Source: a virus
Length of the DNA: 64,000 bases
Direction: 5' to 3' (one strand)
Virus record (IMG/VR): IMGVR_UViG_3300037468_000262
Location: 6,657 to 70,656 of that record
Of this stretch, positions 1 to 64,000 are shown piece after piece. Within the stretch, counting starts at the first letter, position 1. Each line of letters opens with the position of its first letter. The position numbers were made by a program, and so were the translations under genes. The notes under the pieces are model-generated. The model made no database searches. It saw nothing but the letters and a program-made list of their open reading frames with translations, and was not told where the DNA came from.

Positions 1-70
1 AAAGATACATCAGCAATTAAAAATTCCTATTTTAAAGGAGAGGTTTCAGGTTCGAGTCCTGCCGGTCCCC
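1..70 (+). pseudogene. Degenerate or partial tRNA-like element (Lys, TTT-like anticodon arm plus T-arm)
   Basis: Anticodon-like stem TTCCT/AGGAG with loop ATTTTAA (24-40) and T-arm CAGG-TTCGAGT-CCTG (47-61). No recognisable D-arm, the acceptor 5' strand does not pair, and the element is cut by the window edge. Confidence 0.35.
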
Positions 71-84
71 TTTAAATTTTTCTT

Positions 85-429
85 ATGACTAACAGTACGA
101 CCCCGTTTCTCTTAACTCAAAACCACCTGAAACTGCTGAGGCGAATGTTCGTCGGGTGGAGCGACTGTGAATTCGGTGCTCCGGAGATAAACCCGAAAAG
201 ACCGTACGGGAACAGTTGGGTGCTTGGCGACATACACGAGATTCTGACTGGGGAAGACCCAGAGGAGCTGACCGAATCACAGGAAGAGGAGTATAGGCAG
301 CTTCACCGAGAAACTCAAACAGCCCTCCAGATTATTCTCTCAGTTGGTAAGTTTGAGGAAGGTTGGTATAAACTCACACGACCCTATTCTTCCACATGGG
401 TGCCGTGCAGCACTATACTAGAAAGCTGA
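85..429 (+). CDS. Hypothetical phage protein (114 aa)
   Basis: ORF with GAPEINPKRPYGNS motif resembling a conserved phage family. Confidence 0.65.
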   Translation: MTNSTTPFLLTQNHLKLLRRMFVGWSDCEFGAPEINPKRPYGNSWVLGDIHEILTGEDPEELTESQEEEYRQLHRETQTALQIILSVGKFEEGWYKLTRPYSSTWVPCSTILES

Positions 430-643
430 CAAAATGAACAGAGTCTCAATTGCTATGTTAATACTTTGTCCCGTTTTGTTTGGCAGCGAGGCTTTATGCA
501 AGACTCAAGTACAAAGAAATGCGTTCAGGGCCAAAATGAGCTACCCGCTCAGACCGATAAAGTGCAGCCAACGCTGCTCCCAATTATGGGAACGTGATTG
601 AGCCTTCTGTTACTACAGAAAGGTTCGGTCTTTGCTGCTCAAA

Positions 644-715
644 GGGCGGTAAACCGCCCTGAACCGTTCGGTTTTCACCCTTGGCCTTTGCCCGCAAAGG
701 CGCTATAGTATTAGT
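644..715 (+). promoter_or_regulatory. Repeated promoter cassette copy 1 (TTGGCC-17-TATAGT)
   Basis: GGGCGGTAAACCGCCC palindrome, AACCGTTCGGTT, -35 at 681, spacer hairpin GCCTTTG/CAAAGGC, -10 at 704, ATG at 716. Confidence 0.8.
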
Positions 716-886
716 ATGGAAATTTTCGCTGTTATGATCGAGCTCTACGGGTTCGTTAATCGCTTCGACTTTGATGATGCTCGCTTGCGGCTTTTCGTCC
801 ACGAAAAAGATGCGCAGGCGTACCGTGAAGAGCTTGTGGATGAAGGCTGGGATGGCGTTCTCATTGAACGTCGACCGGTCCTCTAA
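716..886 (+). CDS. Small hypothetical protein, 56 aa (MEIFAVMIELYGFVNRFDFDD...), not in ORF track
   Basis: Manual translation; ATG 6 nt after the -10 box; flanked by 31-bp direct repeats. Confidence 0.7.
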   Translation: MEIFAVMIELYGFVNRFDFDDARLRLFVHEKDAQAYREELVDEGWDGVLIERRPVL

Positions 887-907
887 GGGCGGTCTTTGCT
901 GCTCAAA

Positions 908-973
908 GGGCGGTAAACCGACCCGAACTGTTCGGTTCGCTCCCTTGTTTCTACCCAGCAGAAACGCTAAGAT
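908..973 (+). promoter_or_regulatory. Repeated promoter cassette copy 2 (TTGTTT-17-TAAGAT)
   Basis: Same architecture; spacer hairpin GTTTCT/AGAAAC. Confidence 0.8.
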
Positions 974-1011
974 ATATACAGTTCAAAGAAACCACTTCAC
1001 AAACAAACAAA

Positions 1012-1839
1012 ATGCCCGCATTTGCAGTCACAGACAACCTCAACTGGGAAGTTGAGCAGCGTCCCGTCTTCTTCCCTGATTCCCAGGGCAATCCCGTCCG
1101 CTTTGAAGACCGGGTCGCTATTGTCCGCAGCGACAACGAGTTCCCCCTGGGTATCGTGTCTGAGGATTACGAAACGGTTCAGAACAAAGACCTGCTCGGT
1201 CTCATTAACCCCATGGTTGAAGAAGGCCTGCTGACCATTGAAAACATGGGTTATCTAGCCCACGGCGCCAAAGTGTTTGCCCAAGCCAGGATTAACCAAG
1301 AATTTCGTGTGATCGGCGAAGATTACAGAGCTTTCATCACCCTGCTTAACGGTCACGTGGGTAATGCCTCTGTGGCTATCGGTCCGGTGGCCACCCGCGT
1401 TATTTGCGGTAATACTTTCTCCATGGCATATTCCAACATTGGGGAAAAGTTCCGCCACTCTCTGGGTGTGAACGAGCGCATTCTTGAGAGCACCGCAGTG
1501 CTTGACTTTGTGAATAGCGCCATGAAGAAGTACTCCGAAAACGTTGAAACCATCGCCTCGGCGACTTGCACTTCCGCTCAGTTCCGCACCTTCCTGGAAG
1601 CAACCTACAAGAAGGAAGCTGACAAGATGCGCAATGTGAACGTTCTCAACGACCTGTTCTACAACGGCGCTGGCAACGAAGGTCATACCTTCTACGACGC
1701 CATGAATGCGGTCACGGACTTCAGCTCTAACCGCAGCCGAAAGACTTCCTCTGGCCGCTTCGGCTACGCCAACTTCGGTCAAGGTGCCTCCATCAACCAA
1801 CGGGCGATGCGAGTGGCCCTGGAGATGGCTGCTGTCTGA
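1012..1839 (+). CDS. DUF932 family protein
   Basis: LNWEV..., VRSD...LGIVS..Y..VQN, LLNGH.G, RVICGNT and NAVTDF motifs. Confidence 0.85.
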   Translation: MPAFAVTDNLNWEVEQRPVFFPDSQGNPVRFEDRVAIVRSDNEFPLGIVSEDYETVQNKDLLGLINPMVEEGLLTIENMGYLAHGAKVFAQARINQEFRVIGEDYRAFITLLNGHVGNASVAIGPVATRVICGNTFSMAYSNIGEKFRHSLGVNERILESTAVLDFVNSAMKKYSENVETIASATCTSAQFRTFLEATYKKEADKMRNVNVLNDLFYNGAGNEGHTFYDAMNAVTDFSSNRSRKTSSGRFGYANFGQGASINQRAMRVALEMAAV

Positions 1840-1845
1840 ATTCCC

Positions 1846-1880
1846 TGGGGGTTGACTTTAGGGTTGGCCCCCTTAGTTTC
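1846..1880 (+). terminator. Putative intrinsic terminator
   Basis: GGGGGTTGAC...GTTGGCCCCC hairpin followed by TTAGTTT after the DUF932 stop. Confidence 0.5.
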
Positions 1881-1945
1881 AGTCTGGGTACGGAGATTAA
1901 AACATTTCTCCTTACTTCATTAGAAAAATCACCGTAAACCTTAAC

Positions 1946-2386
1946 ATGGATTGTTCTAGTCTTAATCAACAAATTCAAGAAACCGAGAGACAACTTGAAA
2001 TCCTGAAGCAAAGGCTACTCAATTACAAAATTATTGAAGGAGCCGGAGTAGGAGATGAAATTGAGGACGGGAGCATCGTCTTGGCCAAAGGAGAAAATCA
2101 CGCTATCGTCGTTTGCCCCAAAGAAAGAGAGTTTCAATCTAATTGGGATGGTATGAAGTGTAGGGCCGGACGAACATTCGACCCCGAATGGTTCATTCCG
2201 TCAAAAGATCTGCTGCTACTGGCACACAAACGGATTCCGCAATTTTTCGGTAAGCATCGCTATTGGAGTTCATCAGAGTTTAATTTTCTTGACGCTCATA
2301 TAGTGAATGTTAACGAAGGGTTTACAAACGTCTTCCCTAAAAACACTGTGTGCAATGTACGTCCTTTTAATGTCTTAACGTTCTAA
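1946..2386 (+). CDS. DUF1566-like (C-type lectin fold) protein
   Basis: WFIPS..., YWSSSE and C-terminal K....VR pattern. Confidence 0.55.
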   Translation: MDCSSLNQQIQETERQLEILKQRLLNYKIIEGAGVGDEIEDGSIVLAKGENHAIVVCPKEREFQSNWDGMKCRAGRTFDPEWFIPSKDLLLLAHKRIPQFFGKHRYWSSSEFNFLDAHIVNVNEGFTNVFPKNTVCNVRPFNVLTF

Positions 2387-2389
2387 ACT

Positions 2390-3001
2390 ATGGATATTGA
2401 AATACTAGAAAAGTTCTGTTCGTCTTGGAGAACAAACTTCGAGAAACCCTTCGTCTACGGGAGAAAAACTTATTCAACTGATGGACACATTCTCCTCCGC
2501 ATCGAGGAGGTACTAGAAGGTGTTGAAGAAAATCCCGGCTTCCCTTACGATGGGATCAAGGATAGCTTTGAAGGACCCTTCTTGAACCCTTATCCCTTGG
2601 TCAACTATCGCACCGAGGAGAAGACAAAGATTTGTCCCGAGTGCAATGGCAAAGGATTCGTGTCGACTTGCCCCGAATGTGAGGGAAGTGGCGAGGTAGA
2701 ATGGGACTCCGGATGGAACTACTACTCCGCTGAATGTCAATCTTGTGAAGGCACAGGGACCCTCTCTGATGGGAATTCGGGAGATGAATGTGATAACTGC
2801 GGCGGGAAAGGAGTGGTTGCAGTGAGCGAGAAAGTTCAGATTGGCAACTCAACTTTCAGCAATCTCCTGATCAACAAACTTCTGAACAATTTGCCAGAAG
2901 GTCTTGAGATCCTCCCGAGTACGGAGATACGAAAGCCAGCACTCCTGCGTTGGAACGGGGGAGACGGTCTGCTTATGCCCCTTTTCGAATACTCTTACTA
3001 A
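2390..3001 (+). CDS. Protein with DnaJ-type zinc finger repeats
   Basis: Four CxxCxGxG repeats; N-terminal STDGHILL motif. Confidence 0.7.
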   Translation: MDIEILEKFCSSWRTNFEKPFVYGRKTYSTDGHILLRIEEVLEGVEENPGFPYDGIKDSFEGPFLNPYPLVNYRTEEKTKICPECNGKGFVSTCPECEGSGEVEWDSGWNYYSAECQSCEGTGTLSDGNSGDECDNCGGKGVVAVSEKVQIGNSTFSNLLINKLLNNLPEGLEILPSTEIRKPALLRWNGGDGLLMPLFEYSY

Positions 3002-3025
3002 ACCCACATTATCCACAAACACAAA

Positions 3026-3473
3026 ATGACAACTACCACTCTTTCCTTGACTGAAACCACTCGCCTTAACCTCCAGAACCTGGACATTGTATCTGGTCTC
3101 CCCCCCACTGCCTCACATTCCTGAGAGCCTAGATATTCTGCTCACCCCTGAACAACAAGAGGCTAACCTCCTGCACGTTGCTCTATGGATTGTAGAGCGT
3201 GACCAAGAAAACTTCAGAATGAGAGATTGGCACAAAAGATGGGCTGAATTACTTTTCAATATAAGTATCCGTGGTGAACAAGCCCATACTAATTGCGGTA
3301 CAACTCACTGCATTGCAGGATTCTCTCAAGTAATGGCCGGAAAAAGGGGGTTTACGGAAAGCCCTTGGAAAGCCGGAACATTTTTGCTTGGGCAGGAAGC
3401 CCGCTGCCACTTTTGGGACAGTGATGAAGCGGGTATGGACTTTTTGAAAGAAGTTATTACCAGGAATTCTTAA
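3026..3473 (+). CDS. Hypothetical protein with apparent +1 frameshift at C7 run (3100-3106)
   Basis: ATG 3026 frame reads MTTTTLSLTETTRLNLQNLDIVSGL. Removing one C joins it to the 3087 frame (PPLPHIPE...CGTTHCIAG). Confidence 0.55.
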
Positions 3474-3608
3474 AATGACTGTAAACCTCCGCCCCCAGAC
3501 ATTCCTGCAATCCGTACGATTCATCGAGAGGGGTGGCACCGTTTTATTGCCGAATGACTTAACCAGGGTCACAAACGCAAACATCCGCTTTCTACTAAAG
3601 AATCAAAA

Positions 3609-3899
3609 ATGCAAATTACATACAAGGCCCCAACTGCCATTGAACGCACAGTCGAACTTGACGAGTCCGAGTTACCATCCTTATATGCTGCAATCCGAGA
3701 TTGCTTCTTACAACGTCTCAGAACCTTTGGATTGGCGGACCCGTACCTACCCTTCGAAGAGGCAGCGATTGAAGTCTGCCGCAAAGTGGGTGTGGACCCG
3801 GCTAACCGCTTCGATGTAGTTGCGTTTTTCGAGGGTTTCCTCATTTGTAATGGGCCAGAAAATTCGGAGCAGGATGGCAATGAACACTCAAATAACTAG
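3609..3899 (+). CDS. Hypothetical protein
   Basis: ORF with A-rich upstream region, tightly packed with neighbours. Confidence 0.6.
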   Translation: MQITYKAPTAIERTVELDESELPSLYAAIRDCFLQRLRTFGLADPYLPFEEAAIEVCRKVGVDPANRFDVVAFFEGFLICNGPENSEQDGNEHSNN

Positions 3900-4320
3900 C
3901 TTAAGGGTAATTGAGAAGGTCACGAAATCCACGGGCAAGTTCCCGGACATCCCCTACCTAATAGCCAATATAACTTGGCAAGTTCCCACCGATAGTTTTT
4001 ACTTCTCAAGGTTTCTCCGAGACTCAAAGGAAGTTGTGGAAGAACTGGCGATTGATAACCCTTCATCTTATGGTGATACTCGGGGGAACCCACCAAAGTA
4101 CACAAAGGTTTGGACACCTCACGACCCAAAGTGGGAGTACCTGGAGAAGTTCCAGACTTTTTGGATGAAAACATGGGTTTCCGATTGTCCTGTAGTTAGG
4201 TCTGTGTTAGATGAACTGAAGCACTTTGAGCAAGCTGGGGAGTTCTCATCTGTATACAGGTTCCACAAAGAGTCTACTCTCCATACCCATCTGTCTACTT
4301 TGGACTCTTTTACGGATTAA
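3874..4320 (+). CDS. Hypothetical protein
   Basis: ORF 3820..4320; likely start ATG 3874 or 3880 after GGAGCAGG. Confidence 0.6.
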   Translation: MAMNTQITSLRVIEKVTKSTGKFPDIPYLIANITWQVPTDSFYFSRFLRDSKEVVEELAIDNPSSYGDTRGNPPKYTKVWTPHDPKWEYLEKFQTFWMKTWVSDCPVVRSVLDELKHFEQAGEFSSVYRFHKESTLHTHLSTLDSFTD

Positions 4321-4346
4321 ACAGGGTAAAATCAGCTAGGTCAACT

Positions 4347-4637
4347 ATGGAAAACTTGGATAAGAACAACGAAAGTCCAGAATGTTGCCGCCGCAGTTTC
4401 GGAGCCTCTATTAAGGATACCGCTGCCAGATTGCTGGCTGACCCCACAATTGCTCCTCGCCAAGTTGCGAAAGACAGGTTAGCGATTTGCGAAAGTAACG
4501 TTTGCGGGGCATTTAACGAAAAGAGTTCAACTTGTGAGCAATGTGGGTGCTACCTGCCATTAAAAACGACGATGGCGAACATGAGATGCCCACGAGATTA
4601 TTGGACCGAATGGAAGAGGGAGAAAAGTGAAGATTGA
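4347..4637 (+). CDS. Cys-rich protein (RL.IC..C / C..CGC / CP..W)
   Basis: Cys pattern; GGGTAAAAT motif upstream. Confidence 0.6.
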   Translation: MENLDKNNESPECCRRSFGASIKDTAARLLADPTIAPRQVAKDRLAICESNVCGAFNEKSSTCEQCGCYLPLKTTMANMRCPRDYWTEWKREKSED

Positions 4638-4914
4638 GCGACTGATTTACAAGGTTTGGCCTCCTGAGTTCGTAAAAGACTTCTTACAAGTAGACAACGA
4701 AGTGAGAACACCCTGGTTGCAAAGGCAACCTGGTTTCCTGAACAAAACTTCCGAGTTCAAGTCAAATGGTGAAGTTTCTATATTGATTTTCTGGAAAAGT
4801 GATTCAGACTGGTTCGAAGCTAAGAACAAAGTTCTCGAGTTGAAAAACGTAGAGCGTTTACTGAAACAACGCTCTCCGGGTTCTTTTAGACTCATAAGTT
4901 CACTTTCTATCTGA
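4627..4914 (+). CDS. TIGR03792-like cyanobacterial protein (ABM-like fold)
   Basis: IE.L..KV...F...D.E...PWLQRQPGFL.K motif. Confidence 0.65.
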   Translation: MKIERLIYKVWPPEFVKDFLQVDNEVRTPWLQRQPGFLNKTSEFKSNGEVSILIFWKSDSDWFEAKNKVLELKNVERLLKQRSPGSFRLISSLSI

Positions 4915-4959
4915 CCTTGAGTTTACTTAGTTTCGGCCTACGCTAAGCTAAATGTGAAT

Positions 4960-5031
4960 GCCCTGGTAGCTCAGTGGAAGAGCAGCGACCTTCTAAGTCG
5001 TCGGTCGGGGGTTCAAATCCCTCTCAGGGTG
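4960..5031 (+). tRNA. tRNA-Arg(TCT)
   Basis: Full cloverleaf: GCCCTGG/TCAGGGT acceptor, GCGAC-CTTCTAA-GTCGT anticodon arm, GGTTCAAATCC T-loop. Confidence 0.93.
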
Positions 5032-5071
5032 TCGGTTGCCTTGGCAACCTTATCAAACAACAGCATAACAA

Positions 5072-5224
5072 ATGGCAAACCTTTCACTGACGGCAAGAGC
5101 TGCGAGGATCTCCACCAAGAGTCCTTCCGGCGCTACCCTCCTTTTAAAGCTTAGCGAAGCCAAATCAAACTCCGAGATTCAAAGAGCCTTGGAAGAATAC
5201 GACCAGGTTTCAGCTTCAACCTGA
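5072..5224 (+). CDS. Small hypothetical protein, 50 aa (MANLSLTARAARISTK...), not in ORF track
   Basis: Manual translation; lies between two tRNAs; A/C-rich leader. Confidence 0.6.
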   Translation: MANLSLTARAARISTKSPSGATLLLKLSEAKSNSEIQRALEEYDQVSAST

Positions 5225-5272
5225 TAAACTCTAGGGTTGCCGATATCAAAGCAACCCTGACATTTAATTTTT

Positions 5273-5362
5273 GGGCGTGTGGTGTAAGGTAGCACAGGGT
5301 CCCTTATACAGACCTCTCCGGCAGATTACCGGCTAGTTAGGGTTCGATTCCCTACGCGCCTA
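5273..5362 (+). tRNA. tRNA-Ile(TAT) with long variable arm
   Basis: GGGCGTG/CGCGCCT acceptor, loop CTTATAC (anticodon 5305-5307), variable stem CCGG...CCGG, GGTTCGATTCC T-loop. Confidence 0.8.
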
Positions 5363-5453
5363 TTTTATATTGGGTAATAATGACCAGGGTTTAGGCCCTT
5401 CTCACTAACACCCTATTACCACTCTAAAAATAACAACAATTAAAACATAAAAA

Positions 5454-6812
5454 ATGGCAAACACCAAGCTAATTAAAGAACTAACTAATAAGTGGTCTCA
5501 GCCTGAAGGTATGCCAGGCAAAGGATACGAACTGGTGAGAGAGGAAAAAGGTCTCAGCCCTTGTGCCCAAAGTGAAGCGATTATGCTTTCCAAAGGCATA
5601 GGGGTTATGGACTTTCAGGCTCTTTGGATAGGGGGTCCGCAAAATGAAAAAAGTTTGAATTTCGGTGAGAAAACAAATCTTGATAAAATTACAGCTAAAG
5701 CCCTAGGAATAAGTGTAGTTCACTCTGTACTTTTACGGAGGTTTAATGATCTTTCAAGCCAAAGTCCGGCCATCGTACTCAACGAACCTGAGAAGGTCTT
5801 GGGCAGGAATTGGGATAAGGTCTTAGAATTTTGGCACTTTATTGACTCCCTTACTCAGGGGCAATGGAAAGAATTGCAGAAGGAACTGACTATCAATAAT
5901 GTAACAAAAGAATACGAATCGAAGAAGAGAGACTTAAAGCTTCTAACTGAAACACTAGATGTTATTATTCCGGACTTGTACTATACGATGGATTCTTCAA
6001 AGCCCTTAGACCCTGCCCTCATAGAGAGACAAACTGAAGAGGGGGTAGCTGAGATAGTCCCTGAGTTTAAAGTTTCCTACTCTAGCAACCAACATGCACC
6101 CCGTATCCTGCCTAAATCAACCAGAAATGTAATAGTGGTAGGTGACTATTCCCGTGCGTATTTCGGTTGGATTGCCGCTTCTGATTATGCTCGTTCCGAC
6201 ATTTTCCCAGTCGGACTCAGCTCAAGGGCACTGCAAGTCTTACTCGCTTGTGCAACGAACGAGATCCAAACCTTAAAGAAAGGTCAAAGTTATGAAGACC
6301 TTTACTTTTGTAAAATCATCGGTTACAATCCCACCAAAGGTAACACTCTTAGAAAAGTCAAGCGAAAAGCCCAAGAATACAAACAGTCTTTGTTGTACAA
6401 TCTAACCAGGTTATACCGCATTACGGATAATCTCATTTTCAGCAATTTGTCCAAAGACACCAATGTTAAGCAAGCTCCAACGAAAGAGATGGTTGAGGGT
6501 GTCTTGGACTTGACTGTAGATGACATAGTTAACGAACTGGCTTGGAAAAAGATTCGGGAAACATACGAAGTTGGTAAAGGGAGATTTTTCGGAACTTTAC
6601 GGATTCGAGTGCCTAAACTGGGACCTGACACAGAAGCAGATAAAAAGTTCTACGAACTGGTGAATGCCCTAAAGCAGGATTATTATGTACAGCCTTTGTC
6701 ATTTTGCGATGTGGACGATTCATCCTCAAAAGAAGGGGCTGAATGGGCCGTTACTTCCAAGAAAGAGAAGTCTAAGCCAAGATTCAACGCACCAACTGGT
6801 TACAAATCCTAA
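5454..6812 (+). CDS. Hypothetical protein (452 aa)
   Basis: Long ORF; no catalytic motif recognised. Confidence 0.75.
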   Translation: MANTKLIKELTNKWSQPEGMPGKGYELVREEKGLSPCAQSEAIMLSKGIGVMDFQALWIGGPQNEKSLNFGEKTNLDKITAKALGISVVHSVLLRRFNDLSSQSPAIVLNEPEKVLGRNWDKVLEFWHFIDSLTQGQWKELQKELTINNVTKEYESKKRDLKLLTETLDVIIPDLYYTMDSSKPLDPALIERQTEEGVAEIVPEFKVSYSSNQHAPRILPKSTRNVIVVGDYSRAYFGWIAASDYARSDIFPVGLSSRALQVLLACATNEIQTLKKGQSYEDLYFCKIIGYNPTKGNTLRKVKRKAQEYKQSLLYNLTRLYRITDNLIFSNLSKDTNVKQAPTKEMVEGVLDLTVDDIVNELAWKKIRETYEVGKGRFFGTLRIRVPKLGPDTEADKKFYELVNALKQDYYVQPLSFCDVDDSSSKEGAEWAVTSKKEKSKPRFNAPTGYKS

Positions 6813-6816
6813 GACA

Positions 6817-7125
6817 ATGTCACTAATCTCCAAGCAAGATAAAGAACTAGCCATCGAAGCTCTTGACTTTTACGCATCAGAGTTAATTTTAGAGAGAGAA
6901 TTTCTCACCTCAGAGGCAGATTCTGACCTTGGGTACGTCTCTGCAGGTTATGATTCTGATAAAAACGACATTTTTCTAGATAGGAGGGTTATATCAATAT
7001 TTGAGGTTGGCATTCATCACGAAAGCTCAGATGCTCGTACAGTCTTGTCTAACAAGATTCGAAGCGTTCAAACCTTGAGAAACTGGATCGCATTGGACCT
7101 TGCCAAGTCTAATTTGAAAGGTTAA
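6817..7125 (+). CDS. Hypothetical protein (MSLISKQDKELAIEALDFY...)
   Basis: Likely start ATG 6817 just after the upstream stop. Confidence 0.6.
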   Translation: MSLISKQDKELAIEALDFYASELILEREFLTSEADSDLGYVSAGYDSDKNDIFLDRRVISIFEVGIHHESSDARTVLSNKIRSVQTLRNWIALDLAKSNLKG

Positions 7126-7171
7126 TGCACTAAGGGTAAAATCGAGGGTAGGTCTACCCCTCCCTTCAGCC

Positions 7172-8062
7172 GTGAAACTCGAAGCTGTTATTGTTTGCGT
7201 CAACTACTCTGACTTTTTGGCTCATACCCTACCAAGCACTCGAAATCAGTTTAATAAGTTTGTAGTCGTTACCGATACTAAGGATAACGATACTAAGAAG
7301 CTATGCGAATACTACAACGTAGAATGTGTTCAGACAGACGTATTCTATGAAGGTAGAGACGCATTCAATAAAGGCAAAGGAATCAATGCCGGTTTAGAAC
7401 GATTGGACCTTGACGGCTGGGTCATTCACTTAGATTCAGATATTTACTTACCGCCTCAAACACGGTCAATTCTGGAGAATTTGCCCCTAGAGAATGGGAA
7501 AATCTACGGGGCTGACCGTCTAATGTGCCCTGGCTACGAAGAGTGGTTGAGATTTCTAGATAAACCCTCCCCTATCCAAGACTCTTGGATTTTTATCCAC
7601 CCGACTAGGTTCCCAGTCGGAGTCCGAATAGCAGAATACAAATCTTGGCACGGAGGTTATGAGCCCATTGGTTACTTCCAGTTATGGAATCCAAACGGAT
7701 CAGAAATTTACAGTTACCCAGATAAGCATGGATTTGCCGACCGCACAGATGTTCTGCACTGCAAAAAGTGGCCCCGAGAAAAAAGGGAATTGCTTCCTGA
7801 AATTCTCGTTATTCACTTAGAAAGCGAAGCCGGAATCGGCCTAAACTGGAAGGGCAGAAAGACCCCTATGTTCGGTCCCAAGGTTTCCTTACCTGTCTTA
7901 TCTTGGTTGGACAAATTATTCTTATTCCTGGATAAATTAAGTAAGTGTGGTTACAAGGCTAACCTTAAAGCTTCAGGGAAATCAAAGAAAGGGAAACCAA
8001 GTGAGTTGAAACGGGGGGGTCCATTAGATAAATCATTGGAAGAGTGGCTGAGCGGCCGATAG
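7172..8062 (+). CDS. GT-A fold (family 2-like) glycosyltransferase
   Basis: N-terminal beta strand, FNKGKGINAG, DxD-like LDSDI; 3' end overlaps tRNA-Ser. Confidence 0.75.
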   Translation: MKLEAVIVCVNYSDFLAHTLPSTRNQFNKFVVVTDTKDNDTKKLCEYYNVECVQTDVFYEGRDAFNKGKGINAGLERLDLDGWVIHLDSDIYLPPQTRSILENLPLENGKIYGADRLMCPGYEEWLRFLDKPSPIQDSWIFIHPTRFPVGVRIAEYKSWHGGYEPIGYFQLWNPNGSEIYSYPDKHGFADRTDVLHCKKWPREKRELLPEILVIHLESEAGIGLNWKGRKTPMFGPKVSLPVLSWLDKLFLFLDKLSKCGYKANLKASGKSKKGKPSELKRGGPLDKSLEEWLSGR

Positions 8063-8122
8063 CAGCAGTTTCGAAAACTGCCGAGGGTGAAACCTCCGGG
8101 GGTTCGAATCCCTCTTCTTCCT
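8038..8122 (+). tRNA. tRNA-Ser(CGA)
   Basis: GGAAGAG/TTCTTCC acceptor, GCAGT-TTCGAAA-ACTGC anticodon arm, long variable arm, GGTTCGAATCC. Confidence 0.9.
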
Positions 8123-8191
8123 TTACGGTTTCCCCGAGGAATAATAATAAGTTCAGCGGTGCTGAAGAAACCGTCTTATACAAAATTTAAC

Positions 8192-8434
8192 ATGACAATT
8201 GAAAACAAAACAGAATTTGTGAACGAAGTAATTTCACGAGTGCTTAGCAATGCCCCTGTGAGCGAAGTTATGAGAGTTTATTCTCTATCAGTACAGGCAG
8301 CAATCGAAGAACTAGACGACGAAGGATTCCTTCAAGCAGTTCTTAACGCTGGGTTTACAGACCTGATTGAAAAGTATGTCGAACCCGAAGACTTCTTCGA
8401 AGAAGAAGATCTCGAGCTTGCAGAGGTAGTCTAA
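8192..8434 (+). CDS. Acidic hypothetical protein (MTIENKTEF...)
   Basis: Start moved to ATG 8192, downstream of the tRNA. Confidence 0.65.
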   Translation: MTIENKTEFVNEVISRVLSNAPVSEVMRVYSLSVQAAIEELDDEGFLQAVLNAGFTDLIEKYVEPEDFFEEEDLELAEVV

Positions 8435-8439
8435 AGAGA

Positions 8440-8502
8440 CGGTTAACCGAACGGAAGCCGACGGCTTCCACCCTTGTTTTCGCTGAGCGAAACCGCTATA
8501 GT
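8440..8502 (+). promoter_or_regulatory. Repeated promoter cassette copy 3 (TTGTTT-17-TATAGT)
   Basis: CGGTTAACCG, GGAAGCCGACGGCTTCC, spacer hairpin TTTCGCT/AGCGAAA. Confidence 0.85.
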
Positions 8503-8530
8503 AGGTTCATAAACGAGCCTACTTTTTCGT

Positions 8531-9028
8531 ATGAAGAGAGCCATACTGGTCGAAGGAAGGGTCTCTCTACCAGAGGACACTCTTCACCGATTGTTTAAAA
8601 TTGCGAACGAAATTGTTGTTCCTTCCAGTTGGACCCTCGGTGAAGTAGGTGCTAGAGCCCAACCCACTTGGCTTCTACCTCAAATGGAAGAAGCTTTGGT
8701 GAGGTTAAACTCACAAGGATCTCGTAAGTTTAGATTCCTTGATAAGGATTCCCCTGTCATGAGAGAAATCTCCGCAATTGCTTATGGGAAAGGTTCCGTA
8801 CCTACACACACTGACCACATCTCTGGGTTGTCCCTGCTGACTTTCCTCGGTGGATCCCTTGAAGACAGCGACGGAGCCCACCTTGTGGCAGAAGGAGAGT
8901 TTTATGCTGGAGGGCAAATGGTAACACTCAAGGCCGGAGAGTCGATTGTTTTCGACGACAGTGAACCTCACTCTTGGATGCACAACGGTTACTGGTTTTT
9001 CGCTGTTAATGCCCTTGAGAAAGTTTAG
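8531..9028 (+). CDS. Small 2OG-Fe(II)/cupin-type dioxygenase-like protein
   Basis: HxD (PTHTD) plus distal His (FDDSEPHSW). Confidence 0.55.
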   Translation: MKRAILVEGRVSLPEDTLHRLFKIANEIVVPSSWTLGEVGARAQPTWLLPQMEEALVRLNSQGSRKFRFLDKDSPVMREISAIAYGKGSVPTHTDHISGLSLLTFLGGSLEDSDGAHLVAEGEFYAGGQMVTLKAGESIVFDDSEPHSWMHNGYWFFAVNALEKV

Positions 9029-9076
9029 CATGGAAAAGCACTACGAAAATTTCAACCATCACGCATAAACCACTGA

Positions 9077-9658
9077 ATGAAAACGAACAGCGTTCTCTGC
9101 CAAATTGACCATCGCGGTCGCTTGACCAAGCCCGAAACTCTGAAAGAGTATGGTAAACTCCGAGACCACATGATTCAGAGACCTTGGGAGTTGCTGAGCG
9201 ACGAGACTTTTATAGACTTAATCACTGAAAAGGGTTGTACCTTCTACGGGTGCTTGTTCAAAGGTCTTGATCTCATGGAGCTACAGTACCAGCGTCTATG
9301 CTGGCACACGCAAACCCTCATCGGCGTAGATTTCGACGAATGCGAAGTTGATCCGGAGGAAATGGTAGACCTTCACTCTCACTTGGGCTATCAACCTTGG
9401 CTCGCCTATCGGACGTTTTCTGATGGGGAATTTCAGGGGAGAAATTCTTACCGCCTACTGTGGAAAGCTCGCGTTAACTTGAATGTTTCCTACGAACGGA
9501 CTCACGCTTTTATTAAAGCTTTTGCTGCACTTGCCGGAGAAGGATTGGCTGACAAGCACAGTATGGACCCGAATCGAATGTGGCAGGGTAGTCGAAAAGG
9601 CTTCACCCATTACGACCCGGAATCCCCTTCACTAGACCTGCAATGCTCAGTACTTTGA
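9077..9658 (+). CDS. Primase-polymerase-like (AEP/VirE N-terminal type) domain protein
   Basis: GVDFD, YRTFS, YRL and D..R motifs. Confidence 0.5.
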   Translation: MKTNSVLCQIDHRGRLTKPETLKEYGKLRDHMIQRPWELLSDETFIDLITEKGCTFYGCLFKGLDLMELQYQRLCWHTQTLIGVDFDECEVDPEEMVDLHSHLGYQPWLAYRTFSDGEFQGRNSYRLLWKARVNLNVSYERTHAFIKAFAALAGEGLADKHSMDPNRMWQGSRKGFTHYDPESPSLDLQCSVL

Positions 9659-9702
9659 CCTAAATCTCCGTAGTTCCCCAAGGTTTTCACGTCACAAGTG
9701 AG

Positions 9703-10149
9703 ATGGCCGAGGACATTGTCAAGGAAGCAGGAAGTCCCCCGGAAGAGTGGTTATTCGGGGCTGTCGATGTGGCGAAACTTCCGGAGTCTTGCCTGCATTT
9801 GGGGCAACAAGCGATTGCTTCTTTGAACGAAGTGACGAAAGATTTCACATGGAGTCTCGGCGGTCAATCACATGCAAAACCAGCAATGGCGTTTGGTCGT
9901 GGAAGCATCCCTTTTCATATTGATGAAATTACAGGGTTGACTTTGCTGATTCTCCTATATTGCCGCCCTTGGCAGTTAGTCCATGATCTAGCAACCTCCG
10001 GTCAATTTTTATCTGAAGACGGGTACACCTCATTGACCTTGGGAAAAGCCCTAGTCTTTAATGATTGCCAGTTTCACGCCTGGTTGACAAACTCGGCCTG
10101 GGCCTTCGCGACGTTCCCAATCGTAAAGGAGCGCAGGCACGCTCCCTGA
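9703..10149 (+). CDS. Small 2OG-Fe(II)/cupin-type dioxygenase-like protein (paralog of 8531)
   Basis: G.GS.PFHID...GLTLL...FNDCQFHAW. Confidence 0.55.
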   Translation: MAEDIVKEAGSPPEEWLFGAVDVAKLPESCLHLGQQAIASLNEVTKDFTWSLGGQSHAKPAMAFGRGSIPFHIDEITGLTLLILLYCRPWQLVHDLATSGQFLSEDGYTSLTLGKALVFNDCQFHAWLTNSAWAFATFPIVKERRHAP

Positions 10150-10263
10150 GGCTCTGTAAGAGCCTTCGCTCCGCTCCGGGCCCAACCCCTTGACCCCGCT
10201 CCGACGCTCCCCTCTCGGCCTTCTGGGCCCCTCTTACGGAGTTCACTTTACAACCTTAAACCA

Positions 10264-10786
10264 TTGAGAAGCAAAGTTGCTTTAACCTTCGGTCGATTTA
10301 ACATAGGCCACTCCGGTCATATTGAGCTGATTGAAAAGTTGCTCACCCACGGCGACATTGCCAAAGTATACGTATCGTCGGGCGGGAAGAACAACGACTG
10401 GAACCTTCGCGTTCTCCTACTCCGTACGTTATGTCGCCAAGCTAAAGTCGACCTAAACAGGGTATCATTTCTCAAGGCTATCAATCCCTTTAGAGCTCTT
10501 TCTGAGACCTTGGGGGGAGGAACACCCAGAGGACATTTCTCTGGTCTTAGGCTCGGATCAAACTCACATGGGCAGAGAACTTTCTCAAAAGTTCGACGTT
10601 TTCTTCTTTGAGAATAGAAGGAGTAATTCAAGTAGCGAAGTTAGAAAAATCTTGGACAAAGGTGAGACTCCGGACCCCTACAAAGAAAACAGGTATGCCT
10701 TCAAACTTTCAAAACTTTTGAGACACGAGGAAGCTTCAAATGAAAAGTTCAGAAAAGCTCAAAGAAAAACTAAGACTGCTGCTTAA
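10264..10786 (+). CDS. HIGH-motif cytidylyltransferase-like protein with +1 frameshift at G6 run (10512-10517)
   Basis: FGRFNIGHSGH in frame 1; LVLGSDQ and SSSEVR (normal C-terminal motifs of this fold) in frame 2. Confidence 0.7.
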
Positions 10787-10961
10787 GGGCTATCCTGGAC
10801 TTAAAGTCAGTTCCCGCTGGCCTTGGGGGGAGCAAACCTTTCAGGAAATTGCCTGGGTAGTTCAAGACTATGTAAATAACAGTGGGGACGTAATAAACGA
10901 AGACCCTCTTCAGGAATGGGTAGAGGAGTATAACTTTTTCCAATTCGAGGTTAAAAAGTAA
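10740..10961 (+). CDS. Hypothetical protein
   Basis: ORF ending just before a promoter cassette. Confidence 0.5.
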   Translation: MKSSEKLKEKLRLLLKGYPGLKVSSRWPWGEQTFQEIAWVVQDYVNNSGDVINEDPLQEWVEEYNFFQFEVKK

Positions 10962-10965
10962 GCTC

Positions 10966-11037
10966 GGGCGGTAAACCGAACCCAAACCGACGGTTGCCAC
11001 CCTTGGCTTAGCCGAGCGAAACAGGTATAGTTATTCT
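10966..11037 (+). promoter_or_regulatory. Repeated promoter cassette copy 4 (TTGGCT-17-TATAGT)
   Basis: GGGCGGTAAACCG, AACCGACGGTT; ATG 6 nt after the -10 box. Confidence 0.8.
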
Positions 11038-11499
11038 ATGAACGAACTCGAAGCCTACGTGATGGTCGGTGCCCCTGGCTCCGGCAAGTCAACCCAAGTT
11101 TCCAAGCTGGTAGCGTCTCACCCAGATGCCGTTGTGATTTCCGGTGATGACATCCGCGCTGAACTCTACGGCGACGCAGACGTCCAAGGCAACTACGTCG
11201 AAATTCACGACCGGATGCTGGAAATTCTCGAAGAGAATGTCGGCCGCACCGTGATCATGGATGGCACCCACTACAGGGCAGCTTACCGCAAGGAAGCTAT
11301 CGATATGCTGAACTCATACGGGTACAACAAAGTTGTTGCGGTAGTAGTCGACAAACCTCTTGCTGTTTGTTTGCGGCAGAACTCTTTGCGGGACCGTAAA
11401 GTTCCCGAGCATGTGATTGAGCTCATGCACAACTCTTTGCAAGCTTCCCTCAAGAATATTACCAACGAGCCCTTCCACCGCATTGACTTCGTCTACTAA
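11038..11499 (+). CDS. P-loop polynucleotide kinase-like protein (AAA_33)
   Basis: GAPGSGKST, D.IR, DGTH....R, R...R.R.VPE.VI motifs. Confidence 0.8.
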   Translation: MNELEAYVMVGAPGSGKSTQVSKLVASHPDAVVISGDDIRAELYGDADVQGNYVEIHDRMLEILEENVGRTVIMDGTHYRAAYRKEAIDMLNSYGYNKVVAVVVDKPLAVCLRQNSLRDRKVPEHVIELMHNSLQASLKNITNEPFHRIDFVY

Positions 11500-11505
11500 A
11501 CTACC

Positions 11506-12225
11506 ATGATCACCTATGATGACAAACTTCAGCCGGGGGACGTAGTCGCCCTCGGAGACATTCACGGAACCTGGAATCTCTTCGAGCAGTTCTTGGAGTG
11601 GGTCGAAGGTAATCAAGCGACCGTTGTCTTACTGGGCGACATGATTGACCGTGGAGGCCAAGACTTGGAGGTCTTGAAAGCAACCAAGCAACTGCTGGAT
11701 GACCCCGAGCATCGCGGACTTCAAGCTTTTTATGCTCTGATGGGCAACCACGAGAGGATGTTTCTTGACGCCATGTTGGTTGACCCGTATGGTCAAGGTT
11801 ACCATCTGTGGATTCAAAACGGGGGTAATTTCGATCAGGCACCTGAGATGGTGAAAGAGCACGCAGCCTGGGTGAAAGAGTTACCGATCTATATGGTAAT
11901 CGGGGATACAATGTTTGTTCACGGGGGTATTTACCCTGGTCACGACCCAGCTAAAGCTGTTGCGGAGAAGCGAGGAGATGCCCTTCTGTGGATGCGCCAA
12001 CCTTTCCTCACGTTTGGCCCTGAGTTTGAGCGTTGGAACCCTAACTTAAAAAGGGTTGTTCACGGTCACACCCCTACAGTTTATGAAGAAGGTGGTCGAG
12101 ACCGAGTGCCAATTCACAAAGGCGACAGGGTGAACATTGACACCGGTGCTTACGTTCGTGAGGGGTGCCTCACTGCCTACAACGTAACTCGAAACACTTT
12201 TCACCAGTTTATAAAACCTAAATGA
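11506..12225 (+). CDS. Ser/Thr protein phosphatase-like metallophosphoesterase
   Basis: GDIHG, GDMIDRG, GNHE, HGHTP and IDTG motifs. Confidence 0.9.
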   Translation: MITYDDKLQPGDVVALGDIHGTWNLFEQFLEWVEGNQATVVLLGDMIDRGGQDLEVLKATKQLLDDPEHRGLQAFYALMGNHERMFLDAMLVDPYGQGYHLWIQNGGNFDQAPEMVKEHAAWVKELPIYMVIGDTMFVHGGIYPGHDPAKAVAEKRGDALLWMRQPFLTFGPEFERWNPNLKRVVHGHTPTVYEEGGRDRVPIHKGDRVNIDTGAYVREGCLTAYNVTRNTFHQFIKPK

Positions 12226-12289
12226 AAGTATACTAACTTCAGGTGGTAAGAGTCTCACCGCTGCTTCTCAAAAGTCACCCAAGCTTATT

Positions 12290-12943
12290 ATGGACTACTT
12301 CGACCTGTACTACTCATACCTTTCCAAGTGTGAAAAGAGTAATTGGATGAATCTTAGGGACCCTAATCATGACGATATGGAGTGGAATCACACTCTGCCC
12401 CAGTGCATATTCAAGGGTCATGGACCAGGTCAGTGGCTAACTATGGAGCAACATGCAATTGCTTCGGCGTTGCAGACGTTGGCGTTTGAGCATGACGTGA
12501 TTTGTGGTTGGCACTGGAAATACTTGCCGGAAGAACTGAGAAAGAAAACAAAAGAGGTGGTTAGCCGCGTAAAAAGCGAACGCATAACAGGAATAAATAA
12601 TCACCAATACGGGAAACCTCACACACAAGAAACGAAAGAAAAAATAGCAAGAACCCTTTCCAATGGGGCGGCAGACGGTTTCAATCGAAAAGGTAAGCTT
12701 CACCCCATGTACGGAAAAAGCCATAATCCCGAGTCGAAAAGAAAAATCTCTGAATCCATGAGAGGAGATAAAAACCACAATTACGGTAAACAAATGTCTC
12801 AAAAGCAGAAAGACGAAATTTCCCTAACGAAAAAGAAAAGGTTTAAATGTTTAGTTACAGGATTTATTAGCAGTTTTTCGGGTTTATCTAAATACCAGAA
12901 TAGTAGGAGGATAGACACTTCACTTCGCATTCAAATCAACTAG
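12290..12943 (+). mobile_element. Free-standing HNH-like homing endonuclease with NUMOD3 repeats
   Basis: EWNH..P / LT..QH N-terminus; repeats HTQETKEKIA and HNPESKRKISES; AT-rich. Confidence 0.7.
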
Positions 12944-12944
12944 T

Positions 12945-13865
12945 ATGAAACGTCTTTTATTGATTGACACCTCTGCGTTATTTTTCCGCTCTCGCTCTGC
13001 GTTGACGCGAACAATGGGAGAAATGGTCACAACATACGGGTCCCCGGTCACCGGAACGTTCGGTTTCCTAAACTCTTTATTTGCCATACTTGCAAAGTAC
13101 GATTACTCTTCGGTTGTACCTTGCGCTGAAGGAGGGAATAACTGGAGAAAACGTGAATCTAACACCTACAAGGTTAATCGGGATACTGCAGGTGCTGTAC
13201 ATTATACTGATCAAAGTTTGTTACTTGAAGAAGTTCTGCCCACCCTTGGTATGAATGTGTCGAAAGTTGAGGGGTTTGAAGCGGATGATGTGATTGCTCA
13301 CATTTCAAGAAACTCGTCAGCATACGATGAAGTTCATGTGTGCAGTTGCGATCGTGACCTGCTACAACTTGTTACCAACAGAGTGAAAGTTTTGTTGTTC
13401 AGCTCCTCTAAAAAAATGGAGTTAGTGGACATTGATTGGGTGTTGAATAATGAGGGTGTGTACCCCTCAGAAATTAAGTTCAAAAAATCTCTGTGTGGTG
13501 ATAAATCAGACAACGTTTCAGGTATCCCTAAAATCGGGAACAAGACCGCTGTGAAAATTATCGAGGAGTGCCGCTCTGAAGGGCCCAGAGAAGGCTTCTC
13601 GATCGCAGATCGGATCACTTTCCATCCGAAAGTTGTATCAAACGCCTCAACTTTCCTCGGAAATTTGCGTCTCGTTACCTTAGAAAACGATGTTCCAGAT
13701 CTCTCGTGGTACGCTTCGTCCCCTCCTATTGAATCACACGTTAAAGCGTTATTTGAAGGGCTTGAGTTCAAGTCATATTTGAAACCTACCCGGTTGGGTA
13801 AAATCTTGAAAGCCCTCAAGGTTTTGACGAATGAGACTAGTAGCAGTTCAGCTCCTAACCCATGA
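12945..13865 (+). CDS. 5'-3' exonuclease / flap endonuclease (Pol I N-terminal like)
   Basis: LLID, YK.NR, EADDVI, DRDLLQL and GDKSDN..GIPKIG.KTA motifs. Confidence 0.92.
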   Translation: MKRLLLIDTSALFFRSRSALTRTMGEMVTTYGSPVTGTFGFLNSLFAILAKYDYSSVVPCAEGGNNWRKRESNTYKVNRDTAGAVHYTDQSLLLEEVLPTLGMNVSKVEGFEADDVIAHISRNSSAYDEVHVCSCDRDLLQLVTNRVKVLLFSSSKKMELVDIDWVLNNEGVYPSEIKFKKSLCGDKSDNVSGIPKIGNKTAVKIIEECRSEGPREGFSIADRITFHPKVVSNASTFLGNLRLVTLENDVPDLSWYASSPPIESHVKALFEGLEFKSYLKPTRLGKILKALKVLTNETSSSSAPNP

Positions 13866-13965
13866 CAAACAAGTCACCTGGTATCATATCCCGTGGGGGG
13901 AAAAGTACCTTGACGATCTGCGTAAGAAAGGTCACATCCTTCAGACTCAGGTTTACTATGAGTGA
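13831..13965 (+). CDS. Small hypothetical protein, 44 aa (MRLVAVQLLTHDKQVTWYHIPWG...)
   Basis: Manual translation; coupled to the next ATG. Confidence 0.45.
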   Translation: MRLVAVQLLTHDKQVTWYHIPWGEKYLDDLRKKGHILQTQVYYE

Positions 13966-14176
13966 GTTGCGAGTACTCGGCAACTTCGCTCTAATTGTTG
14001 GTCAATTTATTCTACTTTTCAAGAGTAGGCAGATCGGACTCCTGACACTTCTCCTTGGTAGTAGCCTCAGCCTCCCTTACTTTCTGAATCAGAAGCAATG
14101 GGATGTTGTTGCGGTTATCGTGATGGGAATCACCCTTAACCTCACCGGTCTTTTCATAAACCCTTTTCACTCTTGA
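13958..14176 (+). CDS. Small membrane protein (MSELRVLGNFALIVGQF...)
   Basis: Hydrophobic helices; start moved to the internal ATG. Confidence 0.6.
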   Translation: MSELRVLGNFALIVGQFILLFKSRQIGLLTLLLGSSLSLPYFLNQKQWDVVAVIVMGITLNLTGLFINPFHS

Positions 14177-14185
14177 GTGTAGAGT

Positions 14186-14254
14186 CGGACAACCGAACCA
14201 CTGAGGCCGGTTTCCACCCTTGCCCCTACAGGGAAGACACGCTAAGATTATAGT
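14186..14254 (+). promoter_or_regulatory. Repeated promoter cassette copy 5 (TTGCCC-17-TAAGAT)
   Basis: CGGACAACCG...CCGGTTTCCACCC-TTG; ATG 6 nt after the -10 box. Confidence 0.7.
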
Positions 14255-14392
14255 ATGGAAAACGACTCGATTCGCTGTAAACTCGGACCTCGTGAGAAAG
14301 GTCGGAAACACAAGGGCAAAGTTAAGCCCCAAGCTCTACGGCAAGCCAAGGCTCGCCGGACTGCTCTCGTTCAAAAGCTCGCTTCAAAATGA
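14255..14392 (+). CDS. Small basic protein, 45 aa (…KVKPQALRQAKARR…), not in ORF track
   Basis: Manual translation; leaderless position; stop overlaps the next ATG (ATGA); resembles a small cyanophage family. Confidence 0.7.
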   Translation: MENDSIRCKLGPREKGRKHKGKVKPQALRQAKARRTALVQKLASK

Positions 14393-14652
14393 CAACCCTT
14401 CCTGTAATTCACTTGAACGGCACCGGAGCCGCTCCACTCACTGCCGAGTACGAGGATGCCTACAGAGCCCTCCAGACGGCTCAGAGCAAGCTAGCCGAAG
14501 CTACCTGTCATCCTCGAGACTTCTATCCCCTCGGAGATCAAGTCTGGCTTCAAGCTCGCGAAGAGCGCGAAATTGCACTCATGAAACTCCGTGATGTAAA
14601 AGAGTACTTAGGTGACTGGGCGAACCATTGCTCCGAACACATTCGAAAATGA
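14389..14652 (+). CDS. Hypothetical protein
   Basis: LP.IHLNGT and HPRDFYP motifs; translational coupling. Confidence 0.7.
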   Translation: MTTLPVIHLNGTGAAPLTAEYEDAYRALQTAQSKLAEATCHPRDFYPLGDQVWLQAREEREIALMKLRDVKEYLGDWANHCSEHIRK

Positions 14653-14993
14653 GTTTTAACATGACCGCAGATAGCAACCTGAGCAAAATCAAACCGAAGC
14701 TGAGGACAGAGGGTCGAGTATCTGGTAACTTCGGCAGAAATAAAGTTGAAGGGAAAAGGCAAACTCTGGACCTGAGCTCCAACACCCTGAACAAAGACAG
14801 TCTAAGAATTCCTGATCCCCGAGAAGTTTACGAAAGGCTAGAACAAGCCTATACTATTACAACAGACCCCGAGCTGAAGGCTTTTTTAGCTGAGATGTTG
14901 AAAAAGCGTAAAGCAACAACCCAGACGAGAGCAGTAGAAAAAACTACTCGCTCCCGGTCCGAATACTGGGAGGAAGTTAACCGTGTACGGTGA
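14649..14993 (+). CDS. Conserved cyanophage hypothetical protein
   Basis: SNLSKIKPKLRTEGRVSGNFGRNKV motif. Confidence 0.65.
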   Translation: MSFNMTADSNLSKIKPKLRTEGRVSGNFGRNKVEGKRQTLDLSSNTLNKDSLRIPDPREVYERLEQAYTITTDPELKAFLAEMLKKRKATTQTRAVEKTTRSRSEYWEEVNRVR

Positions 14994-15228
14994 TCCAGTG
15001 ACTTACAAATCGCCCCTTAGAATATACGAAAACTTTCCCAGCCTTGTAGTTTACAAGTGCTCTAAAACAGAGGCTGTAGTTGGTAAAATTTATAAGACGT
15101 TTGAAGGGAAGTGGTTTTTGGCGACACGCTACATCGGTCACTGGCAACCCATTGAAGTTTTCACCAAGTACCAAGGTTTCCTTTTTCTAAACGAACTTCA
15201 CAAACAACGCACTCAAATCTGAGTCAAA

Positions 15229-15320
15229 CGTTCAGGCTGCTTCGGCAGCCCGGAAGTAGGTGACAAAGGAACGCATTCGTTCAGTCTTTTTACAGACCGG
15301 GATTGTCTCCAAAGGAACGC
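15229..15320 (+). ncRNA. Tandem glutamine riboswitch (glnA RNA motif-like)
   Basis: CGTTC-A-GGCTGC-TTCG-GCAGCC-CGGAAGTAG...AAGGAACGC (15229-15274) then CGTTCAGTC...GACCGG...AAGGAACGC (15278-15320). Confidence 0.75.
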
Positions 15321-15344
15321 GCAAAGCAACCCTAGGAGAACACA

Positions 15345-15464
15345 ATGACTAACACTTCAGACAATTCAACCAAAAGTCTCAACCCTTTGTATCTTATCAA
15401 GAAAAGCCTCATCAAAGAAGGCAAACTAAAAGAAGCACAGCTTGAGATGGCCAAGAAACCTTAA
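15345..15464 (+). CDS. 39-aa peptide downstream of riboswitch (MTNTSDNSTKSLNPLYLIKKSLIKEGKLKEAQLEMAKKP)
   Basis: SD AGGAG at 15334-15338; manual translation. Confidence 0.7.
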   Translation: MTNTSDNSTKSLNPLYLIKKSLIKEGKLKEAQLEMAKKP

Positions 15465-15475
15465 ACCCTCAAAAA

Positions 15476-15736
15476 ATGAGCTATACCCCTATTTTAGTGT
15501 TGCTTCCCGAACCGGAAGCCGAAGAAATTCACCGAGCTGTAAGTCTTTCTAACCAGGAATGGCTTGTTCTTTCTCACTGCGCCGAATCTTTTTCGGCCAC
15601 TTACCGGGAAAGTCACAGTCAAGTGATTGCAACCTATGTAACCCGTGGACAGCTTGATTTAGCTGTAGAAGAAGCGGCAAAAATGAACGTTTTGCTACTG
15701 CAACTCGATAAAATTCAAGCCAAACTTATATCTTGA
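15476..15736 (+). CDS. Hypothetical protein
   Basis: ORF coupled to the next gene. Confidence 0.55.
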   Translation: MSYTPILVLLPEPEAEEIHRAVSLSNQEWLVLSHCAESFSATYRESHSQVIATYVTRGQLDLAVEEAAKMNVLLLQLDKIQAKLIS

Positions 15737-16143
15737 CGAATCGAATGCTCAGCAACGTCCCTCCTGTCGTGTTTGACATTGACATGACATTGACCAGCGA
15801 ATGGTACTACAATGAAGATGTTACTAGGCTTAGAGTCAACAAACCGCTCGTGCAACTTGCGAGAGCACTTGTTGACTCGGGAGTCCCAGTTGTGATTTCA
15901 ACCGCTCGACCTGAACGTTTAAGAATTGACTCACAAGTTTGGCTTCGAGGTATTGGTCTTCGCTACGAAGCCTTATATATGAGGGAAGACGGCGACGATC
16001 GGCCAGACCACTACGTAAAAACTAAACAAGCACTTTCGATTATTGAAGACTTCGGTCGCCCTATATTGTGGTATGACGACAACGTAGACAACTGCAAAGT
16101 TGTTAAAAACTTAGGTATACCTTGCATACAAGTCACCCAATGA
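15733..16143 (+). CDS. HAD-family phosphatase (Pnkp 3'-phosphatase-like)
   Basis: FDIDMTL, STAR, MREDGDDRPD..VK and DD motifs. Confidence 0.8.
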   Translation: MTNRMLSNVPPVVFDIDMTLTSEWYYNEDVTRLRVNKPLVQLARALVDSGVPVVISTARPERLRIDSQVWLRGIGLRYEALYMREDGDDRPDHYVKTKQALSIIEDFGRPILWYDDNVDNCKVVKNLGIPCIQVTQ

Positions 16144-16314
16144 AAAAGAATCGAAAAGAAATAAGTTTAGACCGTCAGGTTAAAATTGACCCGAAAGAGT
16201 CTCAAAACCGCAGGGATTTGATGGCGACAATGGCAGAGATGAGCCAGCACTTGCCTAACGTTTCAATGGAGAAACAAGAGCTGGTAGCCCAGTTTATGGT
16301 GGAACAACTCCGTG

Positions 16315-16381
16315 GGGCGGCCAACCGAACCGAACCGTTCGGTTCAAACCCTAAACCCTAAAGAGAGATTCAAGCTAAACT
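16315..16381 (+). promoter_or_regulatory. Repeated promoter cassette copy 6 (degenerate -35, GCTAAACT -10)
   Basis: GGGCGGCCAACCG-AACCGAACCGTTCGGTTC-AAACCC. Confidence 0.55.
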
Positions 16382-16404
16382 AAAATTACCTAAACAACCC
16401 CCCA

Positions 16405-16641
16405 ATGGAAACCAAGTCCGAAATCTCCATCCCGCTCAGCAGCGAATCTTGGCAACTTTTGCACGACCTTTTGAAGGTGCGGCAATATTCTCTCGAGCGC
16501 GACATTGCTCGGGCAGACGAGACTGACTCTATGGACTACGCACAAATTCTCCTAGACGAAGCTGTCGAATGCAAGAAGATTTCCGACCGGATTTCTTTTA
16601 ACCTCACTCTCACTAGCCTGTCGGAAGTCCTTGCAAAGTAA
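16405..16641 (+). CDS. Hypothetical protein
   Basis: ORF following a promoter cassette. Confidence 0.6.
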   Translation: METKSEISIPLSSESWQLLHDLLKVRQYSLERDIARADETDSMDYAQILLDEAVECKKISDRISFNLTLTSLSEVLAK

Positions 16642-16673
16642 GGCAAAGTTCACTGTTAACCCGCGACGCTTTC

Positions 16674-16982
16674 ATGCTATCTACGAATACCCGGCTAAGG
16701 CTGGTGATTATTGCAGACAAGATCTCAAAAAGTGAGGAAGTTTCCTTCGAGGAAGCAGCCTTCATTCAAAAGTGGGCAAGCCACAATCGTCATGCCTATG
16801 GGATTCTTCAGAAGGCTAGGCGGAGGGCAATCTCGGGGGAGCCTGAGCCGGGGTCGCTTGACGATCTTATCGACGGTATGAACCTCGGCTTTGCAGATCC
16901 TTCCTCTCACTTAATCGGTCCTCAATCTCCAAACGACCTGGCAAACTTTTTTCAAAGCACCACCGTGGCTCAAAATGACTGA
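16674..16982 (+). CDS. Conserved cyanophage hypothetical protein
   Basis: MLST..RLRL...ARR...LG..DP pattern. Confidence 0.7.
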   Translation: MLSTNTRLRLVIIADKISKSEEVSFEEAAFIQKWASHNRHAYGILQKARRRAISGEPEPGSLDDLIDGMNLGFADPSSHLIGPQSPNDLANFFQSTTVAQND

Positions 16983-17205
16983 CAACCTCCCAGAAGAAAG
17001 CCCTGAGCTCTACGACGATTGCTTCCGCGTAGAACAAAGTGCGCGAAAAACCTGGAACTCTCTGGACAAAGATGGAACCAAACTGGTCACCTCGCTGTCG
17101 AAAGAACTCTGCATTGACGCAACCCGTTTCTACCTGAAGGGCAAACAGGAAGCTTCCCTAGAAAATGTTAAAACTTACGAAGGAACTGTCGGAGGGAAAC
17201 TTTGA
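16975..17205 (+). CDS. Conserved cyanophage hypothetical protein
   Basis: TRFYLKG...GTVGGKL C-terminus. Confidence 0.7.
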   Translation: MTDNLPEESPELYDDCFRVEQSARKTWNSLDKDGTKLVTSLSKELCIDATRFYLKGKQEASLENVKTYEGTVGGKL

Positions 17206-17354
17206 CTACTGAGAGTAAACTCGAAACCTTGGACCCCTCAACACCCTGGTACGAGTTTCTTTCATACTGTGAAGTTTGTAGGAGTTTAGGGGTGACTCCG
17301 TCTGTTGGTCGTTTCACCCGGTATCGAAACTACTTAAAATCTCTTCAATCATGA
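17202..17354 (+). CDS. Small hypothetical protein, 50 aa (…DPSTPWYEFLSYCEVCRSLG…)
   Basis: Manual translation; TTG start overlaps the upstream stop and its stop overlaps tmk. Confidence 0.55.
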   Translation: MTTESKLETLDPSTPWYEFLSYCEVCRSLGVTPSVGRFTRYRNYLKSLQS

Positions 17355-18025
17355 TTTCTAAACACAGAGGACAACTAATAACCTTTGAAGGTATCGACGG
17401 CTGCGGAAAGACTACCCAATTGAAGGCTGTTGCCGAATGGTTGCCTACGAGCGGATTACTTCCGGAAGGAGCCGGAGTTGTAACAACTAGAGAGCCAGGG
17501 TGCATTCCTGGTATTAGACAACTTCTTAAAGACCCGGACACTGTGATCACATCTAGGGCAGAGCTTCTGCTTTTGATGGCAGACCGGGCTCAGCATGTTG
17601 AAACCGTGATTAAGCCTGAACTTGAAAAGGGAAGCTGGGTGTTGTGCGACCGCTTCTACGCAAGTACCCTGGCCTACCAAGGTTGGGGGCGAGCATTAGG
17701 GTGGCAAGCAGTCAAGCAAGCTCATGAACTTGCTTCAGGGCTGTTGTACCCAGATCTGGAACTATTCTTCGACGTTCCAGCCGACGAAGCCTTGGCAAGG
17801 TTGAAGCGTAGAGAAGGCAGCGAATTTGCCGGCGACCGGTTCGAAGTGCAGGGACGACCTTTCGTTGATCGCTTAGTAGACGGGTTTGATACTTCTACTA
17901 AATTACCCTTCCTTAAGGAATACCCTCACACTACGATCGACGGGTGTCGTAAACCTGAAGAGGTTACTGCCGAGTGTATTCAGACAATTTCGAGGTTAGG
18001 CCGCCTCTGGGGGTCTCAGCTATGA
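17351..18025 (+). CDS. tmk: Thymidylate kinase
   Basis: FEGIDGCGKTTQ, TREPG, DRAQH, CDRF..S..AYQG. Confidence 0.93.
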   Translation: MISKHRGQLITFEGIDGCGKTTQLKAVAEWLPTSGLLPEGAGVVTTREPGCIPGIRQLLKDPDTVITSRAELLLLMADRAQHVETVIKPELEKGSWVLCDRFYASTLAYQGWGRALGWQAVKQAHELASGLLYPDLELFFDVPADEALARLKRREGSEFAGDRFEVQGRPFVDRLVDGFDTSTKLPFLKEYPHTTIDGCRKPEEVTAECIQTISRLGRLWGSQL

Positions 18026-18384
18026 AGCCTTTCCTACATGGGCGAAAACACGCCAAGAAGTACGGCGGGTCGCCAGACGATTACGCTGACATCGACGACT
18101 TCATCGACAGCAGCAAGATTGCGTTTCCGGACATTCGGCACCGTGCGCTGTTGCACTCTTCTTTCGGGTGTTTCGTCGTCGAGCAAATGTTCGGACGCAC
18201 TCGTGTAAACTCTGCGGGAGTGACTTACTCTCCGCGAGACATTGCCGAAGACCACATCATTCAAGATCTGGGTTTTATCCCCACAGTCGAGAAATACCTG
18301 AACAATATGGAAATTCAACCGTGGATGTCAGGTACCAACAAATCACCAAACAAACGAACCAAATTCATTCCAATCGGAGACTAA
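18022..18384 (+). CDS. DUF6915-like protein
   Basis: H...K.YGG...DY..I..F.DSSK, RHRALLH, E.H...DLGFIPT. Confidence 0.7.
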   Translation: MKPFLHGRKHAKKYGGSPDDYADIDDFIDSSKIAFPDIRHRALLHSSFGCFVVEQMFGRTRVNSAGVTYSPRDIAEDHIIQDLGFIPTVEKYLNNMEIQPWMSGTNKSPNKRTKFIPIGD

Positions 18385-18387
18385 ACC

Positions 18388-18864
18388 ATGTCACAATCCC
18401 TTGACTCTCTCATTCAAGATTTCATCTCTTACCAAGAGCAATTCAGGAAAGCAGCTACGGAAAAACTTAAAGAATTCTTCGTAAAATTCTGGGAAGAGAA
18501 CCCTGCTATCAAAGCTGTAACTTGGGTCCAATACGCTCCTTACTTCAACGACGGAAACGCTTGTGAGTTTAGTGTAAATGACCCTTACTTCACGAATGCC
18601 GAAGGAAAAGACCTTGAAGAAATCGACTGTTGGGGTGGATACGAAGGGGGAAAAGAGGACATTTGGTCTGAGTGCTCGTTCTCAGGTCGATATGGCGGGG
18701 TTATCCCTGAAGGAGTAGACCCGGTCTCAACGAAATCTCTTTCTTCTCTTTTAACCTCGGAGGTGATGAAACCGATTATGGAGGAAACATTCGGGTCAGA
18801 CAACACTGTAATTGCAACACGAGAAGGGTTCCAGGTGGAGGATTACTCAGGGAGTCATGACTGA
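18388..18864 (+). CDS. Hypothetical protein (WxQYAPYFNDG motif)
   Basis: ORF; conserved-looking motif. Confidence 0.7.
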   Translation: MSQSLDSLIQDFISYQEQFRKAATEKLKEFFVKFWEENPAIKAVTWVQYAPYFNDGNACEFSVNDPYFTNAEGKDLEEIDCWGGYEGGKEDIWSECSFSGRYGGVIPEGVDPVSTKSLSSLLTSEVMKPIMEETFGSDNTVIATREGFQVEDYSGSHD

Positions 18865-18898
18865 GCTTGTCAAGAGATAGGCTCTAAGAAAAAAAGGG

Positions 18899-18970
18899 GG
18901 GCGGTTAACCGAACCGAAACGTTCGGTCTCCGCCCTTGTTTTCGCGGAGCGAAAACGCTATAGTAAGAGC
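18899..18970 (+). promoter_or_regulatory. Repeated promoter cassette copy 7 (TTGTTT-17-TATAGT)
   Basis: Spacer hairpin GTTTTCGC-GGA-GCGAAAAC; ATG 6 nt after the -10 box. Confidence 0.85.
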
Positions 18971-19576
18971 ATGGAACTCAAGTCTACCCTCTCCTCCTCG
19001 TTCTTTCGCCGGTTCTGCCCCGACCCTACGGTGATGTACGACCTCGGCGACCTCCACGCTGAGTTAAACGCTCGCTTCTTCAACGGTGAACTGCCTGTCC
19101 TTCCGTCCGACACTTACACGGACAAGAACGGCGAGACCCGCACCCGCTATGGCACCTTGAAGTGGGATGGCCGCATGGGACAGCGCACTCTGGGCACCTA
19201 CAAGGCGTCGAGCCGCCGTGGGAACGGAACCATTCGCCTCTCTCGTCGTATTGCTTCCGACCCTGTGAAGACCCGCAGTGTTCTCCTGCACGAGATGCTT
19301 CACAAATACCTCGACCTTAAGAGTATGGACGACGGTATTCTCGGCCACGGTGAGAACTTCGTGTCTGAAGCAAAGCGCATCAATGAAGCTTGCGAAAAGA
19401 GCGGCGTTGAGTATCGTATCCACTTCTATGACGAAGCGGTCACCCGGGACGAACCCTTTGTGATTTCTGATCTTACTAAGAAAGAGATTTACTGCGGTAA
19501 AGATCTAGATATAGCCAGAAACATGCAGGCGGTTGTGAGAGCCGCGTTTGACCAAAAGTTCGAATACTTCCAGTGA
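18971..19576 (+). CDS. SprT-like zinc metalloprotease
   Basis: N.RFF.G.L, LLHEMLH and GHG..F motifs. Confidence 0.8.
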   Translation: MELKSTLSSSFFRRFCPDPTVMYDLGDLHAELNARFFNGELPVLPSDTYTDKNGETRTRYGTLKWDGRMGQRTLGTYKASSRRGNGTIRLSRRIASDPVKTRSVLLHEMLHKYLDLKSMDDGILGHGENFVSEAKRINEACEKSGVEYRIHFYDEAVTRDEPFVISDLTKKEIYCGKDLDIARNMQAVVRAAFDQKFEYFQ

Positions 19577-19599
19577 GACCTTCGGGTCTCTTTTTATTT
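19575..19599 (+). terminator. Intrinsic terminator
   Basis: GAGACC-TTCG-GGTCTC followed by TTTTTATTT. Confidence 0.85.
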
Positions 19600-19615
19600 C
19601 ACTTGAGCACTTACA

Positions 19616-19978
19616 ATGAAACCTACAAAAGACCAGTTAAGCGAATGGACAGAGCACTACTTTTCGCCTGGAGCTGACCTTCTAACTATTCGAGAAACCA
19701 TTATGCCCAACTTAGTTCAAGACGTGGTAGAGTGGGTCACCGAAGAGATTGCACAGGAGTTTGACAGGAAAGAACGAGGAGGAGCGAAAGGTTACGGACT
19801 GAGTGTTCCAGCTAAGATAGTACGAGAGTTAGGAACCTCTGCTGGACCTACCTTAAAGGAAATGTGTCTCCGTGCTCTTGAGGACATGGTCCCTCCCGAA
19901 CAAAGAGAAGCAAGTTCTTACAAACTACTTAAAACTGTTCTGTCAAACATCCCTGAATCACCAACCAATACTAGATGA
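19616..19978 (+). CDS. Hypothetical protein
   Basis: ORF; PTLKE..L motif shared with 37942 and 40018. Confidence 0.6.
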   Translation: MKPTKDQLSEWTEHYFSPGADLLTIRETIMPNLVQDVVEWVTEEIAQEFDRKERGGAKGYGLSVPAKIVRELGTSAGPTLKEMCLRALEDMVPPEQREASSYKLLKTVLSNIPESPTNTR

Positions 19979-20023
19979 AGGGTGGGTGAGACACTGCCAT
20001 ACCAACCTACATAAGAAATTACT

Positions 20024-21505
20024 ATGGTAATAGAAAATGCAAGGCAGACCGCTGCGGCAGTCTGTGATAAAAATATCGAATGCGACAATAGCTGCTCGGT
20101 TAGTGAAACCGTTCTCTGTGACTTGCGTTCTCGCCCCGCCCCACGCAGGATCAACCTCGACGCACTTTACAAATGCGACCCGAAAGATTACATCGGCTAT
20201 TTTGCTGACGAAACTTCATACGACAATCTCATTCAAGAAGACTGCGACGTTTACGTTGCCGGAGTCAAAGTTGTCGCCTTCCGTAAGTCCCTGTTCCCGA
20301 AGCTGAAGGAAGGTTCCAAGGGCGATCCGAAGACTTGGGAATACTTTCGCTGGGCAGCTCGCGATCTTTACTCGGACCAGCGCGGTCTTGTTGCCGGTCG
20401 AGAACTTACCACGGATCTTGAAATCAGGGTCACGAACGGAATCGTGAACTTTCTTAAGAAGGCCATGGCTGGTCAAGTTACCGAAGTTGAAGAGGCTCTG
20501 AAAATTGTTAGCCTCTCCCCAGACCATGGTAAGCTCACGGTTAGAATCACAGAAGTCAAGAAAGACTACCCGGAAATTGCCAAAGCTCTTGAACCTATCG
20601 AGGCAGAACTTCGCAAGAAAGCAACAACCGAAGAAAGAAAAGTAGAGCTGAAGAAGGCGAAGGGAGAAGAACTTGCAAAGTGGTTCCCAACCTGGCTGTC
20701 GCAAACCTGGGCTGGTGCGAAGGATAAAGAGGCTGAAGCCAAGAGAGCTGATGACAGGTACATTAGCAAGCAGCTACGCTCAAACAAATGCTATTCTAAC
20801 GTTCTTGGGGCTTTCGATAGAGGGGCAAGAAACCCTTACGGTCGCTTGACCGCTACCACCCTTAAAAACTACGATGGTTTCGTGGGCCATACAGACATTT
20901 ATCAGACTGCGTGTGCAGCACTGAAGGAAACCCTGAACACCGAGGAAAACCCTCGCTGGGATCGCCTTCACAACCGATTCGGCAACGTGAAAGACCCGCA
21001 CTACAACCTTTTCGGTACGGTGTTTACCGCCCTGACACTAAACTGGAACTTCCGCTGTGCAATGCACTATGACGGGAACAATTGCGAAGGGGGTATTGCC
21101 GTTCTTACTGCAATGACTCAGGGCGAATACGACGGTCATTACCTGGTGTTCCCAGAAATCCGCTGCGCCTTTGACCTTCGTGACGGGGACTTCATTGCCG
21201 GTGACAACCAAGGTTTGATCCATGGTAACACAGCGATGATTCCGAAAACCTCTGACGCTGAACGGGTCTCTTTCGTTTTCTATTCTCGTGAGCGTATGAC
21301 CCTGCTTGATGATATGAAGTGCGAAGATTGCCGCCGCGATTTCATGAAGTACGCCGCTGAAAACTATACTCAGTACGGCAAGGGACACAAAACCTGGAAC
21401 GGCGTGTGGCAAGGAATGTGGAAGTCTTCAGAATGGATGAAATTCAAAGTATTTAATGGAGCGGAGCGTTGCTCAAACACCAACTACTGGGGAACTGAAA
21501 ATTAA
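20024..21505 (+). CDS. TET/JBP-like 2OG-Fe(II) dioxygenase (copy 1)
   Basis: FTALTLN.NF.CAMHYD, HGN and RVSFVFYSRE, the HxD…H…RxSxVxYxRE signature. Confidence 0.82.
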   Translation: MVIENARQTAAAVCDKNIECDNSCSVSETVLCDLRSRPAPRRINLDALYKCDPKDYIGYFADETSYDNLIQEDCDVYVAGVKVVAFRKSLFPKLKEGSKGDPKTWEYFRWAARDLYSDQRGLVAGRELTTDLEIRVTNGIVNFLKKAMAGQVTEVEEALKIVSLSPDHGKLTVRITEVKKDYPEIAKALEPIEAELRKKATTEERKVELKKAKGEELAKWFPTWLSQTWAGAKDKEAEAKRADDRYISKQLRSNKCYSNVLGAFDRGARNPYGRLTATTLKNYDGFVGHTDIYQTACAALKETLNTEENPRWDRLHNRFGNVKDPHYNLFGTVFTALTLNWNFRCAMHYDGNNCEGGIAVLTAMTQGEYDGHYLVFPEIRCAFDLRDGDFIAGDNQGLIHGNTAMIPKTSDAERVSFVFYSRERMTLLDDMKCEDCRRDFMKYAAENYTQYGKGHKTWNGVWQGMWKSSEWMKFKVFNGAERCSNTNYWGTEN

Positions 21506-21593
21506 CCTTTAAGATACCGGGAGGGGCGGAGTAAACGATGGTATACTCCGCTTTTATACAGCTACACTAGAACTGAAGTTTAATACGAGGAAC

Positions 21594-21896
21594 ATGTCAA
21601 GCTTTGATGACCTATTTGAAGCAACAGAATCTATATTGTCCGACTTGTCTAGAAATATGAACGACATACGGGATGAAACTGAAGGACTTGCAAGAGAATA
21701 TGAGGAACTGCTCACCTTATTGGGAGTTTCTGATCACAAGTCAGCGGTAGAAGCAATTCATAAGTTGAAATCTGACCCTTGCACTGCCTCGGCTACTGAA
21801 AAAATCAAGGTGATTTTTGCAGAGTCTATCTCAAAAGCCCTGGAAGCTGAGTTTTCTAAAGCCAAAACGTTCCGTGACATTGCAGGCTTAGCTTGA
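21594..21896 (+). CDS. Hypothetical coiled-coil protein
   Basis: SD GAGG; ORF. Confidence 0.6.
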   Translation: MSSFDDLFEATESILSDLSRNMNDIRDETEGLAREYEELLTLLGVSDHKSAVEAIHKLKSDPCTASATEKIKVIFAESISKALEAEFSKAKTFRDIAGLA

Positions 21897-21926
21897 ACTT
21901 TTCAAATCCTCTACCACACAACAAAT

Positions 21927-22226
21927 ATGACAACTGACAACCTAGAACAAGCCCCACAGCAAACACAATTTACTGAAGTCACGATTAATTTGCCGACAGA
22001 CTTTGCTGAGGCTTTGAACTCGCTGGCAGAACGAGAAGGGCTGACTGCAGATGCTTTGGTAATGCGATCGCTTGGCCTTTACTCCATGGCATCACAAGCC
22101 GAGAGTGGTGGCCACGGTCTAACGTTCACTCGTATCGAAGGTACCAACGATTTAACAGTTAAGGAGATGATTCGTATCGAAGATGAGCCCGAATCTAACT
22201 TGTTTATTCCAGGTAAGAGGAAATGA
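21927..22226 (+). CDS. Ribbon-helix-helix (CopG-like) protein
   Basis: VTINLP...L..LAEREGLT...LV.RSLGLY. Confidence 0.6.
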   Translation: MTTDNLEQAPQQTQFTEVTINLPTDFAEALNSLAEREGLTADALVMRSLGLYSMASQAESGGHGLTFTRIEGTNDLTVKEMIRIEDEPESNLFIPGKRK

Positions 22227-22444
22227 CTCGAGAAGCAATAGCGAAAGAATTGCGGGCTACTGATGAATTTCTTGGTGCTCTAGATGGCTTGGCATCGAAA
22301 GAAAACCTTTCTAGAGCTGATATTATTCGAAGGGGAGTTGGCCTTTATGCGCGCATGATCGTAGAGAAGGAGCAAGGGCGTTTTTTTGCTGTTGTTGCAG
22401 TAGAAAACGGGGGGTTAACCGTAAAAGAAGTCGTCCAGCCATAG
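22223..22444 (+). CDS. Ribbon-helix-helix (CopG-like) protein
   Basis: LDGLASKENLSRADIIRRGVGLY. Confidence 0.65.
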   Translation: MTREAIAKELRATDEFLGALDGLASKENLSRADIIRRGVGLYARMIVEKEQGRFFAVVAVENGGLTVKEVVQP

Positions 22445-22507
22445 AATTTTGATTAGGCCGTAGTCATTGCAGTCGCGTCCGTCCGTGCCAGCGCTCACGA
22501 GTCTTTC

Positions 22508-23686
22508 GTGGAATTTCGGCTAGGATCTCGTTTAACTAAGGGGCAAGTTGCCTTCTTCGCCGGTGCTTCTGTGGGTTTGATTACCACGCTTGCCCAAGCG
22601 CGAGAGGCCCTAGAAAGCTCGGATGAACTTACTAGCAAGACGCTCAAGATCAAGTACATAAAGAAAGACTATCCAGAACTCGCGGAAAGAATGAAACCCT
22701 TGGAGGCAGAAATTCGAACCCTAGGCGCTGACGACCCCAGACTAGAAAGTCTGAGAAACCAGAGAAGAGATCAACTTTGGAGCTGGTTTGAGCCTTGGTT
22801 GTTGGAAACCTGGTTGCCCTCAGAAAACAAAGTAGAAGAAGTTAAAAAGGTTCTAAGCACGTACATAAGTTCCCAGTTGAACTTTAACCACTGCTACAGT
22901 AACGTCCTTGGGGCGATTGACCGTGGGGCGAGATTTCCCTACGGTCGTTTGAGCGGAACCACTCAAAGGTACTACGAACAGTTCTCAAAGTACAGGGACA
23001 TTTATTACGAAGCTTGCGAAGGTTTCCGGCATACTTTCCCGGAAACATGGAGCAAAGTTAAGGAAGTAATTTCGAGGGTTAAAGATCCCAACTACAACTT
23101 GTTCGGCACTGCCTTTACGAGTGTGACTCTAAACTTCAATTTCAAGACTGCCTACCACGTTGACAAGAACAATTTGAAAGGAGGTCTGGCCGTCTTAACT
23201 GCTTTCACAAAGGGTGTTTATGAAGGCCACTACTTGGTGTTTCCCGAAGTGAGATTGGCCTTCAACTTAAGAGATGGGGACTTTATCGTAGGGGACACTC
23301 AAACCTTGCTTCATGGTAACAGCCCCATGACAAAACTTACTGAAGATGCTGAGCGGGTTTCTCTGGTTTTCTACTCACGAGAGAACATGACCCGATTGGA
23401 CGATCTTGAGTGCGAAGAATGCCGAAAACAGTTCATGAAGTTTTCACTTCAGACTCTGAAAGAACGAGGCAAAGATCACAAAGATTGGAGGGGCGTGTGG
23501 CAAGGAATGTGGACTTCTCAAGAATGGCTAGACTTTCGAAAAGAAAGAAACTTGGAATACTGTTCAAACTCCAATTGGCAGCTTTCCTCGCCGTACGAGA
23601 ACGAAGTTACGAAAGAGGTGAAGCTGTTCAAGGATGATCCCGGCGAAGGATGGAAACTCGTACAAGTGTTTACACAAGGTCGGTGA
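22508..23686 (+). CDS. TET/JBP-like dioxygenase (copy 2, N-terminally shorter)
   Basis: TAYHVD, HGN, RVSLVFYSRE; colinear with copy 1 from about residue 130. Confidence 0.8.
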   Translation: MEFRLGSRLTKGQVAFFAGASVGLITTLAQAREALESSDELTSKTLKIKYIKKDYPELAERMKPLEAEIRTLGADDPRLESLRNQRRDQLWSWFEPWLLETWLPSENKVEEVKKVLSTYISSQLNFNHCYSNVLGAIDRGARFPYGRLSGTTQRYYEQFSKYRDIYYEACEGFRHTFPETWSKVKEVISRVKDPNYNLFGTAFTSVTLNFNFKTAYHVDKNNLKGGLAVLTAFTKGVYEGHYLVFPEVRLAFNLRDGDFIVGDTQTLLHGNSPMTKLTEDAERVSLVFYSRENMTRLDDLECEECRKQFMKFSLQTLKERGKDHKDWRGVWQGMWTSQEWLDFRKERNLEYCSNSNWQLSSPYENEVTKEVKLFKDDPGEGWKLVQVFTQGR

Positions 23687-23749
23687 ACCGCCCGGAAGCC
23701 TTCGGCTTCTCCCCTTGTTTCTGCTTCGCATAAGCGCTAAACTTGATTT
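23681..23749 (+). promoter_or_regulatory. Repeated promoter cassette copy 8 (TTGTTT-17-TAAACT)
   Basis: CGGTGAACCG, GAAGCCTTCGGCTTC; ATG 6 nt after the -10 box. Confidence 0.8.
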
Positions 23750-23965
23750 ATGACCGAACCGACTGACAAAGCAATGACCCCTGACGAGCGTTATCTGAGC
23801 ATTGCTCAAGAAGTTTACCTGCATGCTGTTAAGACTTACAGTTCTTCTTATAATCTCCTGGATATTAATTCCACTCTATTACGAACAGAATTTGATGGCA
23901 TAGCGGCTATGGCAGACGAGGCAGCTGCTGCATTTAACGATCGCTTCTTGACCGGACACGAATAA
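23750..23965 (+). CDS. Hypothetical protein
   Basis: ATG at leaderless position. Confidence 0.65.
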   Translation: MTEPTDKAMTPDERYLSIAQEVYLHAVKTYSSSYNLLDINSTLLRTEFDGIAAMADEAAAAFNDRFLTGHE

Positions 23966-24550
23966 ATGGAAATCTACTTTAGCACAGACGTTGAAACTGA
24001 CGGGCCGATTCCTGGTCCCAACAGCATGCTCTCCCTGGGGTCAGCTGCGTTCTCCTCTTCAGGAAAGCTGCTAGCAACCTTCTCGGTGAACCTGGAGACC
24101 CTCCCCGGAGCCGAGGCGGACCCCTCTACCCAAGCGTGGTGGGAGGCCCACCCAGAGGCTTACAGAGCCTCCAGAGAAGGGACCCTACCCCCGGATCAAG
24201 CCATGCTTGCCTTTTCACAGTGGGTCACTGCTACGGTTAGTTCGTACACTCAAGCGACTGGTCGAAGAGTTTCTCCAGTATTCGTCGGGTTCCCTGCAGG
24301 TTTTGACTTCTTGTTCGTGTACTGGTACCTCATCAAATTCACAGGGCAGTCGCCATTCAGCTTCTCTGCTCTTGACGGTAAGACCTATGCCATGGCACTT
24401 CTTAAGAAAGGCTACCGGCAATCTACAAAAAGGAATTACCCAAAAGAATGGTTTCCTCTCAAGGACAAACACACCCACATTGCTCTGGAAGATGCAATTG
24501 AGCAGGGTCGTATTTTCTGCAACATGCTGGCCGCAAATGGACAATCTTGA
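23966..24550 (+). CDS. DEDDh 3'-5' exonuclease
   Basis: DVETDG, FD and H.ALEDA motifs. Confidence 0.85.
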
Positions 24551-24887
24551 AATTTACAACCGTAAGCTCAAGCTCGTGGTAGAACTGAGGGAACAAGGCG
24601 AAGAAGAAGCTGAAGATAGCCTGCTGGAGGAGTTGGACGATCTCTGGCATACGTTGTACGAATCCGACCGGGCCCAGGCCCAGGCTTTCACCTATACTCT
24701 ACTTTACGGAACAAACTTCTTCAACCCTATGGGCACTCTTTCAGAAAAGATGATAGAATACTCTCAGAAAGTTAATGCGTCTTTTAAGGCGCGACTAGAG
24801 GGAGATATTCAGACCAGTGAGGCTCTGCTCAAAGAAGTCAAATCACTGTGGGAAGAATTAATCTCAGATGAGTTCCAAGAAGAATGA
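24537..24887 (+). CDS. Hypothetical protein ([10 protein letters not shown]...)
   Basis: Start moved to ATG 24537, overlapping the exonuclease 3' end. Confidence 0.6.
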
Positions 24888-24961
24888 TAGAGATTTTGGC
24901 CGCATTCATAGCCGTTGGTTTACTCATGTTTGTATTATCTGTCCTTTAACTCTTGGCCGCA

Positions 24962-25729
24962 ATGAAAGACCCAACCTTCCTTCTTCAATCCGGTGGCCCG
25001 CTACCAACCGAAAAAATTGCCTGCAGCTTCTCGTGTTACCCTATAAAGTATTGCTCTTTTACAGACATTGAGAAGTTGGACCCTAAGGAATCCTTGACTC
25101 GATTCGTTCCAGTCGGATCCGTAGAGTTCGTTAAAGCCTACAGCCAGCATATTGGAATTAGACTACCTGAGGACTTCTCCTACGGGATTTGCGATGGTCA
25201 ACTTGACCAGTTCCTAATGAGGCCTATCCGAAAAGGCACTTACGGCGAGGCAACTCTAACTGATTTCGTCAAGCCTATTGCAATTAAGATGTTTACAGGC
25301 AATGTTAAGGGTCACATTGAGCTAAGTTCAGCGTGCCCCTCCCCTTCTGAGGATACCCCCGTTTGGATTTCCCCAGCCGTACCATTTGGAGCTGAGTTCC
25401 GCTTCTACATTCACGATTTTATCAGGGGTGGTAAAATTCAAGGGTGGTCTCGATACGATGATTCAAACATGGAATGTCCGGAGCCTGACATCGGCCTGGT
25501 TGAAGCCGTAATGAAAGAGTTGGAAGAAAACATTGCTCCGGGTGCGTACACGGTGGACATCGGATGGAGACCCGACTTGGAACGCTATTGCTTGGTAGAA
25601 ATCAATGATGCGTGGGCGCTCGGTTTGTATGAAAACTCAGATTTCCAGTCGAACCCTCCAACCCGACAGCAGTACGCTGACATGTTGGTTTCCCGTTGGA
25701 GACAAATTCTTTTCTGTAGCTTGGTATAA
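24962..25729 (+). CDS. ATP-grasp (DUF4343/R2K-like) protein
   Basis: PVGSVEF, FVKP...K.FTG, EFR, Y.VDIG and LVEINDAWALG.Y motifs. Confidence 0.75.
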   Translation: MKDPTFLLQSGGPLPTEKIACSFSCYPIKYCSFTDIEKLDPKESLTRFVPVGSVEFVKAYSQHIGIRLPEDFSYGICDGQLDQFLMRPIRKGTYGEATLTDFVKPIAIKMFTGNVKGHIELSSACPSPSEDTPVWISPAVPFGAEFRFYIHDFIRGGKIQGWSRYDDSNMECPEPDIGLVEAVMKELEENIAPGAYTVDIGWRPDLERYCLVEINDAWALGLYENSDFQSNPPTRQQYADMLVSRWRQILFCSLV

Positions 25730-26388
25730 TGTGCGCCTTATTTGGATGTGACCTGGAAGAAGTCACTCAAGACAACATTCAAACAATACAACGCATCGCC
25801 CTTGAATCCCAGGTCAGGGGTAAACATGCAACAGGTATTTCCTACATTGGGAAAAACGGTCTTGAAACAATCACTGCGCCTGTTTGTGCACAGGAATTTC
25901 TGAACATCTATGACATAAATGATTGTGTCTCAGATGACTGTTTAACTTTGATTGGCCATTGCCGCTATTCTACCTCTGACATCAGGTACAATCAACCGCT
26001 AACGAACGGCTCTCTTGCCATCGCCCACAACGGTGTCATTGAGCAGTCGCCCCCTGAAACTTGGACAAAGTTTGGGTACGAACTTGAAACTACCAACGAT
26101 TCAGAACTTGTACTTCGCGCTATCGAAAATAAAGAACAACCCTTGAAAAAGTTTCCTGAAGCTTCTATGGCTGTATTAGAGCTGAGAGAGAATGGTTCCA
26201 TGCGCTATTATCGCAATGGAAAAAGACCTTTGTGGAAAAGTGAAGTCGAAAACGGTTTCTTCCTCACCTCAACGAAAGACATTGCCTTGAGGGCGGGATT
26301 GAAGAATCCAGTCCGCTGCCTTCCGGGTTTCCTTTACCAGGGCAAGGCTGCAACTAAAATAATTGAAGTTGAAGAGCTGATCGCATGA
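25729..26388 (+). CDS. Class II (Ntn) glutamine amidotransferase
   Basis: N-terminal MC, RG..ATG, GHCRYST, HNG and NDSE motifs. Confidence 0.85.
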   Translation: MCALFGCDLEEVTQDNIQTIQRIALESQVRGKHATGISYIGKNGLETITAPVCAQEFLNIYDINDCVSDDCLTLIGHCRYSTSDIRYNQPLTNGSLAIAHNGVIEQSPPETWTKFGYELETTNDSELVLRAIENKEQPLKKFPEASMAVLELRENGSMRYYRNGKRPLWKSEVENGFFLTSTKDIALRAGLKNPVRCLPGFLYQGKAATKIIEVEELIA

Positions 26389-27263
26389 CTTACGACCCTC
26401 GAAAGTTTACATACGGGTACGAAATTGAGTGGGGGGACATACCGAGAGATTTCAACATACCTGAGCACTTGGGAACTTGGGAACATGCGGAAACCGACAT
26501 CCTTAATTTGCACGGGGACTACGCTCTTAGAGCTGTAGATCCTTTGGGAACTGACCCACCCATGGGCGGTGAAATAAATACCAAGCCGACGCATACCTGG
26601 AAAGAGCAAGTTGAGAGAATCTTAGAAATTCGCGATATGTTCATCAACGTCGGACACACTCCGACTGCATCTTTGGTGAACCACGGTCACTTACATGTCT
26701 TCGTGCCAGGACTGAAGGAAGACTTGTCAAGCCTACGAAAACTGGTCTCTTACGTTCGAGATAACCAACAACTAACCGTTGAAAAGTGTTACGGCTACTA
26801 TGATGACCCGGACATGAAGGGGGCAGTCAGAGGAGCCAAGTCTTACCTGAAGCTCGATGGGGGTAGGTTAATGCCCCAGTACATGATCGACAACATATTA
26901 AACTTGTCCACGGACTTCAACCACTTGATTAAGTTGCACGCTGCAGGGAAAGACGGCGTGTCAATGGGACGACCGTTCAGATATGCAATAAACATCTACT
27001 GCATGAAACACACAGGTACTGTTGAGTTCCGTTGTTTCAGATCCAGCGTAAATCGCCGGGAGATCGAAGACCAGTTCCGCTTCGTAGAGGCATTCATTGA
27101 TGCCGCCCTTAACGACGGCCCACCTGTTGAGACTATTCTCAAAGAGAACAACTATCAGTTTCCTCCTTATGTCTGGAACAAGGAACACTGGAACGCTTGG
27201 GCGCTCACCAAGTGGGACAAGTCCAGGGGCAAAAAAGTCAGAAATTACTACGAGGTTCAATGA
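26385..27263 (+). CDS. Putative amidoligase (COOH-NH2 ligase, glutamine synthetase fold) 1
   Basis: TYGYEIE, GGEINT.P, HLHV and TVEFR motifs. Confidence 0.75.
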   Translation: MTYDPRKFTYGYEIEWGDIPRDFNIPEHLGTWEHAETDILNLHGDYALRAVDPLGTDPPMGGEINTKPTHTWKEQVERILEIRDMFINVGHTPTASLVNHGHLHVFVPGLKEDLSSLRKLVSYVRDNQQLTVEKCYGYYDDPDMKGAVRGAKSYLKLDGGRLMPQYMIDNILNLSTDFNHLIKLHAAGKDGVSMGRPFRYAINIYCMKHTGTVEFRCFRSSVNRREIEDQFRFVEAFIDAALNDGPPVETILKENNYQFPPYVWNKEHWNAWALTKWDKSRGKKVRNYYEVQ

Positions 27264-28210
27264 TTGAGGCTACTTTCGGAGCTGAATATGAACTCGGAGA
27301 CGTTAACCGCTTGCTGGAACTACCTGCTGGGGCAAATTGGAACTTTAAAGATCACAGCATTGCCAATTCTACGGGTATCGCAAATGATGAAAAAGCCAAG
27401 TTGTACACCATTGGTGGTGAGATAAACTCTGACCCAACCAGTACAATCGAAGGGCAGTTGAGAATATGGGAATCTATAAGGGATTCCCAAAGTCAGATTC
27501 ACATTAATCACAGGACCAATTTACACTTGCACATTCATGTGCCAGGGTTGAGAGAAGACCTTGATCCGTTGAAGCGTCTAATGCAATACGTTCAAGAACA
27601 ACAAGACAGGGTCTATCACTTGATTGAACCCCTGAATCCACCCGAGAAAGTAAATTACAAAACAGCAGCATCTTTTAAGGGTGCTATGGATCGTTACAAG
27701 CGTCGTTTAGTCAGCCACCAAAACAGACTCAGGCCTGCGCAGGTTAAGTCTTGTATGGAAGCAGTGACTGCTGAAGAGTTTATCAACGGTCACGCACCGA
27801 AAAACAAGAAGGGTGAACCCTTGTGGGCCTTGGCAATTAGAGGTGGAATTAATATATCACAACTTCGCGAAACCAATACAATCGAATTCCGACATTTCAC
27901 TCCCACTGTAGACATCGAAGAGCTAGAGTGTTGCTTCTCATGGATCCATGAATTTATGAACGCAGCATTGGTTACAGGTGAATCTGTCGATAGCATCTAC
28001 TCAAGAAAGCCCTGGAAGTTCCCACCGTTCGCTGCCTACGACCACGACATTGATGTGGTCTTTCGTTGGACAGACTTGGAGAAGAACAAACGTTCCGAAG
28101 TGAAACAACGTCTTGATCGTTTGACCGAACACTTTGATATTTATTCCCAACCGGCGAGGGATATGTCAGAATTTGTCAGCTTAGAAAGTGGTGGAAAATT
28201 AGCTCTTTAA
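27260..28210 (+). CDS. Putative amidoligase 2 (paralog)
   Basis: TFGAEYE, GGEINS.P, HLHIHV and TIEFR motifs; start moved to ATG 27260. Confidence 0.75.
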   Translation: MIEATFGAEYELGDVNRLLELPAGANWNFKDHSIANSTGIANDEKAKLYTIGGEINSDPTSTIEGQLRIWESIRDSQSQIHINHRTNLHLHIHVPGLREDLDPLKRLMQYVQEQQDRVYHLIEPLNPPEKVNYKTAASFKGAMDRYKRRLVSHQNRLRPAQVKSCMEAVTAEEFINGHAPKNKKGEPLWALAIRGGINISQLRETNTIEFRHFTPTVDIEELECCFSWIHEFMNAALVTGESVDSIYSRKPWKFPPFAAYDHDIDVVFRWTDLEKNKRSEVKQRLDRLTEHFDIYSQPARDMSEFVSLESGGKLAL

Positions 28211-28592
28211 TCTGCTGGGCTACTGCGCGATGCACTTCTTCACCCTTGTGCCTGAACGGATCTTCAACGTTCCAGTTTCGAACCTTCAAGGGATCAACAA
28301 AGAAGTTCTTATTTATGCGGTCTACATGCAAATGAGACATGCAAATGACTTGATCAGCCCAGTCCAACAATTCTTGGGAGTAAGGTTGTGCGATGTGTTG
28401 CTCACCACTGTAACCCATCTCTGCCAAAACCCGTCTCATTTTAGGAGCCATTCTTGAGTGGTCCACGGCTTGTTTTGAAGTCCCACACGAATCTACTTTG
28501 TACAAACCCGTATTATGAAAACTAAGGATAACATGAGCAGCAGCGCTTCTATTTATATTACCGGTGCAACAAAACAAAACATTAGAGACCAT
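28176..28592 (-). CDS. Low-molecular-weight protein tyrosine phosphatase / ArsC-fold protein
   Basis: VLFCCTGNINRS (CX5R), DSCGT, D.VICM and EDPF motifs. Confidence 0.85.
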   Translation of the reverse strand: MVSNVLFCCTGNINRSAAAHVILSFHNTGLYKVDSCGTSKQAVDHSRMAPKMRRVLAEMGYSGEQHIAQPYSQELLDWADQVICMSHLHVDRINKNFFVDPLKVRNWNVEDPFRHKGEEVHRAVAQQIKELIFHHFLS

Positions 28593-29594
28593 GTTGATTA
28601 CCGATTGTTAGAGAATAGAAGGGAGGGTTTTTTGCAGTGGTGGATTACCTCAACGGCGGCACTCGACACAGACCCTAGTCTATGGATGATGCGGTACTTG
28701 AACGACCGTTATGAGCATAGCACCGAAGAGAAACTTTGGTTCGCTTGGCTGTTCCACACATATAATTTACCCACATCATGGACAGTTAAGCAGGAATTTC
28801 CTGATGAAGAGTTAGCAAGTGTAGAAAGATTCGACACTTTCGTTGGTGAAAATTACCCCAGAATTCGTCATGAAAAAGACACTAAGTGGTCGCGTGGACA
28901 CCTGGCAGCAATGTATGCGAGCTACCACGATTGGGTTGGTGAGAGTACTCAGAGAGACAAATTCTGGGAACTGTGCCAAGGCTCCCCCGAAGAAAACTTC
29001 TGGCGTCTTTGGAACTTAGTCATAGAGAAATTCTTCAAGTTCGGTCGGTACACCACCTTCTTTTACTTACAAACTCTTAAGCAAACGTGTAATTTGCCGT
29101 TAGACTGCCCCTCTCTATTTCTGAGCGATTACTTAGGTAGTAAAAGCCATAGAAACGGTCTTTGCTTCGCGGCTGGAAAAGATGACTGGGTCAATCAAAA
29201 GTTGACTCCGGCAGAGTACGCTTGGCTAGAGGGCTTCGGTGCTGACTTGCTTGTAGAAGCACATTCGCGGTGGCCCGACTTCAAAGGAGACATGGACAAC
29301 TTCGCCCTTGAAACCTGTCTGTGCTCCTACAAAAAAGTTTTCCGGACAGCTAACGGCCGTTATATCAATTATTACAACGATCGAGTCTCTGAGCAAATTG
29401 CCAAGGCAGAAGGAGATGGTTGGTCAGGTATCGATTGGAATGTTTTGCATCAGTGCCGCAGCGAGTGCTCTAACGGGCGTCTTCGTAAAGAAGACAAAAT
29501 TGACAAAACAAAAATGCACCTCTTCGTTGATCAAGGAACTTTTCACTTCCTTTGGCATGGCAGCGAACTAACTCCGCTTACTGGGAACCTGTAG
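28515..29594 (+). CDS. Amino acid:DNA transferase (aG/PT-pyrophosphorylase family, HhH-glycosylase fold)
   Basis: DYRL.ENRRE.F, LWFAWL, FGR...F.YLQ.L, RNGLC and ETCLCSYKK...GRY motifs; start uncertain. Confidence 0.75.
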   Translation: MKTKDNMSSSASIYITGATKQNIRDHVDYRLLENRREGFLQWWITSTAALDTDPSLWMMRYLNDRYEHSTEEKLWFAWLFHTYNLPTSWTVKQEFPDEELASVERFDTFVGENYPRIRHEKDTKWSRGHLAAMYASYHDWVGESTQRDKFWELCQGSPEENFWRLWNLVIEKFFKFGRYTTFFYLQTLKQTCNLPLDCPSLFLSDYLGSKSHRNGLCFAAGKDDWVNQKLTPAEYAWLEGFGADLLVEAHSRWPDFKGDMDNFALETCLCSYKKVFRTANGRYINYYNDRVSEQIAKAEGDGWSGIDWNVLHQCRSECSNGRLRKEDKIDKTKMHLFVDQGTFHFLWHGSELTPLTGNL

Positions 29595-29626
29595 GGCTAT
29601 ACTCATCTTGTAACACACTCACACAC

Positions 29627-30115
29627 ATGAAACTAACTCACTACTTTGGAGTGCCCGGTTCCGGGAAGACGACGTTGATGCGACAAAAACTCGAAATTCT
29701 CCGTTCCGTTGAAGCAGACGAGTTTGTCAAAGAGGGTTTCATAGCCTACCATAAATTCACCCAACAAAAAACTATCGTCCTAGGGTGCTACGACGAAAGA
29801 ACTTTTTCTGGCACTGACACGTGGTCGAAATCGGCTGGCCCCAAGTTTCGCCAATGGCTACTCGATAATTCTGAAAGGTATGTGGGTTGGGAGGTCTTTT
29901 CGGAAGGAGAGAGGCTGTCGAACAGCCCTACCTTAGATGCAATGTTCGCCACGGGGGACATGACGCTTGTTCTTGTTCAAGTTAGCGACGAAGAACTTGA
30001 GAAAAGAAGAGCAGCCAGGAATAACACCCAAAACGAGACTTGGATGAAAGGTATGCAAACTCGGATGAACAACCTTGCCCAAAAGTACACTCATACCGTA
30101 CTCATCAACGATTGA
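29627..30115 (+). CDS. P-loop nucleotide/DNA-base kinase associated with aG/PT-PPlases
   Basis: GVPGSGKTT, G.Y....F.GTD..S, EGERL and R..R...QNETW.KG..TR motifs. Confidence 0.72.
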   Translation: MKLTHYFGVPGSGKTTLMRQKLEILRSVEADEFVKEGFIAYHKFTQQKTIVLGCYDERTFSGTDTWSKSAGPKFRQWLLDNSERYVGWEVFSEGERLSNSPTLDAMFATGDMTLVLVQVSDEELEKRRAARNNTQNETWMKGMQTRMNNLAQKYTHTVLIND

Positions 30116-30123
30116 AATCGACA

Positions 30124-30639
30124 ATGTCAAATTCTCAAGAGATTATCGAAAAGCTGAAAGACCAGATCGCTTTTCTGACTGCCGAACTCAATAGAGTTGA
30201 GCAAAAGTCCAATTCTTTGTGGAGTCAACTACAAGACGCTTTCCTTCAGGAAGGAAACGACTCGGAAAATGCGGACTTTTGGGCCGACCGGATTTCACAG
30301 ATTTTTTCTACCTGGGTTCACAATCAGAGAACCAACCTCACTCAGAGAATAATGTCAACGGGCGTAATGCCTCCCTACACGGACTGCCTTAACGATCTTG
30401 TCGTAAGTATCTCTCCTCCAGGGTCAACGCCACCAAGTTTGCCTCCTGAGTTTGCGGAATTGGCCAATACCTCTGTAGTTGGTCCCACCCTTTTAAGCCC
30501 CGGACTTGATCAACCCGCCTATCAAGGGCTTTCAGCAGACGCTCAGGTTGGACCCCCGAAGCAACGGAAGATAGGAGTCCCAACTCCCATTCCGGGGGCA
30601 GTTCCTCTGCCGTTACCTCCCTTGACTGAGCAGAGTTGA
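30124..30639 (+). CDS. Hypothetical protein, Pro-rich C-terminus
   Basis: ORF; start moved to ATG 30124. Confidence 0.6.
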   Translation: MSNSQEIIEKLKDQIAFLTAELNRVEQKSNSLWSQLQDAFLQEGNDSENADFWADRISQIFSTWVHNQRTNLTQRIMSTGVMPPYTDCLNDLVVSISPPGSTPPSLPPEFAELANTSVVGPTLLSPGLDQPAYQGLSADAQVGPPKQRKIGVPTPIPGAVPLPLPPLTEQS

Positions 30640-30658
30640 AGGTGATTTCTGTTGGGGC

Positions 30659-30721
30659 CGGTTAACCGAACGGAAGCCGACGGCTTCCACCCTTGTTTCT
30701 GCTCGGCAGAAACGGTATAGT
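30659..30721 (+). promoter_or_regulatory. Repeated promoter cassette copy 9 (TTGTTT-17-TATAGT)
   Basis: 40-nt identity with copies 3 and 10; spacer hairpin GTTTCTGC/GCAGAAAC. Confidence 0.85.
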
Positions 30722-30745
30722 AAGTTCAAGACCAGAGACACTGAC

Positions 30746-31378
30746 ATGGAAGCCTACACCAAGTATCCTCGGACTTTTCACTTCCCGTGGTCCGAAGCTG
30801 TCACGTCTGACGACAAGGTTGTTCCTTCTGTCGCCCATTTAGAGGGCCGCCAAGTGATTGTAACCGAGAAGATGGATGGCGAAAATACGACCATGTATCG
30901 GCATCACATTCACGCCCGCAGTCTTGACAGCAAAGGTGGTGAGGACCGTGCCTGGGTCAAGCAGTTCTGGGCGTCGATCCGTGGTGAAATCCCTGAAGGG
31001 TGGCGAATCTGCGGTGAGAACCTTTGGGCGAAACATTCTGTTTCCTACACCAACCTTCGGTCATACTTTTACGGGTTTAGCATCTGGGACGCAGATAACC
31101 AGGCACTGTCTTGGGAGGATACTGTGGACTACTTTGCAATGTTGGGCATTACTCCCGTTCCCATGCTTTATTCTGGAGTTTGGGATGAGGTTGTTATCCG
31201 CAATTTGTCCAAAAGTCTTAACTTAGTTGAGGCCGAAGGCTATGTCGTTCGCCTTGCCGATTCCTTTCACTACGACAACTTTAGCACTTCCGTGGCAAAG
31301 TTTGTTCGCAAGGGTCATGTTCAGACTGACAAGCACTGGCGATCACAGCAGTTTGTCCCCAATGGCCTGGCTACCTGA
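30746..31378 (+). CDS. RNA ligase (nucleotidyltransferase domain)
   Basis: KYPRT.H.PWS, TEKMDGEN, GEN, EGYVVR and AKFV motifs. Confidence 0.88.
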   Translation: MEAYTKYPRTFHFPWSEAVTSDDKVVPSVAHLEGRQVIVTEKMDGENTTMYRHHIHARSLDSKGGEDRAWVKQFWASIRGEIPEGWRICGENLWAKHSVSYTNLRSYFYGFSIWDADNQALSWEDTVDYFAMLGITPVPMLYSGVWDEVVIRNLSKSLNLVEAEGYVVRLADSFHYDNFSTSVAKFVRKGHVQTDKHWRSQQFVPNGLAT

Positions 31379-31404
31379 CTACCTCCCAACTTCAATCTAA
31401 CCGA

Positions 31405-31947
31405 ATGGCAACCACATACAAACCCCCCGCATCATTCACCCCTGCAATTCAATCCCAAAAATTCAGCGTTTTTCTAGCAGGCTCTATAGAAATGGGCACC
31501 GCACCTGACTGGCAAGCCGAGGTAGAAAATCAGTTGGCAGATCTCGATATGGTCATCTACAATCCGCGCCATGAAGACTGGGACCCAACTTGGGTTCAAA
31601 GCGCAGATAATCCCCAATTCCGTGAACAAGTGGAGTGGGAACTTAGTGCTTTAGATATCGCTGACTTGATCTTGATTTACCTGGCCCCAGGTACAGTGTC
31701 CCCAATATCTTTACTTGAGTTGGGTATTCACGCCGCTAAAAGATACTATACTCGTGAAAAGCAGCCGAGTTTCCGACATGAAAATACCATATTGTGCTGC
31801 CCCGAAGGGTTCCAGAGAAAGGGCAACGTAGACATTATCTGCGAGCGTTACGGTGTTGAACAAGTCAAAGACTTAGCTAGCCTATCAGACAGTGCTCGAC
31901 ATTGGTATAAGAACTGGGAATACAACACGAAGTTACACTCTAACTAA
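31405..31947 (+). CDS. Nucleoside 2-deoxyribosyltransferase-like protein
   Basis: VFLAGSI, WQ, NPR..DW, QVEWE and SPISLLELG motifs. Confidence 0.8.
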   Translation: MATTYKPPASFTPAIQSQKFSVFLAGSIEMGTAPDWQAEVENQLADLDMVIYNPRHEDWDPTWVQSADNPQFREQVEWELSALDIADLILIYLAPGTVSPISLLELGIHAAKRYYTREKQPSFRHENTILCCPEGFQRKGNVDIICERYGVEQVKDLASLSDSARHWYKNWEYNTKLHSN

Positions 31948-32316
31948 ATGACCACCACATTAAACCACCCACCTCACCTCCCTGACTTCGATGACATGGA
32001 CCCTGATGGTGCAATTGAAATTTTGTTGGGGGAAGACGAGGATGGCTATCAACATCTAGACTATCAGCATGTTTGTCACTACAGGGACGATTGCTCTAAC
32101 CTAGGTAGGTACAGACCGTGGCGTCGTACTACGGACTGGATCCCTCGCCAAGATTACTCCGAGGCTGACTTTGCATGGGCATTGGGAAAAATCTTGCGTA
32201 ACCTGAATTCCTCTCGGGACTTGAAAAGTTTGAGACTGGGCCTGACGGATAAAGAATGCCGTCGCATCTATTCAATGAGAGATCAGGCCATGGGCAAAAG
32301 TAAGCAGGGCGGTTAA
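31948..32316 (+). CDS. Hypothetical protein
   Basis: ORF. Confidence 0.55.
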   Translation: MTTTLNHPPHLPDFDDMDPDGAIEILLGEDEDGYQHLDYQHVCHYRDDCSNLGRYRPWRRTTDWIPRQDYSEADFAWALGKILRNLNSSRDLKSLRLGLTDKECRRIYSMRDQAMGKSKQGG

Positions 32317-32372
32317 CCGAACGGAAGCCGACGGCTTCCACCCTTGTTTCTGCGCTGCAGAAACTCTATACT
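32308..32372 (+). promoter_or_regulatory. Repeated promoter cassette copy 10 (TTGTTT-17-TATACT)
   Basis: As copy 9. Confidence 0.85.
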
Positions 32373-32396
32373 AACAATGTAATCCCCTTCCGATCC

Positions 32397-32864
32397 ATGA
32401 CCGCCAACGGCCAACTCCTTGACAAAATGCTTGTCCTTGCCACTAATGCCCACGCTGGACAATACGACAAGGGCGGCAAACCCTACATCCTTCACCCCCT
32501 CAAAGTGCTTCACTACCTGAAGACCGAAGACGAGGAACTTCAGTGCATTGCGCTGGGTCACGATATCATTGAAGATACCAAAGTTACTTACGCGGATCTT
32601 CGAGAGCAAGGGTTCACTCACCGGGTAATCGAAGGGATCCGCGCCCTCACCAAACAGCCTGGCGAAACCTACGACGAGTACAAGCACCGTGTGTTTGCCA
32701 ATGAAGATGCAATGCGTGTCAAGCTGTGCGACTTGAGGCATAACACTGATGTGCGCCGCCTGAAAGGTGTGACCGATAAGGACATTGCCCGAATGGCAAA
32801 GTATCACCTGTTTTATATGGAAATTCAAGCACGGTTGCAAAGTGCCAATGGTGACGATCAGTGA
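32397..32864 (+). CDS. HD-domain (p)ppGpp hydrolase-like protein (small alarmone hydrolase/Mesh1-like)
   Basis: H.GQ.DK.G.PYI.HP, HDIIEDT and VKLCD..HN motifs. Confidence 0.85.
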   Translation: MTANGQLLDKMLVLATNAHAGQYDKGGKPYILHPLKVLHYLKTEDEELQCIALGHDIIEDTKVTYADLREQGFTHRVIEGIRALTKQPGETYDEYKHRVFANEDAMRVKLCDLRHNTDVRRLKGVTDKDIARMAKYHLFYMEIQARLQSANGDDQ

Positions 32865-33591
32865 GGCAAAACCCGAATGTTATAGCCCCGGCAGGACAAA
32901 GTCCTGTGTCGAAATTGCAGAGAACGATTGCTTTACGTGCCCTGAAAGAGTAACTTGCCTCGAATTTGTTGCTGAAGTTAAGGAAATGGATGCTACCGGA
33001 GTGTCAACCAGTCACCGTCCCCCACCATTGCCCACCCCTGAGCAAATCATTTCGCTGGCTGCTTCAACGGATCTAGCCCACGAGGATATTTACGGAAACG
33101 TTTATTCCCCTTACGTTGAAGACACCGACATTCGAGACATCATAGTAGACTTTGCCACCAAACTTCTATACACTTACGGCAACCTACCATGACAATTGAA
33201 AAAGAAGCGCAACTAACATTACCAACCGTAGAGGAAATTATGACTTTAGCTTGTCAAACCGAGTTGGTATATGGCCCGCAACCTTGCGGTGGCACTTACT
33301 TTACAAACATTTACCCAGGGATTGATATTACACCTGCGCTAGTTAACTTTGCCACGGAACTCTTGAACAAGTACGGTAACACAAAATGACAAAAGCAGAG
33401 CTGATTGAAGCCTTGAACGAATTCCCCGACGAGACTATGGTAGTTGTAAGAGGCTGTAGAGGAGGTTGCACTACTAATTTGGATGTTGAAATGGTGAAGT
33501 TAGAAATCAATGTCAATATTTATGATTGTGATTTAGAGCCACATGAAGTAGACGAAGATGGTGATACCGATGCAATTTACATTTATTGATC

Positions 33592-33804
33592 ATGATTCCA
33601 ACAAGATTTAACGTAATTTTGCCACTCGACATGGCCCAAGACATGCAAGATCTAGTGGACGAAACAGGCCATTCCCGTGGTGAAATCTTCCGCCGCGCAA
33701 TGACACTCTACAAAAAGGCAATAGAGACTCGTTCAGCAGGAGGCAATGTGATTCTTCGCGATGAAGATGGCACCTTGCGTGATGTCGTGGGGCTAGGGAT
33801 ATGA
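33592..33804 (+). CDS. Ribbon-helix-helix protein
   Basis: RFNVILP...DL.DETG.SRGEIFRRAM.LY. Confidence 0.7.
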   Translation: MIPTRFNVILPLDMAQDMQDLVDETGHSRGEIFRRAMTLYKKAIETRSAGGNVILRDEDGTLRDVVGLGI

Positions 33805-34277
33805 CTGCGATATACCGTTGGCTCGATGCCGCAGGGATGGCGTTTGAGATAGAACTAGACCCGACGCAGGAGGCATGGCTTTTTCGTAATAAGAAAGCTC
33901 TTGCCTCTGTTAGGCGTGGCCTAGACCAAGCGAGAAAGGGAGAGTTTGTCGATCCGCCAGACCTTGATGAAGACGAAAAGCTTACCGCAATGGTCCCAGA
34001 TGATGAACAGGAATTCTCTGACGAGGAAATTCGCTTAGCTATTGCTGTAGCTGATCGAGTAGAGCAAGGCAAGGAACGTGTTTTCACTCTTGAAGAGTCC
34101 GCCGAAGACATTTTCGTTGCAACCGTAAACGAGCTTGCGGTAAAGACGCAGCAAAGCAAGGCTGAGGTACTTGCAAGTGCCCTAAATTTGTACTATAGAT
34201 TTGTTCACGACGAAGCACTTCGGTTCATGGTACATGGCGAGATTAGCGCCAACCCTACTAACCCCGACCACCCATAG
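33801..34277 (+). CDS. Antitoxin-like / RHH composite protein
   Basis: EAWLF.N..ALASVRRGL.QA..G segment plus C-terminal SKAEVL..ALNLY. Confidence 0.45.
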   Translation: MTAIYRWLDAAGMAFEIELDPTQEAWLFRNKKALASVRRGLDQARKGEFVDPPDLDEDEKLTAMVPDDEQEFSDEEIRLAIAVADRVEQGKERVFTLEESAEDIFVATVNELAVKTQQSKAEVLASALNLYYRFVHDEALRFMVHGEISANPTNPDHP

Positions 34278-36231
34278 CTATGAAAGAACCCATAGAAATC
34301 CTACTTCGAGTCTTGCTGGCAGGGCACACCGTGACAGATGTCAATGGGGAGGAATACGGTATGGATGATGAAGGGCACCTTTGTATTAAAGCGAGTTTCT
34401 ACCCCGGATATCTACCAAATGAACATCCAGAGCCAACTTGGCTACAAGTGCCATGCGATGTGTCTGAGTTAAAGACGATCGCTGATCGCATTGGCCGCGA
34501 TGCCCTTTGGTTGAAGGCTTGTGAAATTGGTTTAAGACAAGCCAATCTGGATTTTCTGACATGACTAAAATCCCGTATTGGCTGAAGGAGTTTCATGAAG
34601 AAACTGAGGCAATCCGAAAGCAGACTGCCGACATACAAGCAGAGACGGAAAATCTCCGCCAGCAAAATGCCTCACTACGGGCACTCAGAGAGCTTAACCG
34701 GAGCCCGGAAAAGTAAGACAAATTGTCGAAGCATCTATCATCAAACCAACACCTATGGCTGATTCCGGCCCTAAAGATTACTTCCAGTGGCAGCAAGAGC
34801 GCCAAGAGCTGAGAGAAGCCGTAGACATGCTCGGAAACTTCATTGCTAAGCACAGCAAGTTGAATTCTTTTGACTCCAGCATGTTGGCTATGCAAATCTT
34901 TGTAAATGGCGAAAGCTCCGGCTGCGTCTCTGCTGCCAGAGCTGCCCGCCTTATGGCAGAGGCCGACGATGCCTGATCCCACCATGCACGCATCCGACTG
35001 GGCAAACATCGCCCGTTGCGCCGGAGCCCGTTACAAGGCTGCCTATTGGCAAGCGATGGAGACTGGCGAGAAGGCTCCCCACGGTGTCCTATGGGGGCCG
35101 CTGTATGATCTTGCCTGGCGCGAACTCAACACCTGCCTGATGGCACGAAATATGGCATTTATCCGACGGCAGCGCTCCAATGCCTGAAGACCCAGCCGCA
35201 ATCCCTATCCTTCACCCCCGCTGCACAGTCACGATGCCCGACCCACACAAACAAACTGGCCGAACCACAAGGATGCTAACCGAAGCGTTCAAACTAGCGA
35301 AAGAAGGAAAAGCCGTCTACGTTCTAGCCGCTAACAGCGAGCATATGTACTATATGGAAAGGATGGCTGACCGGCTATTCGGGTCGGGCGAAGCTAGTAG
35401 TCTAGGTGTGAAATTTGAAACGCCTACTTCATTAACAACATTCGATTTCCGAACGATGCAACTCAAGGGTGCTCACCCCAACTGTCGCACTTTAATTGAC
35501 CACTGGACCATCGAGTCAGAGTATGCTATAATGCTAAAGGAGCTGCACAGGTATGACGCCCCGACCCCTGAGACACAACCATGAACACTGAAACGCTGCA
35601 TGACCAACAGAATAACCTGAAATGTTGGTGTAATACCTGCTGTAAAAATGCGACTGGTTATCATCATTTGTTTCGCATGGTGCTATGCCCTAAATGTGGT
35701 AATAAGCGGCGCCCCAGAGCAACTAACCATATGTTAGAATGTTCAGGAAGTAATGCCCCAGGGCAGGAGGGAAGTGTATATGGATGATGACTTAATTATG
35801 AAAGACTTCAATAGAAAAATGCAAGACTCTCCAACAACCGTGAATACCGAGCCCCGAAACCTAGATGAGACCGTAGAAAAGCTCAAAGTCATAAACGACA
35901 CGTTGTCGCGAAACGCAGAGGCCCTGGCAGATCTGGGCGCGATACTTACACACATTGGGCCCCTAGTTAAAAAAGCTTACCACAGGGGTGAGTGTTCCGT
36001 AGAACTAACTATCTACTGTGTTGTGGACAAAGGGAACCCAACCACAAGAAAACCATATTATATTACTGCATTTAAACTCCTTCAAGAGTTTGGTTTCGAA
36101 GTCTCGGAGAGGGCCGTAAGAGAAGGTGATACCATGTGTACACTAAGGGTTTCTTGGCCCCACCCAGGCACAGCCAGACCCGATCCTCCTGGAATCAATG
36201 GCCATGCGCTACCGGCACGATTTCGGACTGC

Positions 36232-36259
36232 TTGACTCTAAGCACCAAGCTGCTATACT
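36232..36259 (+). promoter_or_regulatory. Sigma70-type promoter (TTGACT-16-TATACT)
   Basis: Intergenic position; near-consensus hexamers. Confidence 0.55.
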
Positions 36260-39200
36260 AGTAACGATGCGACAACTTTGGGAAGAGGTCGTTGGCCTCG
36301 GCTTCACCGACCCGACTGATCACTAAACAACAATGGACAACCCAGTAACAACCGGGCAACTAAACTCAAAATTCAACGAGTTTGTAGATTTGTTTCTCAA
36401 TTTTAGAACACAGGACTGCGAAGCAGAGAATCTAAAAGGTCTTGCGGATCTTATAACCACCATGGAAGGGATAACCGCTCTCGTCAGAACTGCTTATAGT
36501 CACACAGCTTGCCTTAAAGAAGTCGCCTGGCGAATGGGGAAGGTTCTTATGGTGACATCAAGAAAGGAAATTACCAACGGTTGGGAATCTCATATCAACT
36601 ATACTTGGAGGGCCGACAGCAAAGTCGGACAAGAACGTGCAAGGAGAGATGTTGTAAAGTTCAATTGCACAGTGTTCTTGTATACTCCAGAAACTGACAC
36701 CGTCATCGATGTCACAGAATATTTCAAGGCCACCGATAATTTCATAGATTTTTCCAACTTCCCCCTTTCTTAAATAGAAAATGCTAAAGTCCAAAGCAGT
36801 ACAAATAGTTCAGCACTATGACTGGGATGAATTTGTAGAAGAAGTCTACGCAAAGACTTATAAGCTTAAGAATCAGCCTGATATGCTATTTACAACAATG
36901 CAGTATATCACTGTCCCCTTGGCGGAAGTAGAAGAGTATAAAAATACGAAGATTCCATTAGAACCTTTTCCTCTACAGTTTGGGGTCAGTTTTGAAACCT
37001 GGAAGAATTCCACACCAGAAGATACCCTACAACACTTTAAGTTCGATTGGGATAACGATACTTTTCGGGAATGTGGATTTTTTCCACATATTCAAATGAT
37101 TGCCAATGATTTACACGCCAAGGGTCTTTTAGAAGCTGGTGAGTATGTTATTGTTTATTGATCCCATTAACTTAGAAATTAATTTAACTCCCTAAACCAA
37201 ACAGCGAAATGCAAACCGCCACCTTATACACCCTTCAATCTAAGGTTATTCCAGTCTACGATGACAAGAGTATTAGATACTTGGGCCATGTTGATGATGT
37301 GTCTCCCCTTTATATTGAGGGTGGGCACACCGTGTTTACTGACAAGGCTTTGTTTAAAGAGACCTACCTACCTTTGCACCATGTGTGTAAATCATTTAGC
37401 GTGCCCCGAGGGTGTCCTGGAATTACACCCCCGAAACCCTGGAAATTTTTTGATTCCCAAGAAGACCGAGGATCCGGTGAACGCGAAGACACCTATCACC
37501 ACCTGTTTGCCGTCGATCCGAACTAGAAAAGATCCTACGGCACGTATTCAACGGGGAGAAAGTTTCGGAAAAGATCTCAAAGTTAGAGCAAGAGAAAAAG
37601 GATGTCTTAAGCACGAACGCTTCTTTGAACGAACGATTACTTTCAACCGATGACAAACTTTATGAACTTAGACGAAAGGTTCATACATTCTGTGAGTGCA
37701 ATGTCTTTAAGCGCCTATGGGTTGCATTCCACAACGATCTTGTTCCATAAGGGATACCCCATGTTAAATTCACAAATTAATGACTGACCGACACCCCCGA
37801 ACCGAAACAACTGAAACCAATGACAATTACCATTCCCATCTGGCTCCTATACATTGTAGGCGGCGCTGCAGTTATTGTGACGCTGGCCCTGGCCTGCTTC
37901 GGAGCGTTGGCTCTCCGGTACCTGCGATCAATTAAACTGCAATGACTGACAAACACCCGATTAACCCTCCCGCCACTCTTGTGGCAGAATGGGCTAGTGA
38001 AAGCCTGTCCACTCAATTCGTATGCACCAGGGCTGCCCGATGGGGTGCCGACCATGAATTAGAAGCGTGTTGTGACATTCTGCGTGGTGAGTACAACTAC
38101 CACCATCTCGCTGAACCACTCCGCCAGCTCCGCCGACCTAGACCGCTATCACAAAAAGAGCAGGCACTTTCAGGACTCGCTGCTGCTGTTGCTGCTGGGG
38201 ACATCACGCCTGAACGCGGGGCAACCATTCGCCTAGCACTCGAAGCCCTGCCCGATGGGCCCAGTAATTCCAGAAACACCCAACTAACCACATGACTCCT
38301 AACAACCCTGATCTTCGCTCCGCCATGGAACACCTCTCAATACTTACCGACGAACTAGAGTCCCACCATAAGGGGAGAAAATGACAATTATCATCCCAAT
38401 TTGGCTCCTTCACTTTGCTGCGGGGGCCGTAAGCGTTGTGGTTGTAGGTGGTGTTATCTACTTCGGATTGGCCGTCTGGGTTATGAGTCAGATACGATGA
38501 CTACTAAAACCGCCCGCCGCCTATGGCGAGCCATAGATAACGCAGAGAGTGAACTTCTGGCGAAAGAAAGAGAAACGGACGAGTCCTTCGACGACGCAGT
38601 ATTTAATGCTGCTAGCATCCGCGCTATTCGCGACTGGCTTGTTCCAGAAGAGGAACCATTGGACCCTATTTGGTTTGGATCTTCAATGGAACATAACTAC
38701 AACTTCCGACAGCAACTTCGTACCCTGCTCACGTCTGAGGCCGACCATGCGGAGCATTACAATGACTAAACCGAAGAACCACAATACTGCCGGGTGCCGT
38801 ATCACCACTAATCAGGAGAGTTATGAGGTCTGAATTGAGCCCTGCTGCCCAAGCGATTATAAATGCCATGTACGAAATCAACATGAACTCCAACTACGAC
38901 AACACTTCGTTGGCCATCGTTACCCTTCGTGCCGTTGCAGATCATGTGGCACCGCAGTGTAGCACTCGCACTAATCGTGGGGTCCAACAAATGTCAACCC
39001 GCATCAAATTACATGCCATCGCAGCCGAATTGGCAAGTTCCAATGTCTGAACCGAAGTACCACAATACTGCCGGACACCCTCGAATTGGTTCGAGCGCAC
39101 TCACTGCCGAGTCAGAGAAACAGACTCAATCAAAGCAATGCACCACAGAGCAACAATCCTGGGAATGCCCCAACATGGTGGAAGTCAATTCTGACTTTGA

Positions 39201-40935
39201 TTGCGAGTACTACAAATGCAACCTATGCAACCGCACAATGACCCTTTATTATGACGATATGAAATGAACTTACGAAGTTGTGACAGTTGCGGAGTCGTAT
39301 TAGACCTTGACAAGTTGATGTTCCCCGATCAGAAGCATTGGTGGCACGAAGACGGAAGTGTTGACGAATCCTTAGCCGGATGGAATAAGGACGCAAGCGC
39401 ATGGCGAGCAAAGGTGCCGTGCCCTGTCTGTAAATCTGACATTTTTGAGAACCCCTATGACTGACTCCCGCCACCCTAGCCAGGAACCTGGGCCACTTGA
39501 CAGGTTACGAGCTGCTCTGGAATTATGGGGAGAACCACCCCGTTTCGAATACACACCCGGCCTTCAATACACAAAGAGACTCCCTTTGGACCCCACCGAA
39601 AGAAACCAACCAGTGCCCCTATCCCCCACAGCTCAGGCAGTATTCGATGCTGCGTGGACTTTGCCCGTAACTCTTCTTGACGCCATTGGTGACCAAGAGG
39701 TGATACGCCGATGCCAAATCGCTGCTTCTCTGCGCACTGCTGCCGGATGCCTACAGCCAGACCCAACTCAAAGTTCACCACTCGGTACGCTCCTTGCCTG
39801 CCAAGACCAAATCTACGCCATTGCCGACGAGTTGGATGGTGTCAATGGTTGAACCCCTTCCCAATATCCCAGCAGGCTCAAAGATTCGTCAAAACTCCGA
39901 CGGATCCTGGCAGTATCAACGCCGCAGTGTTGGCCCCTGGCTGCCGATGCCCGCCCCTCAACAGTGCCTGTCATGGCAAACGCAACCGAACTTGAAACCC
40001 ACTAATAACAACAACCAATGACTACTGAACTTGAATCTACCATTGAACCTGAAATAATTGATGCCCTTTGGCAAACTACGGCAAACTATAAAACATTTGC
40101 TAGGGATATTGCAGTACTGGTGTGTTGTAGCACTAATGAGAAGGTAACAAAAAAGGTAACAAACCAGTGGGCAGAAGCACTCACAAATTTCATTGACGAA
40201 ATTGGTGGTGACGGCCCTTATCTTTGGGAATGGAAAGGAATTACTCCAACTCCAGAAAAGGTTGTGGAATATCTCCGAGAGTACATCCAGTATCTTGAGC
40301 AAAGTGCTGCCGATAGTGAACTGAATGCTTGTTGTAACGTTATGGAAATAAATGGGGCGTATGTATCTGGGAATGTTCTTCGCGCTATTCGCCGCCCAAA
40401 GCCCCCAACTCTGAACGAACTAGCTCTACAATTCCTGGGCACTATCGAAAAAGACGGCAGATACCTGCCAGAAATCACAGACACAATTCGCAAGGCTCTG
40501 ACTGCCAAGATTAACTCACCGGATGCACACTAACTATGCCCTACCACATTTTCATGACGCTTGGCATACTAGCGGCCTTATCTGGCGTCTATTTGCTATA
40601 CGGGAGGCAAGAACAAATCATTAGGAAGCTGCGCTCCTTGCATCCAACAACTATTTTGGACCCGGATGCCTCAGAATTGCCCGAGCTAGAAAGGAAACTC
40701 AGAGAGGCTGACCTTAGAATTGAAGCCAGTATGATTAGAATTCGAGAGCTTAAAGGTGAAACACGATTAACTTTGAACAGCTTGAGAAGTGGTGGGCAAC
40801 CGGGCCCAACCCGCCAACAAGCCTTAGCCGCCCTCCACGCAATCGCATCCGGTGCGAACGACACCCGCGAACAGCACCAAGACCTTGAGACGGTACGTGA
40901 TGCCTTGCTTAGACTGCCTCCGGATGTCTAGCCTA

Positions 40936-40994
40936 CGGGCACCGTTCGGTTACCCGCCCCTTTATATCCATCTGGTGACTGCTACAATAAGAAC
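40936..40994 (+). promoter_or_regulatory. Promoter cassette variant (TACAAT; ATG 6 nt downstream)
   Basis: CGGGCACCGTTCGGTTACCCG hairpin; GC-TACAAT. Confidence 0.6.
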
Positions 40995-43900
40995 ATGATT
41001 GACATAAACCAAATCACCAAATCCATATGCAACGCAGTAACCAAAGCCCATTGCCTTTGGGAATGGGACAACGCCAACGACCCGCCTTGCCACCCAGACG
41101 ATGAAGGCTGGAAAGGGTGCAGTTCTTGCTATGCCAATCGCGAAATCCTTGCGGTGGCTTTTCATGTAGCTGCCGACCGTCTGATCCCTCATCCATCCAG
41201 AACCCCTTGGATTAACACCAACGACAAGGAACCTTACTTCAATGAAACCTTCGAGAATTACGAAGCCCTCGGAGAGCTAACAATCGTCGAACAACTAAGG
41301 CAAATTGCCTCCGAGCTGAGCCCAAAAATTTCGGGAGGGGGCGTAGCCCCCGACCAGGGACGGGCGCCGCAGGCGATACCCGGACCCAACCCAACCCGCC
41401 AAGACCCCCCAACCGGAATGACTACCCCCGTCTTCTTCACTACACGGCTGCCTGATCCCGTAGACGATTGCATGTCCCCCTTCATGGAAATCTGGGTGTT
41501 TTGCGATGACGGGAATTGGGAGTTAATGCGGTATGACCACCCAAATCTAGATTTCCGAGCCCACTATGGCCTCACTCACTGGTTACCCTGGGACAAAATC
41601 CCATACCCGTTAAACAATGACTGACAAAACCCCCCTACAACAACTCCAAGAGTGGCAAGAGCTTTCTGAGTTCTTTCATTCGTTGTACACAAAAGACTTA
41701 TTCGCACCGGAAAATTCCCTATCAGTGGCTGTAGACCATTGGATGGATCCTATGGCCTTTGACAAAAGTTTCACACTACGGGCGAGGTGGAAATTAAATG
41801 GAAAAGAAACCACTCGTGATATTACTTTTTCAATGTTTGACTCTGAAATGAGTAATGGAACTCCGGTAGTTGAAGCCGTAAAGAAACTTGCAGCGTCTAT
41901 TGCTGATGATGTAACTAAGGGTCTAGAAGAGGAAATGTTGCGTTTCCTAGTCCAGAATGACCAATACAATACTGTCCGCCCATTGATTATGTCTGAACTT
42001 TACAAGCAATGATTGCAACATTTCTTTTTCTCATGGTGTACACAAGCATTGTCGGTGCCACCGGATTCTTGATAGGGAGAGTATTATACCTTAATGAAAA
42101 ACAACTCCGAAATTTTCAGACTCGGCTCAGGACACACCCTGATGAAGGTTTTGCAGAAGACGCAGAGAATTTGCGTAGGGGTTGGGAGAGAGTTCTAGGG
42201 AATGTTAAGCAGCAAGGGAAATGATTGAGAAGATTTGCCTCAAGTGCCGTAACGTCGCTTCCGGAGCCGAAAACAGAACGTGTTGTGGCAAATCGGTTGC
42301 GTTCGACCCCTGTGAACACGGTAAACTCTTAATCTCCGGGGCAAACTCTTGGAATATGGTTATCAGCAGGTGGGGTGACCACCCCACTTTTGAAGCCGTC
42401 AGCGAAGACATGCTACGGGGGAATAGTGCAAGTGCTCCAGGCCATTTGAACGAGTTTATTCGGCGTCTTCTGAGCTATAAAGAAGCATTGCTAGAGCCGA
42501 GACCTATCAAGACAGAAGGGTTGCCGTACCCTGAAGATTGCCACCCCGAGGGTGGCTGGGCCTGGTTTGCAACTTTCGGATGTGACTGGACACAGGACAC
42601 CCCTCCCGAAGACATCTCTCTTGATAAAAGATGGAACGTTGACCCTGACACAGGAATGTTCAGATACAGCCATTGGCTCCCTTACTGGGCCATTCCATCA
42701 ACTGATACTTTATTAACATGAGCAAAAGTTGCGGATCCTGCGTCTACTATATTAAGTGGAAAAAAGATTCCCTTGTCAAAAAAGACGGTGGCAAAGGTGG
42801 GGAGCTAGCGTCCGGATTATGCGAGTTTTTAGATCGCAGAACCAAGCCAGATTGGGGCCACTCCTGTCTTCACTGGACCGGCAAACGCTACGACCGAAAC
42901 TTGCAAAAACAACTAACCAACAACGAAGTAGACAACGAAGACTAAACAAATGACCTTAACATGGCCTTAACACAACCTTCATACATCCGCTGCATACGGC
43001 ACACTAACGCAAACCTTTCGAAGCTGTCATGGTGTGGTCTTCCCTTAAGTAACTTTGACCTTCCTTTTGTAGACATTGACCATGCCGCCTATACTGTTAG
43101 GGACGAAGGTCGCATTGTTCCCTGCCCAGATTGCATCAATGTGATTACCTCACTATTTGACCCGAAAGCAAAATGACTGAACTCGACAAAATTCAGTTGG
43201 ATGGGACATTCACAAAAGAACAACTTTTAGAGCTGGCCTTTGCTATGGACGGTCAAAGTTGGGATCCTAGGCCCCATGGCATTTCCTACTCTGTAGACCC
43301 TACTCAATTCGAACATCCAGGTGGTCCCCCCGTGGTTTACACCGAGGAAATGGCTGCAGAAGACGATAAATTACTGGAAGATCTGGGTTCTGAAGGTCCA
43401 CTATCCGAATTCGGTCCAGACGATATGCCCTTAGGGTAGTTATAGTCCACATTATCCTCACAAACCCCGCAATGACTGACACAGAAAGAGCCTCAAAATT
43501 GTTGCAATTGCTAGAAGCAATGGACCCAGACATAGATTGGGCATCCGTACCTGAACTCACCCCAGAGCAAACACAACTTGTGACCGTATTAATCGAACAG
43601 CAAGTGGCATATGCTATGGACGAAGGAATGGCCCTTGCGGTTGAACTAATCCGTTTGAGCCCTCCGCATCTTTCCAAAGATGAAATTGCCGATCTGATTG
43701 AAAGTAGTATGCAGGACTCCAAATGACTGACAAGCAGCTCTACACTCTTTGTGGCACGATCTCATTGGCCGGGTCGTTCATCGCAAATTCCCCGTTACTT
43801 GGCATCATGGCGGTTATCTGGTTCGTTAGTGCGGTTGCCGAAAAGCGAGGCCCATGACTGACTCTTTGACTTAAGCAATCTACTCCTCACAACCCACCCA

Positions 43901-45696
43901 CCAACAATGACAGAACTCACAAAAGCAGACACTTTTCAACAGCGAATGTTTGAACGCATTCGTGAATCGATGGGAGAGCTTCTTTCAGAAGACGACTTGA
44001 AAGAACTCCTGGAAAGAACTATCGAAAAGTCGTTTTTCGAAGAACGAATTGTCCAATCTTCGAGTTATTACAGTAGCGCTCAAAAGAAACCGTCCCTATT
44101 CCAAGAACTTGTAACCGAACAAGTCCAACCCATGGTGGAAAAAGCGATCACCGTTTGGCTACAAGACAATTCAGAACAAGTCACCTCTACAATCGATGCC
44201 GTATTAAAAGATGGCCTACTGAGTGCTCTGTCAAAAGCCATCGATTACAAAATGCAAATTCCTGTCTTAAACCTCAGGACGGAAATTTCAAACAAACTCC
44301 TTTCTTAACCTTACAATTCCCATTTAGCTGAGTACCGTGAATAGAGACCCCGTAGTAATGACGAAACTCGTCTTCAATTCCCCCTACAAAACACGAATAG
44401 TCGCATACAACAACAAAAATAGACAACAAGTTGCAGTAATTACTGGCAATGCTGCAGAACCCGACGACACGACCCCCTTCATGACCGAATGGTTCTTCAA
44501 GGTTTCGGTACCGATTGAGGGTATGAATGGGTGGACAATCGAGTGCAATAACTGGCCGGGAATTTTAGCAGTCGCAACTCGGGAATGTTCCCGCCTTGGA
44601 AAATTAAGAAACCGCTTGGTTACAATCCCGATTGCCTTCTTAAGGGGCAACCTAAGCTAAACTGAAAATTCACACAAACGCTGGTAAAAAGAAATGGGAA
44701 CACGAGCAGACTTTTACGTTAGAAACGGAGACCAAGGGGAATGGCTTGGATCAATTGCATGGGATGGTTATGAGTGGGAAGAAGGGAATTTTCCACTAAC
44801 CGAAGCCAAAACTCCCGAAGACTTCCGAGCAGCCGTTCAAGACATTGCGAATGACCGCCAAGACTTCACCGACCCGAGCGAAGGGTGGCCTTGGCCATGG
44901 GATAACAGCCTAACTACTGACTACAGATACGTCTTCAATGAAGGGCTGGTAGAGGTTTATCGCTTCGGTCGCAAAAAACTTTCAGTCGATGGTGAAGAGG
45001 TGAATTATGCAGTCAACAAAGAAGAGTGGTTTCCCGATATGACCTCCATACAAAATGTCACTTTAGGGCCTCGGAGCGGGGTCATGCTATTTCACAGTGT
45101 GTGAGGACGGGAGCCGAATTTATAAGGTTCACACCACTGCCAACCCGATACAAGCATTGAAACTAACGGAATGATTATCTTTCTGCCAACATTTATACTC
45201 CTAACCATTGCGGCATTCTCTATAAACAGAGCAATCCAAAAGACACCTAAAGTACAACCCAAAGAGGGCACTGTTGAGGACCCGAAATCCCCAACCCTGC
45301 ACCAAGACCTCATTCAACTTAGTCGCATTCGGAACACATACGGTGAAGCTACTGCTACTCTGGTCTCTAAGCATCATGTAAACAATCGGGGGACTAATAC
45401 CGCCGAAAAGTCACAAACACTGAGAAACAACCGTACAAGTAATAACTACACAAGAGACGAAGATAACAATACTTTCATTTATGATTTGGACTACGCATTA
45501 GTCTCGGACTACGACCTTAACTCCAAACACCTTAGTCATTCTGATACCGGATCTAACCAAGATCATAGTTGTCATGACTCCGGACACAGCCATAGCAGCC
45601 ATAACTATGGAAGCAGCCACGATTACGGTGGTCATGATTGCGGGGGTCACGACTTTGGTGGCTTTGATTGTGGCAGCGATTGACTGACCTCCAGCA

Positions 45697-45764
45697 GGCG
45701 GCAAACCGCCCAGAAGCCTTCGGCTTCCCTTATTTCAACTCCGCAGAAACACTATAATTAGTAC
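45697..45764 (+). promoter_or_regulatory. Repeated promoter cassette (TTATTT-17-TATAAT)
   Basis: GGCGGCAAACCGCC, GAAGCCTTCGGCTTC, GCAGAAAC. Confidence 0.75.
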
Positions 45765-45792
45765 ATGAACCTAAACCCACGGAGGAATTTTG

Positions 45793-46077
45793 ATGGTAAA
45801 CGACGAACAACTACTTGAGGATTTCAACAGGGAAATCTACGCTGAAAATGGAGCTGACCCAGTTACGGTGGAGTACCTTATTAATACTCTTCGTACCATA
45901 AGAAAAAATAATAAAGAAGATGGCCCGAAATACAGGTCGGGGTATCAGGAGGGTTACGATTTCGGATATAAAATGGGGGTAGAGAAAGCTGAAGCCGATA
46001 CGATCATGTACGAAGACCTTCGTAAAATGACTATACAGGAACTTGCTAATTTAATCGGAGATGAAAATGCCTACTGA
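45793..46077 (+). CDS. Hypothetical protein
   Basis: SD GGAGG at 45781; GY.EGY..GY motif. Confidence 0.6.
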   Translation: MVNDEQLLEDFNREIYAENGADPVTVEYLINTLRTIRKNNKEDGPKYRSGYQEGYDFGYKMGVEKAEADTIMYEDLRKMTIQELANLIGDENAY

Positions 46078-46189
46078 ATCTCTCATAACTTTCAGTCCAT
46101 TTTCTCAAGCGGTTATGGACTCCCTGAACGAAGGCCACATGAGAGTTTCAGCTCTGTACCCTGACTTAAAAATTAAGTGTGGGACAAGG

Positions 46190-46262
46190 GGGCGGTTTAC
46201 CGCCCAGAATCTTTCGGTTCCCACCCCCTTTTCCAGCTAGGCAGAAACGCTATCATTAGTAT
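46190..46262 (+). promoter_or_regulatory. Repeated promoter cassette (TATCAT; ATG 6 nt downstream)
   Basis: GGGCGGTTTACCGCCC, TTCGGTTC, GCAGAAACGC. Confidence 0.75.
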
Positions 46263-47315
46263 ATGAACATGAAACCCACAAAGGCAACAATCCTAACTCT
46301 TACGGTTGCAATGCTGGTAACGGCATCTCCTGCTTTTGCCGCGTCTGCCGGTCGCATCAGTGGTGGCAGTTTCCGTAGCTCCCCTAGTTACAGCCGTCCA
46401 AGTTACAGCCGTCCAAGTTACAGCCGCCCCAGCTATAGCCGTCCCAGCCCTTCTCCGAGCTATAGCTATTCGCCACCGCGAGTGTACACTCCCCTGCCTA
46501 CCACTAGACCTTCTTACAACCCTCCAAGTCGGTCTAGCACGAACATTATCGTTGTGCCAGACTTGACTCCAAATGTTGCACCGGTTATCCCCTACTCCTC
46601 GCCTTCACAGGTAACCGCAGTTAGACAAGAGCCTGCTAATCCCGCGTTCTTTTTGACGCTGCTTGTTACCATGGGTGTGACTGCTATTGCAGTCTTTCTC
46701 TTGTTCGGAGGTTGGGAAGATTTCGTAGGACCCTGGTTAAGCTCTCAAAAAGAAAAGTTCAAGAAACTAACAGTAGTGCGGCAAAGAGTGGCCCTACTCG
46801 CTTCTGCCAAAGATATCCAAACCGATTTGATTCGGATGGCTGAACGGGGGAATACAGGTAGTTCCTACGGTCTTGCCAAGATCCTTCAAGAGACGACTCT
46901 TGCTCTTCTCCGCCACCCTGACAAAGTCGTGTACGCTTGGAGTGACAGCCACACAGTTTCCCCTGGTGGCGCAGAGATCCTCTTTAATCAGTTCTCGATG
47001 GAAGATCGTTCCCGAGCGTCTGAAGAAACTTTGACGAATGTGGACGGTCGTGTCTCAAAGAGTAAGGAGAAAGCACACGAAAAAACCCAAGGGAACGAAT
47101 ACATCCTTGTAAATGTTCTGGTGGTTACCAATGAGAATCTGAACCTGAAGCCATCCGACTCACAAGAAAACCTGAAGTCAAATCTGGTAGCCCTGGGCTC
47201 TATTTCTCATGAGGACCTGGTCGCCCTTGAGATTATCTGGCAACCGGAAGATGAATACGACGTTCTCTCGAAAGAGGAACTCTTGACCTTGTACCCCGAC
47301 TTGAACATCCTGTGA
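46263..47315 (+). CDS. DUF1517 family protein (cyanobacterial/plant FLAP1-like)
   Basis: Signal peptide, GRISGGSFR, SRPSY repeats, TM helix, GL..ILQETTLALLRHP, E.IWQP and L...YPDL. Confidence 0.85.
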   Translation: MNMKPTKATILTLTVAMLVTASPAFAASAGRISGGSFRSSPSYSRPSYSRPSYSRPSYSRPSPSPSYSYSPPRVYTPLPTTRPSYNPPSRSSTNIIVVPDLTPNVAPVIPYSSPSQVTAVRQEPANPAFFLTLLVTMGVTAIAVFLLFGGWEDFVGPWLSSQKEKFKKLTVVRQRVALLASAKDIQTDLIRMAERGNTGSSYGLAKILQETTLALLRHPDKVVYAWSDSHTVSPGGAEILFNQFSMEDRSRASEETLTNVDGRVSKSKEKAHEKTQGNEYILVNVLVVTNENLNLKPSDSQENLKSNLVALGSISHEDLVALEIIWQPEDEYDVLSKEELLTLYPDLNIL

Positions 47316-47322
47316 GAACCAC

Positions 47323-47395
47323 GGGGCGGTTTACCGCCCCACCCGGTTCGGTTCTCCGACTTGTTTCTACGGGGCAGAAGCGCCAGCATTAGTGC
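47323..47395 (+). promoter_or_regulatory. Repeated promoter cassette with degenerate -10 (CAGCAT)
   Basis: GGGGCGGTTTACCGCCCC, TTGTTT-17-CAGCAT-6-ATG. Confidence 0.65.
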
Positions 47396-47433
47396 ATGAG
47401 TGAGGGTGAAATCATACTTTCAAACAACGGAAG

Positions 47434-48240
47434 ATGGTTTGTTACACCTACGTTATAGTGTTCGAAGACAGTTTCTTTTACATAGGGGTTAGAAAGTGTC
47501 CCAAAAACCTCACCCCCTTTACTGACCTGTACTCAGGCTCCCCTGTGACACACAAGGAAAAGTGGGTGAACACAACTTTCAAAAAGAAAGTTATCAGTAT
47601 ACACGGCACATGGAAAGAAGCCTCTTTCAAGGAAATAGAACTATTGAACCACGTTAAATGGAACTCGAACCCTAGATGCCTAAATGAGAATAACGGGGGA
47701 TGCTTCTCAGAAGAAACATGCTCCAAGGCAGGGAAAATAGGAGGAAAAACTACTATTGACAAAATGAGAAATGACCCCGATTTCGCTAAGGCTCGTAACA
47801 AGAAATTGTCGGAAAGTTTAAAAAGAAGATACAGAGAAAACCCTGAAGTTTTAGAAAAACAAAGAGTATTGGTTTTGGAAGCTTCAATGAAGTCACTGAA
47901 GTCAAGAGAAAGTTTATTAAGAAACAATCCAGATTATTATAAGAATAACGGTCTTAAAATTTCTGAGGCTCTGAAGCTGAAAGCATCTGAAGACCCTTCT
48001 TTCAGGGAACAGCTGGCTATTAAAGCCAATAAAGCAAGTGAGACTTACCGTAAAATGCTTAAAGAGGACCCCGAGTTTAGAGAAAAAGTTAAAGCAGGTA
48101 GGGAAAGAGCTGCCCTAAAGATTAAAAATAGTGTTTGGATAACAAACGGGCAGAAAGACAGAAGAGTAAGTGCAGATCTTCCAATTCCCGACGGATTTAG
48201 GAGGGGCAGGTCCAACAACAAGAGAAGGAGTGAACAATGA
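47434..48240 (+). mobile_element. Free-standing GIY-YIG-type homing endonuclease
   Basis: YTY...FYIG, Y.GS, E..L, CLN.N, helical repeats and WITNG...G..RGR tail. Confidence 0.75.
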
Positions 48241-48872
48241 AGATAAGATTTATAGGAGACACCCATTGCCATTGGACTACCTACAAAAAACTCATTAAAG
48301 AGTGCGACCGCTCCTTGCAAGTTGGGGATTTTGGAGTCGGCTTCATAAACCCTTACACCGACAAACCCTACAGCAACCCACCCTATGACCACATGGCCAA
48401 AGGCGAGCACTTCTTCATTCGGGGTAACCACGATAATCCCGGTGTTTGCAAAAGGCACCCCTTCTGGGTGAAAGACGGTGGCTCAGCATTTGGTCGCGAT
48501 GACATCTTTTGTGTTGGTGGGGCTTTCTCGATTGACAAAGATCGACGGACCGAAAACTACGATTGGTGGCATGATGAGGAGTTGTCCTATGGTCAACTTT
48601 GCAACATCATGGACACTTACGAGCTTGTGAAACCCAAGATCGTTGTCACACACGAGTGCCCAGATTCGGTTATTTCTCGAGTTTGTCAAGAAAGGGGCAT
48701 GCACAAGTATGATATCCCGTCTGTGACTCGTAGATGTTTCGACAATATGCTCGAAATCCACAAACCGGATCTCTGGATTCATGGCCACTGGCACCTAAGT
48801 GCCTGGACTATCCACAAAGGGGTGCAATTCATAGCCCTAAATGAGCTGGAATACGTAGACCTCGATGTTTAA
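48237..48872 (+). CDS. Metallophosphoesterase
   Basis: GDTH, GDFG, GNHD, THECP and HGHWH motifs. Confidence 0.85.
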   Translation: MKIRFIGDTHCHWTTYKKLIKECDRSLQVGDFGVGFINPYTDKPYSNPPYDHMAKGEHFFIRGNHDNPGVCKRHPFWVKDGGSAFGRDDIFCVGGAFSIDKDRRTENYDWWHDEELSYGQLCNIMDTYELVKPKIVVTHECPDSVISRVCQERGMHKYDIPSVTRRCFDNMLEIHKPDLWIHGHWHLSAWTIHKGVQFIALNELEYVDLDV

Positions 48873-49752
48873 TCTTCCCTGTGAGGACTCCCCGGAATTG
48901 CTTCTTGGGGAGTTCGACTTTCAAACGTGTTATTACGAAGTGTGCTTTGAGACTATAGAGGAGCGGTACGGCTTATTTAATAACAAAATCAGAGAGGTGA
49001 ATAGGTATTACATTACAGCGAATCGTAAGACTACAGGGCTTAAGAAAGAAGTCAAGACTTTGAGATTCCATTTTACAGAACTTTAGAGAATGACTATATG
49101 TTTCGAGTGGTGGGTCAATGTAGCGGGATACAAACTGTCTTTTGGGATAATCCTACAGATCCGATCAATTTGCTGACTTTCTTAAAAGGACGTCTGGACG
49201 AAAATTCTCACGAAGACTTCGTAATTTTCAGTTCAAAAGACTTAGAATAGACAATGTCATACCCTTCTGTCTTGAAAATTCGCAGGTGTCCCCACTGCAG
49301 TACAAATTTGGTAGCAGCCGAAGTGCTTTTGCCTGAAACTTGTGAACCTGGCGCCTTCCACTCACGCTTACTTGGTATCCTCAACGACGGCGCAGTAACC
49401 GGTTGGAAATGCCCCGACTGCGAGCACACTCTCCCTTAGCCGAGAGACGCTTACCGTCTAAGGCATCGGCTAAACTGGCTGTAGCGTCTCACTCTTAAAT
49501 TGACCCCTTCTACTCTGGTATGGGTGACATTAATCGCGGTCTTCACTTATGCTGCCTCGCGAGACTCTAATGTCATTACATACCTTTTTCTACTGTCCGA
49601 GCGGCTACGTTCTTCCGTGCTGGGATCCAAATATTACTTAACCCAGAACCCAGATCACTTCTGGGTAAGGGGGAGAATCAGTGAAAACGCAGACAAAGAC
49701 GCTCGCAAACTCTCAAAAGAACTTGGTTTAGACAAAAACAAGGACTGGTACG

Positions 49753-50322
49753 ATGACAACGGTAATTAATCTTTTCGGTGGCTCAGGTTGTGGAAAGTCC
49801 ACCACCGCCGCTTTACTCTTCTCCCGAATGAAACTGGCCGGAATTCACGTAGAACTTGTAAGAGAATACGTGAAGTACTGGGCTTGGAACGACCGTAAGG
49901 TTCGAGAGTGGGACCAACTTTACTTGCTCGGTAAGCAGAGTGCATACGAAAGCATGCTTTACGGTAAAGTAGACTACATTGTAACCGACAGCCCGATCTT
50001 ACTCGCAGGGGTTTACCAGGAGTTTCGTTCCAATGGCAAAGATTCTTACGTGAGCAACGCTGCGCAAGCTTTCATGGCACACGCAGAAGAACAAGGTGTC
50101 ACTTACAAGAACTTTTTCCTGAAGCGCAACAAGCCCTTCGACCCGCGTGGCCGTTATGAAACAGAGGATCAAGCTAAAGAAGTTGACCGATTTGTTTACG
50201 ACTATTTGTGCAAGTATAGCGGGTTTAAGCCGATTGAAATTTCTGGTCCCGATGAGTACAGAGACGCGGAAATTCTGAGCTACCTCGGCGACATGGACTT
50301 TAAGGAGCCGCCCTCACTGTGA
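49753..50322 (+). CDS. P-loop NTPase (AAA_28/NadR kinase-like)
   Basis: INLFGGSGCGKST, E.VK..AW and TDSP.LL motifs. Confidence 0.75.
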   Translation: MTTVINLFGGSGCGKSTTAALLFSRMKLAGIHVELVREYVKYWAWNDRKVREWDQLYLLGKQSAYESMLYGKVDYIVTDSPILLAGVYQEFRSNGKDSYVSNAAQAFMAHAEEQGVTYKNFFLKRNKPFDPRGRYETEDQAKEVDRFVYDYLCKYSGFKPIEISGPDEYRDAEILSYLGDMDFKEPPSL

Positions 50323-50546
50323 GCTTAACTTACAGAGAACTCCCGGAGTCTCTACTCTTTCTTTCAGAGGAGGACTTGGACAAAACAGTCACGGTATTAA
50401 GAGAGGATGAAGAATTCCAAGCTGTTGTTCAGTTAGAATTTTCACCAAGTGATGACGATGTCTTAGACAGAGAACACCCCCACCTTCGACTTGACTACGT
50501 AAGTTTTCAGCTCACCGAATTGTGGCCGCCAGTGTAAGCCAGAGTT

Positions 50547-50615
50547 CGGTTTACCCTACCCCTCTTGGTTCGGCTTCCCCTTGTGTTTCCTCCGCAGAAG
50601 CGGTATACTATTAAT
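50547..50615 (+). promoter_or_regulatory. Repeated promoter cassette (TTGTGT-17-TATACT)
   Basis: CGGTTTACC, TTCGGCTTCCCC; ATG 6 nt after the -10 box. Confidence 0.7.
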
Positions 50616-50882
50616 ATGAACGACAACCGAGACTGGACCGTCCCACCGGGCCACCTGATTGAAGAACTTCGCCAAGAGCGACGAATTTCTCTTCACGACT
50701 TTGCTGGGGAAACCGGCTTGACCGTGCCGGAAGTTTTAGAACTTGACTCGGGAGCCCTTAAAATTGACCCCCTGCTTGCTGAGCGCCTCGAGTACGTGTT
50801 CGGCATTCCAGAGAACTTCTGGCTAACTTTGCAAAGCAACTACGAAAAAGACCTTAAGAAAGGAAGAAAAATTTATGATTGA
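50616..50882 (+). CDS. HigA-like HTH (XRE) protein
   Basis: PPG..I.E....R.IS...FA and A.RLE.VFG....FWL.LQ.NY motifs. Confidence 0.75.
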   Translation: MNDNRDWTVPPGHLIEELRQERRISLHDFAGETGLTVPEVLELDSGALKIDPLLAERLEYVFGIPENFWLTLQSNYEKDLKKGRKIYD

Positions 50883-51356
50883 ACTTTGTGTATCGGAAAA
50901 CAAAAGCTTCGACCCGTTTCGATTTTACCGGAATAGGGTGAGGGTGTTCCTCGACAGGGACTACCGTTACGGATTGTGGATTGACGAAGACAAGCTGTTC
51001 GATCTTCTATCTGACGAGCAGAAAAAGCAATACTTGAATGATAGATCCACCGAAGGCATGTACTACGAAATTACGAGGGAGGTTGCTGAAGAGGTCTTAG
51101 AAACGGGGCATTCCCCTTACAAGAAACAAAAACTTCGCCCATGAGTGAGATCCCCACCAGAGTTAGAGAAGCTACCGAGAAAGTTCTCGAAAGTCTTCAA
51201 GAAAGTGGCTTATCTGAATTGTACGAAGAAGGGCAAATCTCTAGAGACCTGTACGAAAAGTTCTTAAGCAAAGACTCTTGGGGCTGGACCTCTCACGACT
51301 TGTTCCAGTATTGGCAAATAAACAACTTAACTTAACGTATAACTTTAATACCCGAA

Positions 51357-53378
51357 ATGACAAACACTATTAATGTAAACCTGGCACAGCAAGTCCAGGA
51401 GGATTACCTAGCTTATTCCTTAAGCGTAATCGTGGGTAGGGCATTCCCCCGATACACAGACGGCTGTAAGACTATTTCTCGGCGTATCATGACAGCTATG
51501 AGATGGCTTAACCTAAAGCCCGAGGGACGCTATATGAAAAGCGCCAGGGTTGAGGGTGAAGTTATGGGTAAATTAAGCCCCCACGGAGGCAGTTATAGTT
51601 CCATTGTAACTTTGGCTGCCCCTTGGAATAACATGGTTCCTTTAGTGGATGGGCATGGAAATTGGGGGTCCTCGACAGACCAAGCCGCGAGTTCCAGGTA
51701 CACTGAATGCAAACTATCTCCCTTCGCCTGGGACTGCCTCTTAGACGACTCAGACACTTGGGAAACGACACCAAACTACGACGGCTCTTTGCAAGAGCCT
51801 GTGGAGCTGAATGTTAAGATCCCGTACGTTCTGCTCAATGGGCAAGAAGGCATTGGAGTAGGCTACGCCTGTAAAATAGCTTCCCACAACCTCCGATCTA
51901 TTGTTGAAGCAACAAAGTTGGTGTGCGAAGACTCAGTCACAGAAAAAGCGTATGCCGAAAACCTTCGCAAAGCTCGAGAAATTCTCCTACCCGACTTCCC
52001 CACTGGCACCCAGATCGTTAAAGATGAGCAACTAGAGCAGTACTCCAAGACAGGTTCGGGTAGCATTCGTTGCATGGCGCGTGTAGAACAGGGTCTTCAA
52101 AAAAGAGATGGCAGGGCCAAAGATCGCGTTACCCTTTCTTTCACACACTTACCCCCCGGAACTAACCCTGAAAAACTAGGCGAACAAATTAAAAATGAGC
52201 TGGAAAAGGGTAGGATAGAGGGTGTTGCCGAGGTCAATGACCTCTCCGACCTTTCAGGAGACTGCGTTCAAATTATTGCTAAACCAGGTGTTGATGCAGA
52301 AAAACTTCGTAATCAACTCTACTCATACACAGACCTCGACACCAAGTTCTCTGCAAAAACCCTGGTGATCGATGGTATCAAACCTGTTGAGCTTTCACCA
52401 GTTCAAATTGTAGAGAAATGGGTGAGTTGGAGGCTCGACCGCCTTCAAGTGAAGTTTAGTAGAGAGCTTGACCTGAAGAGTGCTCGCTTACACATTGTTC
52501 AAGGGTTGCTCAAAGCCATTGACAAGATGGACTTGATTATCAAGAAGATCCGAGCAGCGAAGGACAAAGCCGAGGCGAAAGCTGCCCTGATGGCAACACC
52601 CTTCAAGTTCACAGACAAGCAAGCAGAAGCGATCCTAGAGATGCGTCTGAGGCAGCTTACTGGATTGGATCAGAACGATCTTACTTTTGAAGGAAACTCC
52701 CTGCAAGCGAGAATCGACGAGCTTGACGAGCTGGTTAGCGATGAAACCAGCGGCATCACCGCTCGCAAACTCTACATGCTGGAAGAGCTGAGTGAGCTCG
52801 GGAAACGACACGGAGAGGCTCGCAGGAGCCCCCTCGTGGAGCCCCCGGTGGGAGAGGTGGCCCCTAGCCCAGGCGAGAGGGCGAAGCGCCCTGCAGCCGC
52901 TCCGAAGCCCCGCTTCCTCAAGGTTGACGCCAAGAAGGGCATGGTTGAGCAAGCGAAGGGTCCTCGGGGTGCCCTCGTTGTTGATGCCAAAGAGAAAGTC
53001 ATCCTCATGACTGAAGACGGAATGCTCAAGAAAGTTCCGGCAAACTTTAAGGGAACCATCTCAACTTCTTACTCTGCCGTGTCCTTAGCTAAGCGAGAGG
53101 CCGACGTCTCCAAGCGGAAATACCTGGTTGTATTTGAACTTGAGGGGCAACTTAAGGCTCTGACTCTTAACGGCGAAGACCTTTGCAGAGCAACAAGTAA
53201 AGGCAAGAAGTGGTTACCCGAAGGTGCAACACTGAGACATTTCGGAGAAGGCGACTACACTGTGAACTGGGTGTCCACGCGGAAGAAAGCAGTGAAGCTT
53301 AACTTAAATGTTAAAGCGGGTAAGCCCGGTGGCAAAGGTGTCAAGGTCGCCAACATCTCGGAGGTGAAACTAGCCTAG
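51357..53378 (+). CDS. Type II DNA topoisomerase subunit A (GyrA/ParC-like)
   Basis: RA.P..DG.K...RRI, KSARV.G.V.GK..PHG, catalytic SRYTE, GIGVG and PDFPTG. Confidence 0.92.
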   Translation: MTNTINVNLAQQVQEDYLAYSLSVIVGRAFPRYTDGCKTISRRIMTAMRWLNLKPEGRYMKSARVEGEVMGKLSPHGGSYSSIVTLAAPWNNMVPLVDGHGNWGSSTDQAASSRYTECKLSPFAWDCLLDDSDTWETTPNYDGSLQEPVELNVKIPYVLLNGQEGIGVGYACKIASHNLRSIVEATKLVCEDSVTEKAYAENLRKAREILLPDFPTGTQIVKDEQLEQYSKTGSGSIRCMARVEQGLQKRDGRAKDRVTLSFTHLPPGTNPEKLGEQIKNELEKGRIEGVAEVNDLSDLSGDCVQIIAKPGVDAEKLRNQLYSYTDLDTKFSAKTLVIDGIKPVELSPVQIVEKWVSWRLDRLQVKFSRELDLKSARLHIVQGLLKAIDKMDLIIKKIRAAKDKAEAKAALMATPFKFTDKQAEAILEMRLRQLTGLDQNDLTFEGNSLQARIDELDELVSDETSGITARKLYMLEELSELGKRHGEARRSPLVEPPVGEVAPSPGERAKRPAAAPKPRFLKVDAKKGMVEQAKGPRGALVVDAKEKVILMTEDGMLKKVPANFKGTISTSYSAVSLAKREADVSKRKYLVVFELEGQLKALTLNGEDLCRATSKGKKWLPEGATLRHFGEGDYTVNWVSTRKKAVKLNLNVKAGKPGGKGVKVANISEVKLA

Positions 53379-53457
53379 AGACAGGAAACCGGGTAAAATG
53401 GTTGTGAGGCTTTACTGAAAGCCCCCCCAGCTAAACTCTAATTAGTTGAAAAGAGCC

Positions 53458-53997
53458 ATGTCCATAGTCTACCCTGTCTCTCGGTTACTCGCTAACCCTC
53501 GACTGTTTCTTGCCATCTCAAACTATCTGGGAGGAGTTTTCGATTCGGGCGTCTTAAGAGATGTTTTTTACGATTTGTTAGAAGCAGAGGTTAATGAATT
53601 GCCCGACGAGGAATGTGAATTCTTAGCCGAAGAAGTTTGCTTTGAAGTTGAAGACGAAGGAAGGGTGTTTAACATATACTTCGATACCGGGTCTTCAATA
53701 AAAGTAGAGGCAACCGAAGAAGGTTACAAACCTCAAATCACATCGGAGTTCGAAATGGCTACTGCTTCAGCAGTTAATAATCGACTTATTTGCGCGATTG
53801 AGGAATCCCACCCAGAGCTCAAAGATGATATCGCTTTTGAGCACCCTCCAACCCCTGGTAACGGGTTTCTGAGTTCTAAAGACGGTTTTTCCGGAAGTTT
53901 CCACCTTCGCTCAGACCCGAACAAAAAATATGCGTTTACTATAACGATAGTAGACCCTGACACTGATCACTTAGAAGCCGAAGTTCGACCCCTTTAA
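53458..53997 (+). CDS. Acidic hypothetical protein
   Basis: ORF; GGGTAAAAT upstream. Confidence 0.65.
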   Translation: MSIVYPVSRLLANPRLFLAISNYLGGVFDSGVLRDVFYDLLEAEVNELPDEECEFLAEEVCFEVEDEGRVFNIYFDTGSSIKVEATEEGYKPQITSEFEMATASAVNNRLICAIEESHPELKDDIAFEHPPTPGNGFLSSKDGFSGSFHLRSDPNKKYAFTITIVDPDTDHLEAEVRPL

Positions 53998-54010
53998 AGC
54001 GAAAACAACC

Positions 54011-54841
54011 ATGCAAGATAATATAGTGTTTGCGACCGATAGCATGAGATCCTCGGTCTCTTCACTCAAGAAAAAACTATCAAACCTGAGAATTAGCGTT
54101 GAGCAACTTGGTTCCGAAGTTGAAAAGATTGAGTCCAAATTCGACAAATTGCTCACCCAAACCGAAATCTATAAAGCCAAACTAGAACGAGAAAAAGGAC
54201 GGGAAGTGCGCCGACTCGAACTCGAACTTTCGAAACTCCGGAAGCATTTGAAAGAAGTTAACCCCGTTGTGGACTCTCAGGAAGATCCGACAGAGCTTAG
54301 TATAGCTTCCACTCTAGCCGTCTTTGAGTGTCTACTTCGACACATGTGCGAAGGCGCAGATGACTTTCGCCTCATGAGTTACGCTTTTCTGTTCCCTGCC
54401 ATAATCGAAAGGGTTGTTTCTTCCGAAGACCCTGCTTACTTCATACAAAAGTTACCCGAGTCTTCTCAAATAGTTATCAACCGGGGTAAAGAATATGTTG
54501 CTTACCTGAGAGAAAACTGTGAAACCCATGTTACAGACCCAGAGGCGTGGGAGCAGTACATATACCAAGTTACGGACTGGTGGAGGAACGACGCTCTCCC
54601 CCTACTTTATGGTGAGAGAGACGAAGAGTGGGATTCTGATGTCCCTTTATCCCTTGTAGAGATTCTAATGTGGCGAGATGAGCCAGGAGAAAGACCGATT
54701 CACTTTTCCCCCGTGTTCGACGCTTACGAGATCTACAGAGCTCATAAAGATGAAGTTTACAATAGTAGTGGGGTCAGGGCTTTTGACTTGAAGATGTTTA
54801 AGTTCGGCTCACCAGAACTCGATAACAAGGATCCAGGGTAG
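54011..54841 (+). CDS. Hypothetical protein with N-terminal coiled coil
   Basis: ORF. Confidence 0.7.
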   Translation: MQDNIVFATDSMRSSVSSLKKKLSNLRISVEQLGSEVEKIESKFDKLLTQTEIYKAKLEREKGREVRRLELELSKLRKHLKEVNPVVDSQEDPTELSIASTLAVFECLLRHMCEGADDFRLMSYAFLFPAIIERVVSSEDPAYFIQKLPESSQIVINRGKEYVAYLRENCETHVTDPEAWEQYIYQVTDWWRNDALPLLYGERDEEWDSDVPLSLVEILMWRDEPGERPIHFSPVFDAYEIYRAHKDEVYNSSGVRAFDLKMFKFGSPELDNKDPG

Positions 54842-54918
54842 GTTCAGTTACCCCATAAAAAGACCTGAGTTTACCACACCCTAAACCAAGCTAAAATAAA
54901 CCAGAACAATCAAACGAC

Positions 54919-57855
54919 ATGAGAACCAGCGAACTCGGATATCCTGTCCTTTCAAGCACTCTTCACCAGAAAGTGTTTGGCGACGAAAAGATGGCGCCCA
55001 TGAGTACCTCTGCTCGCCGCAAGGCCGAGAGCCTTCTGAAGCAATTCGACATCTCAGTTCCAGTAGATCACCCTGATAACTTGTATGATGGCCCACTGCC
55101 ACTACCTAGTTTGAAGGGTGATTCTTTGCACGAGCACTTTGAGAGAATTGCAACAGAGCAAGTAGGGGTATATAAAGAACTTGGAGACAGTCTGTCCAAG
55201 TGCGTACTTCCGAAACTCCCGTCAACTTCAGACTTTGTTTATCAAGCCGGTTGGACACGCTACGAGTGGCTTGAAGAAGAAGGCAAGTTTCTGAGAGAGT
55301 CTGTGCCATTCCCCACAGAAGAAGCCTTCACATTTGACACAGAGACCTTCGTGAAAGCAGGGGCATTCCCCATCATCGGCACTGCCCTTAGTGAAAAGGC
55401 GACTTATATTTGGCTAGCATCCGAACTCATTGACCCTACCCTACCGGAAGAGCAGTGGGACCAACGAGACCTTATCCCTATTGGGGGAAACAGGTTTGTA
55501 GCGGGGCACAACATTAGCTACGACCGAGTGCGGTCCCGAGAAGGTTACTCTCTTGATCGCAATAAACCGGAAAACTTTTACTTCGACACCCTGTCTGCCC
55601 ACATTGGGGTGTCCGGTTTGGCCGCTGGACAAAGGTGGTTGTACCTTCTTGCTGCCAAAGACCCCGATAATCTAACAGAAGAAGAAAAGAGAAAGTTGAG
55701 GTATGCCCCGAAGTGGCTCGACGAGGGTTCCACGAACAGTCTTGTTCAATGCTACAACTTCCATGTATACGAGGTTAGGAAGTACTTTGGTGATGAGACG
55801 GTTCGCCCCCTGAACCAAGGGGACAAGAAAGTCCGAGACATATTCGTAGATGCTACACACATTTCTCAAATTACTGCTGTTCTTGAAAAAGCAGTTGAGT
55901 ATGCCGTAAGAGACGCATTTTACACTGCGGAACTTTTCCAAGCTCTGTGGCCTAAATACCTTGACAGTACCCCTTCTATGGTGGGTCTTTGCGGACATTA
56001 CCACTTAAACGGTTCCGTTGTCCCTCTAGTGGATGACTGGGCTGAGTGGATCCGTAATACTGAGAAAGTTTTCCACGAGCACAATCAGGAAATGACTGAG
56101 TTGTGTAGAAAACTTGTTTGGAAGACATATGAAGAGTGGAAAGGAATCTTCGAAGGTGAGGAAGATCCTGAGGAAGGGTTGAGGCAAGCTATGGCTTGGG
56201 TGAAACTTGACCCTTGGGTGTCCCAACTTAACTGGGAGGTAGCAAGTCGAAAAGGTAAGTATGCCTGGGTTCCAACTTGGATGCGCCCTTTCATAAAGGA
56301 TCCTGATCAACACATCGGCGTTAAGTCTCAACTGGCCCACTTACTATTGAGGCTTAAGTACGAAGGGTCCTACATGGTTCTCACCAAGGAAGACGGGTGG
56401 TGCTATTACGACGAGTCTCACAAACTTACTAAGATCCCCCACCCTAAGGGCAACGGAGATAATGTCGGGGGAGTTTTGTCAAAAGACTTCGTTCAAGACA
56501 TGGAAACAGGTAAACTGAGTAGTGATCTACCTGAAGCGAAAAGAGCACTTGACATTTCCAACTCAATCTCTTACTGGACATCCGTTCGTAAGCGTGTGAT
56601 GGATAGGATTTTCCTTGATGTTAAGAACCCTCACGGTACTGACACCCTTGTTACTCTGCCCGAAATTCTGTGTCACGGCACCGTTACACGGAGAACGGTC
56701 GAGAGTCTCATGGCAACAATGTGTTCCACGAAAAACTGGCGCATTGGGACCGAGCTGAAAACTAGGGTCCAGGCACCAGAAGGGTGGAAAATCGTGAGCG
56801 CTGACTACGATGGCCAAGAACTTCAAATTGCTTCCATCTACAGCGATAAATGGGAGGGAGGCTTCGTAGGCTGCTCTCCGATGGGTTATAACGTCTTGTC
56901 CGGTTCGAAGGAAAACGGAACAGATCCGCACACAGCTTTGGCCAGGGCCATTCTTCCTGAGCTGTATAAAGGTCTCGTTTGGGAAAGAAAGCTGGGCGTA
57001 TGCTACAAGTTTGGAACTGAACCTCTGACAACCCCCGGTTGCGTAAAATTCAGTGACTATTGGCTTTGTCCCATTGACGACAAGAAAGACAAACTTCTGA
57101 AAAAAGCGAGAGATCTTAGCAAGATCGTTGGCTTCGCAACCCTATACGGGGGAAGTGTAAGAGCCCTCAGCACTCCGATTCGGAGAACTTTCCCTGAAAA
57201 GAAAGAGCGAGAAGTCAAAGACTTTGCCTTGAAAGCTTTGTCTTCGAAGAAAGGAGTGTTGTCAAATGGGACTTACGAGGGAGGCTCTGACTCAGGTGCC
57301 TTCAACTTGATGGAACAAATTTCTATGAGAACGAAAGTTCCTCAGCTCCCGTGTTTGGGTACCAAGATCTCAACTGCAATGCGCCCTGCTGCGGTCGGAA
57401 ACGACTTTAAGACGGGTCGAACTAACTGGACCATTCAAGCTTCAGGTGCTGAGATTCTTTCCATCACGCTAACCGCAGTCGCATGGTTGGCGGAGGAATT
57501 TAAGATTCCCTATCGTTTCATTATCAGCATCCACGACGAACTACATTTTATGACGCCTGAAAGATACGCAGAGCAGTTCGCTGTAGTGTTCCAAATTGCT
57601 CACTTGTACACTTGGGCTAATTTCCATAGTGCTGTGAACATTCCGGAACTGCCCCTTAGTAGGGCATTTTTCTCCTCAGTAGCTATTGACTACAGGCTCA
57701 GAAAGTCTCCCAAAGAGTGTACTGTGACACCCTCTAATTTAAGAGGGTTTGAGGAGCCGAACGGCGTCGAATACTCAATGAGCGAGCTTAGCGAGATCGG
57801 TGCTATTGACAAGTTGAAAGTTCGGTACGACGCTATTCAAAAAGGTTTAATTTGA
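54919..57855 (+). CDS. Family A DNA polymerase, mitochondrial Pol gamma-like
   Basis: Exo FDTE, GHNISYDR, DTLSAH; gamma-type SYW.S.RKR and GTVTRR.VE; pol motifs ADYDGQEL, R..K...F..LYG and ISIHDE. Confidence 0.92.
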   Translation: MRTSELGYPVLSSTLHQKVFGDEKMAPMSTSARRKAESLLKQFDISVPVDHPDNLYDGPLPLPSLKGDSLHEHFERIATEQVGVYKELGDSLSKCVLPKLPSTSDFVYQAGWTRYEWLEEEGKFLRESVPFPTEEAFTFDTETFVKAGAFPIIGTALSEKATYIWLASELIDPTLPEEQWDQRDLIPIGGNRFVAGHNISYDRVRSREGYSLDRNKPENFYFDTLSAHIGVSGLAAGQRWLYLLAAKDPDNLTEEEKRKLRYAPKWLDEGSTNSLVQCYNFHVYEVRKYFGDETVRPLNQGDKKVRDIFVDATHISQITAVLEKAVEYAVRDAFYTAELFQALWPKYLDSTPSMVGLCGHYHLNGSVVPLVDDWAEWIRNTEKVFHEHNQEMTELCRKLVWKTYEEWKGIFEGEEDPEEGLRQAMAWVKLDPWVSQLNWEVASRKGKYAWVPTWMRPFIKDPDQHIGVKSQLAHLLLRLKYEGSYMVLTKEDGWCYYDESHKLTKIPHPKGNGDNVGGVLSKDFVQDMETGKLSSDLPEAKRALDISNSISYWTSVRKRVMDRIFLDVKNPHGTDTLVTLPEILCHGTVTRRTVESLMATMCSTKNWRIGTELKTRVQAPEGWKIVSADYDGQELQIASIYSDKWEGGFVGCSPMGYNVLSGSKENGTDPHTALARAILPELYKGLVWERKLGVCYKFGTEPLTTPGCVKFSDYWLCPIDDKKDKLLKKARDLSKIVGFATLYGGSVRALSTPIRRTFPEKKEREVKDFALKALSSKKGVLSNGTYEGGSDSGAFNLMEQISMRTKVPQLPCLGTKISTAMRPAAVGNDFKTGRTNWTIQASGAEILSITLTAVAWLAEEFKIPYRFIISIHDELHFMTPERYAEQFAVVFQIAHLYTWANFHSAVNIPELPLSRAFFSSVAIDYRLRKSPKECTVTPSNLRGFEEPNGVEYSMSELSEIGAIDKLKVRYDAIQKGLI

Positions 57856-58081
57856 GACAAACAATGAAGAAACACACCAAAGTTAAAAAGCCCAGAGTTC
57901 AATCAGCAGACATCTTTCCTTGCAAGACGAAGGTAGGGATGTACTGGTGGCCTGTCCCGTACGACAAGAAAGACAAGTTTATCCCTTCCTCCGTTGATTG
58001 CGTGTATTCTCAAGAATACTTTTCAGAACGAGACGCTGTTATCATGCTTCGGGCACTCTAACGATAAGAAGAAGTTAAACA

Positions 58082-58300
58082 ATGCCCTTCCCTCTACCCC
58101 TTGATCCTGACTTCAGAAAAGAAGTCATAAAAAGTTGGATTGAAGATGTTCACGATAGAATAGAGTTGGGGGACAGAGAAAGTGCTGAGCTAAGCTGGAA
58201 AATTGCCAATAGTTTGTTCGTCTCCCTTCCAGCTGGACAGGGGGACTTTTCTCTTGAGACCAACTTGATAGAAAGTAGGGTAAAACTAGAGCAGCATTGA
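58082..58300 (+). CDS. Hypothetical protein
   Basis: ORF. Confidence 0.55.
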   Translation: MPFPLPLDPDFRKEVIKSWIEDVHDRIELGDRESAELSWKIANSLFVSLPAGQGDFSLETNLIESRVKLEQH

Positions 58301-58313
58301 TACTACACAAACC

Positions 58314-58640
58314 ATGCGCTCAGTAACAACCGAACCCAACCAATCTTTAGAACCAAAGTCTATCTCCAATCTTCAGACTTTCAGTGCAACTTTGTCAGAT
58401 GGAAGAGAAATTACAATCCGTGAAATGACTGGTCGCGACCTCATCTACATGGAAGAAGATCTGGCTAAGTATGGAGAAACTCGTCGGAGTTTTTACCTAG
58501 TCGAGAGGCTGAATGTGGGCCCCGTGAAGGTAACTTTCGATGAAGTAGCCGACATGGGTGCCCGCGATTTAAAAGTCGTGTCTGAACTTGTAAAGAAAGC
58601 TAATGGTGGCGAGGAGGAGGAAGATAAAAACCCAAAATAG
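58314..58640 (+). CDS. Putative tail assembly chaperone (G-like)
   Basis: ITIREMTGRDL...M.ARD pattern, acidic end, tail-gene context, slippery site at the 3' end. Confidence 0.65.
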   Translation: MRSVTTEPNQSLEPKSISNLQTFSATLSDGREITIREMTGRDLIYMEEDLAKYGETRRSFYLVERLNVGPVKVTFDEVADMGARDLKVVSELVKKANGGEEEEDKNPK

Positions 58641-59062
58641 AGATAGAGGAACTCGAAGACTTTTCCTTCCGGGTGATTGTAGAGTCTAACAAGCCAGTTC
58701 ATGTACGAGATATCTCCCCGAAAGACTTTTTATTTGCTAGAATTTTACAGGACAAGGGGGAAGGTGCTCTCAAGCTAATATCAAGACTTATTTCTAACCC
58801 CGAAAGTTTAGAATTCATGCCCGCAAGGGACTTTAAAACCTTTACTGTGTGGGTATCAAATAATATACTAGATGAAAGCATCCTAACCCCAGAAAGTTGG
58901 ATGGAAATTGCTTTTCATTTAAACAAACAACGGTGGGATGGGGGTATAGACTGGCTGGAAGTTCAACCCATGACGCGAATAAAGCGCATGATTGAGATCA
59001 ACCAAAAAGTAGCGGAAGAACAGCAAGACGCCATTAAAAACTCAAAGGGTAAGAGACGCTAA
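58631..59062 (+). CDS. -1 frame extension of the chaperone (GT-like)
   Basis: C CCA AAA before the TAG; the -1 frame is open into ORF 58673..59062. Confidence 0.6.
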   Translation, partial: PKIEIEELEDFSFRVIVESNKPVHVRDISPKDFLFARILQDKGEGALKLISRLISNPESLEFMPARDFKTFTVWVSNNILDESILTPESWMEIAFHLNKQRWDGGIDWLEVQPMTRIKRMIEINQKVAEEQQDAIKNSKGKRR

Positions 59063-59472
59063 TGTTCACGTTAAGCACTAAGACGAACTTTGGGGTAAAG
59101 CTATTCAGCCTCAACTGGTGGGAGCCCACAAAGTTAGAATGGGCTCCTGTACTTCTGAACGAAAACAAACCCTTTTGGAGAAACCAAACACAACCGAACG
59201 GACGACCCTGGAAACCTCTTACAAACCAGTACAGAGCGTGGAAGAAGAAAAGGTACGGTGAGCAGCCAATCTTAAGGGCAACAGGAAAAATGCAAGACAC
59301 TGCAAAAGTCCGAACGAGTCTAAAGAATGACCGCTTTGAGGTTTTAGCAACCAGCGTTGGCCCTTACCATCAATTCGGCACTAAAAAAATGGCTGCAAGG
59401 CCATGGATGGGTGTACCTGATACATCTCTTGAAAAACTCTCAGGCATTGCCTGGAAACACATTCTTAACTAA
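59062..59472 (+). CDS. Phage virion morphogenesis / tail completion protein (Mu gpG/P2 gpS-like)
   Basis: P.G.PWKPL, IL..TG.M, YHQFGT..M.ARP.MG. Confidence 0.8.
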   Translation: MFTLSTKTNFGVKLFSLNWWEPTKLEWAPVLLNENKPFWRNQTQPNGRPWKPLTNQYRAWKKKRYGEQPILRATGKMQDTAKVRTSLKNDRFEVLATSVGPYHQFGTKKMAARPWMGVPDTSLEKLSGIAWKHILN

Positions 59473-59474
59473 CT

Positions 59475-59900
59475 ATGACAAAATCTCGCGCTAAAAACGA
59501 ACAAGGTCAATTTGTCGGTGACAACCCGTCAACACCAGACGTGAATGAGGCATGGGTTGAAACCCCGAGCCAAACTTCTAAAGAAGATGAAAGTCTTTCT
59601 GCTGACCCAGTGGTTACAGAGCCGGTAAAAGAACCTGCCGGGTCTGAACCGGCGGCCGTAGAACTTACAACTTCGGCCACTACTCCGCTGAAAGAAAAGC
59701 AGAGCAAAGAAGCCATCGAAGCGTCAATCCAGGAAAAACTCTCGAAACGATCTTCCGAAGAGGTAGACCCCTTTGTGCCTTCCGCCCAACTTCAAAAAGA
59801 GGTGAAAGAAATTGCAGAACAAGCAGGATTTTCGCTTTCCAGAGGCACCGAAGCCGGAGCTGCTTTGATGGCTCGTGCACTTAGACAAGCTAAATCGTGA
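59475..59900 (+). CDS. Hypothetical protein (GQFVGDNPSTPDVNEAW motif)
   Basis: ORF in the structural module. Confidence 0.65.
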   Translation: MTKSRAKNEQGQFVGDNPSTPDVNEAWVETPSQTSKEDESLSADPVVTEPVKEPAGSEPAAVELTTSATTPLKEKQSKEAIEASIQEKLSKRSSEEVDPFVPSAQLQKEVKEIAEQAGFSLSRGTEAGAALMARALRQAKS

Positions 59901-60259
59901 ACACTCTAGTCTTCCAACCTGGAATGACTTGGAGGAAGTTAGGGTATGGGTTTTACTCAGATTCTCTTTCTTATCGCCAAGTATTAGACAACAATCCCAG
60001 ATGGTCGGTAGTTGAACTACCTCCTCCTGGAACAGTTCTAGTTGGAGGAACTACAATCTCAGGGGCTGGTTCATCGCAACAGTCCCCTATTTTCGGTAGG
60101 AGTTCGGGGCAAGAAGTTCTAGACTTTTACCCATTTCTTAGTGAGGAAGAATACTACCTATCTCTATCCTCATACAGCCGCTCAAGTCTCAGGGAAGTGA
60201 GCAGGTTGAACGGTTGGTCAACAGATAGCTCGGAAGTTGTAACAGGACTTGTAGGGTAA
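59897..60259 (+). CDS. LysM/tail protein X-like baseplate protein
   Basis: G.TW..L...FY.....Y..VL.NNP.....P.GTVL. Confidence 0.55.
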   Translation: MNTLVFQPGMTWRKLGYGFYSDSLSYRQVLDNNPRWSVVELPPPGTVLVGGTTISGAGSSQQSPIFGRSSGQEVLDFYPFLSEEEYYLSLSSYSRSSLREVSRLNGWSTDSSEVVTGLVG

Positions 60260-60358
60260 AATACAGGGGTATACACCCTAAACTTCTGGCCCACGGGCAC
60301 CACCGCCGGACTTATCCTCGCCGGCACAGAGGTAAGGAAAAGGAGGAACATAACAAAA

Positions 60359-63300
60359 ATGGCAACTTTTTCATTCGGCACCGGAATAGTCCCTGGTGCC
60401 CCAGGTACATATATCAACGAACGTGTTGGTAACGTAGCTTCAGCAGGAATAGCCCCCTTTAACACTACCTATTTGTTGGTGGAAACAGAGGAAAACGTTC
60501 CAACCACACGCTTCCCGTTCAACAAACCGGTCCCGGTGTCTTCTCTATCCGACTACAAAATTCTCGTAGGAAGAGTACCAGAAACCCGTATTCCTTTGCT
60601 AAGCTACAATTGCATTAATGCTTTCTTCTCTAATGCGCAAGTTGGTGACCTCCGGGTTGTAAGAGTTGGTACTCCGAACCAGATCGCAGAAATTGAGATT
60701 CTGCCATCCGGGTCGAAAATTAGCAACTCGGGTCTCCCATCCTCTTTACAAGCCGGAGACGTAGTTTATGCCCAACTTGTACTCAATGGCTTGAAACTCG
60801 TGGCCGGAGACGGTTCCACCGGTTACACTTCCGAGGGAGAGTGGTTAGGAGTACCTGCAGTTATCCCTGTTGATTACGTCTCTGGGGACGAAGTGAACAA
60901 CCGGAAAATTTCCGCTGCCATCTCAAGCGCAATTGCCGCCGCCATCGAAAGCAATCCCAGTGTCCGTAGTGCAATTTACGTTCGCGACTCGGGTCTTGTT
61001 AACGACTTACTTCCTTCTTCTAACTCTGAAAACGGCTACATTACAATCGCAGCCTCTACTTATGATGGAAACGTATCCGTAGTGACGGAGCAGCTTCCTG
61101 TAGGAGCTGAGTATGTTTTAATGCAAAATACTTACGAAGTTCAGAACATCGTAGGTCTCCAGAATAACTTGGAAAGAGTCCCTCAGGATTATATTCAGTG
61201 CATCAACACAGCTTTCGACGGTCAAGTGAACCAAGGGTACCTTGCGACCCCGACTGCTTACGCCCAGTTTGATGCCGAAGGTCGCGCAGCAGTTGGCGCC
61301 GCAGCAGCTTCGCATTGCCAAGACAATAATTTCAAGTGGATGGCAGTTGCTGATCCGGGTCCTTTCCTTGTATCTGACATTAACAAGTACAAAGAGTACA
61401 CCCCCCACCAACCAGCTGATGACTTGGTGACCGACAATTTGTATCTTGTTGATAATGCTATCTACAAGTGGGCGGGAAATGACGTTACTTATGATCGTCT
61501 AAAGTATCAAACTCTTGTTTCCGGCTACGATCCTAGAGTCGCCATTGAGTCTTCGGTAGAAGGTGTAGCCGAAGACGAAAAAGTCGGTCTTCTAGACCTT
61601 GCAAAATACATTGTAACTTCAACTTCGCCCCTAGCACAACGAGGTGTTTTCTTACTAGATTCGAACACAACTTGGCCCGTAGACCTCCAGATTCAACAAG
61701 TAACCCTGAGCAGTCTTGGTGCTGACTTCTTACCCCTTCTCCCAGTTGGAGAAACCTCTGTTGAAGTGTACTTCGTTGCACCACCTTTCAACAGTGCATT
61801 GTACGGACCTTACCCTTCGGACGGTTCTGACCAGTTTGTTTACATTGCTCAAACCGCTGCCGAAGCTGTTTCGATTCTAACCGAAGTTACTGCTCTCGGT
61901 GGTACTGCTCTGGCTCTAACTGCAGCTCTTACTCCTACTGGTGCATTTAGCGACGCAAGCCCTACCACAAGTACAGCCGCAGCAACTTACACAACCCCTC
62001 AGTGGAATTTGCCTGTAACAATTGAGGGTCAAACTTCTAACTTGATTCGCAATCTAACTGGTGATTCAACTTTCGTAAACACTCTTCACCTCCCCGGAAG
62101 TCTACAAGAGCCTACAGAAGAATACCGACTTGCTTTCGTGAGTCGATCTCTGTTTAACCCTTCTATTGTGCTATCCAGTAGTACCGAATCTGGGTATACC
62201 GGCGCTGCTTCTTTTGGGGTAAGCTCTCACAAATTGGTTAACGGTCAGAAACTGTACTTCACCAAGCCTATACTAGCCAACTCTACGACACTATTTAAAG
62301 CGACGGTTAAGAACAATTTTCAAGAATACTACGTTAAAGTCATTGATAACGATAACTTCGTACTTGCTACTTCTAGCTCAAACTATCTTTCAGGTTCTTA
62401 CGTCCCTTACCCTACAGGGATGGTAAGTATCTCAACAAGTCCTACAATCCTTTACTCCTCAGTTAGGGGTGGCGGATTAGCCTCTGTAAACTTGTCAGAA
62501 CTAAGTATTGTTCCACTCATTCGGGGTAGGAAATACGGTTTAGCTTCGGGCACAATTTGGGATCGTGCTTACGATCATAACTTGCTCACTTCTAATGACG
62601 ACCCAACTGTTTCCCTATACCTAAATACTAGCTCTTTGGTATTGGGGTCAGAGCGTATTTTCCCTTACGGTGAAACTAACAACGCTGGTTGGCTTCCTTC
62701 ACTCGAGTTGGTAACCCCTGGATCAACCTCAACATCTGTTGATAACTTCCTTTGCACACCAACTGTTGATCAGAGTTTCTCATCTGAAGCCTACCTGGTT
62801 CCTGTCATTGACCCGATCTTCGGAGGAAACTTTGAAGCAGGTACAACGGCTGTTCTAGGCATTCTGGATTCCATAACTCCTTATGCAACAGCTTGCGGGC
62901 TTGAGGTAGGAGACACAGGAGTCACAATACAAAGTTTCCTTTCCACGCTAAGTGGAGTTTTCTTCACTGTAACTTCGGCACCAGCGAACTCTGTCGCTCC
63001 TGATGGAACAACTGGAGTTGTTGTCGGCGACCGTATTGCCGTTGTTTTCAACGGTTCGTCTTATGTATGGGTTGTTGTACCAGCGGATTCTTTAGGGGGG
63101 GACATGAGCACAGTCTCAACTATCTGCTACGGTTCTCAAGTCGAATTTGCTCTAACACCTGAGCAAACTCCAGCTGCCAATCTTTGGAGATTCGACGCTG
63201 TAACTGCAACCGAAATCATCGATGAAGCACTTCGTGGTGTTGGGTTCGCGGGTGAACCCCAAGCTGTATTCGTCGAAGCCGGTGTTGACAATGTGAATCG

Positions 63301-64000
63301 ACTTTATGAAGATAGCCAGCGCTACTTTAACGCTTTCGGTTTCATCGCGTTCTACGGCCCCTACGTGGAAAATTCCGCGGGACAATTTATTCCTCCAACC
63401 CCGTATGTAACCGGTGTTGCGACTCGCCGTTACCGTTCCGAAGGGTTCCAATTCCCTCCTGCTGGAACTAAATACCAGCTTTCGGATGCCGCTGGAGTTC
63501 AAATCGCTGTGAACTCTGCCCAACAAAACCTACTCAATCCCGACGGTTGCAACGTACTTCGTTCATTGCCGGGCTATCCGGACACTGCGGTATTCATCTG
63601 GGGTGGACGTACCAGAATCAACAAAGCTGTTGCTGACCAACGTAAGTTCCAATTTGTGAACACCCGAGTTATTCAGAATGTTGTATACGGTTCTCTTCGC
63701 AATGCCTTCGACAACCAAATTTTCTCAGTTGTAGATGGCTTTGGAATCGTGTTCAACCAGATCGTTTCGATCGGTAATAGCGTTCTCAGCCAACTATACT
63801 TGGCCGGTGCGTTATTCGGCGCCCGTCCTTCTGATGCTTTCCAAGTGATTTGCGACGAAAGAATCAACAGCGGGGAAAACCTTGAAAATGGTGTTGTATT
63901 TGTCAAAGTTTTCGACACCCCGGTCCCAACTCTTGAGAGAATCGAAGTTGATCTAATCCGAGTTTCTGTTGGACAAATGAACAGGGAACTAGAATCACAA
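60359..64000 (+). CDS. Tail sheath protein, partial (>1214 aa; no stop in window)
   Basis: SD AGGAGG; N-terminal PGTYINE; C-terminal YGP, PP...V.G, PPAG, LNP.G.N.LR, IWG.RT, F.V.CDE.IN and P...LERI are in the same frame. Confidence 0.9.
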   Translation, partial: MATFSFGTGIVPGAPGTYINERVGNVASAGIAPFNTTYLLVETEENVPTTRFPFNKPVPVSSLSDYKILVGRVPETRIPLLSYNCINAFFSNAQVGDLRVVRVGTPNQIAEIEILPSGSKISNSGLPSSLQAGDVVYAQLVLNGLKLVAGDGSTGYTSEGEWLGVPAVIPVDYVSGDEVNNRKISAAISSAIAAAIESNPSVRSAIYVRDSGLVNDLLPSSNSENGYITIAASTYDGNVSVVTEQLPVGAEYVLMQNTYEVQNIVGLQNNLERVPQDYIQCINTAFDGQVNQGYLATPTAYAQFDAEGRAAVGAAAASHCQDNNFKWMAVADPGPFLVSDINKYKEYTPHQPADDLVTDNLYLVDNAIYKWAGNDVTYDRLKYQTLVSGYDPRVAIESSVEGVAEDEKVGLLDLAKYIVTSTSPLAQRGVFLLDSNTTWPVDLQIQQVTLSSLGADFLPLLPVGETSVEVYFVAPPFNSALYGPYPSDGSDQFVYIAQTAAEAVSILTEVTALGGTALALTAALTPTGAFSDASPTTSTAAATYTTPQWNLPVTIEGQTSNLIRNLTGDSTFVNTLHLPGSLQEPTEEYRLAFVSRSLFNPSIVLSSSTESGYTGAASFGVSSHKLVNGQKLYFTKPILANSTTLFKATVKNNFQEYYVKVIDNDNFVLATSSSNYLSGSYVPYPTGMVSISTSPTILYSSVRGGGLASVNLSELSIVPLIRGRKYGLASGTIWDRAYDHNLLTSNDDPTVSLYLNTSSLVLGSERIFPYGETNNAGWLPSLELVTPGSTSTSVDNFLCTPTVDQSFSSEAYLVPVIDPIFGGNFEAGTTAVLGILDSITPYATACGLEVGDTGVTIQSFLSTLSGVFFTVTSAPANSVAPDGTTGVVVGDRIAVVFNGSSYVWVVVPADSLGGDMSTVSTICYGSQVEFALTPEQTPAANLWRFDAVTATEIIDEALRGVGFAGEPQAVFVEAGVDNVNRLYEDSQRYFNAFGFIAFYGPYVENSAGQFIPPTPYVTGVATRRYRSEGFQFPPAGTKYQLSDAAGVQIAVNSAQQNLLNPDGCNVLRSLPGYPDTAVFIWGGRTRINKAVADQRKFQFVNTRVIQNVVYGSLRNAFDNQIFSVVDGFGIVFNQIVSIGNSVLSQLYLAGALFGARPSDAFQVICDERINSGENLENGVVFVKVFDTPVPTLERIEVDLIRVSVGQMNRELESQ

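Follow-up and report, generated by a model that had tools for sequence, protein, structure and literature searches.

The 64,000-nucleotide window analysed here carries 15 intergenic cassettes, all in the same orientation (+ strand), and a 16th lies upstream of the window on the same 70.6-kb contig. The contig is a fragment of an uncultured jumbo phage, with Synechococcus phage S-CBWM1 as its nearest cultured relative; only ∼25% of the genome is present, and this very large virus probably infects cyanobacteria. From 5' to 3', the cassette consists of a hairpin with the core CGGTWAACCG (HP1), a variable GC-rich hairpin (HP2), the block (C)ACCC, a TTG-type −35 box, a 17-nt spacer that forms a third hairpin (HP3) overlapping the −35 box, and a −10 box of the form TAnnnT. 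Stem centres are 3-4 nt long in all stems, and those of HP1 (4 nt) and HP3 (3 nt) vary freely.

Cassettes were numbered by position in the window. Cassette 1 (644..718, 72.7 bits) has its HP1 core at 647-656, −35 TTGGCC at 681-686, a spacer hairpin GCCTTTG/CAAAGGC and −10 TATAGT at 704-709; ATG 716-718 starts a 56-codon ORF (716-886). This ORF is bracketed by cassette 2 (908..973, 63.4 bits; HP1 core 911-920, −35 945-950, −10 TAAGAT 968-973), whose left-hand 31 nt match cassette 1 exactly; here a leader follows, and the next start codon, that of a DUF932 gene, is at 1012. Cassette 3 (8437..8502, 83.8 bits) comprises an HP1 core at 8440-8449, HP2 GGAAGCC-GAC-GGCTTCC at 8453-8469, −35 at 8474-8479 and −10 TATAGT at 8497-8502, followed by a 28-nt leader with a hairpin and T-run (8500-8523) and a start codon at 8531. 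Cassette 4 (10966..11040; HP1 core 10969-10978, −35 TTGGCT 11003-11008, −10 TATAGT 11026-11031) leads to ATG 11038 of a 153-codon AAA_33 kinase-like ORF. Cassette 5 (14183..14257, 55 bits), with HP1 core CGGACAACCG (14186-14195), −35 TTGCCC (14220-14225) and −10 TAAGAT (14243-14248), has a poorly paired HP3 and an ATG at 14255 that starts a 45-codon ORF. Cassette 6 (16315..16381, 32.2 bits) is degenerate, with GGGCGGCCAACCG as HP1, GAACCGTTCGGTTC as HP2, no TTG at −35, −10 TAAACT at 16376-16381 and a start codon at 16405. Cassette 7 (18899..18973, 83.4 bits; HP1 core 18902-18911, −35 TTGTTT 18936-18941, −10 TATAGT 18959-18964) combines a perfect HP3, GTTTTCGC-GGA-GCGAAAAC at 18938-18956, with ATG 18971 of a 201-codon SprT-like ORF, and is our exemplar of the predicted leaderless arrangement.

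In cassette 8 (23678..23752; HP1 core CGGTGAACCG 23681-23690, −35 23715-23720, −10 TAAACT 23738-23743), the upstream Tet/JBP ORF (22508-23686) ends with a TGA inside the HP1 loop, and ATG 23750 starts a 71-codon ORF. Cassette 9 (30656..30721), the structural exemplar, has its HP1 core at 30659-30668, HP2 at 30672-30688, CACCC, −35 TTGTTT at 30693-30698, HP3 GTTTCTGC-TCG-GCAGAAAC at 30695-30713 and −10 TATAGT at 30716-30721; a 24-nt leader precedes the start codon of an RNA ligase gene at 30746. In cassette 10 (32307..32372; HP1 core 32310-32319, −35 32344-32349, perfect HP3, −10 TATACT 32367-32372), the HP1 loop likewise includes the stop of the preceding ORF (31948-32316), here a TAA, and an HD-domain ORF starts at 32397. 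Cassette 11 (40936..40997), also degenerate, lacks the HP1 core and has CACCGTTCGGTTACCCGCCCC and −10 TACAAT (40983-40988), with ATG 40995 starting a 209-codon ORF. Cassette 12 (45696..45767, 54.2 bits; HP1 AGGCGGCAAACCGCCC, HP2 GAAGCCTTCGGCTTC, −35 TTATTT, −10 TATAAT 45753-45758) has an ATG at 45765 that opens only 17 codons, followed by a GGAGG-led ORF from 45790/45793. Cassette 13 (46190..46265, 52.9 bits; HP1 GGGCGGTTTACCGCCC, −10 TATCAT 46251-46256) leads to ATG 46263 of a 350-codon DUF1517 ORF. Cassette 14 (47324..47398, 40.4 bits; HP1 GGGGCGGTTTACCGCCCC, −35 TTGTTT 47361-47366) has an atypical −10, CAGCAT at 47384-47389, and an ATG at 47396 that opens just 20 codons, with the next long ORF running from 47434. 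The last copy, cassette 15 (50544..50618, 30.7 bits; HP1 CGGTTTACCC, −35 TTGTGT 50581-50586, −10 TATACT 50604-50609), precedes ATG 50616 of an 88-codon ORF. The window scan found no cassettes in the replication and structural part beyond 50.6 kb (topoisomerase, polymerase and tail genes), and in the relative G001 the covariance model found none between ∼170 and 268 kb.

The sequence-only reading of this DNA had claimed about 15 copies of a triple-palindrome promoter cassette. All 15 were found on the + strand, at or a few bases from where it had placed them, and a repeated, polar and intergenic cassette with a promoter of sigma-70 type is supported. The pattern GGGCGGTWAACCG, searched on both strands with at most two mismatches, gave 27 matches versus 1.58 expected, and none of 100 shuffles reached 27. 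A covariance model of the cassette (E ≤ 1e-4) recovered every window copy except the degenerate one at 40936 (14/15); over the whole contig it gave 15 matches (the same 14 and the 16th copy), all on the + strand. Measured from the −10 box, the spacing between boxes is 17 nt in 15/15 window copies, of which 11 have TTG and 14 TAnnnT. The −10 variants among 91 model matches, drawn from the source contig and related viral contigs, include TATAGT (36), TATGAT (13), TATAAT (13) and TATACT (11).

Cassettes keep a fixed relation to genes. All 15 model matches on the contig lie on the gene strand, and in G001, whose genes are spread over both strands, the cassette is on the same strand as the next long ORF in 44/44 cases. 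The cassette begins 0-40 nt past the preceding ORF in 10 of the 15 copies and overlaps the end of that ORF in three more, two of which have the stop codon within the HP1 loop.

This regularity bears on the idea, which we regard as improbable, that the cassette is for the most part a selfish or neutral repeat, a recombination linker spread by homologous exchange and gene conversion. In that case the palindromes would owe their symmetry to template-switch (quasi-palindrome) correction rather than structural selection, and only the promoter boxes would be functional. Sequence comparison upheld the earlier claim that the copies at 8440, 30659 and 32310 have 40 identical nt in common; the genes that follow are unrelated, which favours such a repeat. 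Four other contigs resemble window positions 1-20000 in the cassette alone, and tandem pairs flank small ORFs both here (644/908) and elsewhere (L045/L063). Some orthologous cassettes diverge more than the DNA beside them, e.g. that at 23681 (56/75 nt), which suggests conversion. Two weak contig joints also connect cassette with cassette, but their short sides are 34 and 26 letters and both are flagged unreliable. Against such a repeat, cassette position is kept in 6/6 cases in the part syntenic with the close relative G004, and only ∼1/8 of the indels and replacements between the two adjoin a cassette; polarity with genes is strict, and the stems have been re-solved in many ways across distant genomes. 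Cassettes 3 (at the same position) and 4 match their G004 orthologues at 74/75 and 72/75 nt, and the orthologue of the cassette at 18899 keeps 5/8 HP3 pairs by our count on the alignment. Overall, conservation of orthologous cassettes is no higher than that of the flanking DNA (89.8% versus 88.2% identity).

Conservation of pairing was assessed in an alignment of 47 distinct copies (9 from the window, 38 foreign) and in the 91-copy set. In the former, 74.2% of cells are paired, versus 35.5-47.3% with the 3' partner slid, and both sides are changed in 87 cells versus 43.6 in shuffles; none of 500 shuffles reached the observed covariation score, a control that ignores relatedness. The earlier proposal that stems keep pairing while their sequence changes is thus borne out. 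In the larger set, pairing in the spacer hairpin stands at 82%; one HP3 pair is CG in 41 copies and UA in 33, and the next is UA in 52 and CG in 14. HP3 is well paired in 47 of 84 ungapped copies, which contain 11 distinct arm sequences, GTTTCTGC dominating with 27. HP2 is only 44-65% paired in fixed register, because its register moves by one base between types, and RNAalifold recovers only the three invariant HP1 pairs. Pairs of the HP1 core are kept in 74-84 of ∼85 copies, while outer pairs fail in 37 and 45. Note that the HP1 core and the CGGYTTCC-ACCC block are conserved even where no pairing is possible, which suggests recognition of sequence plus structure.

Palindromes of this kind could alternatively be dyad-symmetric sites for regulatory proteins on double-stranded DNA, which we consider unlikely, though deserving of some weight. 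HP3 (8-3-8, about −33 to −15) would be the operator through which a phage repressor silences early promoters, and an activator or other factor would bind the invariant HP1 core, CGG-N4-CCG, ∼60-69 bp upstream of the start. A position over the −35 box and spacer is typical for repressors; the short centres are operator-like, and the near-invariance of the HP1 core despite an unpaired outer stem, the dominance of one HP3 arm and the inconsistent sense-strand wobble signature described below all agree with it. However, one protein is not expected to follow arms that change together to new complementary sequences in 11 paired solutions, the hairpin register differs by half or a full step between copies, and the HP1 and HP3 centres vary freely. 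Moreover, a scan of 113 window ORFs turned up neither helix-turn-helix nor ribbon-helix-helix proteins, although most of these ORFs are ORFans and only about a quarter of the genome is present.

Cassette segments fold better than shuffles (mean z −2.0 to −2.5). Mismatches of the G.T versus A.C type number 35 versus 19 in HP3, 26 versus 20 in HP2 and 3 versus 17 in the outer HP1 stem, and HP3 folds better on the + strand (35 versus 11) whereas HP2 does so on the − strand (27 versus 13), so that neither test gives a consistent sense-strand RNA signature across HP1-HP3. Pairing is kept in a segment never present in the cassette's own transcript, since it lies upstream of the predicted +1. This would fit hairpins in the DNA itself (cruciform or transient single strand) that gate promoter recognition and make early transcription dependent on supercoiling or genome entry state, a sigma-70-type counterpart of phage N4 hairpin promoters. 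The three-nucleotide loops resemble those of the N4 promoter hairpins; the HP1 loops TAAA and TTTA are each other's reverse complement, which looks like loop inversion, an event tied to DNA hairpins; and the fold of cassette 9 is more significant as DNA (−16.3 kcal/mol, z −2.48) than as RNA (−27.9 kcal/mol, z −1.78). We nonetheless hold DNA-level gating to be very improbable: 6-8 bp is a short arm length for cruciform extrusion, canonical −35/−10 boxes spaced by 17 nt require B-form DNA, and some orthologues lack HP3 yet have intact promoter boxes. In addition, PeSL stem-loops at the same position have been shown to work as terminators or attenuators (PMC2839356).

The position of the start codon makes the cassette unusual, in that it coincides with the predicted first transcript base. 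An ATG lies exactly 6 nt past the −10 box in 10/15 window copies and 49/91 model matches, and in 33 of the 47 aligned copies (28 of the 38 foreign ones), which were collected with the ATG offset unconstrained; any other offset occurs in at most three copies. Those 49 ATGs open ORFs of at least 40 codons in 42 cases and at least 60 codons in 36, for which we estimate ∼6% expected of a random ATG. The cassette-borne ATG at the predicted +1 lacks a Shine-Dalgarno sequence, and Shine-Dalgarno-like words are rare genome-wide (20/107 ORFs). Leaderless mRNAs are therefore predicted.

We favour, with a probability of roughly 0.6, a self-contained, intergenic terminator/attenuator-promoter of PeSL type, read by host sigma-70-type RNA polymerase. 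The GC-rich stem-loops HP1 and HP2 begin at or just past the stop codon of the upstream gene, followed by the promoter proper (C-rich block, TTG, a 17-nt spacer formed by HP3, TAnnnT). Early in infection, host RNA polymerase with the housekeeping sigma factor would start 7 nt past the −10 box; in about half of the copies the start base would be the A of the start codon, giving a leaderless mRNA for which no Shine-Dalgarno sequence is needed. HP1-HP3 would be transcribed only by polymerases coming from upstream, and on that transcript could act as attenuators or weak terminators and protect the 3' end, thereby insulating each gene module. Being alike, cassettes may also serve as recombination linkers between modules. 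The PeSL-type reading is favoured by the enrichment, gene-linked polarity and position, promoter geometry, ATG offset, covarying stems, occurrence in relatives and PeSL precedent, and by the apparent placement among early genes, where 73 of 77 further ORFs scanned had no Pfam match. Against it, the −35 box is weak (TTG only), HP3 pairing is kept in only part of the copies, and the hairpins lack a canonical U-tract. The mixed strand signature, the conservation of HP1 core and CGGYTTCC-ACCC sequence where pairing is impossible, the similar identity of orthologous cassettes and flanks, and the small share of G004 indels that adjoin a cassette also count against it. A generic scan of window positions 1-20000 (seven cassettes) flagged only one cassette hairpin, 8453-8469; canonical hairpins with T-runs occur outside cassettes, e.g. 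at 1847-1872 and 19575-19590. Leaderless mRNAs are rare in cyanobacteria, with 19 in S. elongatus UTEX 2973 (PMC6091082) and 51 in Synechocystis (as cited in PMC9938897), which would also weigh against the PeSL-type reading if the predicted host is correct.

The likeness to PeSL noted in the sequence-only reading holds, but the difference in architecture was overstated. PeSL stem-loops sit between the promoter boxes or over them, and in reporter tests they behaved as terminators or attenuators (PMC2839356, PMC4122927). The spacer stem-loop common to both is a known PeSL feature and not new, since stem-loops between −35 and −10 are already described in Arbiol 2010. What is new relative to PeSL is the lineage, a GC-rich layout of three hairpins, and the placement of the start codon at the predicted +1 without a Shine-Dalgarno sequence.

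The strict pattern occurs at 65 loci on 39 viral contigs, and the covariance model gave 64, 12 and 35 matches in three large relatives. At several intergenic sites of S-CBWM1, HP1 is followed directly by TTTACA, 17 nt and TAAGCT or TAAAGT, a cassette homologous to that of the window but simpler. This homologue, the ATG 6 nt past the −10 box and its lack of a Shine-Dalgarno sequence are additions to the earlier reading. In G001, a diverged cassette precedes a phage sigma gene, consistent with an early-to-late cascade. On the other side, the complete relatives code for two small sigma-family proteins that could in principle read these promoters, which counts against the proposed use of the host sigma factor.

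All 15 cassettes listed by the sequence-only reading were recovered in the window, each on the + strand and each intergenic, and a 16th copy was found upstream of the window at contig positions 5411-5491. From 5' to 3', the cassette (copies are named by start position) consists of HP1, HP2, (C)ACCC, a -35 box (TTGnnn), HP3, two bases and a -10 box (TAnnnT), where HP1 to HP3 are the three hairpins and HP3, which forms the -35/-10 spacer, overlaps the -35 box with its left arm. The HP1 core is CGG-N4-CCG, often extended to GGGCGG/CCGCCC or GTTCGG/CCGAAC, and HP2 has a 3-nt loop on a GC-rich stem that varies between copies. Overall G+C content is 0.42-0.60, the upstream part being made of GC-rich hairpins. 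When anchored on the -10 box, the spacer is 17 nt in 15/15 window copies; by sequence match, TTG is present in 11/15 and TAnnnT in 14/15. A sigma-70-type promoter is strongly predicted within the cassette from its sequence. The HP1 motif is enriched (27 matches versus 1.58 expected), and the 40 identical bases said to be common to copies 8440, 30659 and 32310 are indeed present. At gathering score, Rfam 15 matched only two tRNAs and a glutamine riboswitch in the window, and the cassette matched no family.

Copies in other viral contigs were collected with a strict pattern that fixed the HP1 core, CCCTTG and TAnnnT, and left free the outer HP1 stem, HP2, HP3 and everything downstream of the -10 box. 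The pattern yielded 65 loci on 39 other contigs, approximately 10 of which appeared chance-like by eye (L007, L016, L026, L033, L034, L042, L057, L061, L062 and L064). A gapless alignment was then assembled from 47 distinct copies with the commonest length, 63 nt, of which 9 come from the window and 38 are foreign, after the contig copy outside the window and the chance-like L042 and L062 were removed from 50; copies of other lengths were left out. In this alignment the stems covary, as had been proposed: 74.2% of cells in the three named helices are paired, compared with 35.5-47.3% when the partner is slid. Both sides are changed in 87 cells versus 43.6 in shuffles, and none of 500 shuffles reached the observed covariation score, a control that ignores relatedness among the copies.

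A covariance model built from the 47 copies gave 15 matches in this contig, none on the minus strand and with only the degenerate 40936 copy missed. It gave 64, 12 and 35 matches, respectively, in three large viral relatives (G001, G002 and G003), and 6 weak matches (19-27 bits) in the Synechococcus phage S-CBWM1, the nearest cultured relative. Among 91 model matches, whose alignment was fitted to that same model, HP3 is 82% paired; one of its pairs splits CG:41 / UA:33 and the next UA:52 / CG:14. HP3 is well paired in 47 of the 84 copies that align without gaps, and these use 11 different sequences for its arms. Pairing of HP2 in a fixed register is only 44-65% because its centre moves by one base between types; folded alone, HP2 forms a stable hairpin in 63/91 copies, with 50 distinct sequences. 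Similarly, RNAalifold applied to the gapless alignment recovered only three invariant HP1 pairs because the hairpin registers shift, and per-sequence folding was used in its place. In a test for redundancy, HP1 and HP2 were only marginally anticorrelated (rho -0.20, p=0.054). The cassette is real, strongly non-random and common to a clade of large cyanophage-like viruses.

Cassettes are oriented toward the genes that follow them. In G001, which carries genes on both strands, the cassette strand is that of the next long ORF in 44/44 cases. In the window, 10/15 start 0-40 nt after the preceding ORF and three more overlap its end, with the stop codon inside the HP1 loop in two of these three. No cassette is present in the replication and structural part of the window after 50.6 kb, nor in G001 from approximately 170 to 268 kb. 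The cassette-bearing region is ORFan-rich and early-type.

The distance from the -10 box to the next start codon, a point absent from the earlier description, is strongly biased. In 10/15 window copies the gap between the -10 box and the ATG is exactly 6 nt, and in the other five it is 23-38 nt. In the gapless alignment, ATG occurs at the 6-nt offset in 33/47 copies (28 of the 38 foreign ones included), with no other offset represented more than three times. Among the model matches, 49/91 have ATG at 6 nt (9/14 in the window, 14/44 in G001 and 26/33 in G003), and 42 of these 49 start an ORF of 40 codons or longer (60 codons or longer in 36). Since we estimate that approximately 6% of random ATGs would open such ORFs, these ATGs are taken to be real start codons. 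Sigma-70-type polymerases usually initiate approximately 7 nt after the -10 box, and thus a leaderless mRNA is predicted. The leaderless start is well supported by these position statistics. Shine-Dalgarno-like words precede only 20/107 ORFs, and there is none in the cassettes. The idea that HP3 serves the leaderless start was rejected: its pairing is slightly better in copies with a leader (6.57 versus 6.00 pairs, p=0.02), and HP3 is therefore not tied to that start. At two sites (45765-45818 and 47396-47458) the ATG at the predicted +1 opens only 17 and 20 codons, respectively, and a longer ORF follows, in one case starting at 45790/45793 after a clear GGAGG; these short frames may be leaderless mini-ORFs or decayed starts. 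Cassette 8440 has a 28-nt leader that holds, at 8500-8523 and just before the ATG at 8531, a hairpin and T-run that looks like an attenuator. This leader sequence is kept in two related loci on other contigs (L022 and L051).

Cyanobacteria have few leaderless mRNAs: 19 in S. elongatus UTEX 2973 (PMC6091082) and 51 in Synechocystis (cited in PMC9938897), the latter paper also showing that leaderless mRNAs are translatable in Anabaena. The start-site maps of two jumbo phages contain no leaderless mRNAs: phiKZ (PMC8244752) and AR9, where UTRs span 26-491 nt (PMC5312081). An ATG at the predicted +1 in roughly half of the cassettes suggests that early expression is systematically leaderless, in a host group with few such mRNAs.

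The window corresponds to bases 6657-70656 of a 70,656 bp IMG/VR viral contig with an estimated completeness of ~25% (CheckV). Cassette-bearing relatives reach 277 and 279 kb, one of them with terminal repeats, and the contig thus represents part of a jumbo phage genome. Virtually every gene of the window is on the + strand. Pfam matches include a Pol-gamma-like family A DNA polymerase (54919-57855), a GyrA-like topoisomerase subunit, an RNA ligase, a DUF1517 protein and, weakly and below threshold, a tail-sheath domain in the ORF from 60359 onward. Those between 17351 and 32316 probably constitute a DNA hypermodification set: a dTMP kinase (17351-18025), two Tet/JBP oxygenases (20024-21505 and 22508-23686), an R2K ATP-grasp protein (24953-25729), an amidotransferase (25729-26388) and an amino-acid:DNA transferase (28515-29594), together with a nucleoside 2-deoxyribosyltransferase-like protein (31405-31947). 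Given this gene set, T residues of the cassette promoters may be modified in virion DNA. A megablast DNA identity search of window 18000-33000 gave no match in cultured phages, and 73 of 77 further window ORFs lack a Pfam match.

All 11 phage records matched by the polymerase are non-T4-type cyanophages (among them S-CBWM1, the S-TIM5 group, A-HIS1/2 and Mic1), S-CBWM1 being the best match at 57% identity, and the host is likely to be a cyanobacterium. The glutamine riboswitch aptamer is intergenic at 15227-15277 (+) (Rfam RF01739, 41.3 bits versus a gathering score of 35), with a 39-codon ORF (15345-15464) approximately 70 nt downstream. Riboswitches of this class are characteristic of cyanobacteria and cyanophages. 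Rfam confirmed tRNAs at 4959-5033 and 8038-8122; a 92-nt tRNA-Ile(TAT) was called by ARAGORN at 5272-5363, where the Rfam tRNA model scores below its gathering score.

Transcription from the cassettes would be carried out early by the host enzyme, with a phage sigma factor taking over afterwards. Each complete relative has two genes for small proteins of the sigma family, located away from the regions rich in cassettes, and one of these genes is preceded by a diverged cassette-like promoter. The sigma genes and the diverged cassette fit this succession without proving it. In G001 (segment L085, G001:250500-261500, at 1707-2321 and 8215-8943 of the segment) and also in G002, these are sigma-70-family ORFs of 204 and 242 aa in which only region 2 was detected. 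A class I ribonucleotide reductase with an intein bearing an HNH motif lies between them (L085 5295-8264). The Pfam RNA_pol search for a single-subunit RNA polymerase was silent in the four records and in the control genomes alike.

Two measures were used to ask on which molecule the stems act. G.T mismatches outnumber A.C mismatches in HP3 (35 versus 19) and in HP2 (26 versus 20), and are outnumbered in the outer HP1 stem (3 versus 17). HP3 folds better on the + strand (35 versus 11 copies, p=0.001) and HP2 on the - strand (27 versus 13 copies). Across HP1 to HP3, wobble asymmetry and strand folding thus give no consistent sense-RNA signal. The stems may instead be a protein-binding site, which we consider unlikely; in the search for a candidate repressor, no DNA-binding domain was detected in 36 plus 77 window ORFs.

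A second alternative is that the stems are selected as DNA, with HP3 (and possibly HP1 and HP2) extruding as a hairpin or cruciform on the injected, probably hypermodified genome and gating the host polymerase. This DNA-level reading is regarded as very improbable. If it were true, the cassette would parallel the N4 hairpin promoters as a sigma-70-type promoter gated by structure, and with its +1 start codon would make a self-contained leaderless expression unit, movable between genes. The early promoters of coliphage N4 have a short stem with a 3-nt loop, are used by the virion RNA polymerase and lack -35 and -10 boxes. The cassette likewise places a short stem with a 3-nt loop inside an early-gene promoter region, but its boxes are canonical for sigma-70-type enzymes.

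Transcript 3' ends offer another comparison. Chloroplast and cyanobacterial 3' stem-loops, REP elements and intrinsic terminators terminate or stabilise mRNA 3' ends, and the GC-rich stem-loops of the cassette likewise follow immediately after stop codons. Unlike intrinsic terminators, however, the hairpins in this phage's cassettes have no U-tract after them, and a comparable role can only be proposed. A terminator scan of window 1-20000 flagged one cassette hairpin among seven cassettes; canonical sites with a hairpin plus T-run were found elsewhere, at 1847-1872 and 19575-19590. At most, therefore, the stems would act as weak terminators, as attenuators or in protecting 3' ends.

From its sequence and layout, the cassette is best interpreted as an insulating terminator/attenuator-promoter of the PeSL type that brings its own leaderless start. 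In T4-type phages, PeSLs are described as intergenic units with a sigma-70-like early promoter and a stem-loop (PMC2839356; PMC4122927), the stable stem-loop lying upstream of, between or overlapping the promoter boxes and acting as a terminator or attenuator (Arbiol et al. 2010, PMC2839356). The resemblance to PeSLs pointed out by the sequence-only reading holds for promoter, stem-loop and early placing. Its remark that the architecture differs does not hold for the spacer hairpin: stem-loops in that position are already present in the PeSLs of Arbiol et al., and HP3 is therefore a described PeSL feature. Also shared are the -35 / 17 nt / -10 arrangement, a stem-loop between or over the boxes (HP3, with HP1 and HP2 upstream), concentration in ORFan-rich early regions with rarity in structural modules, and copies similar enough to recombine. 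In contrast to PeSLs, there are three stem-loops rather than one, the upstream part is GC-rich rather than AT-rich, and the cassette has a start codon, which falls at the predicted +1 in roughly half of the cases, but no Shine-Dalgarno sequence. The lineage is non-T4, as judged by the Pol-gamma-like family A polymerase. What is new relative to PeSLs is thus the lineage, the three GC-rich stem-loops, the lack of a Shine-Dalgarno sequence and the ATG at the predicted +1. The range of composite terminator-promoter cassettes, until now described in T4-type phages, thereby grows to include a distinct lineage of very large, cyanophage-like viruses. This suggests that such portable units are a general means of carrying numerous small accessory genes.

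In the leaderless genes of Actinobacteria and Deinococcus, and in lambda cI transcribed from PRM, TAnnnT lies 6-7 nt upstream of the start codon. As in those promoters, the transcript from the cassette would begin at the A of the AUG; here, by contrast, a repeated phage cassette carries this arrangement, in a host group with few leaderless mRNAs.

S-CBWM1 (NC_048106.1), which belongs to the same phage lineage by its Pol-gamma-like polymerase (57% identity), carries HP1 as GGGCGG-NAAA-CCGCCC right after gene ends, followed by -35 / 17 nt / -10. At its site 12848 all three parts are present, and the ATG follows the -10 box by 6 nt. More usually there is a single HP1, abutting a -35 box of TTTACA at several intergenic sites, where the TTT can double as a terminator tail and the first bases of the -35 box. 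The -10 box in S-CBWM1 is TAAGCT or TAAAGT, and most copies there differ from those of the window in having leaders with a short hairpin. Within the literature searched, no description of the cassettes of either phage was found. The homologous cassette in a cultured phage (grown on Synechococcus CBW1002) makes the predictions bench-testable, and the cassette is a compact candidate part for cyanobacterial gene expression.

Mobility was assessed by comparison with G004, a close relative that is 85-92% identical to, and syntenic with, window 1921-28559. All six cassettes of the syntenic part are in place in G004. Approximately eight indels or replacements separate the two, and a single one of these, the gene swap at the left end downstream of cassette 908, is adjacent to a cassette; in this one close comparison most indels are away from cassettes, a possible difference from PeSLs. 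One of them is a NUMOD3 homing-endonuclease-like ORF (12290-12943), absent from G004 (735 nt here versus 46 nt). Orthologous cassettes are 89.8% identical, compared with 88.2% in the flanks. The alternative that the cassette is a neutral repeat is regarded as quite improbable.

The cassette is the sole DNA similar to window 1-20000 in four other contigs, and many contigs break off at a cassette, which is what a repeat would produce. Joints were taken from contigs only. Two of nine link two cassettes (45689 to 46241, and 47374 to 50594, the latter in register), with short sides of 34 and 26 letters that are too short to trust, repeats being known to produce such mappings. Loose ends at 30659 and 32310 were dismissed as cross-mapping from the 8440 copy. 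A well-supported joint (sides of 255 letters) was seen at 49267-49448, where 180 nt are replaced by an identical 20 letters in contigs from two independent runs (X2 and X4); this is a population variant without cassette association. Cassettes 644 and 908 (window 626-985) form a tandem pair with 31 identical left-side nt, flanking a 56-codon ORF, and at two loci on two other contigs (L045 and L063) two identical cassettes lie 248 nt apart. This tandem layout is the arrangement that gives rise to PeSL mini-circles.
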